In this document: piece after piece, positions 1-64,000 of the stretch
How positions within the stretch are numbered: position 1 is the first letter of the stretch
Layout: each line of letters starts with the position of its first letter
Program-made: the position numbers and the translations under genes
Assembly (NCBI GenBank): GCA_030265395.1
Contig: JARFYF010000072.1
Span: 3,782,179 to 3,846,178, forward strand
DNA from: Rhina ancylostomus
Lineage: Eukaryota
Reading direction: 5' to 3'
Length of the DNA: 64,000 bases
The notes under the pieces: generated by a model
What the model was told of the DNA's origin: nothing
What the model saw: only the letters and a program-made list of their open reading frames with translations
Databases searched by the model: none

Positions 1-858
1 AATTCAAGGTGACTTGGATAGGTTGGGTGAGTGGGCAGATACTTGGCAGATGAAGTTTAATGTGGATAAGTGTGAGGCTATCCACTTTGGGAGCAGGAAC
101 TGGAAGGCGGATTATTATCGAATGGTGTGGAGTTGGGTAACCGGGAAATACAAAGGGATCTAGGAATCCTTGTTAATCAGTTACTGAAAGTGAATGAGCA
201 AGTGCAGCAGGCAGTGATGAAGGCTAATGGAATGTTGGCCTGTATTACAATGGGAATTGAGTACAGAAGCAAAGAGATTCTTTTGCATTTGTACAGGGCC
301 TTGGTGAGACCACTCCTGGAGTATTGTGTACAGTTTTGGTCTCCAGGGTTAAGGAAAGATATCCTGGCAAAAGAGGGCGTGCAGCGTAGGTTTACGAGGT
401 TAATTCAGTGGATGTCGGGACTGTCTTATCTGAGAGGTTGGAGAGACTGGGATTATACACGCTAGAATTGAGGAGATTGAGAGGGGATCTGGTTGAAACA
501 TACAAGATTATTAAGGGATAGGACAAGATAGAGACAGGAAATATGTTTCAGATATTGGGGAAGACCAGGACCAGAGGGCATGATTTAAGAATAAGGGACA
601 GGCCATTTAGAACAGAGGGGAGGAAATTTTCTTCTCCCAGAGGGTTGTGAATTTGTGGAATGCAATGCCTCAGAGATCAGTGGAGGCCAATTCTCTGGGC
701 AGTTTCAAGAAGGAACGAGATAGGTTTCTTATGGTTGGCGGAATCAAGGGATATAGGGACAAGGCAAGAACAGGATATTGATTCAGCCATGATCTCAAAA
801 TGGCGGTGCAGACTCGAAGGGCCAAGTGGTCTACTTCTGCTCCTATTGTCTATTATGG
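1..858 (+). mobile_element. CR1-type LINE, 3' part of ORF2 (RT C-terminus) and 3' UTR
   Basis: Translates IQGDLDRLGEWADTWQMKFNVDKCE...LYRALVRPLLEYCVQFWSP; ends in a CR1-type tail ggccaagtggtctacttctgctcctattgtctattatg. Confidence 0.9.
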
Positions 859-1334
859 AACACTGTGGAAGAATCAATTTTGTCATAGTGGGTGACATCA
901 ACTTCCCCAATATTGACTGGGATTTCCTTAATGCTAGATAGTTAAATTGGCAGGATTTCCTCACTGAACCCAGTGAATCACTGAATCCTCACTTACGGCA
1001 CTAAACCCAGCTGAAAGACAAGACGGCGCCAAACTATCCCCTTTTAGATGGCTTTTCTTTCATTTCACCTGCGGCATTAAACTCACTTCATCCTACGGCC
1101 ATACGACGCCGCCAATGCTTTAATTGATCGGTAATTGAAAGAGATGGCGTTTATTATGGAAATAAACTAACCAATGGACAAATATTCAAACTGTCCAAAC
1201 TTCGTCACACGGAATAGAACCTTCAGCGTCCTCTGTTGAAATTCCTTCAAAACAACATTAAATTATTTTGTTTGTAATGTCCCTCGAAGGGTTAAATATA
1301 TTACTCAATGTCACAATGAGTAAAAATAGTTCAC

Positions 1335-1420
1335 ATCGGGTGTTTGTTCATTGGTTTGTGGATAATCTGACTGAGGAGGACACTAATTGATATAAACGAC
1401 GTTCAAGCTGTATAAGAGCT
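1335..1420 (+). promoter_or_regulatory. Putative core promoter of GPCR copy 1 (TATA-like TATAAGA at 1411)
   Basis: TATA-like box 73-75 nt upstream of the ATG in four copies (1411, 23066, 49204-49209 minus, 55432), preceded by a shared tgttcaNtggYttgtgga block. Confidence 0.55.
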
Positions 1421-1483
1421 CCCTGAACCAGAGCATGTGGGCAGTTGGAACCTTTGATCGCTGATCGCTGCTTCAGGTGGAAA

Positions 1484-4146
1484 ATGGGATATCCTGCAAT
1501 TTATCACATCGTCAGAATTTATTATCCTGTACTTGCAGCGGTCAGTATTCCTGGTAAGGTACTGGAACAGACTGGTATTAATATTGCTCCGTCAAATGCA
1601 TTATGCTTGCGGGGTTGCAGATTATCCGGATCTTGCTGGTCAGATACTCCGTCCATTGTATTATTGCAAAAAGTGGGTATTGAAAGAAAGCGATGCTGTT
1701 AATTTGTTCGAAAATGTCATTAATATTACTTTAATGGTGTGTTTCTGTTTGGAAATTGAAGTGGTTTCCATGCATTTACATATATTTGTTTTTGATCAAT
1801 CAAAGCATAAAATGCAAATTGATCTTTTATTATTAACACCGCCGAAAACCAGAAATACTGAAGAATGCTTACAAAGGGCACAATCGATCAGATTCAGCAT
1901 CAACGACACCTCCTTTCACATGCAATCAGGACTCGCCGGCGCTGAGACGTGTGTGGTTTGCCAATTGAGCCCTGGTCACTGCTGACCCCGCTCTGGCCTC
2001 TGGCAGTACGAGCACAATTGTGCTCACAATAGTGGGAAAGTTGATTGAAAGAGCGGGGAGAAAGCAAGGAGCCGATTCCTGGCAACAGCCATTCAGCCCA
2101 ATATAGCGCTGGCATTTTCTGTCTCTCACTGTAAATTGAGTTCTTCTTTTGCTGTCATCCCAAACTGAGGGAACTATAATTGCAGCGTCTCCACTGAATT
2201 CTGTATCGTCTAACTGTCAGGCTAAAAGCAATGACCCAAACTCTGCTGTCTGGCAGAAAGCACCAAAGGAACCTTGCCGGACGGAATAATAACACATGGT
2301 CCCTTAATGTCACCACCCTTCCGAATCCCCGTCAATTGTTCACCAGTGTAGTCATTGCGAAGTACCTCTATTTGGAATGTTTATTACGTGCTTAGTTGAC
2401 ATGTGCCATTTGGTATTCCATCGAAAAATATGATCTTTTTTGTGTCATCGCTGCACGTTGACAACACAACAAGGTAAATCAACAATTATTTTATCTGTTT
2501 TAAACACGTGGTTATGTCTGTGAATTATTTATTATGCGCTTCTCCAGACAAGAGTATTTTAGATCTTTAACTAGTGTCTGCGGTCCTTTTCCCACCACTA
2601 ACACTCTCCCTGTCAGCTCGACGCTGAGCGCCTTCGTCCACCGGGTGCGGGAGTATTCCTTGTATTTAATCATTTCGTTCATATGGTGCCTTGTTTCCCA
2701 TTTTTCTCTTTTACTATCGAATTAAATGATTACTGAGTTTATTAACCTTTATGGTTGGATACTGCTCGTAATTTCCAACAGCTTTTCTTTGACTGTGTTC
2801 ATCCCCATCGTTGTTTCACGAATCACGACTGTCCCGGCATTTTCTGCTTTTCACGTCCTGCGCGATGCGCTCTCAGCCGATCTATTCTGCACTGTGGATT
2901 ACCGCGTCCTGGACACATCGCTGGTATCTCCGTTCCTCAAAGCGGAGTGGTCAGAGAATGACGGCTCACTTTAACGGGGATAATATGATTCCCTGTCCCT
3001 GATTATGCCTGAGAGTTGTTTCACATCTTGTGACTTCATAAAGTTTTCCATGCTGTCTCCAAATATCTCTTGGAATAACACGTGATATCATCAAGATATT
3101 TTACAGATGCAGTTGTCAAATATATTAATTTCAAGAAGGGACCCAACTGAGGGCAGTTAATTTAAAGCAGTGCAATAACTTCAAGCAATGGGAAAATAAA
3201 ACAAAATATTCCGCTGCATGTTCCACTCCTCGAAAGACACCAAGCCCATTAAAATCATAGGGATGTCTTCCCCTTTGTATCCGCTCATCTATTCACTGCA
3301 TGACAGAAACACCGTCCGTCTCTCTGTTCTGAGCTCAGCCTCTGGCTGTCCTCCCTGTAGGCTGACTTCAGAGCGTGAAACTAGCGAGAAGTCAGCTGTA
3401 TGTTGCTTGCTGAGTGTAAGTCTGATGGGCCATCCACATCCCATTTCGTAAGCACAGTCGGAATGGTCGCCTGATGCAGCTCCAGGCACTGGCCTGATAC
3501 GAATATTAATTTTACTGTACAAATCAATAGACCAATCTAGATCCGTTCGGAGGTAACAGCAAATTTTATAATATATTTCAGTTAATTTAATGGCGATTGT
3601 AATCCTGTCCCGCGGAAAATGTGGTCTCTTAAAATACATCACTCGCTACCTGGTGGCCATGGCGGCAACAGATCTGATGGTGGTTATCGTCGCTGTGACA
3701 TTGGAGCAAATTAAAATGATCTATCTGTTTGCAACTTTCTTGTTCATAACTCCCCCGTCTGCGGTGAAACTTGTCCGATGAGTTGCAATCGCGGAGTGTT
3801 CCTTTTGGTTGATGGTTGTTTTCACTTTCGATCGTTACGTCGCCATCTGCTGTCAGAAACTGCGGAACCGCTATTGCACGGAGAGAATAGCAACTGTGGT
3901 AACAGTGATGGTGTGTGCAGGGAGCTGACCTGGGGCTATTCCCTTTTACTTTGCAGGAGATCCAAGGCGCTGCGTTGCCACAACCGAACATTTAACGTCG
4001 CCCGTGTGGAGAGTCTACAAGTTATATGACAGTTTCTTAACTCCGGTTTTACCAGTCTGTTTAATTCTACTGTTCAATACTTTAACAATTAGACACATTA
4101 TAGCGGCAAATCGAGTTCGCCGGGGACTTCGGAACAGCAGCGAGAA
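1484..4146 (+). pseudogene. GPR139/142-like GPCR copy 1 (exon 1 1484-1553, exon 2 3582 to gap), pseudogene
   Basis: Exon 1 MGYPAIYHIVRIYYPVLAAVSIP+G|GTAAGG; acceptor tttcag|TTAATTTA; exon 2 VNLMAIVILSRGKCG...FTFDRYVAIC; in-frame TGA at 3779 and 3926; cut by gap 4147-4246. Confidence 0.88.
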
Positions 4147-4374
4147 NNNNNNNNNNNNNNNNNNNNNNNNNNNNNNNNNNNNNNNNNNNNNNNNNNNNNN
4201 NNNNNNNNNNNNNNNNNNNNNNNNNNNNNNNNNNNNNNNNNNNNNNCTGGTCACCTGGCGGCAGCTCCATGTCGTGGCCTGATCCAAATATTAATATTAC
4301 TATACCAATCCATTCACACTGATGAATCTGGCTCAGTTGGGAAGTAACAACATATTTTTTCTGATTTGTTCTAG

Positions 4375-5249
4375 TTAATTTAACGGCGATTGTAATCCTG
4401 TCCCGCGGAAACTGTGGTCTCTCCAAATGCATCACTCGCTATCTTGTGACCATGGCGGCAGCAGATCTGATGGGCGTTATCGTCGTTGTTATCTTGGAGC
4501 AGATTAATTATATCTATTTGTTTGCTAATTCCTTGTTGAGAACTCCAGTGTCTACTATAATACTTGTCCAACGGCTTGCAACCACGGACTGTTCCGTTTG
4601 GTTGACGGTTGTTTTCACATTCGATCGCTACGTCGCCATCTGCTGTCAGAAGCTGCGGGCACGATATTGCACCGACAGAACGGCGATTGTGGTGACCGGG
4701 TCAGTCTGTGTATGGAGCTGTGTTCGGTCTATTCCGCTTTACTTTGCAATGGATCCACGGCACTGCGCTGCCAAAGCTGAATACTTCACATCACCCGTGT
4801 GGAGAGCCTACAGGTTATGTAACGGTATCGTGACTTTGGTATTACCAGTCTGCTTAATTCTTCTATTTAATACTTTAACTGTTGGACACATTATCGCGGC
4901 AAATCGTGTACGCCGGGAACTCCGGAACAGCAGCGGGAACAAGAAGGATCCAGAGGTGGAAAACCGGAGAAAGTCAATGATTTTATTGTTCGTTCTATCG
5001 GCCAATTTCATTTTACTCTGGATGCCCTGTTTTGTACACATTCTGAACTGGCAAGTGGAAAACTATTCCTACACAGACAGGTACCTCAGCACGCCGAGAT
5101 ATATCCTTCAACAGTTTGGGAATATGTTACAGTTTCTCAGTACCTGCACCAACACTTGTCTCTATGGATTGACACAGAGGAAATTTAGGGAGGAGCTGAA
5201 GAATGGTGTGAAATATCTGCTTCCGTTCAATGGCCAACTGGAGAAGTAA
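4375..5249 (+). CDS. GPR139/142-like GPCR copy 2, intact exon 2 (exon 1 not assembled)
   Basis: Acceptor ttctag at 4374; 875 nt open to TAA 5247-5249; TM2 MAAADL, TM3 FTFDRY, TM6 FILLWMP, TM7 TNTCLY, helix 8 KFREEL. Confidence 0.85.
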
Positions 5250-6850
5250 AATGCAAACCTGAATCGTTGAACTTCAAAACAATTGTTCGTACGTCTGTTC
5301 TATTTGAGGGTCAGGGGACTGCTGCTTCCAGATCGTAGTGTTTAATGTTGAGGTTTAATACGGGAAACTGATTCAGCAGATTAGGCAAAAACAATTTTAC
5401 TATTATATTCATAGCCGGATTATTGGTCCTTATATCTTGAGATTAAAGTCAACGGTGATTGATGAAAAATTAGCACAGAATATGAACAGGAACCTGTCGT
5501 ATTTCGCTGAAATAAACATTTTTTTTAACAAATGACTTCTTAATACGGAAGCAACAACAAAACTCGCTTACCAAACAGAAATCTGCGTTTAATCTGAAAA
5601 TAAATGTCACTTTTTAGTGCCTGTTTTCGCAGAATTTGTATTACAAATATATTTCCAACGTATGAAGTGGACAGCGCTGCAATAGTTGTCGAGATCATGG
5701 TTGTTCTCTTGCTCAGAGCAACATGTCCGTGCTAGGTAGATAGGTTCTCGTGGTGAGGAATAATGAAGTATCAATCGGTGCAGTACAACGGTCTGTCAGG
5801 GATGTGACATCATCAGTTTAGGCTCGCCCATTGCACTTCAGAGCAGCTGACGCCTTTGATGTCCTCGGAATGCCGGACACTCGTCTGCATTTTGCTTTGC
5901 TAATGCGGTATTGTGACCATGCTTTGCGCTGATCGTCAGTAAAAGTTAGAATTGTGTTAACGTCTCTTTGAACTTATCACGCCCCTCTTTTTTGTCGCTT
6001 GTAGTAACGTAATCTTCTGAGGCCAAGTCAATTTCTTCGGCGGAGTCAACTGTCATTAAAACGGACTGGTTGCAAACGGGATGAATTTAAACAGAAAGCC
6101 AGCTTATGATCTTCCTGCACTCCCCGTGCTTCTGGGGAATACAGGCACGCTACTTAAAATGGGATTCTCTTCTGTTGTAGAAGAGAGCTATATGTTTTGA
6201 TCGGTTTTGAATGGACGAATCATATATTCCATTTAGTCCATTGATTACAGCTGGTTCCAAAGGGGTGAAATAAGACAGGATGTTCTTCTCATGCAAAAGG
6301 ACAAAAGGAAGTGGCTTGATCTGGGAATAAAAGAGAGATTTTGCAACTGATGGAGAGCAATTTGGAGTAGAAACGTATATAGTTCTGACCATAACAGAGA
6401 AGCGACTGCAATAATTGTTGCGTTTCGTAAAAAACACAAAGGAGGGGAGAGCATCGACGTTTCACAGGTGAGAAGTCTTCCTTCCTTGCATTAGTTGAGC
6501 AGGTTTCAGCTTCAAACTGTTGACAGACAGAGAGGCGTGGGGGTTTATTGAAGGCTCTTCCACCTGCCGTTGCCAGGATGCGACAGCTGTGTTTACTGTG
6601 AGAGTTGCTAATTCTGTATTAAAACAGTTTTCATCAACGGTCGGATTGCCAACGGAACACAATTGTAGTGAACCAGCCTTTGGCAATCGGAGGTTGAACT
6701 TCCATATTCCAAATAAATACAAATAAATATATGTGCAGATAGTATTGTGTTTCTTGTAGATTAATCTTCTTGAATAAACGACATTCTTGGAATTAAATAC
6801 AGTAGGGTTTGCATCCTCAGAAGAGCGCAACATTGTTGCTGGATCATCAG

Positions 6851-6924
6851 TGTCCCTGAGTGGAATCGAACCACCAACCTTTCTGTCAGCAACCGACTGA
6901 GCAGACGGAATACCCCACGGAGAC
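6851..6924 (-). pseudogene. tRNA-Asn-derived pseudogene with perfect B box
   Basis: Reverse complement GTCTCCGTGG...AGAAAGGTTGGTGGTTCGATTCCACTCAGGGACA is 74 nt and collinear with vertebrate tRNA-Asn(GTT); D arm and anticodon (GCT) degenerate. Confidence 0.8.
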
Positions 6925-7708
6925 TTACTGAATTAAGCGGTAATAAATAGGCCATCATTGGGATGGGTGGCGGTGAGCAGTGATCGGTATTGTGGCTCAG
7001 CTTTACAAAATAACTTTGGCCGGAGGGGGAAGGGATATGTGTATATTGACACAGCTATGTTGATGATACAAATCTGGGTGCCCTTGCGTGTTGAGTATAT
7101 TTTTGGTGCACCTTAGTTGTAGTTATATACTTTCTATCCTGAAAGATTGAAGGACGTTGGTGTCCTGAGGAACTCCGATGACCATGTACACAAAATACTG
7201 ACAATCAACACGAAGGGTCAGTAAGTGAGTCGGAGACAAATGGTATTTCGGCCTTTATTGCAAGCGGGTTTGCATTCGGGAATAAACACGTCTCACTGGA
7301 GTTATACAAGGCCCTGGGGAGGTGGCATCTGGAATACACAATCATGTGAATTAGGGGTATTATTCGGCCATTTGGCCTCTTGGAGCTTTCTCGAACATAT
7401 ACTCTATATTAGACTCTACTACCACACGTTCCAGGCACCCACCACTCTCTGTATGAAAGGTCGACCTCTGACATCTCCCCTNNNNNNNNNNNNNNNNNNN
7501 NNNNNNNNNNNNNNNNNNNNNNNNNNNNNNNNNNNNNNNNNNNNNNNNNNNNNNNNNNNNNNNNNNNNNNNNNNNNNNNNNCTGGTCACCTGGCGGCAGC
7601 TCCATGTCGTGGCCTGATCCAAATATTAATATTACTATACCAATCCATTCACACTGATAAATCTGGCTCATTTGGGAATTAACTACATATTTTTCTGATT
7701 TGTTCTAG

Positions 7709-8583
7709 TTAATTTAACGGCGATTGTGATCCTGTCCCGCGGAAACTGTGGTCTCTCCAAATGCATCACTCGCTACCTTGTGACCATGGCGGAAGCAGAT
7801 CTGATGGGCGTTATCGTCGTTGTTATCTTGGAGCATATTAATTATATCCATTTGTTTGCTAATTTCTTGTTGAGAACTCCAGTGTGTACTATGATACTTG
7901 TCCTACGGCTTGCAACCACGGACTGTTCCGTTTGGTTGACGGTTGTTTTCACATTCGATCGCTAGGTCGCCGTCTGCTGTCAGAAGCTGCGGGCATGATA
8001 TTGCACAGACAGAACGGCGATTGTGGTGACCGGGTCAGTCTGTGTCTGGAGCTGTGTTCGGTCTATTCCACTTTACTTTGCAATGAATCCACGGCACTGC
8101 GCTGCCAAAGCTGAATACTTAACATCACCCGTGTGGAGTGCCTACAGGTTATGTAACGGTATCGTGACTTTGGTATTACCAGTCTGCTTAATTCTGTTAT
8201 TTAATACTTTAACTGTTGGACACATTATCGCGGCAAATCGTGTACGCCGAGAACTCCGGAACAGCAGCGAGAACAAGAAGGATCCAGAGGTGGAAAACCG
8301 GAGAAAGTCAATGATTTTATTGTTTGTTCTATCGGCCAATTTCATTTTACTCTGGATGCCCTGTTTTGTACATATTCTGAACTGGCAAGTGGAAGACTAT
8401 TCCTACACAGACAGGTACCTCAGCACGCCGAGATATAACCTACAGCAGTTTGGGAATATGTTACAGTTTCTCAGTACCTGCACCAACACTTGTCTCTATG
8501 GATTGACACAGAGGAAATTTAGGGAGGAGCTGAAGAATGGTGTGAAATATCTGCTTCCGTTCAATGGCCAACTGGAGAAGTAA
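7709..8583 (+). pseudogene. GPR139/142-like GPCR copy 3 exon 2, pseudogene
   Basis: Same 875-nt exon as copy 2, but DRY becomes DR* (TAG 7963-7965) and CGA becomes TGA at 7996. Confidence 0.88.
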
Positions 8584-10184
8584 AATGCAAACCTGAATCG
8601 TTGAACTTCAAAACAATTGTTCGTACGTCTGTTCTATTTGAGGGTCAGGGGACTGCTGCTTCCAGATCGTAGTGTTTAATGTTGAGGTTTAATACGGGAA
8701 ACTGATTCAGCAGATTAGGCAATAGCAATTTTACTATTATATTCATAGCCGGATTATTGGCCCATATATCTTGAGGTTAAAGTCCACGGTGATTGATGAA
8801 AAAATAGCACAGAATTTTAACAGGAACCTGTCGTATTTCTCTGCAATAAACATATTTTAACAAATGACTTCTTAATACGGAAGCAACAGCAAAACTCGCT
8901 TACCAAACAGAAATCCGCGATTAATCTGAAAAAAAAAGTCATTTTTGAGTGCCTGTTTTCGCAGATTTTGTTTTACAAATATATTTCCAACATATGAAGT
9001 GGACCGCGCTGCAATAGTTGTCGAGATCATGGTTGCTCTCGTGCTCAGAGCAACATGTCCGTGCTAGGTAGATAGGTTCCCGTGGTGAGGAACAATGAAG
9101 TATCAATCGGTCCAGTACAACGGTCTGTCAGGTATGTCACATCATCAGTTTAGGCTCGCCCATTGCACTTCAGAGCAGCTGACGCCTTTGATGTCTTCGG
9201 AATGCCGGACACTCGTCTGCATTTTTCTTTGCTAAGGCGGTATTGTGATCATGCTTTGCGCTGATCGTCAGTAAAAGTTAGAATTGTATTAACGTCTCTT
9301 TGAACTTATCGTGCCCCTCTCTTTTGTCGCTTGTAGTAACGTAATCTTCTGAGGCTAAGTCAATTTCTTCGGCGGAGTCAACGGTCATTAAAACGGACTG
9401 GTTGCAAACGGGATGAATTTAAACAGAAAGCCAGTTTGTGATCTTCCTGCACTCCCCGTGCTTCTGGGGAATACAGACACGCTATTTAAAATGGGATTCT
9501 CTTCTGTTGTAGAAGAGAGCTATATGTTTGTATCGGTTTTGAATGGACGAATCATATATTCCATTTAGTCCATTGATTACAGCTGGTTCCAAAGGGGTGA
9601 AATAAGACAGGATGTTCTTCTCATGCAAAAGGACAAAAGGAAGTGGCTTGATCTGGGAATAAAAGAGAGATTTTGCAACTGATGGAGAGCAATTTGGAGT
9701 AGAAACGTATATAGTTCTGACCATAACAGAGAAGCGACTGCAATAATTGTTGCGAGTGTTCCGTAAAAAACACAAAGGAGAGGAGAGCATCGACGTTCCA
9801 CAGGTGAGAAGTCTTCCTTCCTTGCATTAGTTGAGCAGGTTTCAGCTTCAAACTGTTGACAGGCAGAGAGGCGTGGGGGTTTATTGAAGGCTCTTCCACC
9901 TGCCGTTGCCAGGATGCGACAGCTGTGTTTACTGTAACAGTTGCTAATTCTGTATTAAAACAGTTTTCATCAACGGTCGGATTGCAACAGAACACAATTG
10001 TAGTGAACCAGCCTTTGGCAATCGGAGGTTGAGTTTCCATATTCTAAATAAATACAAATAAATATATGTGCAGATAGTATTGTGTTTCTTGTAGATTAAT
10101 CTTCTTGAATAAAGACGTTCTTGGAATTAAATACAGTAGGGGTTCCATCCTCAGGAGAGAGCAACATGGTTGCTGGATCATCAG

Positions 10185-10258
10185 TGTCCCTGAGTGGAAT
10201 CGAACCACCCACCTTTCTGTCAGCAACCGAATGAGCAGACGGAATACCCCACGGACAC
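10185..10258 (-). pseudogene. tRNA-Asn-derived pseudogene
   Basis: Paralog of 6851-6924; B box GGTTCGATTCC at 10196-10206. Confidence 0.8.
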
Positions 10259-11477
10259 TTCCTAAATTAAGCGGTAATAAATGGGCCATCATTGGGATGG
10301 GTGGCGGTGAGCAGTGATCGGTACTGTGACTCAGCTTTACACAATAACTTTGGCCGGAGGGGGAGGGGATATGTGTATATTGACACAGCTATGTTGATGA
10401 TACAAATCTGGATGCCCTTGCGTGTTGAGTATAGTTTTGGTGCACCTTAGTTATAGTTATATACTTTCTATGCTGAAAGATTGAAGGATGTTGGTGTCCT
10501 GAGGAACTCCGATGACCATGTACACAAAATGCTGACAATCAACGCGAAGGGTCAGTAAGTGAGTCGGGAGACACATGGTATTTCGGCCTTTATTGCAAGC
10601 GGGTTTGCATTCGGGAATAAATACGTCTCACTGGAGTTATACAAGGCCCTGGGGAGGTGGCACCTTGAATACACGATCATGTGAATTAGGGGTATTATTC
10701 GGCCATTTGGCCTCTTCGAGCTTTCTCGAACATTCAGTAATATCATGGCTATTATGATTTTATTCTCAACTCCACATCCCCGCCTCATCAATGACCTTTC
10801 ACACCTTGCTGATTAACCATTTGATCATCACTGCCTGAAACTATTTGCAGACTCTGCTTTTTGCTCTACTTAGATACACCACCTTTTGAGGAAAGGAGTT
10901 TCAAAGACACACGGCCTATGTTTACATCCCGAGCCCTCTACATTCTCCAGTGGATACAATTAGTGTGTTCATGGACGGACGGGAACAATAATTTTCCAGA
11001 CAGAGGAAAATAACTGATCCTGAACTGAAAACAGAAACTGCAGGAAACACTCAGCAGGTTAGGCAACATCTGTGGAGGAGAAACAGAGTTAACGTTTCAC
11101 ACTGAACGCCGCGCGGGTCGTTGGATGTAGGGAGTCTCAATCAGAGAGTGACAGGGTTTCCTCACCCCGCCACTATACTCCCAAACCTCATACAGTGTTA
11201 CCCAGAGCTATGGACAATCAGTTCGATGAGTGCAACGGCGCTGCACGTTCCAGACCGGTCCATGCATTGTCAGAGTGAATGTTGCCACATTTATCATTCA
11301 TACAGTAGTGGAGCAAATGATCATAGAACATAGAACCGTGCAACGGAGTCCGGGCCCTTTGGCCCACGATGTTGTGCNNNNNNNNNNNNNNNNNNNNNNN
11401 NNNNNNNNNNNNNNNNNNNNNNNNNNNNNNNNNNNNNNNNNNNNNNNNNNNNNNNNNNNNNNNNNNNNNNNNNNNNN

Positions 11478-12069
11478 AATGAATTCTATTAAATACCAGC
11501 AAATTATGGAAGCAAATATCACACAATTTTTTTTAAAAAAGCTGAAGATGAAAAGAGGGTGGCTTATACAACAGGCTAACAATCCTAAACACCTCAAAAT
11601 CCACAATGGACTACCTCAGAGGCACAAGCTGAAGGTTTTGCCATAGCGCTCACAGTCCCCTGACCTAAACATCATCGAAAATCTGTGGAGAGACCGCAAA
11701 AGAGCAGTGCATGCAACACTGCTCAAGAATCTCTCAGAACTAAAAGCTTTTCCCAAGGAAGAATGGGCGAAAATCCCTCAAACAAGAATTGAAAGACTCT
11801 TAGCTGGCTACAGAACTGTTTACAAGCTGTGATACTTGCCAAGGGGGTGTTACTAAGTACTGACCATGCAGGGTGCCCAAACGTTATTTAGTTCATTTTT
11901 TTGTTATTTTGCAACTGTAAAAGATGGAAATAAAAAACGTAATATTGCTTAATATTAAACAAATGAGTGATCTTTATACATTTTGAAAATCAAGTCATAT
12001 TTTACTCGCTTAGCTAATCGCAGTAACAGAATTTTTGACCAGGGGTGCACAAACTTTTGCAAACCACTC
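11478..12069 (+). mobile_element. Tc1-family DNA transposon, 3' half (decayed transposase and terminal repeat)
   Basis: QQANNPKH (QDNDPKH-like) and SPDLNIIENLW motifs; terminal ggggtgcacaaacttttgcaaaccact followed by TA. Confidence 0.88.
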
Positions 12070-12642
12070 TATTAAGTCTATTTATTATAGCTGGTGCCAA
12101 ATTGGTGAAATTTGTCAGAAAGTGCATGCCATGCAAAGGGAAGTTTATTGATCTGTGTATAAAACGGAGATTTTGCAACTAATGGAGAATAATTTGGAGT
12201 AGAATTGTAGATGGTTCTGAGGACCATCACAGAGAAGCGACGTGTTGCGCGTGTTTCATTCGTTAAGCAGGTTTTCACTTCAAACTCTTGTCATGGCCGA
12301 GAAGCATAGGGGTTTTTTGAAGGCCCTTGCATCTGCCATTGCCAGGAGCAACTAAAAGGATGCGACGTCTGGGTTTACTGTAACTGTGTAAACTGTTGCT
12401 AATTCTGTATTAAAACAATTTTCATCAACAGGCTGATTGCATCAGAACAAAATTGGAGTGAACAATCCTTTGGAAATAGGAGGCTGATCTTTCATTGTTC
12501 AAAATAAATGCGAATAAAGAAATGTACGGATAGTATTGTTTGTCCTGCAGATTTTGCTTCGTGACCACACCATATTTTTGGAATGAAATACAGCAGAGCA
12601 TTCCAGCCTCAGAAGAGCGCAACATTGCTGCTGGATTATCAG

Positions 12643-12716
12643 TGTCTCTGAGCAGACTCGAACCATCAACCTTTCTGCTTGTAGCCGAATGAGCTGACCG
12701 AATACGCTACGGAGGC
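12643..12716 (-). pseudogene. tRNA-Asn-derived pseudogene in an orphan GPCR 3'-flank module
   Basis: Reverse complement GCCTCCGTAGCGTATTCGGTCAGC...AGAAAGGTTGATGGTTCGAGTCTGCTCAGAGACA, 74 nt; flanks homologous to the 6851 and 10185 copies. Confidence 0.75.
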
Positions 12717-13774
12717 TCCCTGAATGAAGAGGCAAATATGGGCCATTGTTGGGCAGGGTGGCGCTGAGCAGGGATCGGTGCTGTTTCAGATTCACATAAT
12801 TATTCTGACTGCTGGGGGCGGGAAAATATGTATAATATACACAGCTATGTTGATCATACTAATCTGGATGCCATTGTGTGGTGTGGAGTATATTTTGGGT
12901 GCGCTTCAGATGTAGTTATATCCTTTCAATGCAAAGTGATTTAAGGGTGTTGGTATTCTGAGGAAACCCGGCGTCCATGCGCAGAAAATACCGGCAATGT
13001 ACACGAAGGGTCAGTGAGTTGGTCGGAAGGCAAACGGTATGTCGGCATTTATTGCAAGCTAGTTTGCATTCAGGAATAAACACGTCTTACTGGAGTTACA
13101 CAGGGCTCTAGAGAGGTGGCACGCGGAATATAAGAACATACGAATCAGGGATATCAGTTGGCTATTTGGCCCCTTAGAGCTTTCTGTAACATTCAGTAAT
13201 ATCATGGCTGAATTTATCCTCAACTCGACATCCCCGCCTCACCGGTGACCTTTTACACCTTGCTGATTAACCATTTCATCATCACTGCCTTAAACTATTC
13301 AGACACTCTGCTTCCGCCGCCCTTTGAGGAAGAGAATTCGAAAGACACACGCCCGACGTGTACCGCCCGACTCCCTATATTCTCCAGCAGATACAAACAG
13401 CGTGTCCCGTGGCAGACGGGAACAATAACGAAACCCAGTAAGAAGAAAATAATTGATATTGAACTGAAAACAGAAACTTCTGGAAACACTCAGCTGGTCA
13501 GGCAGCTCTGCGGAGGAGAAACAGAGTTCATGTTTCAGGTCGATGACCTGCCACACTGATCGCCGGGCAGGTAGTTGGACAGAGGGATTATAAATCAGAG
13601 AGTGACAAGGTTTCCTCACCCAGCCGCTATAATCACAGATCTCATTCAGTGCTACCCAGAACTATAGGCAATCACGCCGATGACTGCAAATGGCGTTACA
13701 CATTCCAGACCGGTGTATACACTATCAGGGAGAATGTTGCAACATTTATCATTCGTACAGTAGTGGATCAAATG

Positions 13775-14420
13775 ATCATAAAAAAAAGTAGAACAGTAAA
13801 ACAGAGTCTCGGCCCTTCGGCCCACTATGTTGTAATGACCTAGATGAACCTACCCCACGATCATTCTGACCGTTCCCCCCTACTCAGCCCGCAACCCTCC
13901 GTTTTTCTCAGATCCATGTGCCTATCCAAGAGTCTTTTAGATGTTCTCATTGGATTACACACTACCACCACCAAAGTGTACCTCCGACATCTCCCCGAAG
14001 CTTTCCTCCACTCACATTAAACGGATGTCCTCTGGTATTTGGCATTATCACCCTGGGAAAAGCTGCTTGCTGTAGCTCCAACCAAACCCCTCATAAACTT
14101 TTTCACGTCCATCAAGTCGTCTCACATCCTCCGTTGCTCCAAAGAGAAAAGCTCTAACTTGCTCAATCTTTCCTCAGAGGAAATATTATCTCATCCAGCC
14201 AGCATCTTGGTAAATTGACTGTGCACCTCCTCCAAAGCTTCTAAGTCCTTCCTATAATGAGGCGACTAGAACGGAACACAATACTATAAGTGTGGTCTCA
14301 CCAGAGATTTTTAGATCTGCATCATTACCTCGCGGCACTGAATTCAATCCCCCGACTAATGATGGTCGGCACATCATGTGCCATTTTAACCACCCCATCC
14401 ACGTGCGACATTCCTGTTCT
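13775..14420 (-). mobile_element. CR1-type LINE 3' fragment
   Basis: agaacagt...ggcccttcggcccac tail and gtggtctcaccagag / gaattcaatcccccgactaat CR1 ORF2 signatures; related fragment at 15941-16210. Confidence 0.75.
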
Positions 14421-15401
14421 ATCTGTATATCAGTGAGATGACAATGCAGGGAGAAGGAAATTTTCAATCAGAACCTAGAGGAATGAATTTACTACAGGGT
14501 TAAGAAATTTCGAAGCAACGACGAAAGTATATTTTACATGAAACGCGATTGCAATCTCGCCCCATCGCCTGAGTGGACGCGGACACTCTCACAGTTAAGA
14601 GGTACCTGGATCGAGTATTGCATTGACAAGGCAGAAATGCCGACCGATCAAGTGCTGGTAAGAAAGATAAATATACTTGGATAATTAATTGTCTGCATAT
14701 ATATAATGCGCCGGCTTCCTATTTCCTGTCTCCGTGATTTGACACATACTTCTCCAATGTACCAAATATCGTTCAGGCTGTACAGTCTGTAATGGAAGTG
14801 TATTGTCAGCCAGTGGCAGCAGCACACTGTGCGATACATATAATTTGTACAATAATTGTATTCTAATTATGCGTTGAGAGTAAGTACCGATATTCTGCAA
14901 TAAAATCAATGAACCCACACTCTCACACCACACCAGAGACCGACAGGAAACGAATGAACCTCAAGGTCTCACACTTAAGAAAACACTGGCAGGTACAGAT
15001 GAAACCAGCACTTCCACAGTGCACCACAGCCTGGCAGGAATTAACTGGTGGGTAATCTCTGTCTCTCCCCGCCTGTTCCCTCTCCCATGCTTCTCTTTAC
15101 GCTTGCACGAAGTCGTGACCAATCCTGCTTAGCAACCCCTATATCTGCCCATCCCTGTCTCTTGCATTCTGTAAGATTGCTTTTTGACTGTTTGACCCTC
15201 TCCTCTTTTCTCTCCATTTGATGCAATGCAATGGTGCTGATATCATGAGTTTGTCCAGGTGACTGTAACGTAGACCTATGGTCAATTGTATCACCGTGTC
15301 ACTGATGACTTTAAAATCAGAGTATATTGAAGTATATCAGCTCAGAATGTCTGCCGGAGCTGAGGATTCCTGAGCAACGGAAGTCACATCTTCTAACTGA
15401 A

Positions 15402-15471
15402 ATGGGACATCCAATAATATGGTGGATCGAAATCAGTTATTTTTCTGTCATTTCAGTGGTTGGAATACAGG
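15402..15471 (+). pseudogene. GPCR copy 4 (subfamily B) exon 1 with dead splice donor
   Basis: MGHPIIWWIEISYFSVISVVGIQ+G followed by ATATGT, where the paralog at 18561 has GTAAGC; exon 2 not seen (gap 15841-15940). Confidence 0.7.
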
Positions 15472-16703
15472 ATATGTCTCTGTCTCAGCTGCCGTAATCA
15501 GCAATTAATACATCATTCCAATGCTCTGAAATATTTATCTCGCTACTTCTTTCCAGAGTCATTTATACAGTCCGAACATTTCAGTAATGGAATTTCCGGG
15601 GTCTATGGTATTGGTCTTTCAACGGCTGCTCTGTACTTGCTATCAGTCTGGTCAGGTACTAATACTCGATTGCTGTCTGTAAATATTCAGGGAGCGCGTG
15701 TCCGAGATAGGAGTAGGATCCGGACAATGGCATCTGTTAACTTATAAACAGCTCAGAAGTGTTTCACGTTTCGGCTTGATTTTTTGTGAATTCCCTCATT
15801 GTACATTGTTTATTAGATAGTTCATTGAGGAGTCAGTGAANNNNNNNNNNNNNNNNNNNNNNNNNNNNNNNNNNNNNNNNNNNNNNNNNNNNNNNNNNNN
15901 NNNNNNNNNNNNNNNNNNNNNNNNNNNNNNNNNNNNNNNNCTCACATTCTCCGTCGCTTCAGAGAGAACAGCGCTAATTCGCTCAACATTTCCTCAGAGG
16001 ACATGTTCTCTAATCCAAGTCGTCTGTGCACCCTCTCTAAAGCTTCCACATTCTTCCTATAATGAGGAAAAAAAACAATACTCTTAGTGTGGTCTAACCA
16101 GAGATCTGAAGATCTACAACAAACCTCGCGGCACTTGAATTCAATCCCCCGACTAAAGATGGTCCGCACAACATATGCCTTATTAACCAGCCCATCAACC
16201 TGTGTGGAAATCCGGTTGTATATGTATATCGGTGAGATGACAGTGCAGAGAGAAGGAACATTTTAATGAGAAACTAGAGCAATGGATTTACGACAGAGCT
16301 AAGAGATTTAGAAGCAAGTAAGAAAGTATATTTCACATGAAAGGCAATTGCAATCTCCACCCAATCGTCTGAATGGACGCGGATACCCTTACACTTAAGA
16401 GGTAGCTGGATCGAGTCTTGCATTGATAAGGCATAAACGGCTACCGATCTAGTGATAACAAGAAAGATAAATGTACGTGGATAATTAATTGTCTGCATAC
16501 TGTATATATGACGCGTCGGTTTCCACATTTCCTCTCTCTATGATTTGACCCATACTGCTCCAATGTACCAAACATCATTCAGGCTACACTCTCTGTAATG
16601 GAAGTGCATTTCCAGCCAGTAGCAGCAGCACACTGTTATTATTTGTACAATGATTGCATTCTAATTATGCATTGAGAGTAAATCTCGATATTCTGCAAGA
16701 CAA

Positions 16704-16976
16704 ACAATGAAACCACGTTTTCACAACGCACCAGAAACCGACAGCAAGTGAATGAACGCCACACTATCACACGGTGCCAGAGACTGACAGGTACAGAATG
16801 AACCCCACACTCTCACACGGTATGAGTGAATGACAGGTCCGGAATGAACCCCGCACTCTAACACTGTACGAGAGACCGGCATGTAGGGAATGAACCACAC
16901 AGTCTCACAGTGAACAAGAAACAGGCAAGTACAGACGAGACCACATTTCCACACTGCACCAAGGCCTGGCATGGAT
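16704..16976 (+). repeat. 46-bp minisatellite, about 6 degenerate units (about 3 units in the paralogous block at ~14905-15040)
   Basis: Unit gaatgaaccccacactctcacacggtNcNagagactgacaggtaca repeated head to tail. Confidence 0.8.
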
Positions 16977-17199
16977 TAACTGGTGGGGAATCTCCGTCTA
17001 CTGGCGTCCATTTCTCTCTCACGGTTTACTTTGTGCATGCACGCACTCATTGCCAGTCCTGCTTATCACCCCGTCCATCTGCAGTGCCCTGTTTCTCCCA
17101 AGTGTCTCTTGCCGTCTGCAAGATTGTCTTTTGACTGTTTGACCCTATCCTCTATTCTCCCCATTTTGTACGTTCTAATGTCCTTCTCCCCGATTCTAC

Positions 17200-17390
17200 C
17201 TCTCACACACCACCTACAGCGCGGTGTAACTAGAGCGACCGAGTAATTTACCAAGCCGCAGGTTGTGATGTGGGAGGAAAGCCGAGCACCCGTTGGAATC
17301 TCAAGGGGTTTCAGGGAGAACGTGCAACCTGCACAAGGACAATACCCGAGGTCAGAGTAATTCGAGGTCTTCAATGTTACACAGGCGGAC
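17200..17390 (-). mobile_element. Degenerate HE1/V-SINE-like element
   Basis: tgtgggaggaaagccgagcacccg...cagggagaacgtgcaacctgcacaagga matches the V-SINE central domain in reverse. Confidence 0.6.
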
Positions 17391-17392
17391 AT

Positions 17393-17407
17393 TGTGTGTG
17401 TGTGTGT

Positions 17408-17459
<52 letters not shown>

Positions 17460-17699
17460 CATAGTCATGAAGAGAAAAAGCATGAGAAAAGNNNNNNNNN
17501 NNNNNNNNNNNNNNNNNNNNNNNNNNNNNNNNNNNNNNNNNNNNNNNNNNNNNNNNNNNNNNNNNNNNNNNNNNNNNNNNNNNNNNNNNNNTGTGTTAGC
17601 CACAGTAGTACTCCAGAAATACATCACCTCACACTCATCAGCATTAAATTCCAATTGCAGGTTCTTGGACCAACTCACCAACGACATGTGCGTGCGTTT

Positions 17700-17772
<73 letters not shown>

Positions 17773-17880
17773 GTGCGTATGTCTGTCTGTCTGTCTGTGT
17801 GCGTATGTCTGTCTATCTGTCTGCGTGCGTGTGTCTGTCTGTCTGTGTGCATATGTCTTTGTGTGTGTTTGTGTGTCTTC
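17393..17880. repeat. (TG)n microsatellites (17393-17458, 17703-~17880) flanking a gap
   Basis: Direct dinucleotide runs decaying into (TGTC)n. Confidence 0.95.
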
Positions 17881-18490
17881 TTACGCGCGCGCAAAATTAG
17901 TAGGATTTAAATCGAATGCCAAATCAAAGTCCGTGAAAACTTAAGTGTTTGAGCTCGGGACGTGGGTTAGGCTGGGTACTGACAGCGGTGCTTTGCATCT
18001 GTTACCAGGACTCAGCGATCAGGAGGGAGCTGAAGAACTGAAGGAAGGATATGAACAATCCTAATTGGGAAACTGCGATGCAGAATGGGAGGGTGTACTG
18101 ACGTTGCTCAATACAGCACACATCCGCAGAGAAAATGGTTGCATTTACGCATGGATCATCGGGAGGGACAGGAATCGGAATAACTCTCTGAGAACCGTAA
18201 ATTAAGTTGTTTTATTTGATGTAGATTGTTGTTTGATGAGTCTCGTATGATTACATCTTTCGGTCTTATTCCCGAGAGATCTCTTGCTGCGGTAATGCAG
18301 AGGACGTTGATGTATTTTGTTGAATTCATCGCGTTATTTATACCAGATTCAATGGTGCGGACGTAATGTGTTTGTCGAAGTGACTGTAACGTAGGGCTAT
18401 GGTCAGAGATATCAGAGCATATTTGAGTACATCAGCTCAGAGTGTCTCCTGTGGATGCCGGACCCACAGGAGTCACAGCTTCTAACTGAA

Positions 18491-20704
18491 CAGGGATATA
18501 CATTTATCTGGAGGATAGAAAGCATTTATTTTCATGCCATTTCAGCGGTTGGAATTCCCGGTAAGCCTCTGTCTCAGCTGTCGTAATCAGAGTTGGTGTT
18601 TAATTCCAATGCTCTGAAATATTTACCTCGCTACGTCTTTGCACAGTCACCTGTACAGTCCGAGCATTTCAAAAATGGAATTTCCGTGTTCTATGGTCTT
18701 GGTCTTTGAACGGCTCTCCTGTATTTGCAACGAATCTGTTCGGGTATTAACATACTAGATCGTTGTTTGTAAATAATCAGGGAGAGCGTGTCCAGGACAG
18801 GAACAGGAACCGGAGCACTGGTCGCTGTTAACATATAAACAGCTCAAAAATGTTCATTCGTAGGCTGGAATTTTTGTCACATTTATGCATTCCGTCATTG
18901 TACATTGAAAATGAGATAGTTGATGGAGGAGTCAGTGAAACCCTTCAGGTATATTCAAGTAGCGTGAGTGAACAATGATTGCAGCCTATTTTCAATCCAT
19001 ACTCAATTTCTCAAATACGTTTAATGGCTATCATTGTTGTAAAACATGTCTCTGCAATTCTTGCATCAGGCACCGCTCCAAATCTCAACTGAGATGCTGG
19101 CTCTTGAAATACTCTGCTCGGCCTTGATCCTACAGGTTTAGTGTGGATCGGAATGTCTGAGAGTATCTCAGCCTGCACTGCATATATTGGGATCAGCCGT
19201 TCACTGTCAGTCTGTCACAGACAGGCAGCGGCGGGAAGTTGGNNNNNNNNNNNNNNNNNNNNNNNNNNNNNNNNNNNNNNNNNNNNNNNNNNNNNNNNNN
19301 NNNNNNNNNNNNNNNNNNNNNNNNNNNNNNNNNNNNNNNNNNTCTCAGCCTGCACTGCATATATTGGGATCAGCCGTTCACTGTCAGTCTGTCACAGACA
19401 GGCAGCGGCGGGAAGTTGGTGTTCCGTCAATGGAACAATGTCTCCACTGAGCAACCGGATATAGTCATTTTACTCACCGCGATATGTGAACGGCACAGGG
19501 AAGGATGATCCATCCCGCATTACCCACTCCGAGTGCGTTACCCATCTAGAGCTCCGCTCCATTGAACCTTCCAGTCTTTAGTGTGGAACCTTACCCAAAC
19601 TTTATCCACATCATTTAGCTCCGTCAATCCCTCTTCTGTCCGGATAGACTCTGCGTTCTCTTGCGGCCCTTTGCATGGTCCAGGAAACACTTCAATCCCC
19701 TCGATACAGCAAGAAAGCGGCAATGTCATCTGAACACCTCAAACCACTGGCTCCGCGCCTGAATTGTATTTTCCCTCCTTGCTTTTCTCTCCGTTCCAGT
19801 TAACCTAATGGCGAATGCGATCTTGTCACGAGGAAAGTGTGGTCTCTCCAAATATATAATTCTTTACCTGGTGGCAATTGCAGCGGCCGATCTCCTGGTC
19901 GTTATCTCGTAACCCCTGCTCAGGTGGACTGTTCTGATGTATTTTCCGCTATCATTCGTCCGCATCACTCCCGTGTGCAGTCTCGGTCTTTGGCTAGTTT
20001 TAGCAAGCAATGCGGTTTCTGTCCACCTTCCGGTCGCTTTCGTCTTTCAGCAATCTGTGGTCATTTGTCGTGAGTAGGTGAAAACAAAATACTGTACCGT
20101 GAGAACAGCGGCTGTGGTCGTCGGGACAGTAAGTGTTCTGAGCTTTTCAGAGAGTTTCCCCCGGTACTTTGTATACGAGCCTAGAGAAATAATTGATGTT
20201 GTTCCCTGGGACTGTTCCAGTAAACCCAGCTGCCGTGCATCCCTGCATGGGTGGCACATCAGCTGTTTCACCACAATTTAACCCCTTTTTCCCCGTTCTT
20301 TCTGATTCTGCTGCTCGATGTTCTGACGGTCAGACGGACTTTAGCGGCCAGTAGAGTCCGCAGTGGGTTCCAGGGCCACAGCAATAGGGAGAATAACAGT
20401 CACCCGGAGATGAAGAAACGAAGCAAATCAATCCATTTACTCTTCAATATAACCGGTGGTTTCATATTGCTCTGGGTAAAAATGGTGGTGTTTTCTGTCG
20501 ATCAACGAATTTCAAAGAGCTATAATTTTCAGCCACCCATCCCCGTTATATCACACTACACACAGCAAGATTGAGCAGCTTCTCTGTTCCAGTACCAACA
20601 CGTGTATTTACGCCGCGACTCAGAGAAAATTCTGAGCACAGCTGAAGAACGCGATGAAATACCCGCTGAATCGGATTATTCATTCCGTTCAATGTAAACA
20701 CTAA
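18491..20704 (+). pseudogene. GPCR copy 5 (subfamily B): exon 1 18491-18560, exon 2 19800-~20704, pseudogene
   Basis: Start codon replaced by CAG; GYTFIWRIESIYFHAISAVGIP+G|GTAAGC; acceptor ttccag|TTAACCTAATG; LSRGKCGLSK, AAADLL, KYCTVRTAA, YEPREIIDVVPWDC, TNTCIY; several stops and frameshifts, DRY lost. Confidence 0.85.
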
Positions 20705-21005
20705 AATGTGTAACCCAGCGTAATTAAATCAACCTTCTTACCCTGTGCTCCCCAAATAACAGCAAATGGAAATCAGTTTTTCAACACAAGCTCTAAAACA
20801 GTTGCTTCCAGCGGATCTGCGCTCCCCGGGTCTCCCCCTGTCAGATATATTCCCCTTGTACCACACTACTCCCACAATGTCATACCGACAAAGTTGCTCT
20901 TCTTCCCAGTTCTGACGTTAAGTCTTCAACTGAATCGCACACACTGTTTCTCCGTTTGCCGATCCTGTCTGATCTGTGGAGTCTTTCTGGTAGTTTCTAT
21001 ATTAT

Positions 21006-21008
<3 letters not shown>

Positions 21009-21038
<30 letters not shown>
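21009..21038. repeat. (CT)n microsatellite
   Basis: Direct dinucleotide run. Confidence 0.9.
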
Positions 21039-21043
<5 letters not shown>

Positions 21044-23140
21044 ACTCCCATGCTGCGCGCTTCATTTACTCACCGTGCCCATTCGCTTTGTTGATGCTGC
21101 ACTGTAATCCCCGCCCCTCTGTCTCCTTAAATTCACCTTTCCTTTCCCCTCGCGGCTGCCCAGTCTCTGTTTGTCCCCACTTTATCCACCCTCCATCGGG
21201 CGGAGGGTTTTGTTTCTGTTTCATTTTTCAGCACTTCCCATCCTCTGGTCTACTACCAATAACATGCGGAACTTGCATTCAGAGGAATACACGTTGAACC
21301 TGTTAGATGAGTAGAGAAAGAGAGAAGGCGACAGCTTGGGCGGTCAGGTAAATATGATGAACGTACGTCCACAGTCGTCCCGACGTCCGTGTGTTGGGCA
21401 CCAAAGGTGACAGGCTTGTCAACACATTGCGTAATCCAGAAACCAATCACGAAATCCCAGAATGGCTGAGGTCTGCGTCTCCTCCAAGGACAAGGGTCTC
21501 CTAATAATCCTGAAATGGGGCTCCCTCTACCGGCAGGATGAGGATGCTCTGGACCGGCCCCAACTCTGGACCGCGCCAGAGTGACTCTGCAGACACATTG
21601 CTGTGTGGGCTTTGTGCTGCTTCACCATCCCGTTATCGGACACGGCTCGACTTTACCTCTTTGTTGCACCTGTGATTGGAGATTAATCAACGCGAATAAT
21701 TCACAAAGCCCGAGGAACGGTGTTATGTGAGTAACTGTTGTCATCCCGTTACCCCCAGGGTGAACAATTTCCTCTCTCCTTTCTCTGCCTGGTCTGAGGC
21801 ATTTGTCAAACATCTTTCTCTGGTATTCTCCAGCCTCTTCGTCTGACATCCCCGTGTTACTGCCCCATCAGGAGAAGTCTGTGACATTCTGTCGGATCAG
21901 TCTTTACAATCCAGGCAGGCATGACCAGTTACTGAGGGAGACAGGAACAACGCAGTTTACTGTGACCTGCAAATCCAGATCCGTGACCCTGGCTCTGCCC
22001 GTTGTCAGTCCATTATCGGACGGAGGTGCCAGCACAAACAAAATAATATCTCTGGAGATGAGACATAACATCCTCGGATATTACTGAGCCGTAAGATAGG
22101 GCCGTGTTCGGCAGAGACAAAATCACACCAATTCCTATTTCCACACTCCAATAGGCTGGTCTTGCTGCTGGTTCCTGATGCATGCAAACCCAGGTCTCGG
22201 ACCCAAGGTTCTCTTTCATGTTCCCGTAATTCTATTCTCAGATATGTACACATTCTTGGTTATTATCTATGTGACAACTGCTTGCTTAAAAAATGCAGCA
22301 CTTCTGTTTCGTGGCATTCGTGCATCACATTCACTCTGTGGATTCTCCATCACTCACTGTCTCTTTGTGTATCAACGATGACTGATTGAAACGTGTGCGG
22401 GGGATTAACAATGAGTAGGACGGTATATCTCAAACAAATAAAGTTTCTAATTATTTTTCTGTCGTTTCATTTGTCTGTTCTCAGCGTTCTCAATCTGTGT
22501 AAAAGTGCAGCCAGCTGCCTGCAACTGGTTGTTGTACGGAGCATCACGGGCAGTTCTCAGATTGGTTTGCCCTTGCTGATATCAGGAAATACAGTAAACC
22601 TCTGTTATCTTAAATCTCAAACAATCATGTCTGTCGCTTCCGGCGGGAAATCTACCGGAAAGACAGCTTGGCTTCTGAACTAACCGCACCCAGGAAGGCC
22701 TATCCCTCATTTCTCCCACGGCACTAAACCAACTTTGTCCCATAAATCCATTTGGTACGACCAATGTGATAATTGATCGGTATCTGAAGGAGATAGTGTT
22801 TTTTTGATTAAAACTTAAAGCCATTGGGAAAGAATATGTTCAAAGAAATCAATCTTCGTGACACAGAAAGGAAGTTGCAACTTCTTCATAGAAAATCTGT
22901 CGAAACAACATAAAATTAAATTATTTGTAATATTCATTACAAATGAATGAGTTAAACATATTGCACAATGACTAAAAGTAGTTCACGGGGAGTGTTTGTT
23001 CAGTGGTTTGTGGCTGATATGACAGCGGAAGGCACTGATGAGCTTAACGTACGTTCCTGCTGGTGCATAAGGGCTCCTTGATTCAGTACGTGTGGGTAGT
23101 TGGAACGTTGTGTGCAACTGATCGATGCTTCAAGTAGAAA

Positions 23141-26100
23141 ATGCGATATCCAGCAATTCACGACATAGTCAGAATTTACTGCTCTGTATTGCTGCTGTTG
23201 GTGTTCCCGGTAAGGCACTGGAACTGAAAGCTTTTGGTATGGAGCGACTTTGACTTGCGTATCCTGTATTTGTCGTGCCTTGGTGTCCAGGTGCCTCGTC
23301 TATTTCAGTAAATGAGCATTGCAAAAAAAAACTGTACTGTTATTCCGTTTATTTTTTTAGATTATGCCACTTCAGTTTGAGTGATATTTTTGACACATTT
23401 GCCCTTATTCCTGTTGATCAATCCAAGAACATAATGTATGTTTTACTATTAATGCGACCGAATATCAGAAGTACTATAATTGCTTGTAAGCCTCAGAGTC
23501 TATGAGATTCTACATCGACATCACGTCCTGTCAAAGGCTGTCAGGGCATTCTGGCGGTGATGCGTGTCTAGTTTATCAGCTGAGTCCAGATCATTGCCGA
23601 TTTCGCTCTGTACTGTGATACCCATCTCGGGCAGTCCGAGAACTATTGTATTCATAATACCGTGAAACTTTATGAAAAGAATTGGGAGCGACGATCCTTG
23701 GCAGCACTCTATTAAACAAACCTATCGCCTGCACTTCCTGTCTCTCCATATTGATGAGGTTCTTCCTCTGCATCATCCCAAACTGAGGGAACTATAATTG
23801 TACCGTCTCTACCCAAATGCGTGTCGTATATGTGTAAAGGTGCAAAGCAATCCCCAACTTATGCTGCTTGGTACACCAAGTGCACCTTGTCCGTCACTGA
23901 AAAAAATGGTAACGTCATTTCAACACACGTTCGGATTAACGTCCAATTACGTAGCAATGTCATCGTCATTCCAAGTTAACGCTATTTTGACTGTTTCTTC
24001 TGTGTTACCGTGGTGTCTACAATTTCGAGTCCCATTTCCATCTGCCTTTGAGTGTTACATCAACAAACATGACCTCGTTTGTTGGGTCCTTTCAGATAGT
24101 TGAAAAAAACGCAACCAGGCCTATCACGATTTTATTAGTTTTCTATACAAAGGAAGACTTCTGTCTGTCAATTACCCATCTGAGTTTCTCGAATAAAGAA
24201 CAACTTTGTCCTCTAACAATATCTGTAGCTGCTTTTCCACCATTGACTCTTCGTCCTTCTCAGCGCGTCTTTCAACCTATTTATCTCAATGGAGAGGGAG
24301 GCAACTCTGTTCGATGACGTTAACCGTCCTGTTCATGAGGTGCTTCTTTTCTCGTTTCCCATTTTACCAGAGAATAAAATAATTACTGATAAAATTGAGC
24401 TAGATGGTTCGGCATTGTATTCAATTCATGGAAACCATAGAAAACTACAACACAGAAAACAGGCCATTAGGCCCTTCTAGTCTGCGCCACAACATTATTC
24501 GGCTAGTCCCATTTACCTTTCCCCAGCCTACACCCCTCCAGACCTCTCTCGTACATGTATCTATCCAATTTAATCTAAAAATTTAAGAGTGATCCTGCAT
24601 TTACCACATCAGATGGCAGCCCGTTCCACACTTCCACCACTCTGAGTGAAGAAGTTCCCTCTAATGTCCCCCCTAAATCTTTTCCCTTTAACCCTAAAGC
24701 CATGTCCTCTCGTACTTATCTCTCTTAATCTAGGTGGAAAGAGCCTACCTGCATTAACTCTGTCTATGCCCCTCATCATCTTATAAACCTCTATCATATC
24801 TCCCCTCATTCTTCTCCGCTCCAAGGAATAAAGTCCTAACATGCTCAATCTTTTCCTGTAACTCTACTCCTGAGGACCCGGCAACATTCTAATAAATCTC
24901 CTCTGCACTCATTCAATCTTGCTTACATCCTTCCTGTAGTTCGGCGACCAGAACCGCACACAATAGTCTAAATTTGGTCTCACCAATGACTTATACAACC
25001 TCACCAAAACTTTCCAACTCCTACACTCAATACGTTCCTGAACTCCCAGATTGCTTTGTTCCTCCGCACTCCTCAATGCCCTACCATTTACTGTGCATGT
25101 CCTCCATCGATTTGTCTTACCAAAATACAACACCTCACACTTGTCTGCATTAAATTCCATCTGCCATTTTCGGGACCATTTCTCTATTTGGTTCAGATTC
25201 CTCTGCAGACTTTGAAAGCCTTCCTCGCTGTCCACTACACCTCCAATCTTAGTGTCATCAGGAAACTTACTAATCCAATTTATCACATTCCTTGCATATT
25301 TTCTATGAACAAGTTCATTCCGATGATTATGTCACCTATCACACCTTCTCCGGCAAAGTTTGCTTTTCCTGTCCCGTCCAGTGCCCATTCCCAACATCAA
25401 TTGTTTCTGTCCTGTGGTTCCGCGCAGTCTGAACGCCTGCCTGTTCTCTCCATTTCACAAGGCGGAGCTGTGTGGGACTGATGGCAGATTTTCACTCCCC
25501 CACCCACACAATATGACTCGCCATCCCCGGACAGCCCTGAAAGCCAGTTTACATTTTGCGACGTCAGCGGTTTTCCCCCTCATTTCCAAATATCTCTGTC
25601 GGTGAGATGTAATACCTTGAAGAACTTTTACAAACAATTATTAAAGTGTTCCATTGGAAAGGACACCAACTAAGCTAAAGTCATTTAACGCGGTACAATT
25701 ACGTCGTAATGTGAAATTGAAACAGGTTTCCTCAATGCATGTGCCGTTCCCCACAAGTCGCCAAGCCGATTAAAAAAACAAAAGACCACGCTGCATGTCC
25801 TTAAATTACAGGCCCGTCATGCGACCCTCTATTCACTGCTTAAGCCAACCGCCTGAAGCCGCTCCTGCTTTCAGTCTCCAGCTTTCCTTCCGTCAGTTCA
25901 CGTCAGGGCGTGAAACTGGCGAGATCATGGTTATTGGTCGTTGATGGAGTGTCAGTATTATCGGCTAACCACATCCCATCTCGTCAGCACGGGCGGGCTG
26001 GTTCCCTGGCAGTGACACTAGGTAGTTGTCCGATTCAGAATATTCTCCTTATTACGTAAGTAAAATCACACTGACCAATCTGGGACAGCTCGTAAGTAAC

Positions 26101-26971
26101 ATCATCTTTTCTGATATCCTTCAGTTAACTTAACGGCGATCGTGTTCCTGTCCCGGGGGTAATATGTGGTTTCTCCAAACGCATCACTCGCCAGCTGGTA
26201 GCTGTTGCGGCAGCAGATCTGATGGTCGTTGTCGTTGCTGCTTTTTAGATGATATTAATGATGTCTATTTGTTTGCTGATTTCTTGCTTACAACTCCGTG
26301 TCCTGTGATACTTGTCCTGAGTGTCGCAACCATAGACTTCCGTTTGGTTGACTGCTGTTTTCGCTTTTGATCGCTACGTTTCTATCTGCAGTCAAAAGCT
26401 GCGGAACAGATATTTCACCGAGAGAACAGCGGCTGTGGTGACAGCAACAGTCTGTGCAGCGGGCTTTGCTCAGGCTTTTCAAGTTTACTTTGCAGTGGCA
26501 TGGCGCTGTGTCGCCGCAGCTAACCACTTTACCTCGCTCCTGTGGAAAGCCTACGAGTAGTTTGACACTATCACAACACCGTTATTAACAATCTGTTTAA
26601 TTCTGCTCTTTAATGCTTTAACCGTCAGACGGATTAGAGCTACAAACTGGGACTCTGGAACAGCCGCGAGAACCCGAAGGATCCAGAGGTGCAGAACCGG
26701 AGAAAGTCGATGATTTTGCTGTTCGCTAGATCAGCTAATTTCATTTTACTATGCCGTATATTCTATGAACTGGCAATCTGAAAACTATTCCTACACAGGC
26801 AGATCTCAGAGCACGCCGACATATATCCTGCAACACTTTGGGTTCATGTTGCAGATTCTCAGTTGCTGCACGAACACATGTATCTTTGGACTGACACAGA
26901 GAAAGTTCAGGGAAGAGCTAAAGAATGGAATGAAAGATCTGTTTACGTTAAACTAGTAGCTCTGTAAATAA
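23141..26971 (+). pseudogene. GPCR copy 6: exon 1 23141-23209, exon 2 26125-26971, pseudogene
   Basis: Exon 1 MRYPAIHDIVRIY... is 69 nt (1-nt deletion) then GTAAGG; acceptor cttcag; FAFDRYVSIC and CTNTCIFGLTQRKFREELKNG; several frameshifts and stops. Confidence 0.88.
24430..25290 (-). mobile_element. 5'-truncated CR1 LINE inserted in the intron of copy 6
   Basis: ISKFPDDTKIGG...WQMEFNADKCEV...LYSLERRRMRGDMIEVYK on the minus strand; tail gaaaccatagaaaactac; intron homology resumes on both sides. Confidence 0.92.
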
Positions 26972-27214
26972 AATGTAAACCCGATTCGTTGATCTTTAAA
27001 ACAATTAATCGCAAGTCTCTATTTTTTTGCAACTTCGTTGTGTACTGTTTCAGAACCTATTGTATAATTGATTCGCTTTAATACCGCCATGGGTATCAGC
27101 CAAATAGGAAACAACAAGAAATTAGGATGCCTTTATCAGTCACATGTACGTCGAAATGCGCAGTTAAGTGCATCTTTGCGTCGGGGGTTCTGCAAGCAGA
27201 CCACAAGTGTCGCC

Positions 27215-27558
27215 ATGCTTCCGGTGACAATACAGCATGCTCACAACTTCCTAAACCCATAGCTTGCCCACAACGTCCTTATCCGTACGTCGTTGAAATG
27301 TGGGAGGAAACCGGAGCATCCGGAGGAAACCCACGCAGACACGGGAGAACGTACAAACTCCTTGCAAACAGTGGCCGGAATTGAACTGGAATCGCCGGCT
27401 CTGTAATAGCATTGTACTAACCGCTACACTGCCGTGCTAATTCAATTTAACATAATTGATATCTTCATTACATGATTATTTATATCATAATATGCGGACG
27501 GAATTGAACCTGGTTGCTGGCACTGTAAAGCGTTAGGCTCACCGCTACACTACCGTGA
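27215..27558 (-). mobile_element. HE1/V-SINE (27215-27438) plus a second tRNA-related SINE head (~27494-27558)
   Basis: Reverse complement gcacggcagtgtagcggttag...gttcaattcc...gttctcccgtgtctgcgtgggtttcctccggatgctccggtttcctcccaca. Confidence 0.8.
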
Positions 27559-29284
27559 CCAACCGAGCTCGCCGTTTTTTATGAAAAGTTTTAGTCGGAC
27601 AGGAAATTATATTTCAGAATTATGGATGGAATCTGAACCTATGAAATATTTATCAAAGTAAGGGATGCATATCAATTTTCTTTATTTAAGGAAGGACTAT
27701 TTCAACGTTCATGTATGTGAAGTGTGTTGGCCAAATTGACCCATGCCATACTTTGAAGCACTGTTCTCAGTCTGTGTGCACAATGCATTCAGCTGCCTGC
27801 GACATCAATGTCTGTGCGGAGATTCATAGGTGGTTCTCGGATATGTCTGGACTTGTTGATATCACGAGACAAGCGGGGGTGAAGCAAACCTCTGTTGTTT
27901 TATATCTCAACAACCCTTGTTTGCCCCTTCCAGTTCTAAACCCATCTCAAAGACAAGACGGTGGATGAACTATCACCTGTGATGAAGGCTTGTATTTCCT
28001 TTCACCTGCGACATTAAACTCCTTTCATCCTACTAGTAAACGGGACAACAACAATGTTCTAATTCATCGGTAGTTAATGACATTTAGAAAACCCCAAAAT
28101 TGGACAATTGTCAAAGACCAGAGGACATGCGAAGAGTCGTAGTGTTGCAGGGACTGCAGTGAATAATGATATGTTATTTAACCGGTGAATAGTTACAATC
28201 TGGAATACACCACTTGAGGGAACGTGTACTCTCAGCATTTCAGACATCTCGACGAACACTTGAATCGGCAAGGCAGACAAGGCTACGGAGCAAGTGTAGC
28301 GAATTGGGAGAGTCTCAGATTGGTGATGGATAGTCGGCGTTGGTATGTGGGCTGAAGCGCCTCTTTCCGTGACGCATGGCCATTTGATTCAATGATGTCA
28401 GCGAGGGCAGTCTCCTCCGCCGGTATGACACACACGACGGACAACCTTTCCTGAAAGTGGTCTGTGATGCAGGCTTGGTGAGCGTTCTGCTTCAGCTCTG
28501 ATCTGTGATAGAGATACACGGTGCATAGCCTGTTCTGCCTCTGGTCTCCAGTGTACACATCGTGTGCCAGGTCTGCTTTACCTCTGGTTACTCATTTCAA
28601 TGTGGTGAGAGAGCTTGTTTCTCTTTGGTGCCTGTAAATCTGACAAACGGCTCGCCTTAATGATCTGACGGTCTCCATCTGACAGACATTTAACGAGTTC
28701 CCCTTCCAGTAAGACACAGACACTTGGTTGAAACATAGAAGGAGCAGTTTATATTAACAGGATCAAAGAACATTCGGTACGGACTGCGGAACACGTTCTG
28801 CTTTGCAAATCGCCGCTGCATTCAAAAGAAATGTTGCTTATATTCAGATGAATTCACACGTCGTGGATCAGTCTTGTATTCCATACACTTTGCAATTACA
28901 AAGGACATTCAACAACCAATATATAAACAAGGATGATATCTTATCTCAAAAAATTATTCAAGGTCTTATCTCATTATTGACGGACTAAAGGAATAGCAGA
29001 ACAGTTAAATACATCAGCTGCTTACATCGTCACCGCCAGAATTATCAATGAAGTCAGTATTGGTATTGCTGTGAAGGTGCGAAAAACTTTGCTTAACCCT
29101 CATTCGCAAATGTATAACCATAGATTAGCCACTTGTGGAATATATTGCGCAATTACGGTGGGCGTATTACAGGACGGATGTGGANNNNNNNNNNNNNNNN
29201 NNNNNNNNNNNNNNNNNNNNNNNNNNNNNNNNNNNNNNNNNNNNNNNNNNNNNNNNNNNNNNNNNNNNNNNNNNNNNNNNNNNN

Positions 29285-30838
29285 TCCTGAGGAAGTATCC
29301 TGACTCCAGTCTTGTATCAGTGTGTCGCATTTGGGTTCTCTGTGAGTTTGCTCCGGATCAATATTGTGACAATATGCACTACATATACTGCTCTTCCTTC
29401 ATCAATGTGTTTTGTCACATCCAGAAAAAATTAAATCAGGCTCCTAAGGCAGGATATGCCCTTGAGAAAGCCATGCTAACTATTTGTAATCTCTCCAAAT
29501 GTTCATAAATCCTGCCTCAGGATCCTCTCCATCATCCTACCAAACACTGAAGTAAGAATCACAGGTCAATAATTTCCTGGGACATCTCTACTCCCCTTCT
29601 TGAAGAAGGGAACAACATCCACAACCCTCCCATCCTCCGGAACCTCTCCGTCCACAAGGATGATGCAAACATAATCTCCAGAGGCTCAGCAAACTCATCC
29701 TTCGCCTCCCACAGAAGCCTGGGGTACATCTCATCCGGTCCCAGTGACTTATTCAACTTGATGCTTTCCAAAAGCTCAAACACACCCTCTGAAGCAATAT
29801 CTACATGCTCAAGCTTTTCAGTCTGCTACAAGTCATCGCTACCGTTCCTTTTCCATTGGGAATACTAAACTAAAATATTAGTTCAGTCCATCTGCTGTTT
29901 CCTGCGGATCCATAAACACTTTCCATTGTTACACTTGATTGGTCCTATTCTTTCACGCCTTATCCTCTTGTTCTTACCGTACTTGTAGAATGCCTTGCGG
30001 TTTTGCTTAATCCTTCCTTCTCATGGCCCCTTCTGGTTCTGCTAATTTCCTTCTTAATTTAATTCCCGTTAGCCTTATAATCTTCCAGATCTCTAGCATT
30101 ACCTCGCTCTCTGAACCTTCTGTTAGCTTTTCTTTTCTTCCTGACTAGAACTATTACAGCCTTTGTGAAACACGATTCCTGTACCCTATCATACCTACCT
30201 CACTGGAACGTACCTATGCAGAACTGCACACAAATATCCCTTGAACATTTTCCACATTTCTTCCGTACCTTTCCATGAGAACGTCTGTTTCTAATTTAAG
30301 CTTCCAATTTCCTGCCTGAGAACCTCATGATTCCCAGTACTCCGATTAAATGCTCTTCGAACTTGTCTGTTCCTGTTTCTCTCCAATGCTATTGTAAAGG
30401 AGATAGAATTATGATCACGATCTCCAAAATGCTCTGCCGCTGAGAGATCTGACACTTGACCGCGTTCATTTCCCAAAACCAAATCAAATACATTCTCTCC
30501 TTTTGAAGGCCTATCTGCATATTGTGTCAGGAAACCTTTCTGAACAATCCTAACAAACCCACCCCATCTAAACCCCATCTCCACGGAGACGTCAATCGAT
30601 ATTTGGGAAGTGAAAATCTCCCATCACTACAACTCTGCTCTTATAACACCTTTCCAGGATCTTTTTCCCTATCTGCTCCTCGATAGTCCTGTTACTATTG
30701 GGCGGCCTGCAAAATAAAACATGCATTAAAGTTATTGACCCATTCCTGATCCTAACCTCCACCCAGAGAGACACCGTAGGCAATCCCTTCATGACGTCTA
30801 TCTTTCTTCAGCCGCGACACTATCTCTGATCAACAGCG
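29285..30838 (-). mobile_element. CR1 LINE ORF2 fragment (endonuclease to RT N-terminus)
   Basis: RPPNS...VVVMGDFHFPNID, DLVLGNE...EHFGDRDHN, KSLGPDEMYPRLL. Confidence 0.9.
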
Positions 30839-31759
30839 TACTTTCATAGAACATTTGATTGGCCACAAGTCAGTATTCTGTTCAAAAACGATATAACTCA
30901 AGACGCTGAAAATATGAATTACAAACAGAAAGATCTGGAAAGGCGGTATCGGTGGAAAGAGAAACAGTAATTAGTTTAGAGACAACCTGGGGTAATCCAG
31001 AATAGAAATAGAAATAAAATCTCCGGTAAAAAGCAGGAAAGGGCACCGATCTGTTGATCGATTTACCAGGAAAAGGAGAGGGGAGGGAATCCCACCCTGA
31101 ACTTACTGCAGGAAATAGCGATGTAATTTTGTCTTAGACTGAACGCCTAACTCGACTATTATAGAAAAATAATATATAAAATGTGTACGGCAATAACAAG
31201 TCTACTGTGCTGACACTCTGGGTCTCATATCTTGCAGTTCCTGATGTACTGAATTATAACTGCAAATTGGGAAGGCTGGGCTTCAGAACTCGATCAAATG
31301 TTTTAAAGGGGCAGAAATATTCAATGCCATAACACCACGGAGAAAGACATTCAGGAACCGAGTGGCCTCCATTGCCCGTCTGATGCTTAAAGTGAACCAA
31401 AGAATTGTGAAGGGCGTGATGAAGATGCTCCTGCAATGCTTTCCCGCGCATTATTTCTCAGTCCGTTACAGTTTCTCTTCAGCGCAGTTGATGGTCCGAT
31501 CTCCCAAGACGAGGTATCGTGATTATTCAGGCAGGAGTTGACACCTGCAATAGGTAATGAGCTATAAATAGTTTTCTGTAATTTACATCTGCTATTAATA
31601 TCAAATAGATCATTTCAGCGATATGTAGCTGACCTAAAAATTAAGCCGGACTCCCGGCCAAGCTGCAAGCACAAGAAAGGGCTCAATGATGTTAAAAACT
31701 TCACATCCCTCAGGACACACAGTTGACATTATGTTTCTGTTGCTGGTCCTGTTTAATGT

Positions 31760-33360
31760 CTTGTCAATGCTGACACCCTGAGTTTTGAGTTTCGGGTGCT
31801 CATCGAGAGCAAACAGTTGAATGTCTATATTAAATGGTTAGCCCCTCCCTTGTTGGAGATGATCACTGCCTGGAACTTCGGTTGAAGACATGGAATTAAT
31901 GATCATAAAATAATCAGAAAACATTCCCACTGCCGAACTTTTGATGGAAGGAATGTCGCCGGTTGAGCAGCTGAATGTATGTGGACTGTGGGGCAGTTTT
32001 GAGGACCTTCTGCGGTGATATTTATGGGCTAGGATGATAGCCCTGACGACCAGCACAGGGTAAAATTGTGCGCGATGTTGACACCAACTAACAGGTGTTT
32101 TCCTTTAGTTCCCGTTCAGTTCAGTTTAAATAATGTTTGTTGTTGCCACGCTCCGTCAAAGGCTGCATTTATTTCAAGCCCAGATTCCCATTAGAATGAA
32201 CCAGACGAAGTCACGTTGGAAACAGTGATGGCATTGTTGATCTTCCAAAATTGTTTTGACATTGGAACATTTCCTGCAGACGAGTTATTTGCAAATTATG
32301 TGCCAAAGTTTATGAACCGAAAGAAGGAACTAATCTCGCTCAAAGTACAACATCAGACGTGTGGGAAGGCCTGTAATCGAATATACAAGGCAAAATAGCA
32401 GGATAAGTAGAAAGCATTGAGGGGACTGGAAGAATTTAGCATGGGGTGAAAAGCATACATAACATATCAACTGGCTCACGTTGGAAAACAGATGCATTGG
32501 AAAACAGGATATTGGCGAGCCAGTAGATAGTGTTTGGATTTTAGAAGACATATGATATGTTCCTTTGATCCCAGAATTTAAAAAAAAACAAATTGGGGGA
32601 AAATATGCAGACATATGAAAGTTTCAGCAAAGCTTTCTTCCAGATGGCGGGTCCTGGATCCTGGAAAAACGCAGGGAACGGAGCTGCGGCACCAGCTGGT
32701 CACAATGTACGTCAATGACTTGGCTGAGTGAAATACATATGAAATCTCCAGTTTTGTGAATGATGCAGTTTTGGTCATGGACTTCAACAAAAGGAGATGG
32801 AAGCACCGCTCAGCGAAGGCACAGCAACAGCACAGTGTGTGTGAAAAGAGTCTGGATCCACCATTCTGTCACCAACTCCACCCTCCCACTCCGATCTGTC
32901 AACATCCTCTGCACTCTCTGTATTCTGCCCGGCTTCCGAGTGTACACACGTTCTGATCGCTCACCTTCATTCTTTATCACCTAAATCTCGACATCAATTC
33001 CAATGGGAACGGTGTCCCTCTTTGTCCTCTCGACTTTTTCCCGCTATAACTTTAAATACCTCCAACAGATCTCCTCGATACTATTCTCTTCCAAGAAGAA
33101 GAGAACAGTATTTCCCAGTTTATCACATCACTAATGACCTTCACCCGTGGATTTATTCCAGTGGCTAACTCCTGCACGTTCTCGACACACTTTCCAGCTT
33201 TGCTGAAACACTTCATTCTATCGTGCTATTGTTTTACCTTGTGCTACCGCAATACACTGATGTGATCAAGTTATCAGTATAGATGGCATGCATAAAAACT
33301 GTTTTTTTCTTACATTGTGCCTCGGGGCATGTGGTAATAATAAAACAAGTTCGTAATTTA
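31760..33360. mobile_element. Mixed decayed LINE fragments (CR1 on both strands, plus a LINE 3' tail)
   Basis: Degenerate ttccaaaattg...ggaacatttcctgcagac and other RT-like segments; 3' tail ending gtaataataaaacaa. Confidence 0.5.
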
Positions 33361-34399
33361 CCAAGTCCAGGACCCAGATATGAAGACAATTCTCCAAGAA
33401 TAACAGGAAATTATGGAAAAAAAGATCAGCAGATCAGTAAACATTTGTGTTCAGTTAACACTGTTTCTCTTTCCACAGACCTTGAGCGAACTGATGCGTG
33501 CTTCTATCACTGTTTCTTTTGATTTTAGATTTTCATCATCTGTAGTATTTTCTTCAATTTTCGGCAGAACTGTCCAGTTGTAGGGGAACAGTGTTAACAA
33601 CGACTTTGTCGGTCTTGGTGTGATTGCTTCTAATTATAAAGATTAGTACTCTGTCCACCCGATTCCTCAGAAATACTGATCTATGGAGATGCTTGCTTGC
33701 GTTGATCAATGGTACTCTGGTGTTGGTACTCTGCACTCAGAGCAGTTCATTCCCTCCATGGTAATTTGCACTGAATTAGGATGCAACCTTTACCAAGTTA
33801 TCCATTTTACGATGAACTTTGATCTGGTTTGTCCATCTGGCAGACTGTGGTTCTGCAGGTCATTGGAATGTCTTTCAATATGTTCCCGGATGTATGTGGG
33901 TATCCCATTGTGCTGTCTGTTGGATTCATTCTACCTCTGTGAATGTCTGGTAAATTGGGAGACTGCGAGTAAAATTGATTAAGTTACTTAAAATTACTGA
34001 GGGCACGGAAACAGCAGGAATGGAGCGGCAGTACCCTTTGGCGGTGGGGTCGAGAACTGGGGGACATGGAGTAGAGGAAATGTTTCAGCAAATGAACAAA
34101 TCAATTGGTATGATGAACACGGAAGGAACAGGGGACGTGACCGATGATAGAAGGAGGAATTCAAACGTCCAGAGCACGCACAAGCACATTTAAAATCTGT
34201 AAAGATATGTAGAAAGCCAGGGTCGGTCAAAGGTTAAAATGACGATGATCCTTTGTAACGGAGAGTTTCGCTCAGACTCTGAATGAAGACATGATATCGC
34301 TCTTGGAAGAAGAAGAGGACAGATCCATGACGAATGGACCGAGAGTTAAGAGAGATTCCACAGGGTAAAAATAGACAGCGGCTGCTGAATAAACTGATG

Positions 34400-35345
34400 T
34401 ATGGACATATTTGGATGTGTGCTAGTTTGCTATGTCATCTGGAATAAAATGGGGTCAGAAAGCTATCCTGCTCCATTCATCGAATTACCTGGAAAAGATG
34501 CGCTTCGACAATACCATCTCGGGTCCACAAGGGAAGCTTGGATGTCCTGAGAAGTGATGAACTTATTCAAGAAGAAAAAGGTTCTGTCTGTAGAGCTTTG
34601 GATCAGGAAGAACACGTGAGAACTATAAAAGAGCAAGTAATGAACTCAAAGAAGGAATTAGGAAAGCCAGGAGGGTCCATGAAAAGTCCCTAGCAAGTAG
34701 GATTAAGGAAAATTCAAAGGCATCCTGTACCTTTGTAAGGACTAGGAAGATAACGAGGGAAAGGGAAGGACCACTGAAGGATAAAGAAGCGAATCTATGT
34801 TTGGATGCAGAGGATGTGGGTGAGCTTCTGAATGAGCATTTCCCTTCAGTATTTACCCAGGAAAGGGACATGCAGGACGCAGAAATTGGAACGAAGGGCG
34901 CAAACATGTAAGGACATATAGATTTCAAGGTGCAGGTAGTGATAGTTCTCCTAAACAATATCAAGGTGGATAAGACCAGAGGACCCGTTGGGATATACCC
35001 CAGGTTACTGAGGTAGGCAAGAGAGGAAATAGCTGGGGCCTTGACCAATATTTTGTGTCTTCTTTGACCACGGGTGAGGACCCGAAGAACTGGCTTGTGG
35101 CGAATTTTGTTCCTCTGCTTAACAAAATAACAAGGGAAAATTCAGGGAACTGTAGACCGGTAAGTCTCAATACATTTACAGGGAAAATGCTGGAGAAAAT
35201 TCTTGGAGATAGGACATACGAACATCTGAAACCCAATGGCCTAATGAGGGAAAGACAGCATGGCATGTGCGAGCATTACTTACCCGGTTGAGTTTTTTTG
35301 ACAAGGCTACACGAGATATTAATGATTTAGAGAAGTGTATGTCAT
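34400..35345 (+). mobile_element. CR1 LINE ORF2 fragment
   Basis: LNEHFPSVFTQE, GIYPRLL, WLVANFVPL...GNCRPVSL...GKMLEKI. Confidence 0.85.
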
Positions 35346-35346
35346 T

Positions 35347-35551
35347 TGTTACGGACTAGGTTACAATTAGTGAGGTTTCTTTAAGATTTTGTGTGTGGGG
35401 GGGGCGTGCTTACGTCAACAGAAGATAAAGAACGTCATGCCGTTGTTGTTGAAACAACCAGTTGGAGTCAGTCTGAAGGAGAGAGAGAGACACCAGCCTG
35501 CTTGTTTTCTCTGTCGATGGATGAGAAACAATAACTGTGACTGTCACTGCA
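35347..35551. mobile_element. Probable LTR terminus interrupting the CR1 copy
   Basis: CR1 homology stops abruptly at TGTTACGG, a typical TG LTR start; runs into a gap. Confidence 0.4.
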
Positions 35552-36529
35552 NNNNNNNNNNNNNNNNNNNNNNNNNNNNNNNNNNNNNNNNNNNNNNNNN
35601 NNNNNNNNNNNNNNNNNNNNNNNNNNNNNNNNNNNNNNNNNNNNNNNNNNNCTGACACAAAGACTCCGCCCTGAAGCTTATACCTGTTCACCTTTCCACA
35701 CATGCTGCCTGGTCTGTTGAATGTCTCCAGTATTTCAAGACTTTATGTTCTGCTGCTCCTTTATATCGCCCTTTCCGCCTTCTCCATCTCTGCCTGTCTG
35801 TCTCTCTTTGCCTGCCTGTCTGTCTGCCCGCCGTACGTCTGTCTCTCTCTTCCTCTCCCACTCTATCTCCATGAGTGCCCTTTATCTTCGCTTTCTCCCT
35901 CTGGCTCCCCGTCTGTCTGCATTCGGTAACTCGCCCTGTTTCCCAGATGTACCTGACCGTGAGACCCCCCCCCTCCTCAGTCAAAGATATCTCACGTATT
36001 TAGCGGTATTTGCAACATGCAAATACAAATCTTTGAATTAAGTTTGATGAACAGGATTAAACTGTTGTATAAATGTTGATAAACCAACATTAAATCTCCC
36101 TGCAGCTTCCTCTGTTTCAGAGAAAAAGTAATACCACCATTTATTTTTTCCCCCACAGCTGGAGTGTTCCAGAGTTGGAAATATCCCCACAAATCTCTTC
36201 CTCCATCACAACAGTCTCAGCTGTTCGGTTTGAGGGCCATGGTCATAGAGTCATCGAGCACAGAAACAGGCCCTTCAGCACCCTGGGTCCACTATTCATT
36301 CACCCACTTACACAGGTCCCATTCTATTCTCCCCACATTCCCAGCCACCCCTTCCCCATATTCTACCACTCACCGACACACTATAAGCATTTCAAGGTGC
36401 CAATTACCCTACCGACACATGTCCTGTTCTACCTTGGAAATACTCTCGGGTGTTCCTGGTTGCTGCTAATATTCTGACAGCTGACAAGAACAGGATGGAC
36501 CGAATAACCTCCTCGCTGAGTTGTAAAAC

Positions 36530-36770
36530 AAAAATAGATCACACTGTAAATACCGAGCAGGCCAGGCTGCATATGTGGTAAGAGAAAGAGAGCGACCGCT
36601 TCAGATCAAACACCCCTCGTCAGAACTGAAAAGGGGACAAAAGATGCAGGGAGGGATTTGAGCTGAAGCGTTAACTCCGTTATCCTTCCCATGGATGCTA
36701 CTTGGTCTGCTGAGTATATCCACATTTCTGTTTTAGTTTATATATCCACTATCTGTTTTATTTTCACTCA
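36530..36770. repeat. Imperfect hairpin (foldback) element of the gagcaggNcaggcagcatctgtgga...tccacagatgctgcctgacctgctgag family
   Basis: Arms 36552-36610 and 36660-36730 are reverse-complementary; other copies or half-copies at ~11030, 13465, 20900, 30900, 33450, 35655, 37560. Confidence 0.65.
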
Positions 36771-37872
36771 GTTTCAGAGATAAAACTTGACCATTTGCTC
36801 CGGACTGGATCTTCTGGCCCAGAGCGTGTGAGGAGCAATGGGATCACCTCTCAGTCACTGAACCCTAGAGAGTGTCGGACACGGTGATGAACCTCTCCTC
36901 ACAGTACAGACCCGGTTAACCATTGCTGTACTCCCTCGGTCACAGGCGTGTCCTTCCTCAGGTAGGGGCTGGACCTGCACACAGGATCTCCCCGCGTCAA
37001 AGGGCGGTGGAAGCAGAGATGTGGATACATTTAAAGACCAACATGGATACATAGTCAATCATCCAGGGGTGGAAGGTCCCTGGGAGAGACGGGAATGTGG
37101 AGCTCAGTATCCAACCAGATTAACCGTGACCTCACTGAGTGGCCGAGTGGCCTTCTCCTGACCCTGATTCGCATATCCGTGTATCCCAGGTGCCGTCTCA
37201 CCAGGGCTCTGTTATAATTCCAGTGAGACGTGGTTCCACCGAGGCACAAACACTCTGCAATGAGTATCACTCTGCAATGAGCCTTCCCACTTGCTCACCA
37301 ACCTTGCATGTCAATTTTCAGTGTGTAGTGTACAGAGACACCAGGGTTCCTCAGAACACCAACCGCGTTCAATCACTCACCATTAAATAGGAGCCCTTTT
37401 CGGAGCAGCATGCCACCATTTTCCACATGACATTCCACACGCCGTGTCTTCACCCATCCCCTTTGCCTGTCGAAATCCCCCTGAAGCCTCTCCGCAACCC
37501 GCACTGACACCGGTTTTGTGTCATCAGCAAACCTGGATATATTGTGCGTGAAAGTCAAACACACTGCAGATGCTGGAAATCTGAAGCAAGATCAGAAAAT
37601 GCTGAACAGGCAGCATCTGTGGAAAGAGGAATAAAGGGAACGTTTTATTTGAAGACACCGCACTTTCCAACCGGAAACATTTACTCAGTTTCTTTCTCCA
37701 CTGATGATGCCCGACTCGCCAAGTGTTTATATTTTTCTTCTGTTTTATATTGTACGTGGCTCCCTGATTCAACACTTTGACTTAGATTGTGAAAAGTCGG
37801 GTCCCAGCACCGGTCCCTGGTCACCACCTCCCAACCCGGGAACAGCCCATTTATTCCCACTTCCTTCAGGGT

Positions 37873-37946
37873 GTCTCTCTGGCGCAATCGGTCAGCGCGT
37901 TCGGCTGTTGACTGAAAGGTTGGTGGTTCAAACCCACCCAGGGACG
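37873..37946 (+). tRNA. tRNA-Asn(GTT), near-intact, probably pseudogenised
   Basis: GTCTCTCTGGCGCAATCGGTCAGCGCGTTCGGCTGTTGACTGAAAGGTTGGTGGTTCAAACCCACCCAGGGACG; C:C mismatch in acceptor stem, G at 37; T4 run downstream. Confidence 0.8.
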
Positions 37947-38651
37947 CTGGCGATCCGGCAGCTTTTGCTGTGCGTGTCATTGTCAGCTGGGTAACACTGC
38001 GCTGTCCGGAGGCGGGCGCTGCCTGCTGCTGCCTCACTGGGCTCGGTGGGATCCACCCCTGCGGGGTCTCACGTCCGGAGTCCGGGTGTTCCACTTCGCT
38101 TTCACCCGAGTTTCATAACGCATTGGAACTAATCCCGGCATCTCCACGCTGGTGACAGTGGAGTTGAGCAATGATGGGGATTTCTTGGAGCCGCTGTGAA
38201 ATCCCGAGTAGCTGAGAGCTGATATTACACACACACTTCATACCTCAGTCTCACGCCGCCTGCACACAGTACTGCCACAGGTCGGTTCCATCGACCGTGG
38301 ACTGCAGGGAAGACGATCACCTGACCTTGTAACGTCTCCGTTGCCACAAACATCAGCATTGCAGAAATTAACAATGGAACACTCATTTCTGATATGTCGG
38401 AAGCGAGGTATCCAACTAGGTCGGAGCAAAGTCCGCACAGAGATAATAACCGGTTGGGATAGAAAGTAAGACACATTTAGGGGAGAAAGGGAAATATGTA
38501 AGAGAGAAAGAGGCGGGTAAGTCAGGAAAGAAAGAAAAGTCAAGTCAGGTAAGGGAAAGGATATGACTAGGGTAAGAGAATGAAAAATGAAAAGAACGAA
38601 GGGAATGAGCAACATTCACAGCAGAGAAACATAACACTATGTTTATCCAGC

Positions 38652-38723
38652 AGCAGAGTGGCGCAGCGGGAGCGTGCTGGGCCCACAACCCAGAAGTCGA
38701 TGGATCAAAGCCATCCTCTGATA
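38652..38723 (+). pseudogene. tRNA-iMet body with anticodon CAC
   Basis: AGCAGAGTGGCGCAGCGGGAGCGTGCTGGGCCCACAACCCAGAAGTCGATGGATCAAAGCCATCCTCTGATA; six differences from the vertebrate initiator tRNA as I recall it. Confidence 0.85.
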
Positions 38724-39842
38724 TTGGTCTTCGTCTTTAATTCCCCAACAGTGCATTTGACATGGGGGGTGGGGGGGAGGGAATCCAAACGTCACTGACA
38801 CACACACTCACAAACACAGTGTTAAAATGGGTAAAGACAGGGGGTCCGATCAGCGATAAAAATGGGGATGTTGCCGTGGAGCACAAGGCGTGACGCGGTA
38901 ACGGAGTGATTGCGGGGACATTCGCCTGGATGTTATCTGGAAAGGAAAGCCTCAGTTATACGGTGAAACGATCGACCGAGTTAATATTCCGGCCGAGGGA
39001 TATGCAAAATTATAGGGGAGATAGAAAGTAATTTTCCCCTCAGCAGATGTGTCTGAAACCAGAGTGTATCCGAGGAAGAACTTCACGAAGAGGGTGGTTG
39101 GAATTAGGTCGGAGCACAGCACTGTGATCCCCGTTACTCCCCTAGCAGGTGAGTACCCTGGAACCAGCAGCACCCCGCTGCTCCCCACCTGTCACTGCCT
39201 CGTCCGGCCGTGTTACTCTGAGAATTGATGCAGCCGTGGTCACCAACTTTAAATCCCGGTAAAGTGATATTTGTATTTGAGGTGCGTACCAGCAAACACG
39301 AAAAGTAAAGAAAATCCGCACCTGATATGTTTTCAAAGTCAGCAGCTCAGTTTGACAGAGAGACAAAGTGAGCTGCTGGTCCTTCTGCACTGAAGGAATC
39401 ACATCAGCAGGACTGAAAAGCTAACGAGTCCCCGGGATTGGATATTGTTTCTGAAGAGCGCCTCTCAGTTTTCCATCTTGCATCCCATCCTCCGTGAGGT
39501 TGCCCATTCCTTCGCCTGTCGATATCCCCCTGAAGCCTCTCCGCATCCTCTTCACAATCCGCACTGACACCCGGTTTNNNNNNNNNNNNNNNNNNNNNNN
39601 NNNNNNNNNNNNNNNNNNNNNNNNNNNNNNNNNNNNNNNNNNNNNNNNNNNNNNNNNNNNNNNNNNNNNNNNNNNNNGACAATGCGTTATGAAACTGCAG
39701 TGAAAGGGAAGTGGAACACCCCGACTCCAGACTTGAGAGGTTCCAGGGTTCCTCAGATTGTGAAAAGCCGGGTCCCAGCATCAGTCCCCAGTCAACGCCT
39801 CCCAAGCCGGTAACGAACCATTTTTCCCGCTTCCTTCAGGGT

Positions 39843-39926
39843 GTCTCTGTGACGTATTGGTCTGCGCATTCGGCTGTTCGATTGGCGGTTGACCAAGGAT
39901 TGGTGGTTCGAGCCCACGCAGGGACG
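39843..39926 (+). pseudogene. tRNA-Asn pseudogene with 12-nt insertion after the anticodon
   Basis: GTCTCTGTGACG...TTCGGCTGTT[CGATTGGCGGTT]GACC...GGTTCGAGCCCACGCAGGGACG. Confidence 0.8.
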
Positions 39927-40096
39927 CTGCTGATCCGGCAGCTTTTGCTGTGAGTGTCATTGTCAGCTGGGTAACACTGCGCTGTCCGGAGGCGGGCGCT
40001 CCCTGCTGCTGCCTCACTGGGCTCGGTGGGAGCCCTCCCTCCGGGGTCTCACGTCTGGAGTCCGGGTGTTCCACTTCCCTTTCACTGCAGTTTCAT

Positions 40097-40168
40097 AATG
40101 GATTGTCCTTGGAACTGATCGCATGCTTCGCATGTATGAGGTGCTGGGTTCAAATCCCGACATCTCCA
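40097..40168 (+). pseudogene. tRNA-Ala(CGC) pseudogene (internally deleted paralog at ~38115-38147)
   Basis: CGCATGCTTCGCATGTATGAGGTGCTGGGTTCAAATCCCGACATCTCCA matches the 3' two-thirds of tRNA-Ala(CGC); 5' end degenerate. Confidence 0.8.
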
Positions 40169-40666
40169 CGCTAGTGACAGTGAAGTTGAGCAGTGATGAG
40201 GATTTTCTCGAGCCGCCGTGAAATCCCGAGCTGCTGAGAGCTGATATTGCACACACACTTCATACCTCAGTCTCACGCCGGCTGCACACAGCACTGCCAC
40301 CAGTCGGTTTCATCGACAGTCGACTGCAGGGAAGACCGTCACTTGTGGTAACGTCTCCGTTGCCACAAATATCAGCATTGCAGAAGTAAGCAATGGAACA
40401 CTCATTGCTGATATGTCGGAAGCGAGGTATCCGACTGGGGCGGAGCAAAGAGCCCATGGAGATAATAACCGGTTGGGACAGAATGTAAGAAACATTTAGG
40501 GGAGAAAAGGAAATGTGTTAGAGAGAAAGAAGGGATTAAGTCAGGAAATAAAGAGGTCAAGTCAGGCAAGGGAAAGGATCTGACGTAGGGTAAGAGAATA
40601 ACAAATGAAAAGGACGAAGGGAATGAGAAACATCCACTGCAGAGCATCATAACACTATGTTTATCC

Positions 40667-40728
40667 AGCAGCGGGAGCATGCTGGGCCCATAACCCAGAG
40701 GTCGATGGATCGAAGCCATCCTCTGCTA
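40667..40728 (+). pseudogene. tRNA-iMet(CAT) pseudogene with 13-nt 5' deletion
   Basis: GCTGGGCCCATAACCCAGAGGTCGATGGATCGAAGCCATCCTCTGCTA retained; AGAGTGGCGCAGC lost between GCAGC direct repeats. Confidence 0.85.
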
Positions 40729-41497
40729 TTGGTCTTCGTCTTGAATTCCCCAACCGCGCATTTTACATCGGGTGGGGGATGGTGGGAGGGAATATAAACA
40801 TCACTGACACTCACACTCACACACACAGTGTTAAGATGGGTAAAGATAGAGGGGCTGATCAGGGATAAAAATGGGTATGTTGCCGTGGAGCACAGGGCGT
40901 GACACGGTAACGGAGTGATTCCGGGGACATTCGCCAGGATGTTTTCTGGAAAGGAACGCCTCANNNNNNNNNNNNNNNNNNNNNNNNNNNNNNNNNNNNN
41001 NNNNNNNNNNNNNNNNNNNNNNNNNNNNNNNNNNNNNNNNNNNNNNNNNNNNNNNNNNNNNNNTCGTATGTTCTTGTGGACCAAGTGGCGTCTCCAGGGA
41101 CCCCAGAATAATTCCAGTGATACGTGGTTTTTCCTGTTTCCAAACCCATTGCAATAAAAGCCAACGTAACGTTAGTCTGTCTCCTGCATCACTGACGCTA
41201 CTTTGAAATGTTCATTTTTTTTTTGTTTCCAAGGTCACCCGGATTCCTCAGAGTACCAGTACCTCACGATTCACTTACCGTTGAAACAATATACATACTC
41301 CTGGAGTGCATCTAAAATATATTACTCACCACATATTGGCTGCCAGATATGTATAATCAACACAGTTGTGTATATTTTACACTACCGCTCCTCTCCCGCT
41401 GATCGAAGTTATTGTGAAAAGCCGGGTCCCAGTACCGATCCCTGCTGATTGGCCCCCAACTCCACTATGGCTCATTTATCCCCGATTCATTCAGGTT

Positions 41498-41570
41498 GTC
41501 CCTGTGGTGCAGTCGGTCATCGGATTCGGCTGATGAGCGAAAGGCTGGTGTTTCAGCCGACTCAGGGACA
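41498..41570 (+). pseudogene. Degenerate tRNA-Asn pseudogene 3' of GPCR copy 7
   Basis: GTCCCTGTGGTGCAGTCGGTCATCGGATTCGGCTGATGAGCGAAAGGCTGG...CTCAGGGACA with conserved flanks (tgtgaaaagccgggtcccag; ctgacgatccggca). Confidence 0.7.
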
Positions 41571-43810
41571 CTGACGATCCGGCAAAAATCCATAATCCTG
41601 GTTTTACGCTTGGCAAGAAGTTCAATGGTGGTTGTGTGCTGTGGAATATCACTGCGTCCTTCTCTCACTCGTACAAGGTCTCATCCAAACACTGGATACA
41701 TTGAGAAATACAGAAGTAGATTTATGGACATACGAGTCATCAAAGGTTGGGCAGAGCTGGTGAACAGAATCAGGAACTCCGATGACCAGCCATGACAGTG
41801 TTACATGTCGGAGGAGGCTTCAATGCCCGACACCAGCTCCGAGTTCCTATCTTTTACTGGGTTTGCCTTCTGCTCGGCGGGAGAGACACATGAGGTAACT
41901 TGTTATAATTCTCTTGCATTTTCTCTGGAATCAAGCCCCGTTGGAGAGCCATGCATTGTATATCTGAGGTCCCGGAATTTCCACCTTGCTGAACGTTTGT
42001 TTTAAACAGTGGTTTTGGAGAATTCGGACCTGAGTTGTGACTAAATCGGGTTGCAAAACCCAAACCCGATGTTCCTCCGAGATTAGAGAGCTGAACGATG
42101 ACAGCTGACAGAGGTAAATAACCTCCAATACTTCCCTCTTTATCTCACAACCATACCCTATATATTTCTGTTATCCATTGCTTTATGCATGTTCAGGACC
42201 TGAGCATCACTGGCAATGACAACGGTTGAGGATAAATGCCCGTCTGCGTGATAAAGTACTCCTGCATGTAACTTTCTCTTTCTGCCGGAGTGAAGTGCCA
42301 CCACCGGGGTGCGTGCAGTGGATGCAACTGCCGGCCAGTTATTAAACCGTCCCATGTGGGAGAGTTAAAATCAACGTCTTCTTGCCAAATTGCTGGCTTA
42401 TTACCTTTGGTCTGATCCAATCCGTTGGTTTGTAAAAATAGCTTAACACAGAATGAGCAACAGTTTATATTGTTCCAGTAAATGCAGTCCTTTCATCCCT
42501 TCGGTGGGTCTTGGCAACGGCAGATGGAAGAACCTTCAATAAATCCCCACGCCTATCGGCAACGAACACTGTGTGCGGTAAAACCTACTCAACAAATGCA
42601 AGGAACGAACACTACTCGGACAGAACGCGATGCTCTCTCTTTACTGCCGTTTTTTTTTATTAAGGCCTCGGGATAACAATTATTGTTGGTGCCACTCTGT
42701 TATGGTCGTTACAACCATTCAGATTTCAAGTCCAAATTACTCTCGATCAATTGCAACATTTTGTTTTTATACACAGATCAAACAGCTTGCATTGTCATTA
42801 CAATACTTCCTGTCACGTGACATATCTTTTGCGCCAGGTTTAATTAACAGCCTAATTAGAATATTCTGTTCCTTTATTCAAAACAGATTACACATATCCT
42901 GCTTTCTTCCACAACATACTTTAGTCCCATTGTAAGCAACCTGCCTGTCTTCGCCAAAAGAATGCAGGAGGACGACACGCGGACTTCGTGGTTCAATTTA
43001 ATTCCGTTTGCAAACAATCGATTTTATTGGCAATTCATTCCACCGAAGAGGCTCACTTGGCCTTAGAATGTCTGTATTACCACCGAAGATAGGAGGGCGA
43101 TGTTCCGAGAAAGTTCAATACAATTCCAGCGTTTAATGACAATCAGCTGAAAACATGATCAGAGTCTCCCTTTCTGAAACAAAATTGCAGACGCGTGTCC
43201 CGCATTCGAGGACATCAAAGCCGTCAGAAGACACGCAGCGCAATGGGCGAGCCTCAGCTGATGATTTCACATAGCAGACATGCAAGCAGAATGAAGCCCT
43301 TGATACTTCACTGTTCCAGACCAGTGTACCTGGCACGGACATGTTGCTTTGAGCAAGATAGCAACCGTTAATTGGGCACCTATTATATCTTGCTGGACCT
43401 CACATACTGGAAAGCTGAAATAATAAAATTACAATAAGCAATTCTGCAAAAACAGACACTAAAAGGGATAGCTTTCGGATTAAATGTGGGTTTATTTTAC
43501 GATAAACCAGTTGTGTTTTGCTTCGCACTGAGAAAGCATTTGTCAGCCATTGACTTACGAAGTGTACATTCCCACTTCTGAGCTATCTTAACATTACCCA
43601 CAGTGGACTTAAATCTCATGATATATGGGTCAATGGTCCTTCAGTAAAGATAAAAATTAAATCGCTATTACCTGATTTGCGGAATCAGGTTCCCGACATA
43701 CTTCAACAATATACAGTTGTATCTGGAAACAGCAGTCTCCAAAACCGTAAATAAAATCGACTTCAAATAATTGCTTTGAAGTTCAAAGAATCGGAATTAT
43801 ACGTTTTCAA

Positions 43811-44670
43811 CAGATTTTCCCATTTCAGGTAAACATATCTATCACTGCATTCACCAGTTCCTCCCTAAATGTCCTTTGTGTCAGTCCACAGAGACACGTG
43901 CAGGTACTGAGAAACTGTAACATATACCCAAACTGTCGAGGATATATCTCGGTGTGCTCTATTATCTGACCAAGTAGGAATGGTTCTCAGATTGCCAGTT
44001 CATGGTGTGTATAAAATAGGGTATCCACAGTAAAATGAAATTGGCTGATCGAACGAACAACAAAATCATTGACTTTCTCCGGCTGTCCACCTCTGGATCC
44101 TTCTGATTCTCGCTGCTGTTCTGGAGTCCCCGTCGAACTCGATTTGCAGCTATAATATGTCTGACAGTTAAAGTATTAAACAGCAGGATGAAACAGATTG
44201 GTACTCCCGGAGTCACGAAAACATCACATAACTGCTCAACTCTCCAAACGGGTGACGTTATGTGTTCAGCTGAGGAGCCGCAGCGCCAGGGATCCACTGT
44301 AAAGTAAACTGGAATAGCCCGAGTACAACACCCCGCACACACTGCAACTATCACTACATCGCTATCATCTCGGTGCAATACCGTTTCCGCAACTTCTGAC
44401 AGCAGATGGCGACGTAGCGGTCGAAAGTGAAATCAACCGTCAACCAAACGGAACTGTCCGAGATTGCAACCCGAAGGACAATCATCACTTCACACACAGG
44501 AGTTATGAACAAGAATTTAGCAAACAGATGGGTATAATTAATCTGCCCCAATATAACTGCGACAACAATGTCCATCAGATCTGCTTCCGCCATGGCCAGT
44601 AGGTTGTGAGTGATGCATTTGGAGAGACCACATTTTCTGCGGGACAGGATCACAATCGCCGTTAAATTAA
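43811..44670 (-). pseudogene. GPCR copy 7 exon 2, pseudogene (exon 1 beyond gap or absent)
   Basis: Acceptor cgcag at 44671; ILSRRKCGLSK...FTFDRYVAIC; frameshift near 44370, stops in ECL3 and C-terminus; close paralog of copy 8. Confidence 0.88.
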
Positions 44671-45201
44671 CTGCGTGAAATGATGAAACACGATGTTACG
44701 TTTCAACGGACCTACATCTGTCACTGTGGGTTGATTTACGCAGTAAAATGATATTCTACTTCGTGCCACTGCCTGGAGCCGCCACTACTGAAGCAGCCCG
44801 CCTACCGTGAACGCGATGGGGTGCGGATTGCTGATCAGGCTGACACTAACCAAGCGGCGTACAACTGAGATCTCGCCAGTTTAACGCTCGGAAGTAAATC
44901 TACAGGATGGAAAGCTGGAGGCTGAGCTGTGTTTTAAATATCTCTGATTCTGTCAAGCAGTTGAAAGACGGCCAGATACTCTTCTACCTGGACCCAAAAG
45001 GGAGGGAATCCAGTGCAGTCCCGATTGCTTTAATGGGGTTGAAATAAATTGAAAACTATTCCCACACATCAAGGTCCACAGAATGATTAATCACTTGGTT
45101 TNNNNNNNNNNNNNNNNNNNNNNNNNNNNNNNNNNNNNNNNNNNNNNNNNNNNNNNNNNNNNNNNNNNNNNNNNNNNNNNNNNNNNNNNNNNNNNNNNNN
45201 N

Positions 45202-45600
45202 TCTGACGATGGAGTCCCCTATTACTACCGCATATCTCTTTCCCACCCTTCCCTTCTGAGCAGCAGTACCAGTCCCAGTGCCAGAGACCTGGTTACTGCA
45301 GCTAGGACCCTGCACGTCATATCCCTCAACAGTCTCCAAGGTGGAAAACCTGTTTCTGAAGGGAACAGCCTCCGGTGTTCCCTACTCTGCCTGCCTGTCT
45401 GACTTCTTCTTCCTCTTCCCTCCCCTGACAGTCATCATTCTATCTGCCAGATGAACCCCAGAAGTACCTGTTCTAAGAGGCGTGACTGTCTTCTGATGTA
45501 CCGTGTCTTCATAACTCTCTCCTTCCCTGATGCTGCGCAGTGTATGTAGCTGCGACTCCAGCTCATCAACTCTGAGCCGAAGTTCCTCCAGCCTGAATTA
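45202..45600 (-). mobile_element. CR1 ORF1 fragment (esterase-like)
   Basis: AVVIGDSIVR (GDS block of CR1 ORF1) preceded by a coiled-coil-like segment. Confidence 0.75.
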
Positions 45601-46609
45601 CTCTCCATCATCTGCAAAATCTTATTTTTAAACACAGATGAAATAATTTGCATTTTCATTGCACATGACATTCCTTTTGTGCCAGGTTTCATAAATGGCT
45701 TAAATAGAATATATTTTTTCTTTATTTAAAACAGATTACACAAATCCTGCTCTCTTCCGCAACATACTGCAGTCCCATTGTAAGCAGCCGCCTGTCTTCG
45801 CCAAAAGAATGCAAGAAAATGACACGCGGACTTCATCGTTTAATTTAATGCCGTTTGCAAACAATCAGTTTTACTGACATTTGACTACGCCGAAGACGTT
45901 CACTCGGCCTTGGATTGTCTGTATTACTGCAAGCAACTGAAGATAGGAGTTCGATGTTTGAGAAATTTCAATACAATTCGAGTGTTCACTAACGATCAGC
46001 GGAAAACCTGATCAGAGTCGTCCTTTCCGAAACAAAATTGCAGACGCGTGTCCCACATTTGAGGACATCAACGCAGTCAGAAGACACTCAGCACAATGGA
46101 GGAGCCTCAGCTGATGGCTTCACACACCTGACATGCAGGCAGACTGAAGCCAGTGTACCTGGCACGGACATGTTGCTTTGAGTACGATAGGAACAGTTAA
46201 TTAGGCACCTGTTATATCTCGGCAGACCTCAGACACTGGAATGCTGAAATAATAAAAAAACAAACAATTCTGTGAAAACAGACACTAAAAAAGGGAGTTA
46301 TTTGGATTCAATGGGGTTTTATTTTATGGTAAACTAGTTATGTCTTGCTTCGCACTGAGAAAGCATTTGTCAACCATTTACTTACTAAGTGTGCATTCCC
46401 ACTTCAGAACTATTTTTAAATTACCCACAGCGGACGTCAATCCCATGATATATGGGTCAATGGTCCTACTGTGAAGATAATAATTAAATCGATGTTGCAT
46501 GATCTGCCGAATCAGGTTGGCGACGTATCAAACCAATATGCAGTGGTACCTGGAAACAGCAGTCTCTGAAGCCGGAAAATAAACCGACTTCAAATAATTG
46601 TTTTGAAGT

Positions 46610-49135
46610 TCACCGAATCAGGATTGTATGTTTCCAACCGATTTTCCCATTTAAGGTAAAAATATATTTCACTGCATTGATCAGTTCCTCCCGAAATTTC
46701 CTTTGTGTGAGTCCATAGAGACACGTGTTGGTGCAGGTACAGAGAAACTCTAACATATACCCAAACTGTTGCAGGATATATCTCGGTGTGCTGTAATATC
46801 TGTCTGAGTAGGAATAGTTCTCGGATGGCCAGTTCATAGTGTGTATAAAATAGGGTATCCACAGTAAAATGAAATTGGCTGACAGAACGAACAACAAAAT
46901 CATTGACTTTCTCCGGCTGTCCACCTCTGGATCCTTCTGATTCTCGCTGCTGTTCCGGAGTCCCTGGCGAACTCGATTTGCAGCTATAATATGTCTGACA
47001 GTTAAGGTATTAAACAGCAGGATTAAACACATTGGTACTCCCGGACTCACGATAACATCACATAACTGGTAGGCTCTCCAAAAGGGTGACGTAAAGTATT
47101 CAGCCGTGGAGACGCAGCGCCATGGATCCACCGCAAAGTAAAATGGAATAGCCCGGGCACAGCAACCTGTACACACAGTTCCTATCACCACAGTCGCTGT
47201 TCTCTCGGTGCAATATCGTTTCCGCAACTTCTGACAGCAGATGGCGATGTAGCGATCGAAAGTGAAAACAACCGTGAACCAAACGGAACAGTCCGAAATT
47301 GCAACCCGAAGGACAATCATCACCGCGCACACCGGAGTTATGAACAAGAATTTAGCAAACAGATAGATATAATTAATCTGCTCCAGTATAACAGCAATGA
47401 CAACGCAAATCAGATCTGCTGCCGCCATGGCCACCAGGTAGCGAGTGATGCATTTGGAAAGACCACATTTTCCGCGGGACAGGATCACAATCGCCGTTAA
47501 GTTGACTGCATGAAATGATAAAACATGATGTTATGTTTCAACTGATCCATATTTGTCAATATGGGTTGATTTGAGCGGGAAAAAGAACGATATTCCGCAT
47601 CGGGCCACAGCCCAGAGCCGTCACAACTGAACCAGCGCGCCTGCCGTGACCGCGATGGGGAGCGGATGGCCGATCAGGCTCACACTGACCAAACGACGTA
47701 CAACTGAGATCTCGCCGGTTTGACGCTCTGAAGTAAATCAACAGGATGGAAAGCTGGAGGCTGAGCTGTGTTTTAATGTATCTTTGATTCTGTCATGTAG
47801 TTGAAAGATGGCCCGATACACTTGCACCTGGACCCAAAAGGGAGAGAATCGAGCGCAGTACCGATTGTTTAAATGGATTTTAAAGAAATTAAAAACCATG
47901 CCCAACCATCAAGGTTTACAAAATGATTAATCTCTTGGTTTGATGGAAAGTGTTGAAAATAATAAAAGAAGAATCGAATAAAATAACTTATACTCCCCCA
48001 TCCCGACAGCGGAAAGAGCTGAATGTCACTCTGAAAGGTGGTGAAGAAACGGTTGCAGAACGGCGAGGAGGACAACATTGCTCTTGAATGGAAAGCACAG
48101 ATAACTAACAGACAAAACTGTTCTTCAAATTTAAAAAAGTAAATCAATAAAGACACAAGTAAACAGGTCATATTTGTTCATGGGACAACAAATGGCATTT
48201 GCCAAGGTAACCGACATGAAAAATTATTTTAAGGAACTTCGCAATGACGGTGACATTGGAAGGTAATTGACAGGAATTCGAAAGGCTGGTGAAATGCCAC
48301 TACCAATGATAGTTTACCCCGACGGACAAAGTAACTCAGGTGCATTGTCTCAGACAACAGGGTTTGGTCAATGTTTTTTGACCTTACAGTTGACCGACAC
48401 CGACTTGCGGAAAGACGGTAACATCATTGTTCCCTCTGTTTGGGATGACAGAAGAGGAAGAACTCCATTGACACTGAGAGACAGGAAAAGCTGGAGACAG
48501 TTTTGGGCTGAGTGGCGCGCTGCATGGAATCGTGTCCGTGCTTTTTATTCACTCCTTCTGTCAACCTTCACCCTATGGTGAGCACAATTGTGCTGAGACT
48601 GCCCGAGGCCAGAGCGGACGCAGCAGTGACCATACGTCGACTGACAAACCATAGACGTCTCAGTGCCAGAGAGTCCGCACTACGTTTGTAAGGAGGTAAC
48701 ATGGGTGCGAAATCTTGTGGACTGTGAGCTTGGTAATCACACTTAACATCTCTGGTAGTCGGCGGTGTTCAAAAGAAAATTAAATTTCTATCACCTGATT
48801 AGGTTGATCATATATAAATATATTTAAATATATTGAAAACTTTTCTCAAATTGACATGCGGAATTACACCATTAAAGCAACACAAAATACATTTTTGAAG
48901 GAAATAATCAGATCGTATTCTTTTCAATTCCTACTTCTGAAATAATGCAATTTGAAATAATGTAATAATACAATGTACTCAACAACTGGAAATTGACGGC
49001 TCATCCATGATGCCGCAAGCGGAATGATGGAGCCACAAAAATAGCAGACGGATTCGATACCTTACCAGGAAAACCGATCGCGGCAAGTACAGGATAGTAG
49101 ATTCTGACAATGTTGTAAAGAGCTGGATATCCCAT
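46610..49135 (-). CDS. GPR139/142-like GPCR copy 8, complete and intact, 321 aa (exon 1 49135-49066, exon 2 47505-46610)
   Basis: MGYPALYNIVRIYYPVLAAIGFP+G|GTAAGG ... tgcag|TCAACTTA; 966 nt in frame; 7 TM segments with AMAAADL, FTFDRY, LLWIP, TNTCLY; TATAAA 74 nt upstream. Confidence 0.92.
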
Positions 49136-49769
49136 ATTCTCCGCGAAGCAGCGATCAGTTGCACGAAGAGCTTCAAGGGCACAAATGCTCTATTTCAAGA
49201 GCCTTTATACACCAGAAGCAATGTCCTTACAGCCAATTAGTGTTCTCTCAGTCAGATTATTTACAAGGCACTGAACAATTACGTCGTGTGGACTGTTTTC
49301 ATGGAGTTATTGTGAAATATATTTAACTCTGCGAAAGGTATTGCAAACAATTTAACTGAATATTTTCAAATAGATTCAGTGGAAGACTCTGCACGTTCTG
49401 CTGTCATGGTTCTGAGTTCTGGCCCTCAATTTGGCTCCACTAATGCCTTATTGTCCAGCACATGGATTCCATGCTGGACTGATTAGATAACAATACACGC
49501 CTGAACCCCATCAGGGGCCTAGCATAAGAACCTGTGTTTCTCTGGCACGAGTTGCCAGAGTATTGGTCTACCTTGAGGTATACTTTGGTTCTAGTTGCTT
49601 AGAGTGGTTTACTCTAGAGCAGTCCTGTGTTCTCTATTCCTTTGTGAGGATCCAGTTTGTGTTGGGATTNNNNNNNNNNNNNNNNNNNNNNNNNNNNNNN
49701 NNNNNNNNNNNNNNNNNNNNNNNNNNNNNNNNNNNNNNNNNNNNNNNNNNNNNNNNNNNNNNNNNNNNN

Positions 49770-49784
49770 ACACACACACACACA

Positions 49785-49846
<62 letters not shown>
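49770..49846. repeat. (CA)n microsatellite
   Basis: Direct dinucleotide run after a gap. Confidence 0.95.
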
Positions 49847-49848
<2 letters not shown>

Positions 49849-50519
49849 GCAAGCATCAATTGATGACAAATTTTGGTCGTGCAGCACGCCGAGTTTATAT
49901 TTTCCGTGAAACTACTTCATTCATTCTCGAATGGGACTGTCCCTTACTGTCGATTTCCTGTCACCAACTCGCTGATGCTCCACATCTCGGCCCATTTATC
50001 CAAGCTTTCCCTTCTCATTTAACAGTTCCTTGCTGAACCAAAATGCATTTTGTCTTTATATTAAGTTGGAATGTATTTCAATACGTTTGATCTTCTTCCT
50101 TTTGCATTTCTGTAAACTTGTCAGGCACTGTTTCCATTGGGTAATTAGCAATGATCAGTCCTGGACATATTGGAGATCTCAGCATTGACGTCATACTTTC
50201 GGTCGTCACCCCTTAAACAATAGGACAGGATAAATAAAACTGCGGATTAATGAAATGAAAAAAATGACTAAATAAAGTAAACAGTTGTCTTCTGTTTTGC
50301 AGTTTGAAAGATAACTTCCCCTGTATGTTCTTCTACTGTTGATTCCGAACGATATGTGCTGACTTCTGTTCCGCCGGTCATCTTTTCAGATGTGGATAAA
50401 CAACGCCCCACGCGCTCCCACCCACAACACCCGGTTCCTGCCTGAAAAACAGATGAATTTCAACGAGCATGTTTGACTCCGGTACATACTCAGAAACAGC
50501 CTTTGCCTCAATTATGTGT

Positions 50520-51720
50520 TTAAATCGGACACCTTCCTATTCACACCTTGCTTCCATTTCGACAAATTTATCTAGATTTCGCAGGTCTGTTCTTCCAAAT
50601 TTGAAATTTTGCTTTTTTTGAAACCCAATGTCCACCCAGTGTGCTCCTGTGCTGTGGTGACCAGGACTGTAGACAGTGCTCCAACTTGTTTTCATGCAAT
50701 TCCAGCAGAGCTCACTGTTCGGCATTCTGTGCCTTCACCAACAAGGGCAAATCTTCCATCCACCTTTGAAACCTACGAACCGATCTGTTCTACCTTCAGT
50801 GACCTGTACACATGCAGTCCCTCTGCACTTCTTCACATTATCCCATGTATTGTGTGTCCCCTTGGCCTTCTTTGGGCTCCGCAACTTCATCACCTCACAT
50901 CCTCACACTAAATTCTATTTGCCAACTGTCTGCTCACCTGTCCAGACCACTGACATCTTCCTTCCGTCTTCGGCTTCCCTCCTTACCGTCAGCCACACGG
51001 CCAATATTTGCAACATTTGCAAACTCCGTAATCAAGCCATCATGCTGGCATCAGAATTGTCCCTTCAAGTCAAAAGCAAGGGCACTGTCACTAGTATCAA
51101 GGAGTCCCACTACGAACAGCTTTCAGACACTGTTCAACAATGTCCTCATTCCCCGTCACGGAGCCAGTGCTGAATCCAACTTACGACTTTACCATGACCA
51201 CTATCATTTTTCAGTTTCTAATCAAACTGCACCGTGGTATGTGCCACACACATTGGGAACATCCACGGAACGTTAACAGAGGCACAGACTCACAATCCTC
51301 TTTGTGGCATTCTCAAAAGTAATATCATGGCATGTGCAGCTGAAATTGTGCAAAATCCTCTGAAGTGAATGCCATTGTGTAAAGGGTGTGGTAAACACGT
51401 TACTGTTGTGATATCACGTGGAAGGAAGTACTTTACACGGAGCAGAAAGTTGTTTGATCATGAGTATGAGATGAGATTTCCCCATTGATGTGGAGAACTT
51501 CTTTGCACGAATGGTCCGATAGAAAATCACATCAAAGTAGATGTGCCGATATTTGCTGAAGTCAGCACTTCTCAACAGCACACGAAGAGTGACGCCCTGT
51601 TTCATTCCTCCAGAGAAATGAAACAGTTTCTTGTTTCTTGGAAGGATTGAGCAGATTTTACCTTGAAATTGCAGTCGTGGTTGAGTGACGTCAAGGGCCA
51701 TTAAAGACGGTTGAATTTGC
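50520..51720 (-). mobile_element. Decayed LINE fragments (CR1, then an RT fragment with GMKQG)
   Basis: gtgaccaggactgtagacagtgctcc CR1 signature; GGMKQG motif in ORF 51414-51701. Confidence 0.5.
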
Positions 51721-52113
51721 TGTGGCCAAGAGCAGCATTAGGGATTTGAAAACCAGTTGATTGAACACGTTGCCTGGACCAGACAATATGTAGGTTATCC
51801 AGTCCACTAGGACAGAGAACCGATGTTGCCGCTCACCTACCCGACAATGTGTCGGTGATCCAGTGCACAGAGAAAGAGAGCTGATGCTGTCGCTCCCTAG
51901 CTCAACAGTATGTCGGTAACCCGGTGCAGTGGGACATAAAACTGCTCCTGTTGCTCCCCGACCCATCAACGGCGAGCTTTTAGTGTTCCCATATGCTCCA
52001 GATCCATAAAGTAGCAATGGTGCTTTTGCATTATACAGTCTGACTTCATTCAAAGCTCTTGTCGGACTCTGGGTGTATTTAGCCTCTCTGTTCAATATTC
52101 ACTATCACCAGCG

Positions 52114-52186
52114 TGGAGAAGCCGGGGATTGACACCCGGGGCCTCACAGATTCAATCTGTCAGCTCTGTCACTGCGCTACATGCCC
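52114..52186 (-). pseudogene. tRNA-Ala-derived pseudogene with remodelled anticodon arm
   Basis: Reverse complement GGGCATGTAGCGCAGTGACAGAGC...GAGGCCCCGGGTGTCAATCCCCGGCTTCTCCA; 3' flank cgctggtgatagtgaa shared with the Ala copies at 38147 and 40168. Confidence 0.7.
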
Positions 52187-55100
52187 TACATGTTAACAGC
52201 CATGTACGTAATTTATCTAGTGTGTGTCTCCCGCTGATCATAAAACACAGAAATCGAAACAAAGGAAAAAAAGGGAGCTGAAGTAGGATATTCGTCCCTT
52301 CCATCCCGGTTCGCCGTTTAATACTATAATGGCTAATAATCTGTTCACTCCTGTATCCCGGTACCCACCCCCCTTTCGATAATAAGACAATTACAGAAAT
52401 ACTCATCGATAGATAGAGAATTAGAACTAACATTTTTGGTTAGCGACCTGGAGTGAGATTGTTTCAGTCTCACACTAAATAACGAAAGACCGTTAAATAA
52501 TTGAAAAGGCAACGTAGACCCAGGAAATCCGGAAGCCCAGCATCAACTTTGCATTAATTTCAAGGCCGGCACGGAATTTAACAGGCCTATTTAGCTCTAG
52601 GGAAAGTGAAACCGTGTTTAGTAATGACGGGGAGATCTCCCACTGAGCTTAGTGAGACAGCGGCCTTCTTCCAGCGATCATTGAGGGGCTGAGGCCTCAT
52701 CTAACAACCTCACAATACTTCATGGGTGTATTGATGAAGGAAGGAACATGAGTGGCCTTGGTATTTTGTGAGAATTTGCATCTTTTTGATCCATTGTAAA
52801 ATATCCTGACATTCTCAGTGCTGTACCGGGCAAGTTATCGAAATTTCGATGGGGAGTGGTATCGAGGAGAGATTGGAAGAATGCGGAACAAAGTTAAGTA
52901 ACGTTTCGTGATGCAGATAAACCAGTTCATCGAGACGAGAGACAATGGGTAAAACTGGAAACTGCAGCCGAGCATTTAGGGAAACTGAACCACTGTGATT
53001 ATCGCTGATTAATCCATGGCTTTCCAAATGCGGATTTATCTTTTCCATCTTTTTTTTATTTCTATAGCTTTCGTAACCCTGCCTTTACACCGTTGGCGCT
53101 GTCATAACACGCCTTATCTCCGCTGCCCTTCTTGGTTAAGGGTATCACACTCTATTCAACCGGTTCCTTAAGTGTGCCTCGATAAGAGTTTAAGAAAATG
53201 TCTTTAGTTTTACCCGAAATTATTCTCCCTTGACTCCTCTATATCAGCGATGTGGTTGAGCGGACCATACGGGTAAGCTCCTGGCACATGTATGAGTGTT
53301 AAGCCGAGCTGTTAGGAGCCGGATGTTATCTTCAAAGAGATCGAGCTTGGCTGACAATTAGACGTAAAATGGAAGGTTGAACAGGATGTGGAAAAATCTG
53401 CGTTCATTCGCTTTGTTTGACGTTTATGGGAGCCGATTGCGAAGATTGTCCAGTGATGTGGGTCCGCAACGGAACATAACGCTAAGATATGACTGGTGAT
53501 GTGTTTGGGTGACGGCCCAGATACAAGCATTCCAATGTCCTGTTCTGATTTATATTTTGTGCCTTCTCAACAGGTTGTTTGCTTTGAAGACATGGATAAG
53601 GAGATTAGAATTATGCAGCGAAAATATGAAGCATTAAATGTCATCTCAAAGGTCCCGGGAGAGGAAGACGTCAGTTGTGGAAAGACAAGTCTGTGAAAAT
53701 GTGGATTCATTTGCTGAACCGGAACCAGAGATAGACTGAGAAGCTCTCCAAGCAGAGGCATCACTGAGGCACAGACTGTGTAATATCAGTTTCTGGAGTT
53801 AAAACTTTGCCAGCGGAAAATATTTTAAATGCAATTCAGTTGCCAAGAACGGCAGGGGTGAATTTTGATCAAATACGGGAAGAGGCCATGGTTGGAAATA
53901 GAAATCCATGCACAACGTTGGGAGTAAAGAGTAAATGTTTATTTGCTGTGATTAAAGTATATACAAGGGAAGGGATCATTTAAACAGAGATTCAGAGACC
54001 GTCGTCAACACTGCAGAGACACAGTCTCCAGAGTGCTGATGTATTCGGTCCAATTTCCCCATTTCATGATTTCCCTGTATTAGCTGTCTTGCCCAAGCCT
54101 TCAATGTTTGACTCATGAAAGGGTGAGGTCAATTCTGAGATCTCCAGAATGAATGGAATTAATTTCAGGATCAGTGGGAATTCAGCAATGAGTGTGCGAA
54201 ACGGTGCCAGTCGAGCCCATAGAAATTCTCAAGGAAGCCGATAAAAGCAGGCATGTCAAGCATTTAACACCATATAAATACAAACTGCATCTGGCTTTAG
54301 CAATGATTTGAAAATGAGAGGAAATATTTGGACATATGGGTTGAAATGTGGCAAGTCAGCCAGTCAGTGAAGAATGGTCGACAATGAGGGGAGTCATATT
54401 GCAAATGAAATAAGCAGTTTCATGGAGAACATAGATGAGGTGTGCAGTGCGAGCAAAATTCATTTTCAATTGATGCTTGTGTTTTATATGCCTGTGATGG
54501 ACAATATTTTGCTCGGTGACAGCATAAAGTCCTGAAAATGTTTGAACAACAAACATAAGTGGAAAATAAAATTCTTCGGTGGTCTGAGGTCGTGAGTGGG
54601 GAGAAGCTCATTGACATGAGGACGCGAGAGAAGATTGCCGTTTTTCCTAGAAAGTTGTTCTTGGACAGGAAATGGTATGCCAAACTTATCGATAGAATCT
54701 GAAACTATGAAATATTTAGAACACTAATGGCGGTGTATATGTATATATATATTCATTTCGGTAAGTACGACTTCAACCCTCATGTGTTCGGAGTGAGTTG
54801 GCCAGATTGACTCATTCTTCACTATAAAATACTGTTCTCAGTCTGTGTGCGCTTTGCACCCAGGTGCCTGCCACCTCGATGTCTGTACGAGGACCTTAGG
54901 CTGTTTTTGGATCTGTTTGGAATTGTTGACGTCACGAGACATGCAGGGATGCAGTTAGCCTCTGTTAATTTATATCTCAACCACCCATGATTTTCACTTC
55001 CAGCACTAAACCCACCTGAAAGACAGGACGATGGATAAACTCTCCCCCTGACGAAGGCTTATCCCTCATTTCACCTGCAATATTAAACACACTTCATCCT

Positions 55101-55506
55101 CCTGGTAAGAGATGCCACTAATGTTACCATTGATCGGTAATTGAAGGTCATGGCATTTGGTGTATATAAACAGAAAGAACCAATAGACATAAATGGTTTG
55201 TTCAAACGGTTCAAACTTCGAGGCACGACAGAGAAGGTGCAGCTCCTTCCACTGAACTTCTTTCTAAACAATATTAAATTAACGTGTTTGTTTTATCTTT
55301 CGAAGGGTTCACTGTCGTTCTCAACGTCACAAGGAGTAAAAATATAGTTTGCACTATGTGTTTGTTGGGTGGCTTGTGGATAATCTGAACCAGGAAGACA
55401 CGAATCGGATTAACGGACGACCCCCCTGGTGTATAAGAGCCCTTTGAAAGAGAGCGGGAGGGCACAAGGAACGTTTAGTACAACTAATCGCTGCTTCAGG
55501 TGGAAA

Positions 55507-58350
55507 ATGGGATACCCAGCAATATTTCACATCGTCAGAATTTACTATACTATCCTTGCAGCTGTCGGCAATCCTGGTAAGACACTGGAATTGAATGGTG
55601 ATTATTTGTGGCTCTGTCTAATGTATTACGCTGGCGGCGTTGTCGATTACCCGTATCTTCCTGTCCAGATGCTCAGTCTACTGTATTATTTTAGAAAGTG
55701 GAAATTGAAAAGAAAACGATATTGTTATTTAGTTTTAAAATGTAATTTATGTTACTTTAATTGTTTATTTCTGCATGGAAATTTCGGTGAAGATTTCTAT
55801 TCATTTACGTATATTTATATATGACCAATCTGAGCACATAATGCAAATTGATCATTTAATATTAACACCGACGAATACCATAAACATTTAAGAATGATTA
55901 CAAAGCTCACAGTCGATCAGATTCCGCACCAACGTTACCTCCTTTCACAAGCAATCATGACCCTCCGGCGGTGAGAAGTGTGTGGTTTGTCAATTGAGAC
56001 CTGGTCACTGCTGAGACCGCTGTGGCCTCGGGCAGTCCCAGCACAATTGCTCTCACAATACCGTGAAGGTTGACTGAAGGAGCGGGAAGAAAGCAGTGAG
56101 AGGATTCCCAACGCGCTGTTGAATCATCCAAAAGCGATCGTCAAGTTTCCTGCCTCTCACTCTAAATGGATTTCTTCCTCTGTTGGCATCCCAAACTGAG
56201 GGAACTATAATTGCTCATCAATGTCGTCATTGTGAAATACCTCCATTCTGAATATTTCTTGTGTGCGAACTGTGCAAGAGCCATTTGGTGTTCCATCAGC
56301 AAATCTGACTTGATTTTGTGGCCTCACTGTTAGTTGGAAAGCATAACCAAGGAAATCAAAAATGATTTTATTTTCTTTAAAAACTATTACTAATGGCTAA
56401 CAATTATTTGTATGTGTTTCTCCAAAGAAGAATTGTTTTGTCCTCTAAACAGTGCCTGCAGTACTTTCCCCAGCACTAACACTGTCCTTTTCAGCGCGAC
56501 GCTCAGCTTCCTCCCCCAGGGGTATACTTCATTTCAAATTTCTTTAATCACCTCATTCATTTGGCGCCTCGTTTCTCATTTTTCACTTTTACCATTTAAT
56601 TAAAGGATTACTGAGTATATCGACCTTTATGGTTTGGGTATTGCTTATAATTGTCAACATATTTTCTGTGACCGTGTTCATAACCATAATTGTCTCACGA
56701 ATCACGCCTGTCCCGACAACTTCTGGTTTTCACGCCCTGCGCGATGCGCATTCACCCGATTGATCTCTTCTGCCCTGCGGCTTCCAGCGTCCAGGACACT
56801 ACAATGATATCACCGTTTCTAAAGGCGGAGCGGTCAGAGAGTGACGGCTCATATTGAAGGGGATAATGTGGCTCCCTGTCCCCGAATATGCCAGCGAGGC
56901 GTATGACATCTTCTGACATCATGGGGCTTTCCATGTCATCTCCAAATATCTCTCCGAATCAAAGGCAATTGCTTCAAGATATTTCACAGGTGCAATTATT
57001 GAACTCATTCATTTCGAAACGGACCTAACTGAGGTCAGTTAATTGAAAGCAGTACAAAAGCGTGGAGTGATGTGAAATTCAAACAGATCAGTCCACTGCA
57101 TGTGCCGTTCCCCGGAAGTCGCCAACCACATTAAAACAATAGAGACTGCGCTGGATTCCCTCCACTTTGTATCCGGCCATTCGTTCACTGCCTGGCAGAA
57201 CCAGCAGAAGACGCTCTGTTCTGATTTAACTTGAAGCTCAGCCTTCGACTTTCTTTCAGGGTGCGAATCGAACGAGAACTCAGCTGCAAGTCGCTCGTCG
57301 AGGGTCAGTCTAATCGATTGGACGTATACCATTTCGTCAGCAGAGGCGGCCTGATCACCTTGCTGCGGCTTCATTCAGTGGCTGCATCCGAATATTAATT
57401 TTACAGTACCAATCAACTCACACTGACCAATGTGGGTCGTTGGGAAGTAACAGCATATTTTATGATTCCTTTGAGTTAATTTAATAGCGTTTGTGATCCT
57501 GTCCCATGGAAAATGTGGTCTCTCCAAATGTATCACTCGCTACCTGGTAGCCATGACAACAGCAGATCTGATAGGCATTGTTCTTGCTGTTTTATTGGAG
57601 CAGATTAATTTCATCTATCTGTTTGCCAATTTCTTTTTCAGAATTACGATGTGCACTGTGATACATGTCCTACGGGTTGCAAAGTCGGACTGTTCCGTCT
57701 GGTTGACTGTTGCTTTCACTTTCGATCGTTACGTCGCCATCTGCTGTGAGAAGCTGCGAAAACGATATTGCACGGAGAGAAGAGCGATTCTGGTAACAGT
57801 GACAGTGAGTGGAGGGAGCTGTGCCTTGGCTATTCAAATTTACTTTGCGGTCGATCCACGGCGCTGCTCCGCCAAAGCTGATTATATTGCGTTACGCCTG
57901 TGGAGAACCTTCAGGTTATGTGACAATATCGTAACTCTGGCATTACCAATCTGTTTAATTCTAATGTTTAATACTTTAACTATGAGGCACATTACAGCAG
58001 CAAGTCGAGTCCGCCTGGGACTCCGGAACATCAGCAACAACCAGAAGGATGCAGAGGTGGAGAACCGAAGAAAGTCAATGATTTTATTGTTCGTTCCATC
58101 AGCTAATTTCGTTATACTTTGGATCCCCCATTTTGTGTACACTATGAACTGGCAAGTGGAAAACTATAGTTACACAGACAGATATTTCAACACTCCGAGA
58201 TATGTCTTGCAACAGTTTGGGTATATGTTACAGTTTCTCAGTACCTGCACCAACACGTGTATCTATGGAATGACACAGAGGAAATTTAGGAAGGAGCTGA
58301 AGAATGGAATGAAACATCTGTTTCCATTAAATGGACAACTGTGTAAATAA
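55507..58350 (+). CDS. GPR139/142-like GPCR copy 9, complete ORF, 314 aa (exon 1 55507-55576, exon 2 57476-58350)
   Basis: MGYPAIFHIVRIYYTILAAVGNP+G|GTAAGA ... ttgag|TTAATTTA; 945 nt with no stop; FTFDRY, TNTCIY; weak GAG acceptor. Confidence 0.82.
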
Positions 58351-59741
58351 AATGTCAACCCAAATCGTTGACCTTTGAAGCAATTATTCTGGTTCGTTTT
58401 ATTTGAGTGTTTAGAGACTTACTTTTCCAGATCCAAATGTATATTTGCTTTCATGCAACAAATTGTTTCAGAGGATCGGGCAACAACTATTAGATTATTA
58501 TTTCAATTGCAAGATGATTGACTCACATGGCATGAGATTTACTTCCACCAGGGGTGAGGAAAGAACAAGTGATAGGTGAGAATATGAAAAGGAATCTAAC
58601 GGATTATCCAACATTGAACAAACTATGTACAAAAGCCTGTTTAGTACAGAAACAAAAACACAACTACTTTTGCAAAAGAAAATAAATCCCCGTGTCATCC
58701 GAAAACTGTACTTTCTGGTGTCTGTTTTCACCTCATTTTGCTTTCTTTGTTATTATTTCAGATTTCCAGCATCTGAGGTCTACGTTGATATAACAGTTTG
58801 TCGAATTAATGTTTTTTTTTCATCACGGCGACATGTCCGTGCCAGATTTATCATGAAAAGCGAAGTATCAAGGGTTCCGGTATATTTGCCTGTCAGGGAT
58901 GTGCGCTGAGCCTCGCCGATTGCACTTCGGTTATGCTGACACCTTTGATGTCCTCAGACACGGTATAATCGCCTACATGTCTGTTGGTCTTTAGGACGGC
59001 GTTCCGCTGATATTCAATAAAAACTGGAATTGTATTGAACTTCTGCTGAATTTTCACATGCGACTCTTTTGTCTTTTGTCCCAGCGGAGACTTTTTAAGG
59101 CGACATTAAGTCTACGGTGGAGTCAACTCTCAGTAAATTGCGCATGTTACCGCCATGAATTGAAGCCCTAAGTCTAAGCATGACACCTTTGCTCTCCCCA
59201 CACTTCTGGTGAAGATCGACCATCTGCTTGGAATGGAACTGCAGTGTATTGTGGGAGATTGTAGTCGATTTAGAATAGTGGAATTAAATGTTCTAACGTG
59301 CTGAACAACATCATCAACCCTTGTTGCTGTCTTTATGTCTTGCAACAGGAAGTTGTTTTCTCGTTTGTAAAAAAAAGGAGATTTTGCAATTTATGGAGAG
59401 AAAATTGGGCTGGAAATATTAATGGAGCAAAAGAACATAATGAAGAAGCTGTGGTTGATTGTTTCGTCTCCAGGGCTTCCTCTGAACTGTCGTGATGTGA
59501 CAGATGTATTTTGTGATCTTGAGAAGTGTTGTTTCCTGGATTGAATGAGCAAGTTTTAACTTCAAGCTGTGGTCATGGCCGATATGTGAGAAATTTTATC
59601 GAAAAGCCTGTAATGTGCCGTTGTCAGGAGCAACGGACAAGATGTGAGAACTGCGATCATTAGAACAATGTTACAAATTGTGCAAGAAAGCGACATTCAT
59701 GAACATACGGAATGAAACAGAGCAATGAATGTTCACCAGCC

Positions 59742-59813
59742 TGGTGATGCCGCGAACTGAACCCACGACCTCATGTATCTAAATGATGAGGTCTTCAATT
59801 GTGCGATATGCCC
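59742..59813 (-). pseudogene. Degenerate tRNA-Ala pseudogene 3' of copy 9
   Basis: Reverse complement GGGCATATCGCACAATTG...CATGAGGTCGTGGGTTCAGTTCGCGGCATCACCA followed by flank ggctggtga; 72 nt. Confidence 0.6.
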
Positions 59814-60779
59814 GACACAAGGCAGGAGTCGTATTAGCAAGTTATCTCGTGTGCGTCTGTCGCTGAGCACAAGGCAAATACACTGATACACTGGAAACCG
59901 GAGACGAATTATGTAATTAAAAAAATAGAAGAACTGCAGGCCTCTGCCACCTCTGGACAGCACACTGTCACGCGCAATATTAACTCACATAATATAAGCT
60001 CCCGGATGATCAGCATTCCTGGGCAGGCTCGAATAATCAATGTTAGCGTTTACAGCCAAACACGCTGACTGATTGCTTCATGGAGACACCCTTAAATAAT
60101 CGGGAATGAATTGGACGTTCTCGTATCACCACAAAACTGGGTGTTAATGAGGGCTGTGAACAGGATGCAGAGAAAGTTCCAGGGGATGATGGCAGGCGAA
60201 CAGAATGGGCAAAGACATGGTCGATTCGTTGTAATATGGTAAATTGCGAGGTGCTCTTTGGAAACAGTAGTTTACTTAGAGTGAGAGGGAGAAATGTGTG
60301 GCTGTCAAAAAGACTGGCTGCCCCTTTAGGCTAAAAACATAAAATTAACATGCGGCTTCACCAAGGAAGTGGGGAGTTAAGAATTTGTTGGTCTTATTGC
60401 AATAGAATTTAGGCAGAAAACAGACACGTCTCACTGGAGTTCTACAGGGTCCTGGCGAGACAGTATCTTGAGGATGCAAGCTTATTAATCAGGGGCGGAA
60501 ATACTCAAGAAATAAAAACATTCATTCTTATAAATCACTGAGATGACGCTGTTCTCATCTCTTGGAATGTCAACTCCGCAAGCAGCCTCCCAAATCTTTT
60601 TAAGAAATAAATATTCTTCGAAATGTTACAACGTCGTAAAATACAATCAAAATTATTAATTGCTTAAAACTTATGAACACATACTAAAACCTACCGCGGG
60701 ATATGTAAATTAAACGACTTATTTTTTGATAAAGGAAAGCTGCTCTTTCCCTGCCAATACCAATCTTTGATATGAATTG

Positions 60780-61073
60780 CTTCTCTGGTCTGTCAGAGCG
60801 TTTGCAGTCTATAAAGCGATATTTTTAATGCTGGTGCATCGGAAATAAAACATCAATGGTGACAGACAGAAAACGCAGTGGTTGTAAAATTCAGTAAGGC
60901 CACTGAGAGCGGATTTGGAATAATGAAGAAGAATGGTCCGGAACCATTTGAGAAGAATCCACTCAAATATTAGATCCATGATGACGCCATTTTCGTAACC
61001 GCCTGCAAGCGAGTCCTGCGTATGTAGCGACTGCACTTTCGTTGATACAGGATCACAAACGATACCAACTTCA
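60780..61073 (-). pseudogene. Highly decayed GPCR exon 2 relic
   Basis: Reverse complement tttctcacag|TGAAGTTGGTATCGTTTGTGATCCTGTATCAACGAAAGTGC reads (V)KLVSFVILYQRKCS..TR, in register with VNLxAIVILSRGKCG..TR and with the same phase-1 acceptor. Confidence 0.55.
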
Positions 61074-61549
61074 CTGTGAGAAACAAGAAAGGACATGAAT
61101 ACATTGCTGACTGGGTTTGAGTGATTCTGTCAGTTGTGTGTTAGTATCATGGCGAAAACTGAACCATTCACCTGTAAAGCGTTTTGAGGCAGTTGATCTG
61201 TCATTTAAAAATCACAGCGTTCCATGAGTGAGTTGTCGAACTCTACACACGAAGTGAGATGGGAATCTTTGGAAGTGCCGAATAGAAGCAGAGTACGATG
61301 AGGAAGGATGAGGAGTTTCAAATACAAATAAGGATCGGAAAATAATGCAAATATCCGTGGTGAGGGAATGAGAACTAATATCTTTTTTTAGCGACCACCA
61401 CTGAGATCATTTAAGTCTCACACCCAATGGCAAAAGACGATAAAACAATTCGAAGGACAACGTAGAACCGGCAAATCTCGAAGCTCGGCAACAACTTCAC
61501 GTTAATTTCAAGGACATAACTAAATTTAACGAGTATACTAAGGTCAAGT

Positions 61550-61831
61550 TGTTAAGCACCAGCAACAAAATCAACACACCGAGACATGTATGTGTTAAAA
61601 ACTACTTTATTAATAACTACTTATGATAAAAAGAAAATTAAAAGTAAAAATGTTAGAGTGTTAGAAATAAAACCGTTAACCCTCGAACATCAGCCCCCAA
61701 AACTAACTAAACTTGTCGTGTGTGTGTGGCAAATTCCCAAACTCCACGTCCAGAAATGGTTCTTAAAGTTCAGTTCAGCAAGCCATAAGGTGAAACATGA
61801 GTAAAGGCTTCTTCAACAACCACCGTTGTCT
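61550..61831. mobile_element. Possible LTR terminus
   Basis: Begins TGTTAAG just after homology to 52430-52590 ends; tttatt (AATAAA on the minus strand) nearby; runs into a gap. Confidence 0.3.
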
Positions 61832-61931
61832 NNNNNNNNNNNNNNNNNNNNNNNNNNNNNNNNNNNNNNNNNNNNNNNNNNNNNNNNNNNNNNNNNNNNN
61901 NNNNNNNNNNNNNNNNNNNNNNNNNNNNNNN

Positions 61932-62485
61932 AGACAGGTGCATACAACCAGCCCCCTTTCCTGAAGTCTTTGCCCAGCTCTTTTGGTTTGGTCACATTGA
62001 AGGAAAGGTTGTTGTAATGACAACATTCCACTAATCTCTATATCTCCTTCCTGTAATCCGACTCATCGCTGTTTGAGATACGATTTACAACGGTGGTATC
62101 ATCTGCAACCTTGTAGATGGAGTTAGAGCAGAATCTGGCCACACAGTCATGAGTGTTAAGGAAGTAGAGTAGAGGGCTGAAGACGCAGTCTTACAGGGCA
62201 CCAGTGTTGAGAATAATCATGCCGGAGGTATCATCACTGATTGCGGTATATTTGTTAAAAGTCAAGGATCCAGTTACAGAGGGAGGTCTTGAGTCCTGGG
62301 TCTCGGGAGTTTGGTAACGCTTGCTTGGGATTATTGCATTGAAGTCAGAGCTGTAGTCAATAAACAATAGTCGAACGTATGTGTCTTTATTGTCCAGATG
62401 CTCCAGAGCTGAGTGTATGCCAGGGAGATGACATCAGCCGTGGACCTGCTTCGGCGATAGGTGAATTGTAGTCATTGCGAAGTAA
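61932..62485 (-). mobile_element. Rex1/Babar-like LINE RT fragment
   Basis: Reverse complement encodes ILNTGA...VFSPLLY...HDCVA...NSIYKVADDTTVV. Confidence 0.8.
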
Positions 62486-63686
62486 CTCTATTCTGAATGT
62501 TTCTTCTGTGTTAACTTGGCAAGTGCCAATTGGTGTTCTTTCAGTAAATATGACCCGTTTTGTGCCGTCGCTGATAGTTGACAAGCATAAATAGGAAAAT
62601 CAAGAATTATTTTAATTTTATTTAAAATCAAGTGGTCTTGTCTCTCAATTATTTCCGTATGTTTCTCTAAACAAGGGTAGTTTGGACCTCTCAACAGTGT
62701 CTGCAGTCCTTTTTCCCACCAGCGAGCGTGAGTATGTTTTGTGTCTCATTTCTTTAATCATTTCCTTCATTTGGTGCCTAGTTTCTTGTTTTCCACTTTT
62801 CCCATCTAATTAAACGATTACTGAGTATATCAAACTTTACGGCTGGGTATTGCTTGTAAATTCCAACAGATTTTCTATGATTGTGTTCAAATCCATAATT
62901 GTTTCACCGATCAATCCAGTACCGGCAAATTCTGTTTTCTTCGTCCTGCACGATGACCGCTCACACGATTTATCTCTTCTACCCTGCGGCGTCCCGTGTC
63001 CTGGAAACGTCGCTGGTACCTCGTTTCTCCAAGGCGGAGCGGTGAGAGAATAACGGCTCACTTTGACGGGGATGATGTGAATCCTTGATCCCAAATATGC
63101 CAGAGAGCTGTTTGACATGTTGTGACTTTACTGCACGTCGTCTCGAAATGTCTCTCCTAACCAAATGTAATTCCTTCGAAATGTTTTGCCGGTGTGATTA
63201 TTAAAAACATGTTCATTTCAAAACGTACTCAACTGAGGTCAGTTAATTTAAAGCAGTATAATATCGTCAAGTTATGTGAAATTAAAACAAAACATTCAGC
63301 TACATGTGCCGTTCCTCGGAAGTCGCCAACCCATTCGAACCATCGTGACTGCACTGGATGCCCTCCTCTTTGTGTCCGGCCACGTGTCCACTTCATGGTA
63401 GAACCGCCCGAAGGCGCTCTGTTCTTATTTAAGGTGAGGTTCAGTATCCAGAAATCCTTCCTGTCGATTGACTTCAGAGAGTGAAACTGGCGAGAACTCA
63501 GCTGTGCGTCGCTAGCAGAGTGCCAGACTGGTTGAACATCCAATCCCATTTCGTCAGTACAGGCGACCAAGTCACCTGGCGTCAGCTCCAGTCAGTGGCA
63601 CAATCCAAATTTACTGTATCAATCAATCCAGACTAATCAATCCGGGTCCACTGGGAAGTAACAGCATATTTTATCAGTTCTTTCAG

Positions 63687-64000
63687 TTAATTTAACGACG
63701 ATTGTGATCCTGTCCCGCGGAAAATGTGGTCTCTACAAATGCATCACTCGCTACATGGTGGTCAAGGAGGCAGCAGGTCTGATGGGCGTTGTCAGTGCTT
63801 TTATATTGGAGCAGATTAATTTAATCTATCTGTTTGCTAGTTTCTTGTTGAGAACTCTGGTGTGCACTGTGATACATGTCCTGCGGGCCGGAACCATGGA
63901 CTGTTCCGTTTGGTTGACGGTTGCATTCACGTTCGATCGATACGTCGCCATCTGCTGTCAGAAGCTGCGGAAACGATATTGCACCGAGAGAACAGCGACT
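63687..64000 (+). CDS. GPCR copy 10 exon 2, 5' part (runs off the window; exon 1 not seen)
   Basis: tttcag|TTAATTTA; open frame NLTTIVILSRGKCG...FTFDRYVAICCQKLRKRYCTERTA; TM2 Asp replaced (AAGL); intron homology 62486-63686. Confidence 0.7.

Follow-up and report, generated by a model that had tools for sequence, protein, structure and literature searches.

GPR139 and GPR142 are single-copy genes for aromatic amino-acid receptors. They have two exons, and GPR139 orthologs are 70–96% identical, at least 70% even in zebrafish (PMC7318219). The Trp/Phe pocket of GPR139 comprises E3x32, F3x33, H5x43, W6x48, R6x51 and N7x38 (PMC7318219, PMC12775434). Relatives within the clade bind aromatic amino acids and Wamide or RFamide peptides (PMC8557429), and the related subtypes GPR210A, GPR210B and an unnamed set occur in coelacanth, gar and fishes, in a survey that does not mention sharks (PMC6504862). 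Protostome MIP, proctolin, FMRFamide and myosuppressin receptors, amphioxus GPR139-like genes and nematode srw genes belong to the same or a neighbouring deep clade. The srw chemoreceptors, described in PMC3963977 as split from peptide-type rhodopsin GPCRs, are an earlier case in which a receptor of peptide type gave rise to a chemoreceptor family. Cartilaginous fishes have been portrayed as having few GPCRs and olfactory receptors (PMC8455134, PMC10116579, PMC11979771).

The 64-kb window, that is, the whole stretch of DNA analysed, carries two-exon class A GPCR genes densely packed on both strands (Table 1). A preliminary description had counted at least ten copies plus a relic; tblastn and a family HMM over six frames located nine exon-2 copies, and the exon-1-only relic brings the total to ten loci. 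Neither tblastn nor the HMM nor blastn revealed a tenth exon-2 copy in the window. Family-HMM scores of 143–512 bits exclude chance, and Pfam 7tm_1 matched all three exon-2 frames tested (E = 2e-21 to 4e-18). Exon 1 measures 70 nt in copies A, G and H and 69–70 nt in the disabled D and E; it ends in G/GTAAG, exon 2 opens with AG/TT or AG/TC, and the phase-1 intron follows a YYxxLAAxGxP motif. This architecture had earlier been ascribed to every copy, but both exons are visible in only five of the nine (A, D, E, G and H). We searched the window assembly for exon 1 of B, C, F and I and did not find it; it would lie in or beyond gaps of 100 N, of which the window has 13. As first described, the N-terminus of G and H has no sequon (the first NxS/T lies at residue 25 or 208). 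TATA-like elements stand 74 nt upstream of G and 75 nt upstream of H, and inspection by eye for olfactory-type promoter motifs gave nothing else convincing. None of 11 long non-GPCR frames in the window reached the Pfam cut-off for another protein gene, and one had a weak RVT_1 match. Retroelement debris and tRNA-derived repeats lie within the cluster, and the intron of copy E holds a reverse-transcriptase fragment (24912–25331).

Table 1 Receptor loci in the 64-kb window (positions counted from its first base).
Locus	Position	Strand	Description
Copy A, pseudogene	1484..4146	+	exon 1 1484-1553, exon 2 beginning at 3582; interrupted in frame by two stops (about 3779, 3926); N gap truncates gene
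Copy B exon 2, open through to stop	4375..5249	+	exon 1 absent (gap 4147-4246)
Copy C exon 2, pseudogene	7709..8583	+	two stops (7965, 7998)
Exon-1-only relic, divergent D-type subfamily	15402..15471	+	donor GA, not GT; N gap next
Copy D, pseudogene, more divergent subfamily	18491..20671	+	exon 1 18491-18560, without ATG; exon 2 beginning at 19800, broken by two frameshifts as well as stops
Copy E, pseudogene	23141..26968	+	exon 1 23141-23209, frameshifted; exon 2 beginning at 26125, broken by five frameshifts as well as stops
Copy F exon 2, pseudogene	43789..44670	-	two frameshifts and stops; exon 1 absent (gap 45102)
Copy G, intact seven-helix receptor, 321 aa	46610..49135	-	exon 1 49135-49066, exon 2 47505-46610
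Copy H, open receptor, 314 aa	55507..58350	+	exon 1 55507-55576, exon 2 57476-58350
Copy I, exon 2 open to window end	62467..64000	+	H-homologous intron from 62467, exon 2 from 63687

The initial division into two intact, two partial but open and six disabled copies had to be redrawn: five of the nine copies (A, C, D, E and F) are disabled, B and I are damaged, H is open but atypical, and G is the one cleanly intact locus of the ten. At 95 columns conserved in at least 90% of 111 relatives, G departs four times and B three times, and H departs ten times against a maximum of eight among the relatives, which suggests relaxed constraint on H. Copy I accumulates seven departures within 105 residues, including Asp2.50 to Gly, has charged residues within TM2 and is probably decaying. 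One departure in B is at Cys3.25, a Cys in 100% of the family, where the codon reads TCT (Ser) at 4551, so that the TM3–ECL2 disulfide is lost. The class A hallmarks examined (seven helices, 7tm_1, D2.50, DRY, the TM3–ECL2 disulfide and helix 8) are present in G and H, with Cys3.25 missing from B and Asp2.50 from I. The NPxxY position reads NTCxY throughout the family, and the predicted 7TM model of a window receptor is confident (pLDDT 90). Copy F is 84% identical to the G block. The B block (4247–7398) and the C block (7582–10733) are 96% identical over 3.15 kb and begin at the same base after a gap, and may therefore reflect either a recent duplication or a pair of haplotypes in the assembly.

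A homolog search (E ≤ 1e-10, clusters at 90% identity, 2,654 candidates) gave 1,967 clusters. Among the 120 matches listed of these, 114 came from 17 shark and ray species, and 113 of the 114 named matches listed carry the automatic name GPR139, much as the preliminary description had anticipated. Entries per species, among the matches listed, reach at least 20 on 8 contigs and at least 18 on 11 contigs, and at 50% identity there are 107 representatives with E ≤ 1e-30. Chimaera was absent from the 120 matches listed of 1,967 and from the 42 of the search with the amphibian/sturgeon orphan discussed below; some of the 50%-identity representatives (including P0253, P0255, P0180, P0184 and P0187) possibly come from chimaera. 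The exon-1 motif expected of spliced transcripts occurred in none of six short-contig matches lacking a species name, which therefore give no sign of expression. Tandem clusters, pseudogenes, purifying selection and subfamilies both lineage-specific and common to sharks and rays bear out the lineage-specific birth-and-death expansion proposed at the outset. On this sequence evidence, the window can be placed as one cluster of an elasmobranch-wide orphan class A GPCR multigene family, which expanded before the shark/ray split and continues to turn over by tandem duplication and pseudogenization. We found no description of the family in the literature searched, which did not extend to the little skate genome paper or the organ-expression supplement of PMC11979771; the term GPR139 was absent from the supplementary files covered for PMC8455134 (12 of 24), PMC11589584 (4 of 5), PMC12361510 (11 of 12) and PMC13188829 (5 of 8).

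Judged by sequence, the GPR139 label on family members is a misnaming. The window genes are 22–23% identical to human GPR139, and catshark has a separate, true GPR139 (reciprocal best, 81.3% identical to mouse). The GPR139 pocket E3.32/F3.33/H5.42/W6.48/R6.51/N7.39 reads R/V/D/W/Y/Y in copy G; even with lenient matching, the window copies keep one, one and two of the six Trp/Phe-pocket residues, and no more than one survives in 98 of 111 close relatives. Low identity, pocket loss and the separate catshark gene together rule out GPR139 orthology. Also unlike GPR139 and GPR142, the family is multi-copy. Similar TM1 and TM2 motifs remain, and the best solved-structure match of the family profile is human GPR139, at 98 bits against 77 for the next receptor, supporting the predicted membership of the wider GPR139/142-related clade. 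Copy G alone gives no margin (37.2 versus 36.7 bits), and a fold search, headed by the neurotensin receptor with GPR139 in 28th place, is uninformative on kinship. The kinship first suggested is thus supported for the wider clade; descent from GPR139 or GPR142 themselves, and the aromatic amino-acid sensing argued from such descent, are not supported, since the pocket residues are mostly gone and the nearest outside relative is another orphan.

That relative emerged from trees drawn from a set of 424 proteins, without true GPR139 and GPR142 (a motif check for their orthologs in 386 proteins found none). The family groups with an amphibian/sturgeon orphan (the P0222 group; support 100/99), forcing it to join a second orphan (the P0243 group) instead was rejected (p-AU = 0.009), and the amphioxus genes branch outside. 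If the amphibian gene is left out, support for a monophyletic family is weak, P0184 having no firm placement. The trees argue strongly for the family as a descendant or a sister of the amphibian/sturgeon orphan of the GPR139/142-related clade. This orphan, also automatically named GPR139, is 28–33% identical to G and has one entry per species in the search with it (20 amphibian species and one sturgeon); in contrast to the family, its pocket is strongly conserved and GPR139-like, with four of the six signature residues in 20 of 21 sequences. It may be one of the three subtypes of PMC6504862. The second orphan, from coelacanth, sharks, sturgeon, teleosts, amphibians and reptiles, shares the wider clade and is 28–30% identical to G, but lies outside the family clade, has a conserved pocket (Arg6.51 in 100%) and exists in sharks separately from the family. 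Both orphans have the short N-terminus of the window genes; it occurs in six of seven amphibian, coelacanth, catshark and sturgeon relatives (the seventh being a truncated model) and is therefore no sensory hallmark.

Purifying selection acts on copies B, G and H: ω is 0.505, with a log-likelihood 10.4 better than ω = 1 (2dL 20.8, 1 df), so the dN/dS check proposed against passive duplication came out for constraint. To compare regions, we used 29 positions that we take to line the pocket from general class A knowledge, a list revised once. Their relative rate was 1.35 in close relatives and 1.73 in a broad set, compared with 0.69 and 0.33 in the two single-copy-like outside genes, and exceeded the outside genes at 22–28 of the 29 positions across four comparisons. 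Intracellular TM positions had relative rates of 0.61–0.71, and over a tree of 21 changes per site the intracellular half stayed conserved but the pocket did not. Against other outer positions, the pocket showed no excess in close relatives (1.35 versus 1.49, p = 0.72) and an excess in the broad set (1.73 versus 1.21, p = 0.019), which favours diversity because it consists mostly of 50%-identity representatives. Within the window, codon dN was 0.247 for the pocket, 0.212 for other outer and 0.112 for inner positions. A pocket ω of 1.9, from 87 codon pairs in three copies, is distrusted for its low dS of 0.13 and does not establish positive selection; with the gene-wide dS of about 0.36 in its place, ω comes to about 0.7. 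These rates indicate a pocket released and diversified while the intracellular half stayed constant, the pocket being conserved in single-copy-like relatives. The repertoire-like variability first noted is thereby upheld, on stronger evidence than was then offered.

By analogy, this contrast between pocket and signalling face is typical of a sensor repertoire for many ligands. The OR, TAAR, V1R, V2R, T2R and MRGPR/FPR families likewise combine clustered birth-and-death and many pseudogenes with a variable pocket and a constant signalling face. Three of three window copies matched only 7tm_1, and no model of OR, TAAR, V1R, V2R or T2R, at E ≤ 0.01; the window proteins also lacked a match to the Srw model at E ≤ 0.01, and the srw expansion, like those of the protostome receptors, is independent. 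We consider it probable that this elasmobranch-wide orphan family with diversified pockets is such a repertoire. Each intact copy would be a G-protein-coupled sensor preferring ligands of its own, all copies would feed one shared G-protein pathway, and together they might read varied small peptides, amino-acid derivatives or similar polar molecules. Sensing would take place at the body surface or a barrier, in skin, gill, mouth, gut, sensory neurons or leukocytes, which appears more likely than a hormone-receptor role.

Two narrower forms of the sensor repertoire differ in the organ. A repertoire for barrier or immune surveillance, seated in somatosensory neurons, skin, gill or leukocytes and comparable to mammalian MRGPRs or formyl peptide receptors, is possible though doubtful. 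Fast turnover and the diversified pocket would suit it, its parent clade binds peptides (PMC8557429), and PMC8455134 reports cartilaginous fishes without MAS1 and related receptors, leaving such a role open; on the other hand, no immune-type gene was matched among the 11 long non-GPCR frames of the window. We regard as unlikely a fifth olfactory or taste receptor family, sparse in olfactory or taste cells and reading waterborne cues. Compact clustered genes and a variable pocket would be in keeping with it, and PMC10116579 gives sharks four to nine genes each of OR, TAAR and V1R and catshark 34 V2Rs, and names a high pseudogene share as a hallmark of olfactory families. The same source, however, describes catshark olfactory neurons as nearly all Go/TRPC2 microvillous, fitting V2R expression. 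The top 50 brain-and-olfactory genes include no GPCR (PMC11979771), a weak point because V2Rs are missing from that list too. Catshark OR genes are expressed mostly outside the nose, and the genomic pattern therefore does not fix the organ.

Mostly passive duplication in repeat-rich DNA, with a few copies keeping the ancestral role and the rest drifting to pseudogenes, would account for the five disabled copies, the damaging changes in three more, the retroelement debris and tRNA-derived repeats, and an ω of about 0.62 (by arithmetic) on the H branch. We nevertheless hold it to be rather improbable: ω = 1 is rejected, deep subfamilies are retained in both sharks and rays, and the intracellular half, but not the pocket, is conserved over so long a tree. 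Internal metabolite or peptide sensors, in gut endocrine cells or osmolyte control, would have a model in GPR142, the Trp/Phe sensor of gut and pancreas (PMC7318219), and in the ancestrally internal signalling of the clade (PMC8557429). A pocket that serves an endogenous ligand, however, usually stays constant, as it does in the two outside genes, and the family pocket has not; hundreds of paralogs would also be hard to account for, which makes this the most improbable reading.

If a large family goes unnoticed under the name 'probable GPR139', the GPCR count of cartilaginous fishes would have to change, and the diversity of its pockets points to a putative many-ligand repertoire. Existing shark and skate RNA-seq makes it testable which non-V2R receptors read chemicals and where, and ligand screens could use the conserved gene of amphibians and sturgeon as an ancestral-state control. 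More tentatively, the sequences may represent a fifth, overlooked chemosensory family of sharks and rays, derived from a peptide-receptor-type orphan that remained single in amphibians and sturgeon, and possibly larger than the V2R repertoire. If true, this would explain keen chemical senses despite few OR, TAAR and V1R genes, overturn the stated paucity of GPCRs and parallel the nematode srw chemoreceptors. Should the organ be skin, gut or leukocytes rather than the nose, the family would still be an undescribed vertebrate sensor family.

Six-frame searches of the window with tblastn and a profile HMM built from 56 relatives recovered nine exon-2 copies of the receptor gene (A–I) and an exon-1-only relic. 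The cluster proposed in the preliminary description therefore stands, but it comprises 10 loci rather than the 11 implied by at least 10 two-exon copies plus a relic. Five of the nine copies (A, D, E, G and H) also have a located exon 1; its length is 70 nt in A, G and H, and the intron is in phase 1. This phase and the absence of an N-terminal sequon in the predicted proteins of G (321 aa) and H (314 aa) agree with the first reading. Two stops each in A and C, and frameshifts plus stops in D, E and F, disable five two-exon copies, not six as earlier counted.

Features located in the receptor cluster
Feature	Position	Strand	Basis or remark
Copy A exon 2	from 3582	+	tblastn, profile HMM
Copy B exon 2	from 4375	+	tblastn, profile HMM
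Copy C exon 2	from 7709	+	tblastn, profile HMM
Copy D exon 2	from 19800	+	tblastn, profile HMM
Copy E exon 2	from 26125	+	tblastn, profile HMM
Copy F exon 2	from 44670	-	tblastn, profile HMM
Copy G exon 2	from 47505	-	tblastn, profile HMM
Copy H exon 2	from 57476	+	tblastn, profile HMM
Copy I exon 2	from 63687	+	tblastn, profile HMM
Exon-1-only relic	15402		GA donor
tRNA-like gene	37873-37947	+	ARAGORN Asn; Rfam tRNA 54.8 bits
tRNA-like gene	38652-38723	+	ARAGORN Val; Rfam tRNA 46.4 bits
~175-nt repeats	6837-7011, 10171-10345, 12629-12800, 37786-37960, 39757-39940, 41411-41584		
Retroelement-like debris	76-462, 24912-25331, 34626-35141, 61932-62467		
Minisatellite	16731-16909		period 46 bases
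Minisatellite	51778-51928		period 61 bases

At 95 columns kept in ≥90% of 111 relatives (the 120 listed matches minus 9 overlong or duplicated models), G and B showed 4 and 3 departures (family median 3), H showed 10 against a family maximum of 8, and copy I showed 7 within 105 residues. Copy B has Cys3.25 replaced by Ser, and copy I has Asp2.50 replaced by Gly as well as Lys and Glu in TM2. Of the two copies previously called complete and intact, G holds up but H does not; judged by its sequence, G is the sole cleanly intact copy in the window.

The assembly of the window is fragmented (13 gaps, 100 N each). The gap at 19243 is flanked by identical stretches of 77 bases (19166–19242 and 19343–19419) and is thus an unmerged overlap, a signature found in 1 of the 13 gaps. 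The B and C blocks are 96% identical across 3.15 kb and share the same first base after a gap; we infer that their evenly spread 4% divergence fits recent duplication better than alleles, and the pair may be an assembly artefact. A copy of the sequence upstream of H and A (74–76% identity) lies at 27571–28075 with no exon after it, possibly the promoter relic of a further lost copy. The block carrying both tRNA-like genes has a duplicate at 39752–40963 (83% identity). Dispersed ~175-nt repeats with a decayed tRNA-like end, 68–77% alike, were co-duplicated with the receptors; ARAGORN calls a tRNA-Ser at 10184–10258 in one of them, and they probably represent tRNA pseudogenes or else an element derived from tRNA. 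One retroelement-like fragment gave a weak RVT_1 match, below cut-off, and the others we take, by their look, to be LINE.

For pairs of B, G and H, dN/dS was 0.40–0.53, and a codon model on these three copies gave omega 0.505, with omega = 1 worse by 10.4 log units; a dN/dS near 1, which the preliminary description, if it held for all open copies and went with no expression, named as speaking against its reading, is absent for them. Pairs involving A or I ranged from 0.39 to 0.95. By region, dN was 0.247 in the ligand pocket, 0.212 at other positions in the outer (extracellular) half of the TM helices and 0.112 in the inner (intracellular) half. The pocket omega of 1.9 draws on few synonymous sites and is no evidence for positive selection.

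Pfam matches of the window proteins were to 7tm_1 only, and their predicted fold is a confident seven-helix receptor (pLDDT 90). Homologs of G formed 1,967 clusters at 90% identity (E ≤ 1e-10, among 2,654 candidates), and 107 representatives at 50% identity were found at E ≤ 1e-30. Among the best 120 of the 1,967, 114 belonged to sharks and rays (17 species) and the remaining 6 had no species name; 113 were auto-named GPR139. At least 20 entries on 8 contigs came from Mobula hypostoma, and at least 18 on 11 contigs from Narcine bancroftii. The closest match among those listed was a sawfish protein (79% identity to G), and in trees the window copies fall within a ray-only clade. ECL2 of G, H and B lacks 8 residues relative to 88 of the 111 relatives; a short ECL2, which may open the pocket, is common to the other 23, all rays or without species name. 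The ray-only clade and the short loop point to a ray as the source of the window.

With a 50-sequence profile, human GPR139 ranked first among solved structures at 98 bits, ahead of the next receptor at 77; with copy G alone the scores were 37.2 versus 36.7 bits. Identity of the window proteins to human GPR139 is 22–23%. GPR139 orthologs share 70–96% identity among themselves (excerpts of PMC7318219), and catshark has a reciprocal-best GPR139 with 81.3% identity to mouse (excerpts of PMC13200729). Of the six residues forming the Trp/Phe pocket of GPR139 (excerpts of PMC7318219, PMC12775434), window copies retain 1, 1 and 2, and 98 of 111 close relatives at most one. Given the low identity, the true catshark GPR139 and the lost pocket residues, the GPR139 name in databases is a best-hit label. 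The epithet 'GPR139/142-like' survives as a statement of the nearest solved structure but not of identity to GPR139, and amino-acid sensing, one of the functions suggested earlier, is not transferable from GPR139.

An amphibian and sturgeon orphan receptor (P0222 group) has a single entry per species in 20 amphibians and sturgeon. A second gene outside the family (P0243 group) is represented in coelacanth, sharks, sturgeon, teleosts, amphibians and reptiles, with a single entry for most species. Neither mammals nor birds feature in the 120 matches listed for this conserved orphan GPCR, and two entries carrying TMEM183A isoform names suggest that its gene adjoins TMEM183A. In a careful 37-row tree the elasmobranch family and the P0222 gene formed a clade (100/99), and forcing the family with the P0243 gene was rejected (p-AU 0.009, groups named after the tree was seen); monophyly of the family minus the amphibian gene was not firm, and the trees took in neither true GPR139 nor true GPR142. 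Subfamilies in a quick 70-row tree mixed sharks and rays, so the expansion began before these lineages split. A vertebrate GPCR survey (PMC6504862) notes, in coelacanth, gar and fishes, three orphan subtypes related to GPR139/142; its available text does not mention sharks. P0417 (Lampetra), P0253 and P0255 form a third vertebrate lineage of the clade (100/99, lamprey protein included), and amphioxus has its own small expansion.

Pocket positions followed what we take to be the general class A list, numbered from motif anchors (28 positions for entropy; 29 for rates after a TM5 register check). Rates were obtained for a random 45 of the 111 close relatives, 45 broad family members, 45 of 120 P0243 sequences and 21 P0222 sequences. 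The relative pocket site rate was 1.35 in close relatives and 1.73 in broad members, and outside the family 0.69 (P0243) and 0.33 (P0222). In both outside groups the other outer positions outpaced the pocket (p = 0.0003 and p < 0.0001, respectively); the pocket was faster in the broad set, which is diversity-enriched by construction (1.73 versus 1.21, p = 0.019), and not faster in close relatives (1.35 versus 1.49, p = 0.72). Inner TM positions of the family had relative rates of 0.61–0.71, and entropy was 0.43–0.62 bits at 25 G-protein-facing positions versus 1.51–2.58 in the pocket. In 20 of 21 sequences the amphibian and sturgeon gene retains 4 of the 6 pocket residues typical of GPR139. 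Because the pocket is slow in the outside genes and fast in the family, and the inner half is slow, an ancestral pocket constraint was lost while the signalling half was kept. Relaxed constraint alone could yield part of this pattern.

The family is an old repertoire, still turning over, in which the pockets vary and the intracellular half stays constant. On balance we favour a multi-ligand sensor repertoire, broadly understood, in which every live copy would have its own distinct ligand and all would signal via one shared G protein. Given that receptors of the wider clade respond to aromatic amino acids and to Wamide/RFamide peptides as ligands (excerpts of PMC8557429), peptides or molecules resembling amino acids are the probable ligands here; nematode srw is a precedent for a chemoreceptor family arising from a peptide-type receptor (excerpts of PMC3963977). 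Use in the nose or taste is unlikely. Against the nose, almost all olfactory neurons of catshark are of the Go/TRPC2 type, which V2Rs match (excerpts of PMC10116579), and catshark ORs are expressed mostly elsewhere (excerpts of PMC11979771). Deployment at barriers or in immunity, a competing role that is doubtful but conceivable, would be in keeping with the lack of MAS1 and its relatives in cartilaginous fishes (excerpts of PMC8455134). The short N-terminus carries no weight as a functional sign, as outside genes have it too.

Genes of this candidate sensor family are already in public annotation under the misleading GPR139 name. We found no account of the expansion in literature mainly outside subscription journals, and an earlier mention is possible; matches listed for coupled receptor 139 included none on cartilaginous fishes, the available text of a GPR139 review (PMC12208981) does not mention sharks, and GPR139 is absent from the searched parts of supplement files of PMC8455134, PMC11589584, PMC12361510 and PMC13188829. 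The cluster represents a GPCR repertoire of the birth-and-death kind, whose parent is not known to have yielded one in vertebrates. A whale shark paper described GPCRs as relatively scarce in cartilaginous fishes, a stated paucity that this family would contradict.

What the first reader, a model, noticed from the sequence alone, without database searches (positions are those of the whole stretch)
4375..59813. Receptor genes co-duplicate with a convergent tRNA-derived element that tends to keep its B box
Seen: a tRNA-like sequence lies on the opposite strand 1.4-2.2 kb past the stop of copy 2 (Asn 6851), copy 3 (Asn 10185), copy 7 (Asn 41498) and copy 9 (Ala 59742), and in the orphan 3' module (Asn 12643). 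Flanks on both sides match those of the near-intact tRNA at 37873, so these are segmental copies and not SINE insertions. At 6862-6872 and 10196-10206 the B box is a perfect GGTTCGATTCC with its CpG intact, while the D arm and anticodon have decayed. The 41498 copy has lost its B box. Established: TFIIIC-bound B boxes (tDNAs, ETC sites) can act as chromatin boundaries. Inference: the repeat unit is receptor plus tDNA, and the remnants may insulate individual receptor genes or have seeded unequal crossover.
Basis: partly seen in the sequence, partly recalled or inferred. Interest (0 to 1): 0.7.

Follow-up and report, generated by a model that had tools for sequence, protein, structure and literature searches.

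The report
Dead tRNA genes copied with receptors
In a ray's array of orphan receptor genes, a neighbouring pair of tRNA genes was copied along with the receptors and is now decaying evenly, with no clear sign that the remnants act as insulators, so this looks like ordinary gene-cluster turnover.

Summary
Co-duplication is real; B-box retention is not shown. The window is a batoid array of two-exon, GPR139-like orphan GPCR genes. The copied unit is the receptor plus a convergent tRNA-Asn/tRNA-Ala pair 1.4-2.2 kb past the stop, colinear for about 2.3 kb from exon 2. It is present at 4 of 6 assessable receptors. Against a functional tRNA-Asn the 11-nt B box took 11 changes, 11.1 expected (P 0.51). 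The 'perfect' box at 6862/10196 differs from the ancestral one at 2 positions, and these copies are 96% identical, so they count once. The 7 invariant positions show a weak deficit (4 against 7.7, P 0.11). The Ala core survives in 1 of 5. The one complete receptor with a visible flank (copy 9) has both boxes broken. Remnants diverged as fast as flanks and synonymous sites, while the receptors show dN/dS 0.35-0.48. Best reading: neutral hitchhiking of tRNA pseudogenes in a birth-and-death array. An insulator role is not excluded (low power) but is unlikely.

The parts
1484..4146 (+). Receptor copy 1: exon 1 at 1484-1553, exon 2 from 3582, cut by a gap; 2 internal stops (pseudogene); 3' flank not visible
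4375..5249 (+). Receptor copy 2, exon 2: open frame; exon 1 not seen (gap upstream)
6851..6924 (-). tRNA-Asn remnant of copy 2: 18 of 74 differences from functional Asn, anticodon GCT, 4 A-box changes, no T4 terminator within 60 nt; B box GGTTCGATTCC (2 changes, core intact)
7709..8583 (+). Receptor copy 3, exon 2: 2 internal stops (pseudogene); unit 96% identical to copy 2
10185..10258 (-). tRNA-Asn remnant of copy 3: 19 of 74 differences; same B box as 6851
12065..13345 (+). Orphan 3' module (module positions 980-2462, no receptor attached), holding Asn remnant 12643-12716(-): 20 of 74 differences, B core intact, C62 changed
18491..20662 (+). Divergent receptor pseudogene (copy 4); no tRNA module found behind it
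23141..27117 (+). Receptor pseudogene (copy 5); shared 3' flank ends about 145 bp past the stop; no tRNA
37873..37946 (+). Near-intact tRNA-Asn(GTT): 6 of 74 differences, 1 of 21 stem pairs broken, A box intact, B core fits, T4 at +17; Rfam 54.8 bits
38129..38147 (+). 3' stub of a tRNA-Ala; most of the gene, including the B-box core, is deleted (coordinates approximate)
38216..38355 (+). About 130 bp shared with the receptor 3' flank (module positions 745-874), inside the receptor-less Asn-Ala-Met unit; twin at 40246-40373
   Evidence: E 1.4e-6 and 4.1e-5
38652..38723 (+). tRNA-Met-derived copy with anticodon CAC (ARAGORN calls it Val); its paralogue 40667 has CAT; initiator type by T-loop (recalled)
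40117..40168 (+). tRNA-Ala remnant, 5' part deleted; the only Ala copy with an intact B core
40667..40728 (+). tRNA-Met(CAT) remnant, D arm deleted
41498..41570 (+). tRNA-Asn remnant of copy 7: 16 of 74 differences; B core broken (substitution and 1-nt deletion)
41930..41990 (+). tRNA-Ala remnant of copy 7 with the T arm and B box deleted (coordinates approximate)
43789..44670 (-). Receptor copy 7, exon 2: frameshifted pseudogene
46610..49135 (-). Receptor copy 8: complete two-exon gene (exon 1 49066-49135, exon 2 46610-47505); 3' flank homology stops at 45587, then a probable LINE piece and a gap, so tRNA status is unknown
51413..52292 (+). Second orphan 3' module, holding Ala remnant 52113-52186(-) with an insertion in the B core; no Asn found
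55507..58350 (+). Receptor copy 9: complete two-exon frame (exon 1 55507-55576, exon 2 57476-58350; acceptor is GAG)
59742..59813 (-). tRNA-Ala remnant of copy 9; B core broken at A58
63687..64000 (+). Receptor copy 10, start of exon 2; runs off the window

Best explanation
A tRNA-Asn/tRNA-Ala pair came to lie convergently 1.4-2 kb behind one member of a large chondrichthyan GPR139-like GPCR family. The same pair, followed by a Met tRNA, forms the receptor-less units at 37.8-41 kb. Tandem and inverted duplications of 5-7 kb units then copied the receptor, its 3' flank, the tRNA pair and up to about 1 kb of tRNA 5' flank together (shown by colinearity). Selection acted on the receptor frames; the passenger tRNAs were redundant and have decayed evenly by substitution and deletion, B box included (shown within the power of 6 lineages). 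Many receptors have since died too, and partial duplications or deletions left orphan modules. The duplication mechanism, unequal crossover between kilobase-long unit homologies, is inferred. So is the order of events (tRNA cluster first, receptor junction about 0.75 kb past the stop second); its only support is that the receptor-less Asn copies are the least decayed.
For: Colinear exon-2-to-flank blocks of about 2.3 kb at 68-71% identity, then in-order blocks over the tRNAs or their 5' flank. B box 11 changes against 11.1 expected, P 0.51 in all 7 copies and 9 against 8.7, P 0.57 in the 5 receptor-module copies. Rates per site are flat across arms: D 1.11, anticodon 1.17, T 1.00. Body identity matches 5' flank identity: 0.78 and 0.79 (6851/12643), 0.73 and 0.71 (6851/41498), 0.96 and 0.96 (6851/10185), 0.84 and 0.84 (37873/39843, 80-nt flank). 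Body distances of 0.34-0.64 between copies 2, 7 and 9 are about as large as or larger than receptor dS of 0.37-0.43 among copies 2, 8 and 9, while receptor dN/dS is 0.35-0.48. Anticodon GTT is lost in 5 of 5 receptor-module Asn copies and the T4 terminator at +17 is lost in the same 5 (41498 has a T4 at +32 in unrelated sequence). Ala B core is intact in 1 of 5 visible remnants, and no Ala is recognisable in the copy 2/3/12643 lineage. 2 of 6 assessable receptors (copies 4, 5) lack the module, and 4 tRNA-bearing modules lack a receptor. tRNA birth-and-death with tandem copies and pseudogenes is the described norm (PMC4981973, passages); elasmobranch genomes are rich in clustered tRNA loci (10.1101/2025.06.08.657570, section 6).
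Against: The 7 invariant B-box positions show fewer changes than expected: 4 against 7.2-7.7 (P 0.11-0.12), P 0.047 if the tolerated G57A is not counted, and P 0.018 for at least 4 of 6 Asn lineages keeping the core under a uniform rate (chosen after seeing the data, Ala copies not included). The two changes in the 6851/10185 box make it an exact match to the human motif GTTCRAWTC (PMC3245943, passage). Power is modest: 50% to detect a halved rate. The flank comparisons involving 60014, and the 400-nt flanks of 37873/39843 against other copies, are near the aligner's random baseline of 0.57 and carry no information. No genome-wide or chromatin data were available.
Confidence: 0.8

Rival explanations
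1. Some remnants (6851/10185, perhaps 12643) have become TFIIIC-only (ETC-like) boundary sites kept by selection to insulate neighbouring receptor genes.
For: Core deficit of 4 against 7.7 changes (P 0.11); 4 of 6 Asn lineages keep the core (P 0.018, post hoc); the 6851/10185 box matches GTTCRAWTC while A box, anticodon and terminator are lost. ETC sites and tDNAs act as TFIIIC-dependent barriers (PMC12409998, passages). A piece of tRNA 5' flank at 168-324 just before copy 1's 5' region shows that the module can sit between consecutive receptors.
Against: The full box decays at the background rate. The best box is one lineage and one of its two receptors is a pseudogene; complete copy 9 has both boxes broken. 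Ala cores are mostly lost (1 of 5 intact). The motif is common by chance: 26 GWTCRANNC sites in the window against 36 +/- 5 expected, and 4 of 7 GTTCRAWTC sites lie outside tRNA remnants.
Confidence: 0.08
2. The tRNA copies acted as the homology, or as fragile Pol III sites, that seeded the unequal crossovers which expanded the array.
For: Several deletion ends lie in or beside the tRNAs: the Ala gene is cut or removed in at least 4 units, and the Asn 3' flank diverges about 17 nt after the gene in three copies.
Against: The tRNAs lie inside the shared unit, with 0.4-1 kb of homology beyond them and 2.3 kb on the receptor side, so kilobases of better substrate exist. Visible unit ends (27117, 45587, about 12065, module position 745) are not in tRNAs. 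Thirteen gaps hide many true breakpoints.
Confidence: 0.08
3. Part of the apparent repetition is an assembly effect: copies 2 and 3 are two haplotypes of one locus written in tandem. This would lower the copy count but not change the main reading.
For: Both begin at the same base after a 100-N gap. In run X1 a contig over 6463-6782 has 7 other letters, all those of copy 3, and no contig with copy-2 letters is listed at 6527 or 6698; letters of both copies occur at 6897.
Against: 117 substitutions over 3.15 kb and dS 0.063 are high for alleles (judgement); the copies differ after 7398/10733; a shared intronic repeat would break both contigs at one place; contigs show presence, not absence.
Confidence: 0.25
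4. The remnants are independent insertions of a tRNA-derived SINE.
For: They are tRNA-derived, degenerate and repeated.
Against: Shared 5' flanks in 6 of 6 copies (0 of 300 shuffles), fixed position and order within a colinear unit, full-length tRNA bodies with no common tail seen, and no further copies in the window outside the units.
Confidence: 0.01

Closest known systems
Birth-and-death turnover of multicopy tRNA genes (PMC4981973, passages read)
   Same: Tandem copies of tRNA genes escape concerted evolution, become pseudogenes and disappear; clusters are duplicated as blocks.
   Different: Here the tRNA pair rides inside the duplication unit of a protein-coding receptor family.
Clustered tRNA loci and tandem gene arrays in elasmobranch genomes (10.1101/2025.06.08.657570, sections 6 and 9 read)
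   Same: Abundant clustered tRNA loci lying with another proliferating gene family (there histones); tandem GPCR arrays (V2R, SUCNR1).
   Different: The main text read does not name GPR139-like arrays or a receptor-plus-tRNA unit; its supplements, which list the tandem clusters, could not be seen.
tDNA insulators and extra-TFIIIC (ETC) sites (PMC12409998 and PMC3245943, passages read)
   Same: A B box without a working tRNA gene; the 6851/10185 box matches the quoted human motif GTTCRAWTC.
   Different: ETC sites are defined by TFIIIC occupancy, untested here; the boxes here are not conserved above background and do not track intact receptors.
GPR139/GPR142 orphan class A GPCRs
   Same: 7tm_1 domain; nearest solved structure by sequence is human GPR139; NCBI names most close relatives 'probable G-protein coupled receptor 139'.
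   Different: The match to human GPR139 is weak (37.2 bits against 36.7 for a neurotensin receptor), whereas GPR139 is described as highly conserved in vertebrates (PMC12208981, abstract start). These are a separate expanded family; all named hits among the best 120 of 1320 are sharks or rays.
Xenopus laevis 3.18-kb tandem repeat of 8 tRNA genes (title seen in a reference list only)
   Same: A multi-tRNA unit repeated in tandem; that it holds Asn, Ala and initiator Met genes is recalled, not checked.
   Different: Functional, homogeneous and without a protein-coding passenger; homology to this locus was not tested.

Membership tests
tRNA pseudogenes carried in segmental/tandem duplications | Derived from a functional tRNA gene | tested here: met
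   6-21 differences of 74 from the commonest tRNA-Asn among the fetched loci (18 matches); Rfam RF00005 hits at 37873, 38652 and 6851
tRNA pseudogenes carried in segmental/tandem duplications | Flanks shared and colinear with other copies | tested here: met
tRNA pseudogenes carried in segmental/tandem duplications | Loss of tRNA function and neutral-rate decay | tested here: met
   For receptor-module copies: anticodon changed in 5 of 5, 3-10 of 21 stem pairs broken, distance about equal to or above receptor dS. 37873 may still be transcribed.
ETC site / tDNA insulator | B-box consensus present | tested here: inconclusive
   Core present in 5 of 7 Asn copies (4 of 6 lineages) and 1 of 5 Ala copies; absent from both remnants of complete copy 9
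ETC site / tDNA insulator | B box conserved above neighbouring bases | tested here: not met
   11 nt: 11 against 11.1 changes, P 0.51; 7-position core: 4 against 7.7, P 0.11; power 50% for a halved rate
ETC site / tDNA insulator | TFIIIC occupancy without Pol III/TFIIIB | not testable with these tools
   No chromatin data available
ETC site / tDNA insulator | Barrier or enhancer-blocking activity | not testable with these tools
   Needs a reporter assay
tRNA-derived SINE | Unrelated flanks at each copy, common tail, dispersed copies | tested here: not met
   5' flanks shared in 6 of 6; no copies outside the units in the window
GPR139 (orthologue of the human gene) | High identity to human GPR139, single copy | tested here: not met
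   E 1.7e-8, 37.2 bits, on a par with a neurotensin receptor; 9 copies in 64 kb. No tree with vertebrate GPR139/GPR142 was built.
Chondrichthyan GPR139-like expanded GPCR family (database label) | Close relatives in many shark and ray genomes | tested here: met
   1320 hits; best 78% identity to a Pristis pectinata protein

The most novel reading that the evidence does not exclude
In the copy 2/3 lineage a hitchhiking tRNA-Asn gene has been turned into a TFIIIC-only boundary: A box, anticodon and terminator were lost while the B box kept its core and moved by two substitutions to the best human-type motif, and such tDNA-born boundaries separate individual genes of a large orphan receptor family in sharks and rays.
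Probability: 0.07. Interest if true: 0.65.

Novelty: new member of a known kind. Interest (0 to 1): 0.2.

Why it matters
As found, it matters little: it is a clear local example of tRNA genes multiplying and dying as passengers of a receptor array. It may help explain inflated tRNA counts in shark and ray genomes, and the shared tRNA module is a marker for one sub-lineage of the array. If the insulator reading held, it would show how extra-TFIIIC boundaries arise from tRNA genes and give a testable route to gene-by-gene regulation in a large receptor family. The receptor family itself (over a thousand database relatives; no dedicated paper found in my searches) may deserve more attention than the tRNA remnants.

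Tried and rejected
No whole genome is held, so no genome-wide association test. A scan of metagenome contigs with the receptor found no relative (59 pattern matches, 0 confirmed). The 119 loci fetched with a tRNA-Asn pattern gave the functional reference; in the part of the output shown, none matched the window much beyond tRNA bodies. Sequencing runs: 5 listed, no RNA holder listed. Laying 4 of the 5 runs on 4247-7481 showed only 40 of 794 variant rows, none inside the B box (6862-6872), so no cross-species B-box test; paralogous flanks at 66-72% identity fall under the 80% threshold, so low cover of the flank says nothing about linkage elsewhere. The X5 contig over 6850-7081 (depth 2.4, 11 other letters where copies 2 and 3 differ at 11 places) was not used as cross-species evidence. 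ARAGORN at a lowered threshold gave 29 calls, most of which look like noise. The receptor tree has 2 supported forks of 6, too few to test congruence with the tRNA tree. Folding energies were uninformative: 41498 folds at z -4.6 into a non-tRNA shape (1 of 8 sequences folded). Pfam gave no good hit for the sequence interrupting copy 8's flank, so its LINE identity is recalled from a motif. Pfam on 51 of 79 other open frames gave 1 weak reverse-transcriptase hit. Searches of earlier findings gave 0, 0, 0 and 1 rows. Paper searches for the receptor expansion or its tRNA linkage found no description; the library lacks most subscription papers, so this is not proof of absence.
Full report
Setting. 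The window has 13 gaps of 100 N, so it is a scaffold of short contigs, and no whole genome is held. It carries 9 copies of a two-exon class A GPCR gene. The best of 1320 protein hits is 78% identical to a Pristis pectinata 'probable G-protein coupled receptor 139', and all named hits among the best 120 are sharks or rays, so the animal is most likely a batoid. The match to human GPR139 is weak (37.2 bits, level with a neurotensin receptor), so the name is a label for a separate expanded family. Copies 8 and 9 have complete frames, copy 2 has an open exon 2, copies 1, 3, 4, 5 and 7 carry stops or frameshifts, and copy 10 runs off the window. In runs X1 and X2, 47 and 42 contigs join exon 2 to a different intron end, which points to a large family in these genomes; the tool warns that depth is no copy number.

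The observation. A more sensitive search gives 7 Asn-derived copies (6851, 10185, 12643, 37873, 39843, 41498, 60014), 5 Ala-derived remnants (about 38129, 40117, about 41930, 52113, 59742) and 2 Met-derived copies (38652, 40667). The unit is therefore receptor, about 1.3 kb of flank, then Ala and Asn pointing back at the receptor, then up to 1 kb of tRNA 5' flank. Copies 7 and 9 show both tRNAs; in copies 2, 3 and the 12643 module no Ala is recognisable and the spacing is about 100 bp shorter. Exon 2 and flank are colinear for about 2.3 kb at 68-71% identity between copies 2, 7 and 9, followed by in-order blocks over the tRNAs or their 5' flank. The 90 nt 5' of Asn match 37873 in 6 of 6 copies with 0 of 300 shuffles reaching the score; the 3' match is strong for 3 of 6 and weak for 3 of 6. 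Co-duplication is thus shown and SINE insertion is excluded. It is not universal: 4 of 6 receptors with a visible 3' flank have the module (copies 2, 3, 7, 9; not 4, 5); copies 1, 8 and 10 cannot be judged; four tRNA-bearing modules have no receptor.

The B-box test. As the functional reference I used the commonest tRNA-Asn among 119 loci fetched from metagenome contigs (18 matches, e.g. L005); 37873 differs from it at 6 of 74 positions, and its B box is unchanged in 39843. The 'perfect' box of 6851 and 10185 differs from it at 2 of 11 positions, and the two copies are 96% identical over 3.15 kb. Counting changes by parsimony on the tree of the copies, the 11-nt box has 11 changes against 11.1 expected after stratifying by base class (P 0.51), and 9 against 8.7 in the five receptor-module copies (P 0.57). 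34 of 64 sliding 11-nt windows are as well or better conserved. The box CpG survives in 5 of 7 copies and another CpG in 6 of 7, in a window with CpG observed/expected of 0.71, so an intact CpG says little. Against my reading: the 7 invariant positions have 4 changes against 7.2-7.7 expected (P 0.11-0.12), P 0.047 if the tolerated G57A is ignored, and P 0.018 for 4 of 6 lineages keeping the core under a uniform rate. These subsets were chosen after seeing the data and leave out the Ala copies, where the core is intact in 1 of 5; I did not run a rate test on Ala because the available reference is not from a ray. The two changes in 6851/10185 make an exact match to the human motif GTTCRAWTC (PMC3245943, passage), but 4 of 7 such sites in the window lie outside tRNA remnants. 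The test has 50% power for a halved rate and 93% for a quartered rate.

Neutral decay. tRNA bodies are as alike as their 5' flanks where the flank alignment is informative (0.78/0.79, 0.73/0.71, 0.96/0.96, 0.84/0.84); comparisons near the 0.57 random baseline were set aside. Body distances between copies 2, 7 and 9 are 0.34, 0.64 and 0.60, against receptor dS of 0.37-0.43 and dN/dS of 0.35-0.48 among copies 2, 8 and 9. All five receptor-module Asn copies have lost the GTT anticodon and the T4 run at +17, and break 3-10 of 21 stem pairs. Box status does not follow gene status: copy 9 is complete and has both boxes broken; copy 3 is dead and has the best box; copy 7 is dead and has none; copy 2 has an open exon and the best box.

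History (inferred). The receptor-less units at 37781-38954 and 39752-40963 are 83% identical, read Asn-Ala-Met, hold the least decayed Asn copies (0.09 and 0.15 from the reference) and share about 130 bp with the receptor flank at module positions 745-874. The simplest reading is a tRNA cluster whose Asn-Ala part became joined to a receptor 3' end about 0.75 kb past the stop, after which the joined unit was amplified. The reverse order cannot be excluded without an outgroup. The tRNAs lie inside the unit, so they need not have seeded the crossovers. Copies 2 and 3 start at the same base after a gap and could be haplotypes; run X1 shows copy-3 letters alone over 6463-6782, but 117 substitutions and dS 0.063 favour a recent duplication.

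Comparison with what is known. It works like ordinary tRNA birth-and-death (PMC4981973, passages) in a lineage rich in clustered tRNA loci and tandem arrays (10.1101/2025.06.08.657570, passages and sections 6 and 9; supplements not seen and may list this array). It does not meet the one ETC feature that could be tested, conservation of the box; occupancy and barrier activity (PMC12409998, passages) are untested. I found no paper on this receptor expansion or its tRNA link (word searches within PMC12208981, PMC6504862, PMC12294341 and PMC11979771), in a library that lacks most subscription papers.

Verdict. Observation partly confirmed, interpretation partly supported. A new instance of a known process; interest 0.2. 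The insulator reading keeps about 7% and would deserve 0.65.

Noticed in passing
window 38652-38723 (+): Full-length Met-derived tRNA copy with anticodon CAC instead of CAT (ARAGORN calls it Val; Rfam 46.4 bits); no T4 within 60 nt downstream. Probably a pseudogene that annotation would miscall.
   Followed up: partly
whole window: The GPR139-like family is very large in sharks and rays (1320 database relatives; dozens of distinct intron junctions per run) and I found no paper devoted to it. Ligand and tissue unknown.
   Followed up: partly
window 1-64000: CpG observed/expected is 0.71 over the whole window, high for vertebrate DNA by my recollection; may mean low germline methylation of this array.
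   Followed up: no
window 41498-41570 (+): This Asn remnant folds unusually stably (z -4.6, 0 of 200 shuffles) into a non-cloverleaf shape; 1 of 8 sequences folded, chance not excluded.
   Followed up: no
window 45201-45587 (-): Sequence interrupting copy 8's 3' flank reads like the start of a LINE ORF1 with one stop (motif recalled; no good Pfam hit), followed by a gap.
   Followed up: partly
window 24912-25331 (-): Weak reverse-transcriptase fragment (RVT_1, E 2.7e-4, below the curated cut-off) in the intron of copy 5.
   Followed up: no
window about 61000-61125 (-): Small inverted fragment resembling the intron/exon-2 junction of the receptors, about 2.7 kb behind copy 9.
   Followed up: no
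window 14121-18939: A separate duplicated block (14121-15840 against 15941-18939, 74-78% identity) with exon-1-like sequences at 15402 and 18491 of the divergent copy-4 type.
   Followed up: no
window 168-324 and 653-845: Pieces of the tRNA 5' flank at the left edge suggest another module just outside the window, upstream of copy 1.
   Followed up: no
window 57473-57475: The exon-2 acceptor of copy 9 is GAG, where other copies have CAG or TAG; splicing may be weak although the frame is open.
   Followed up: no
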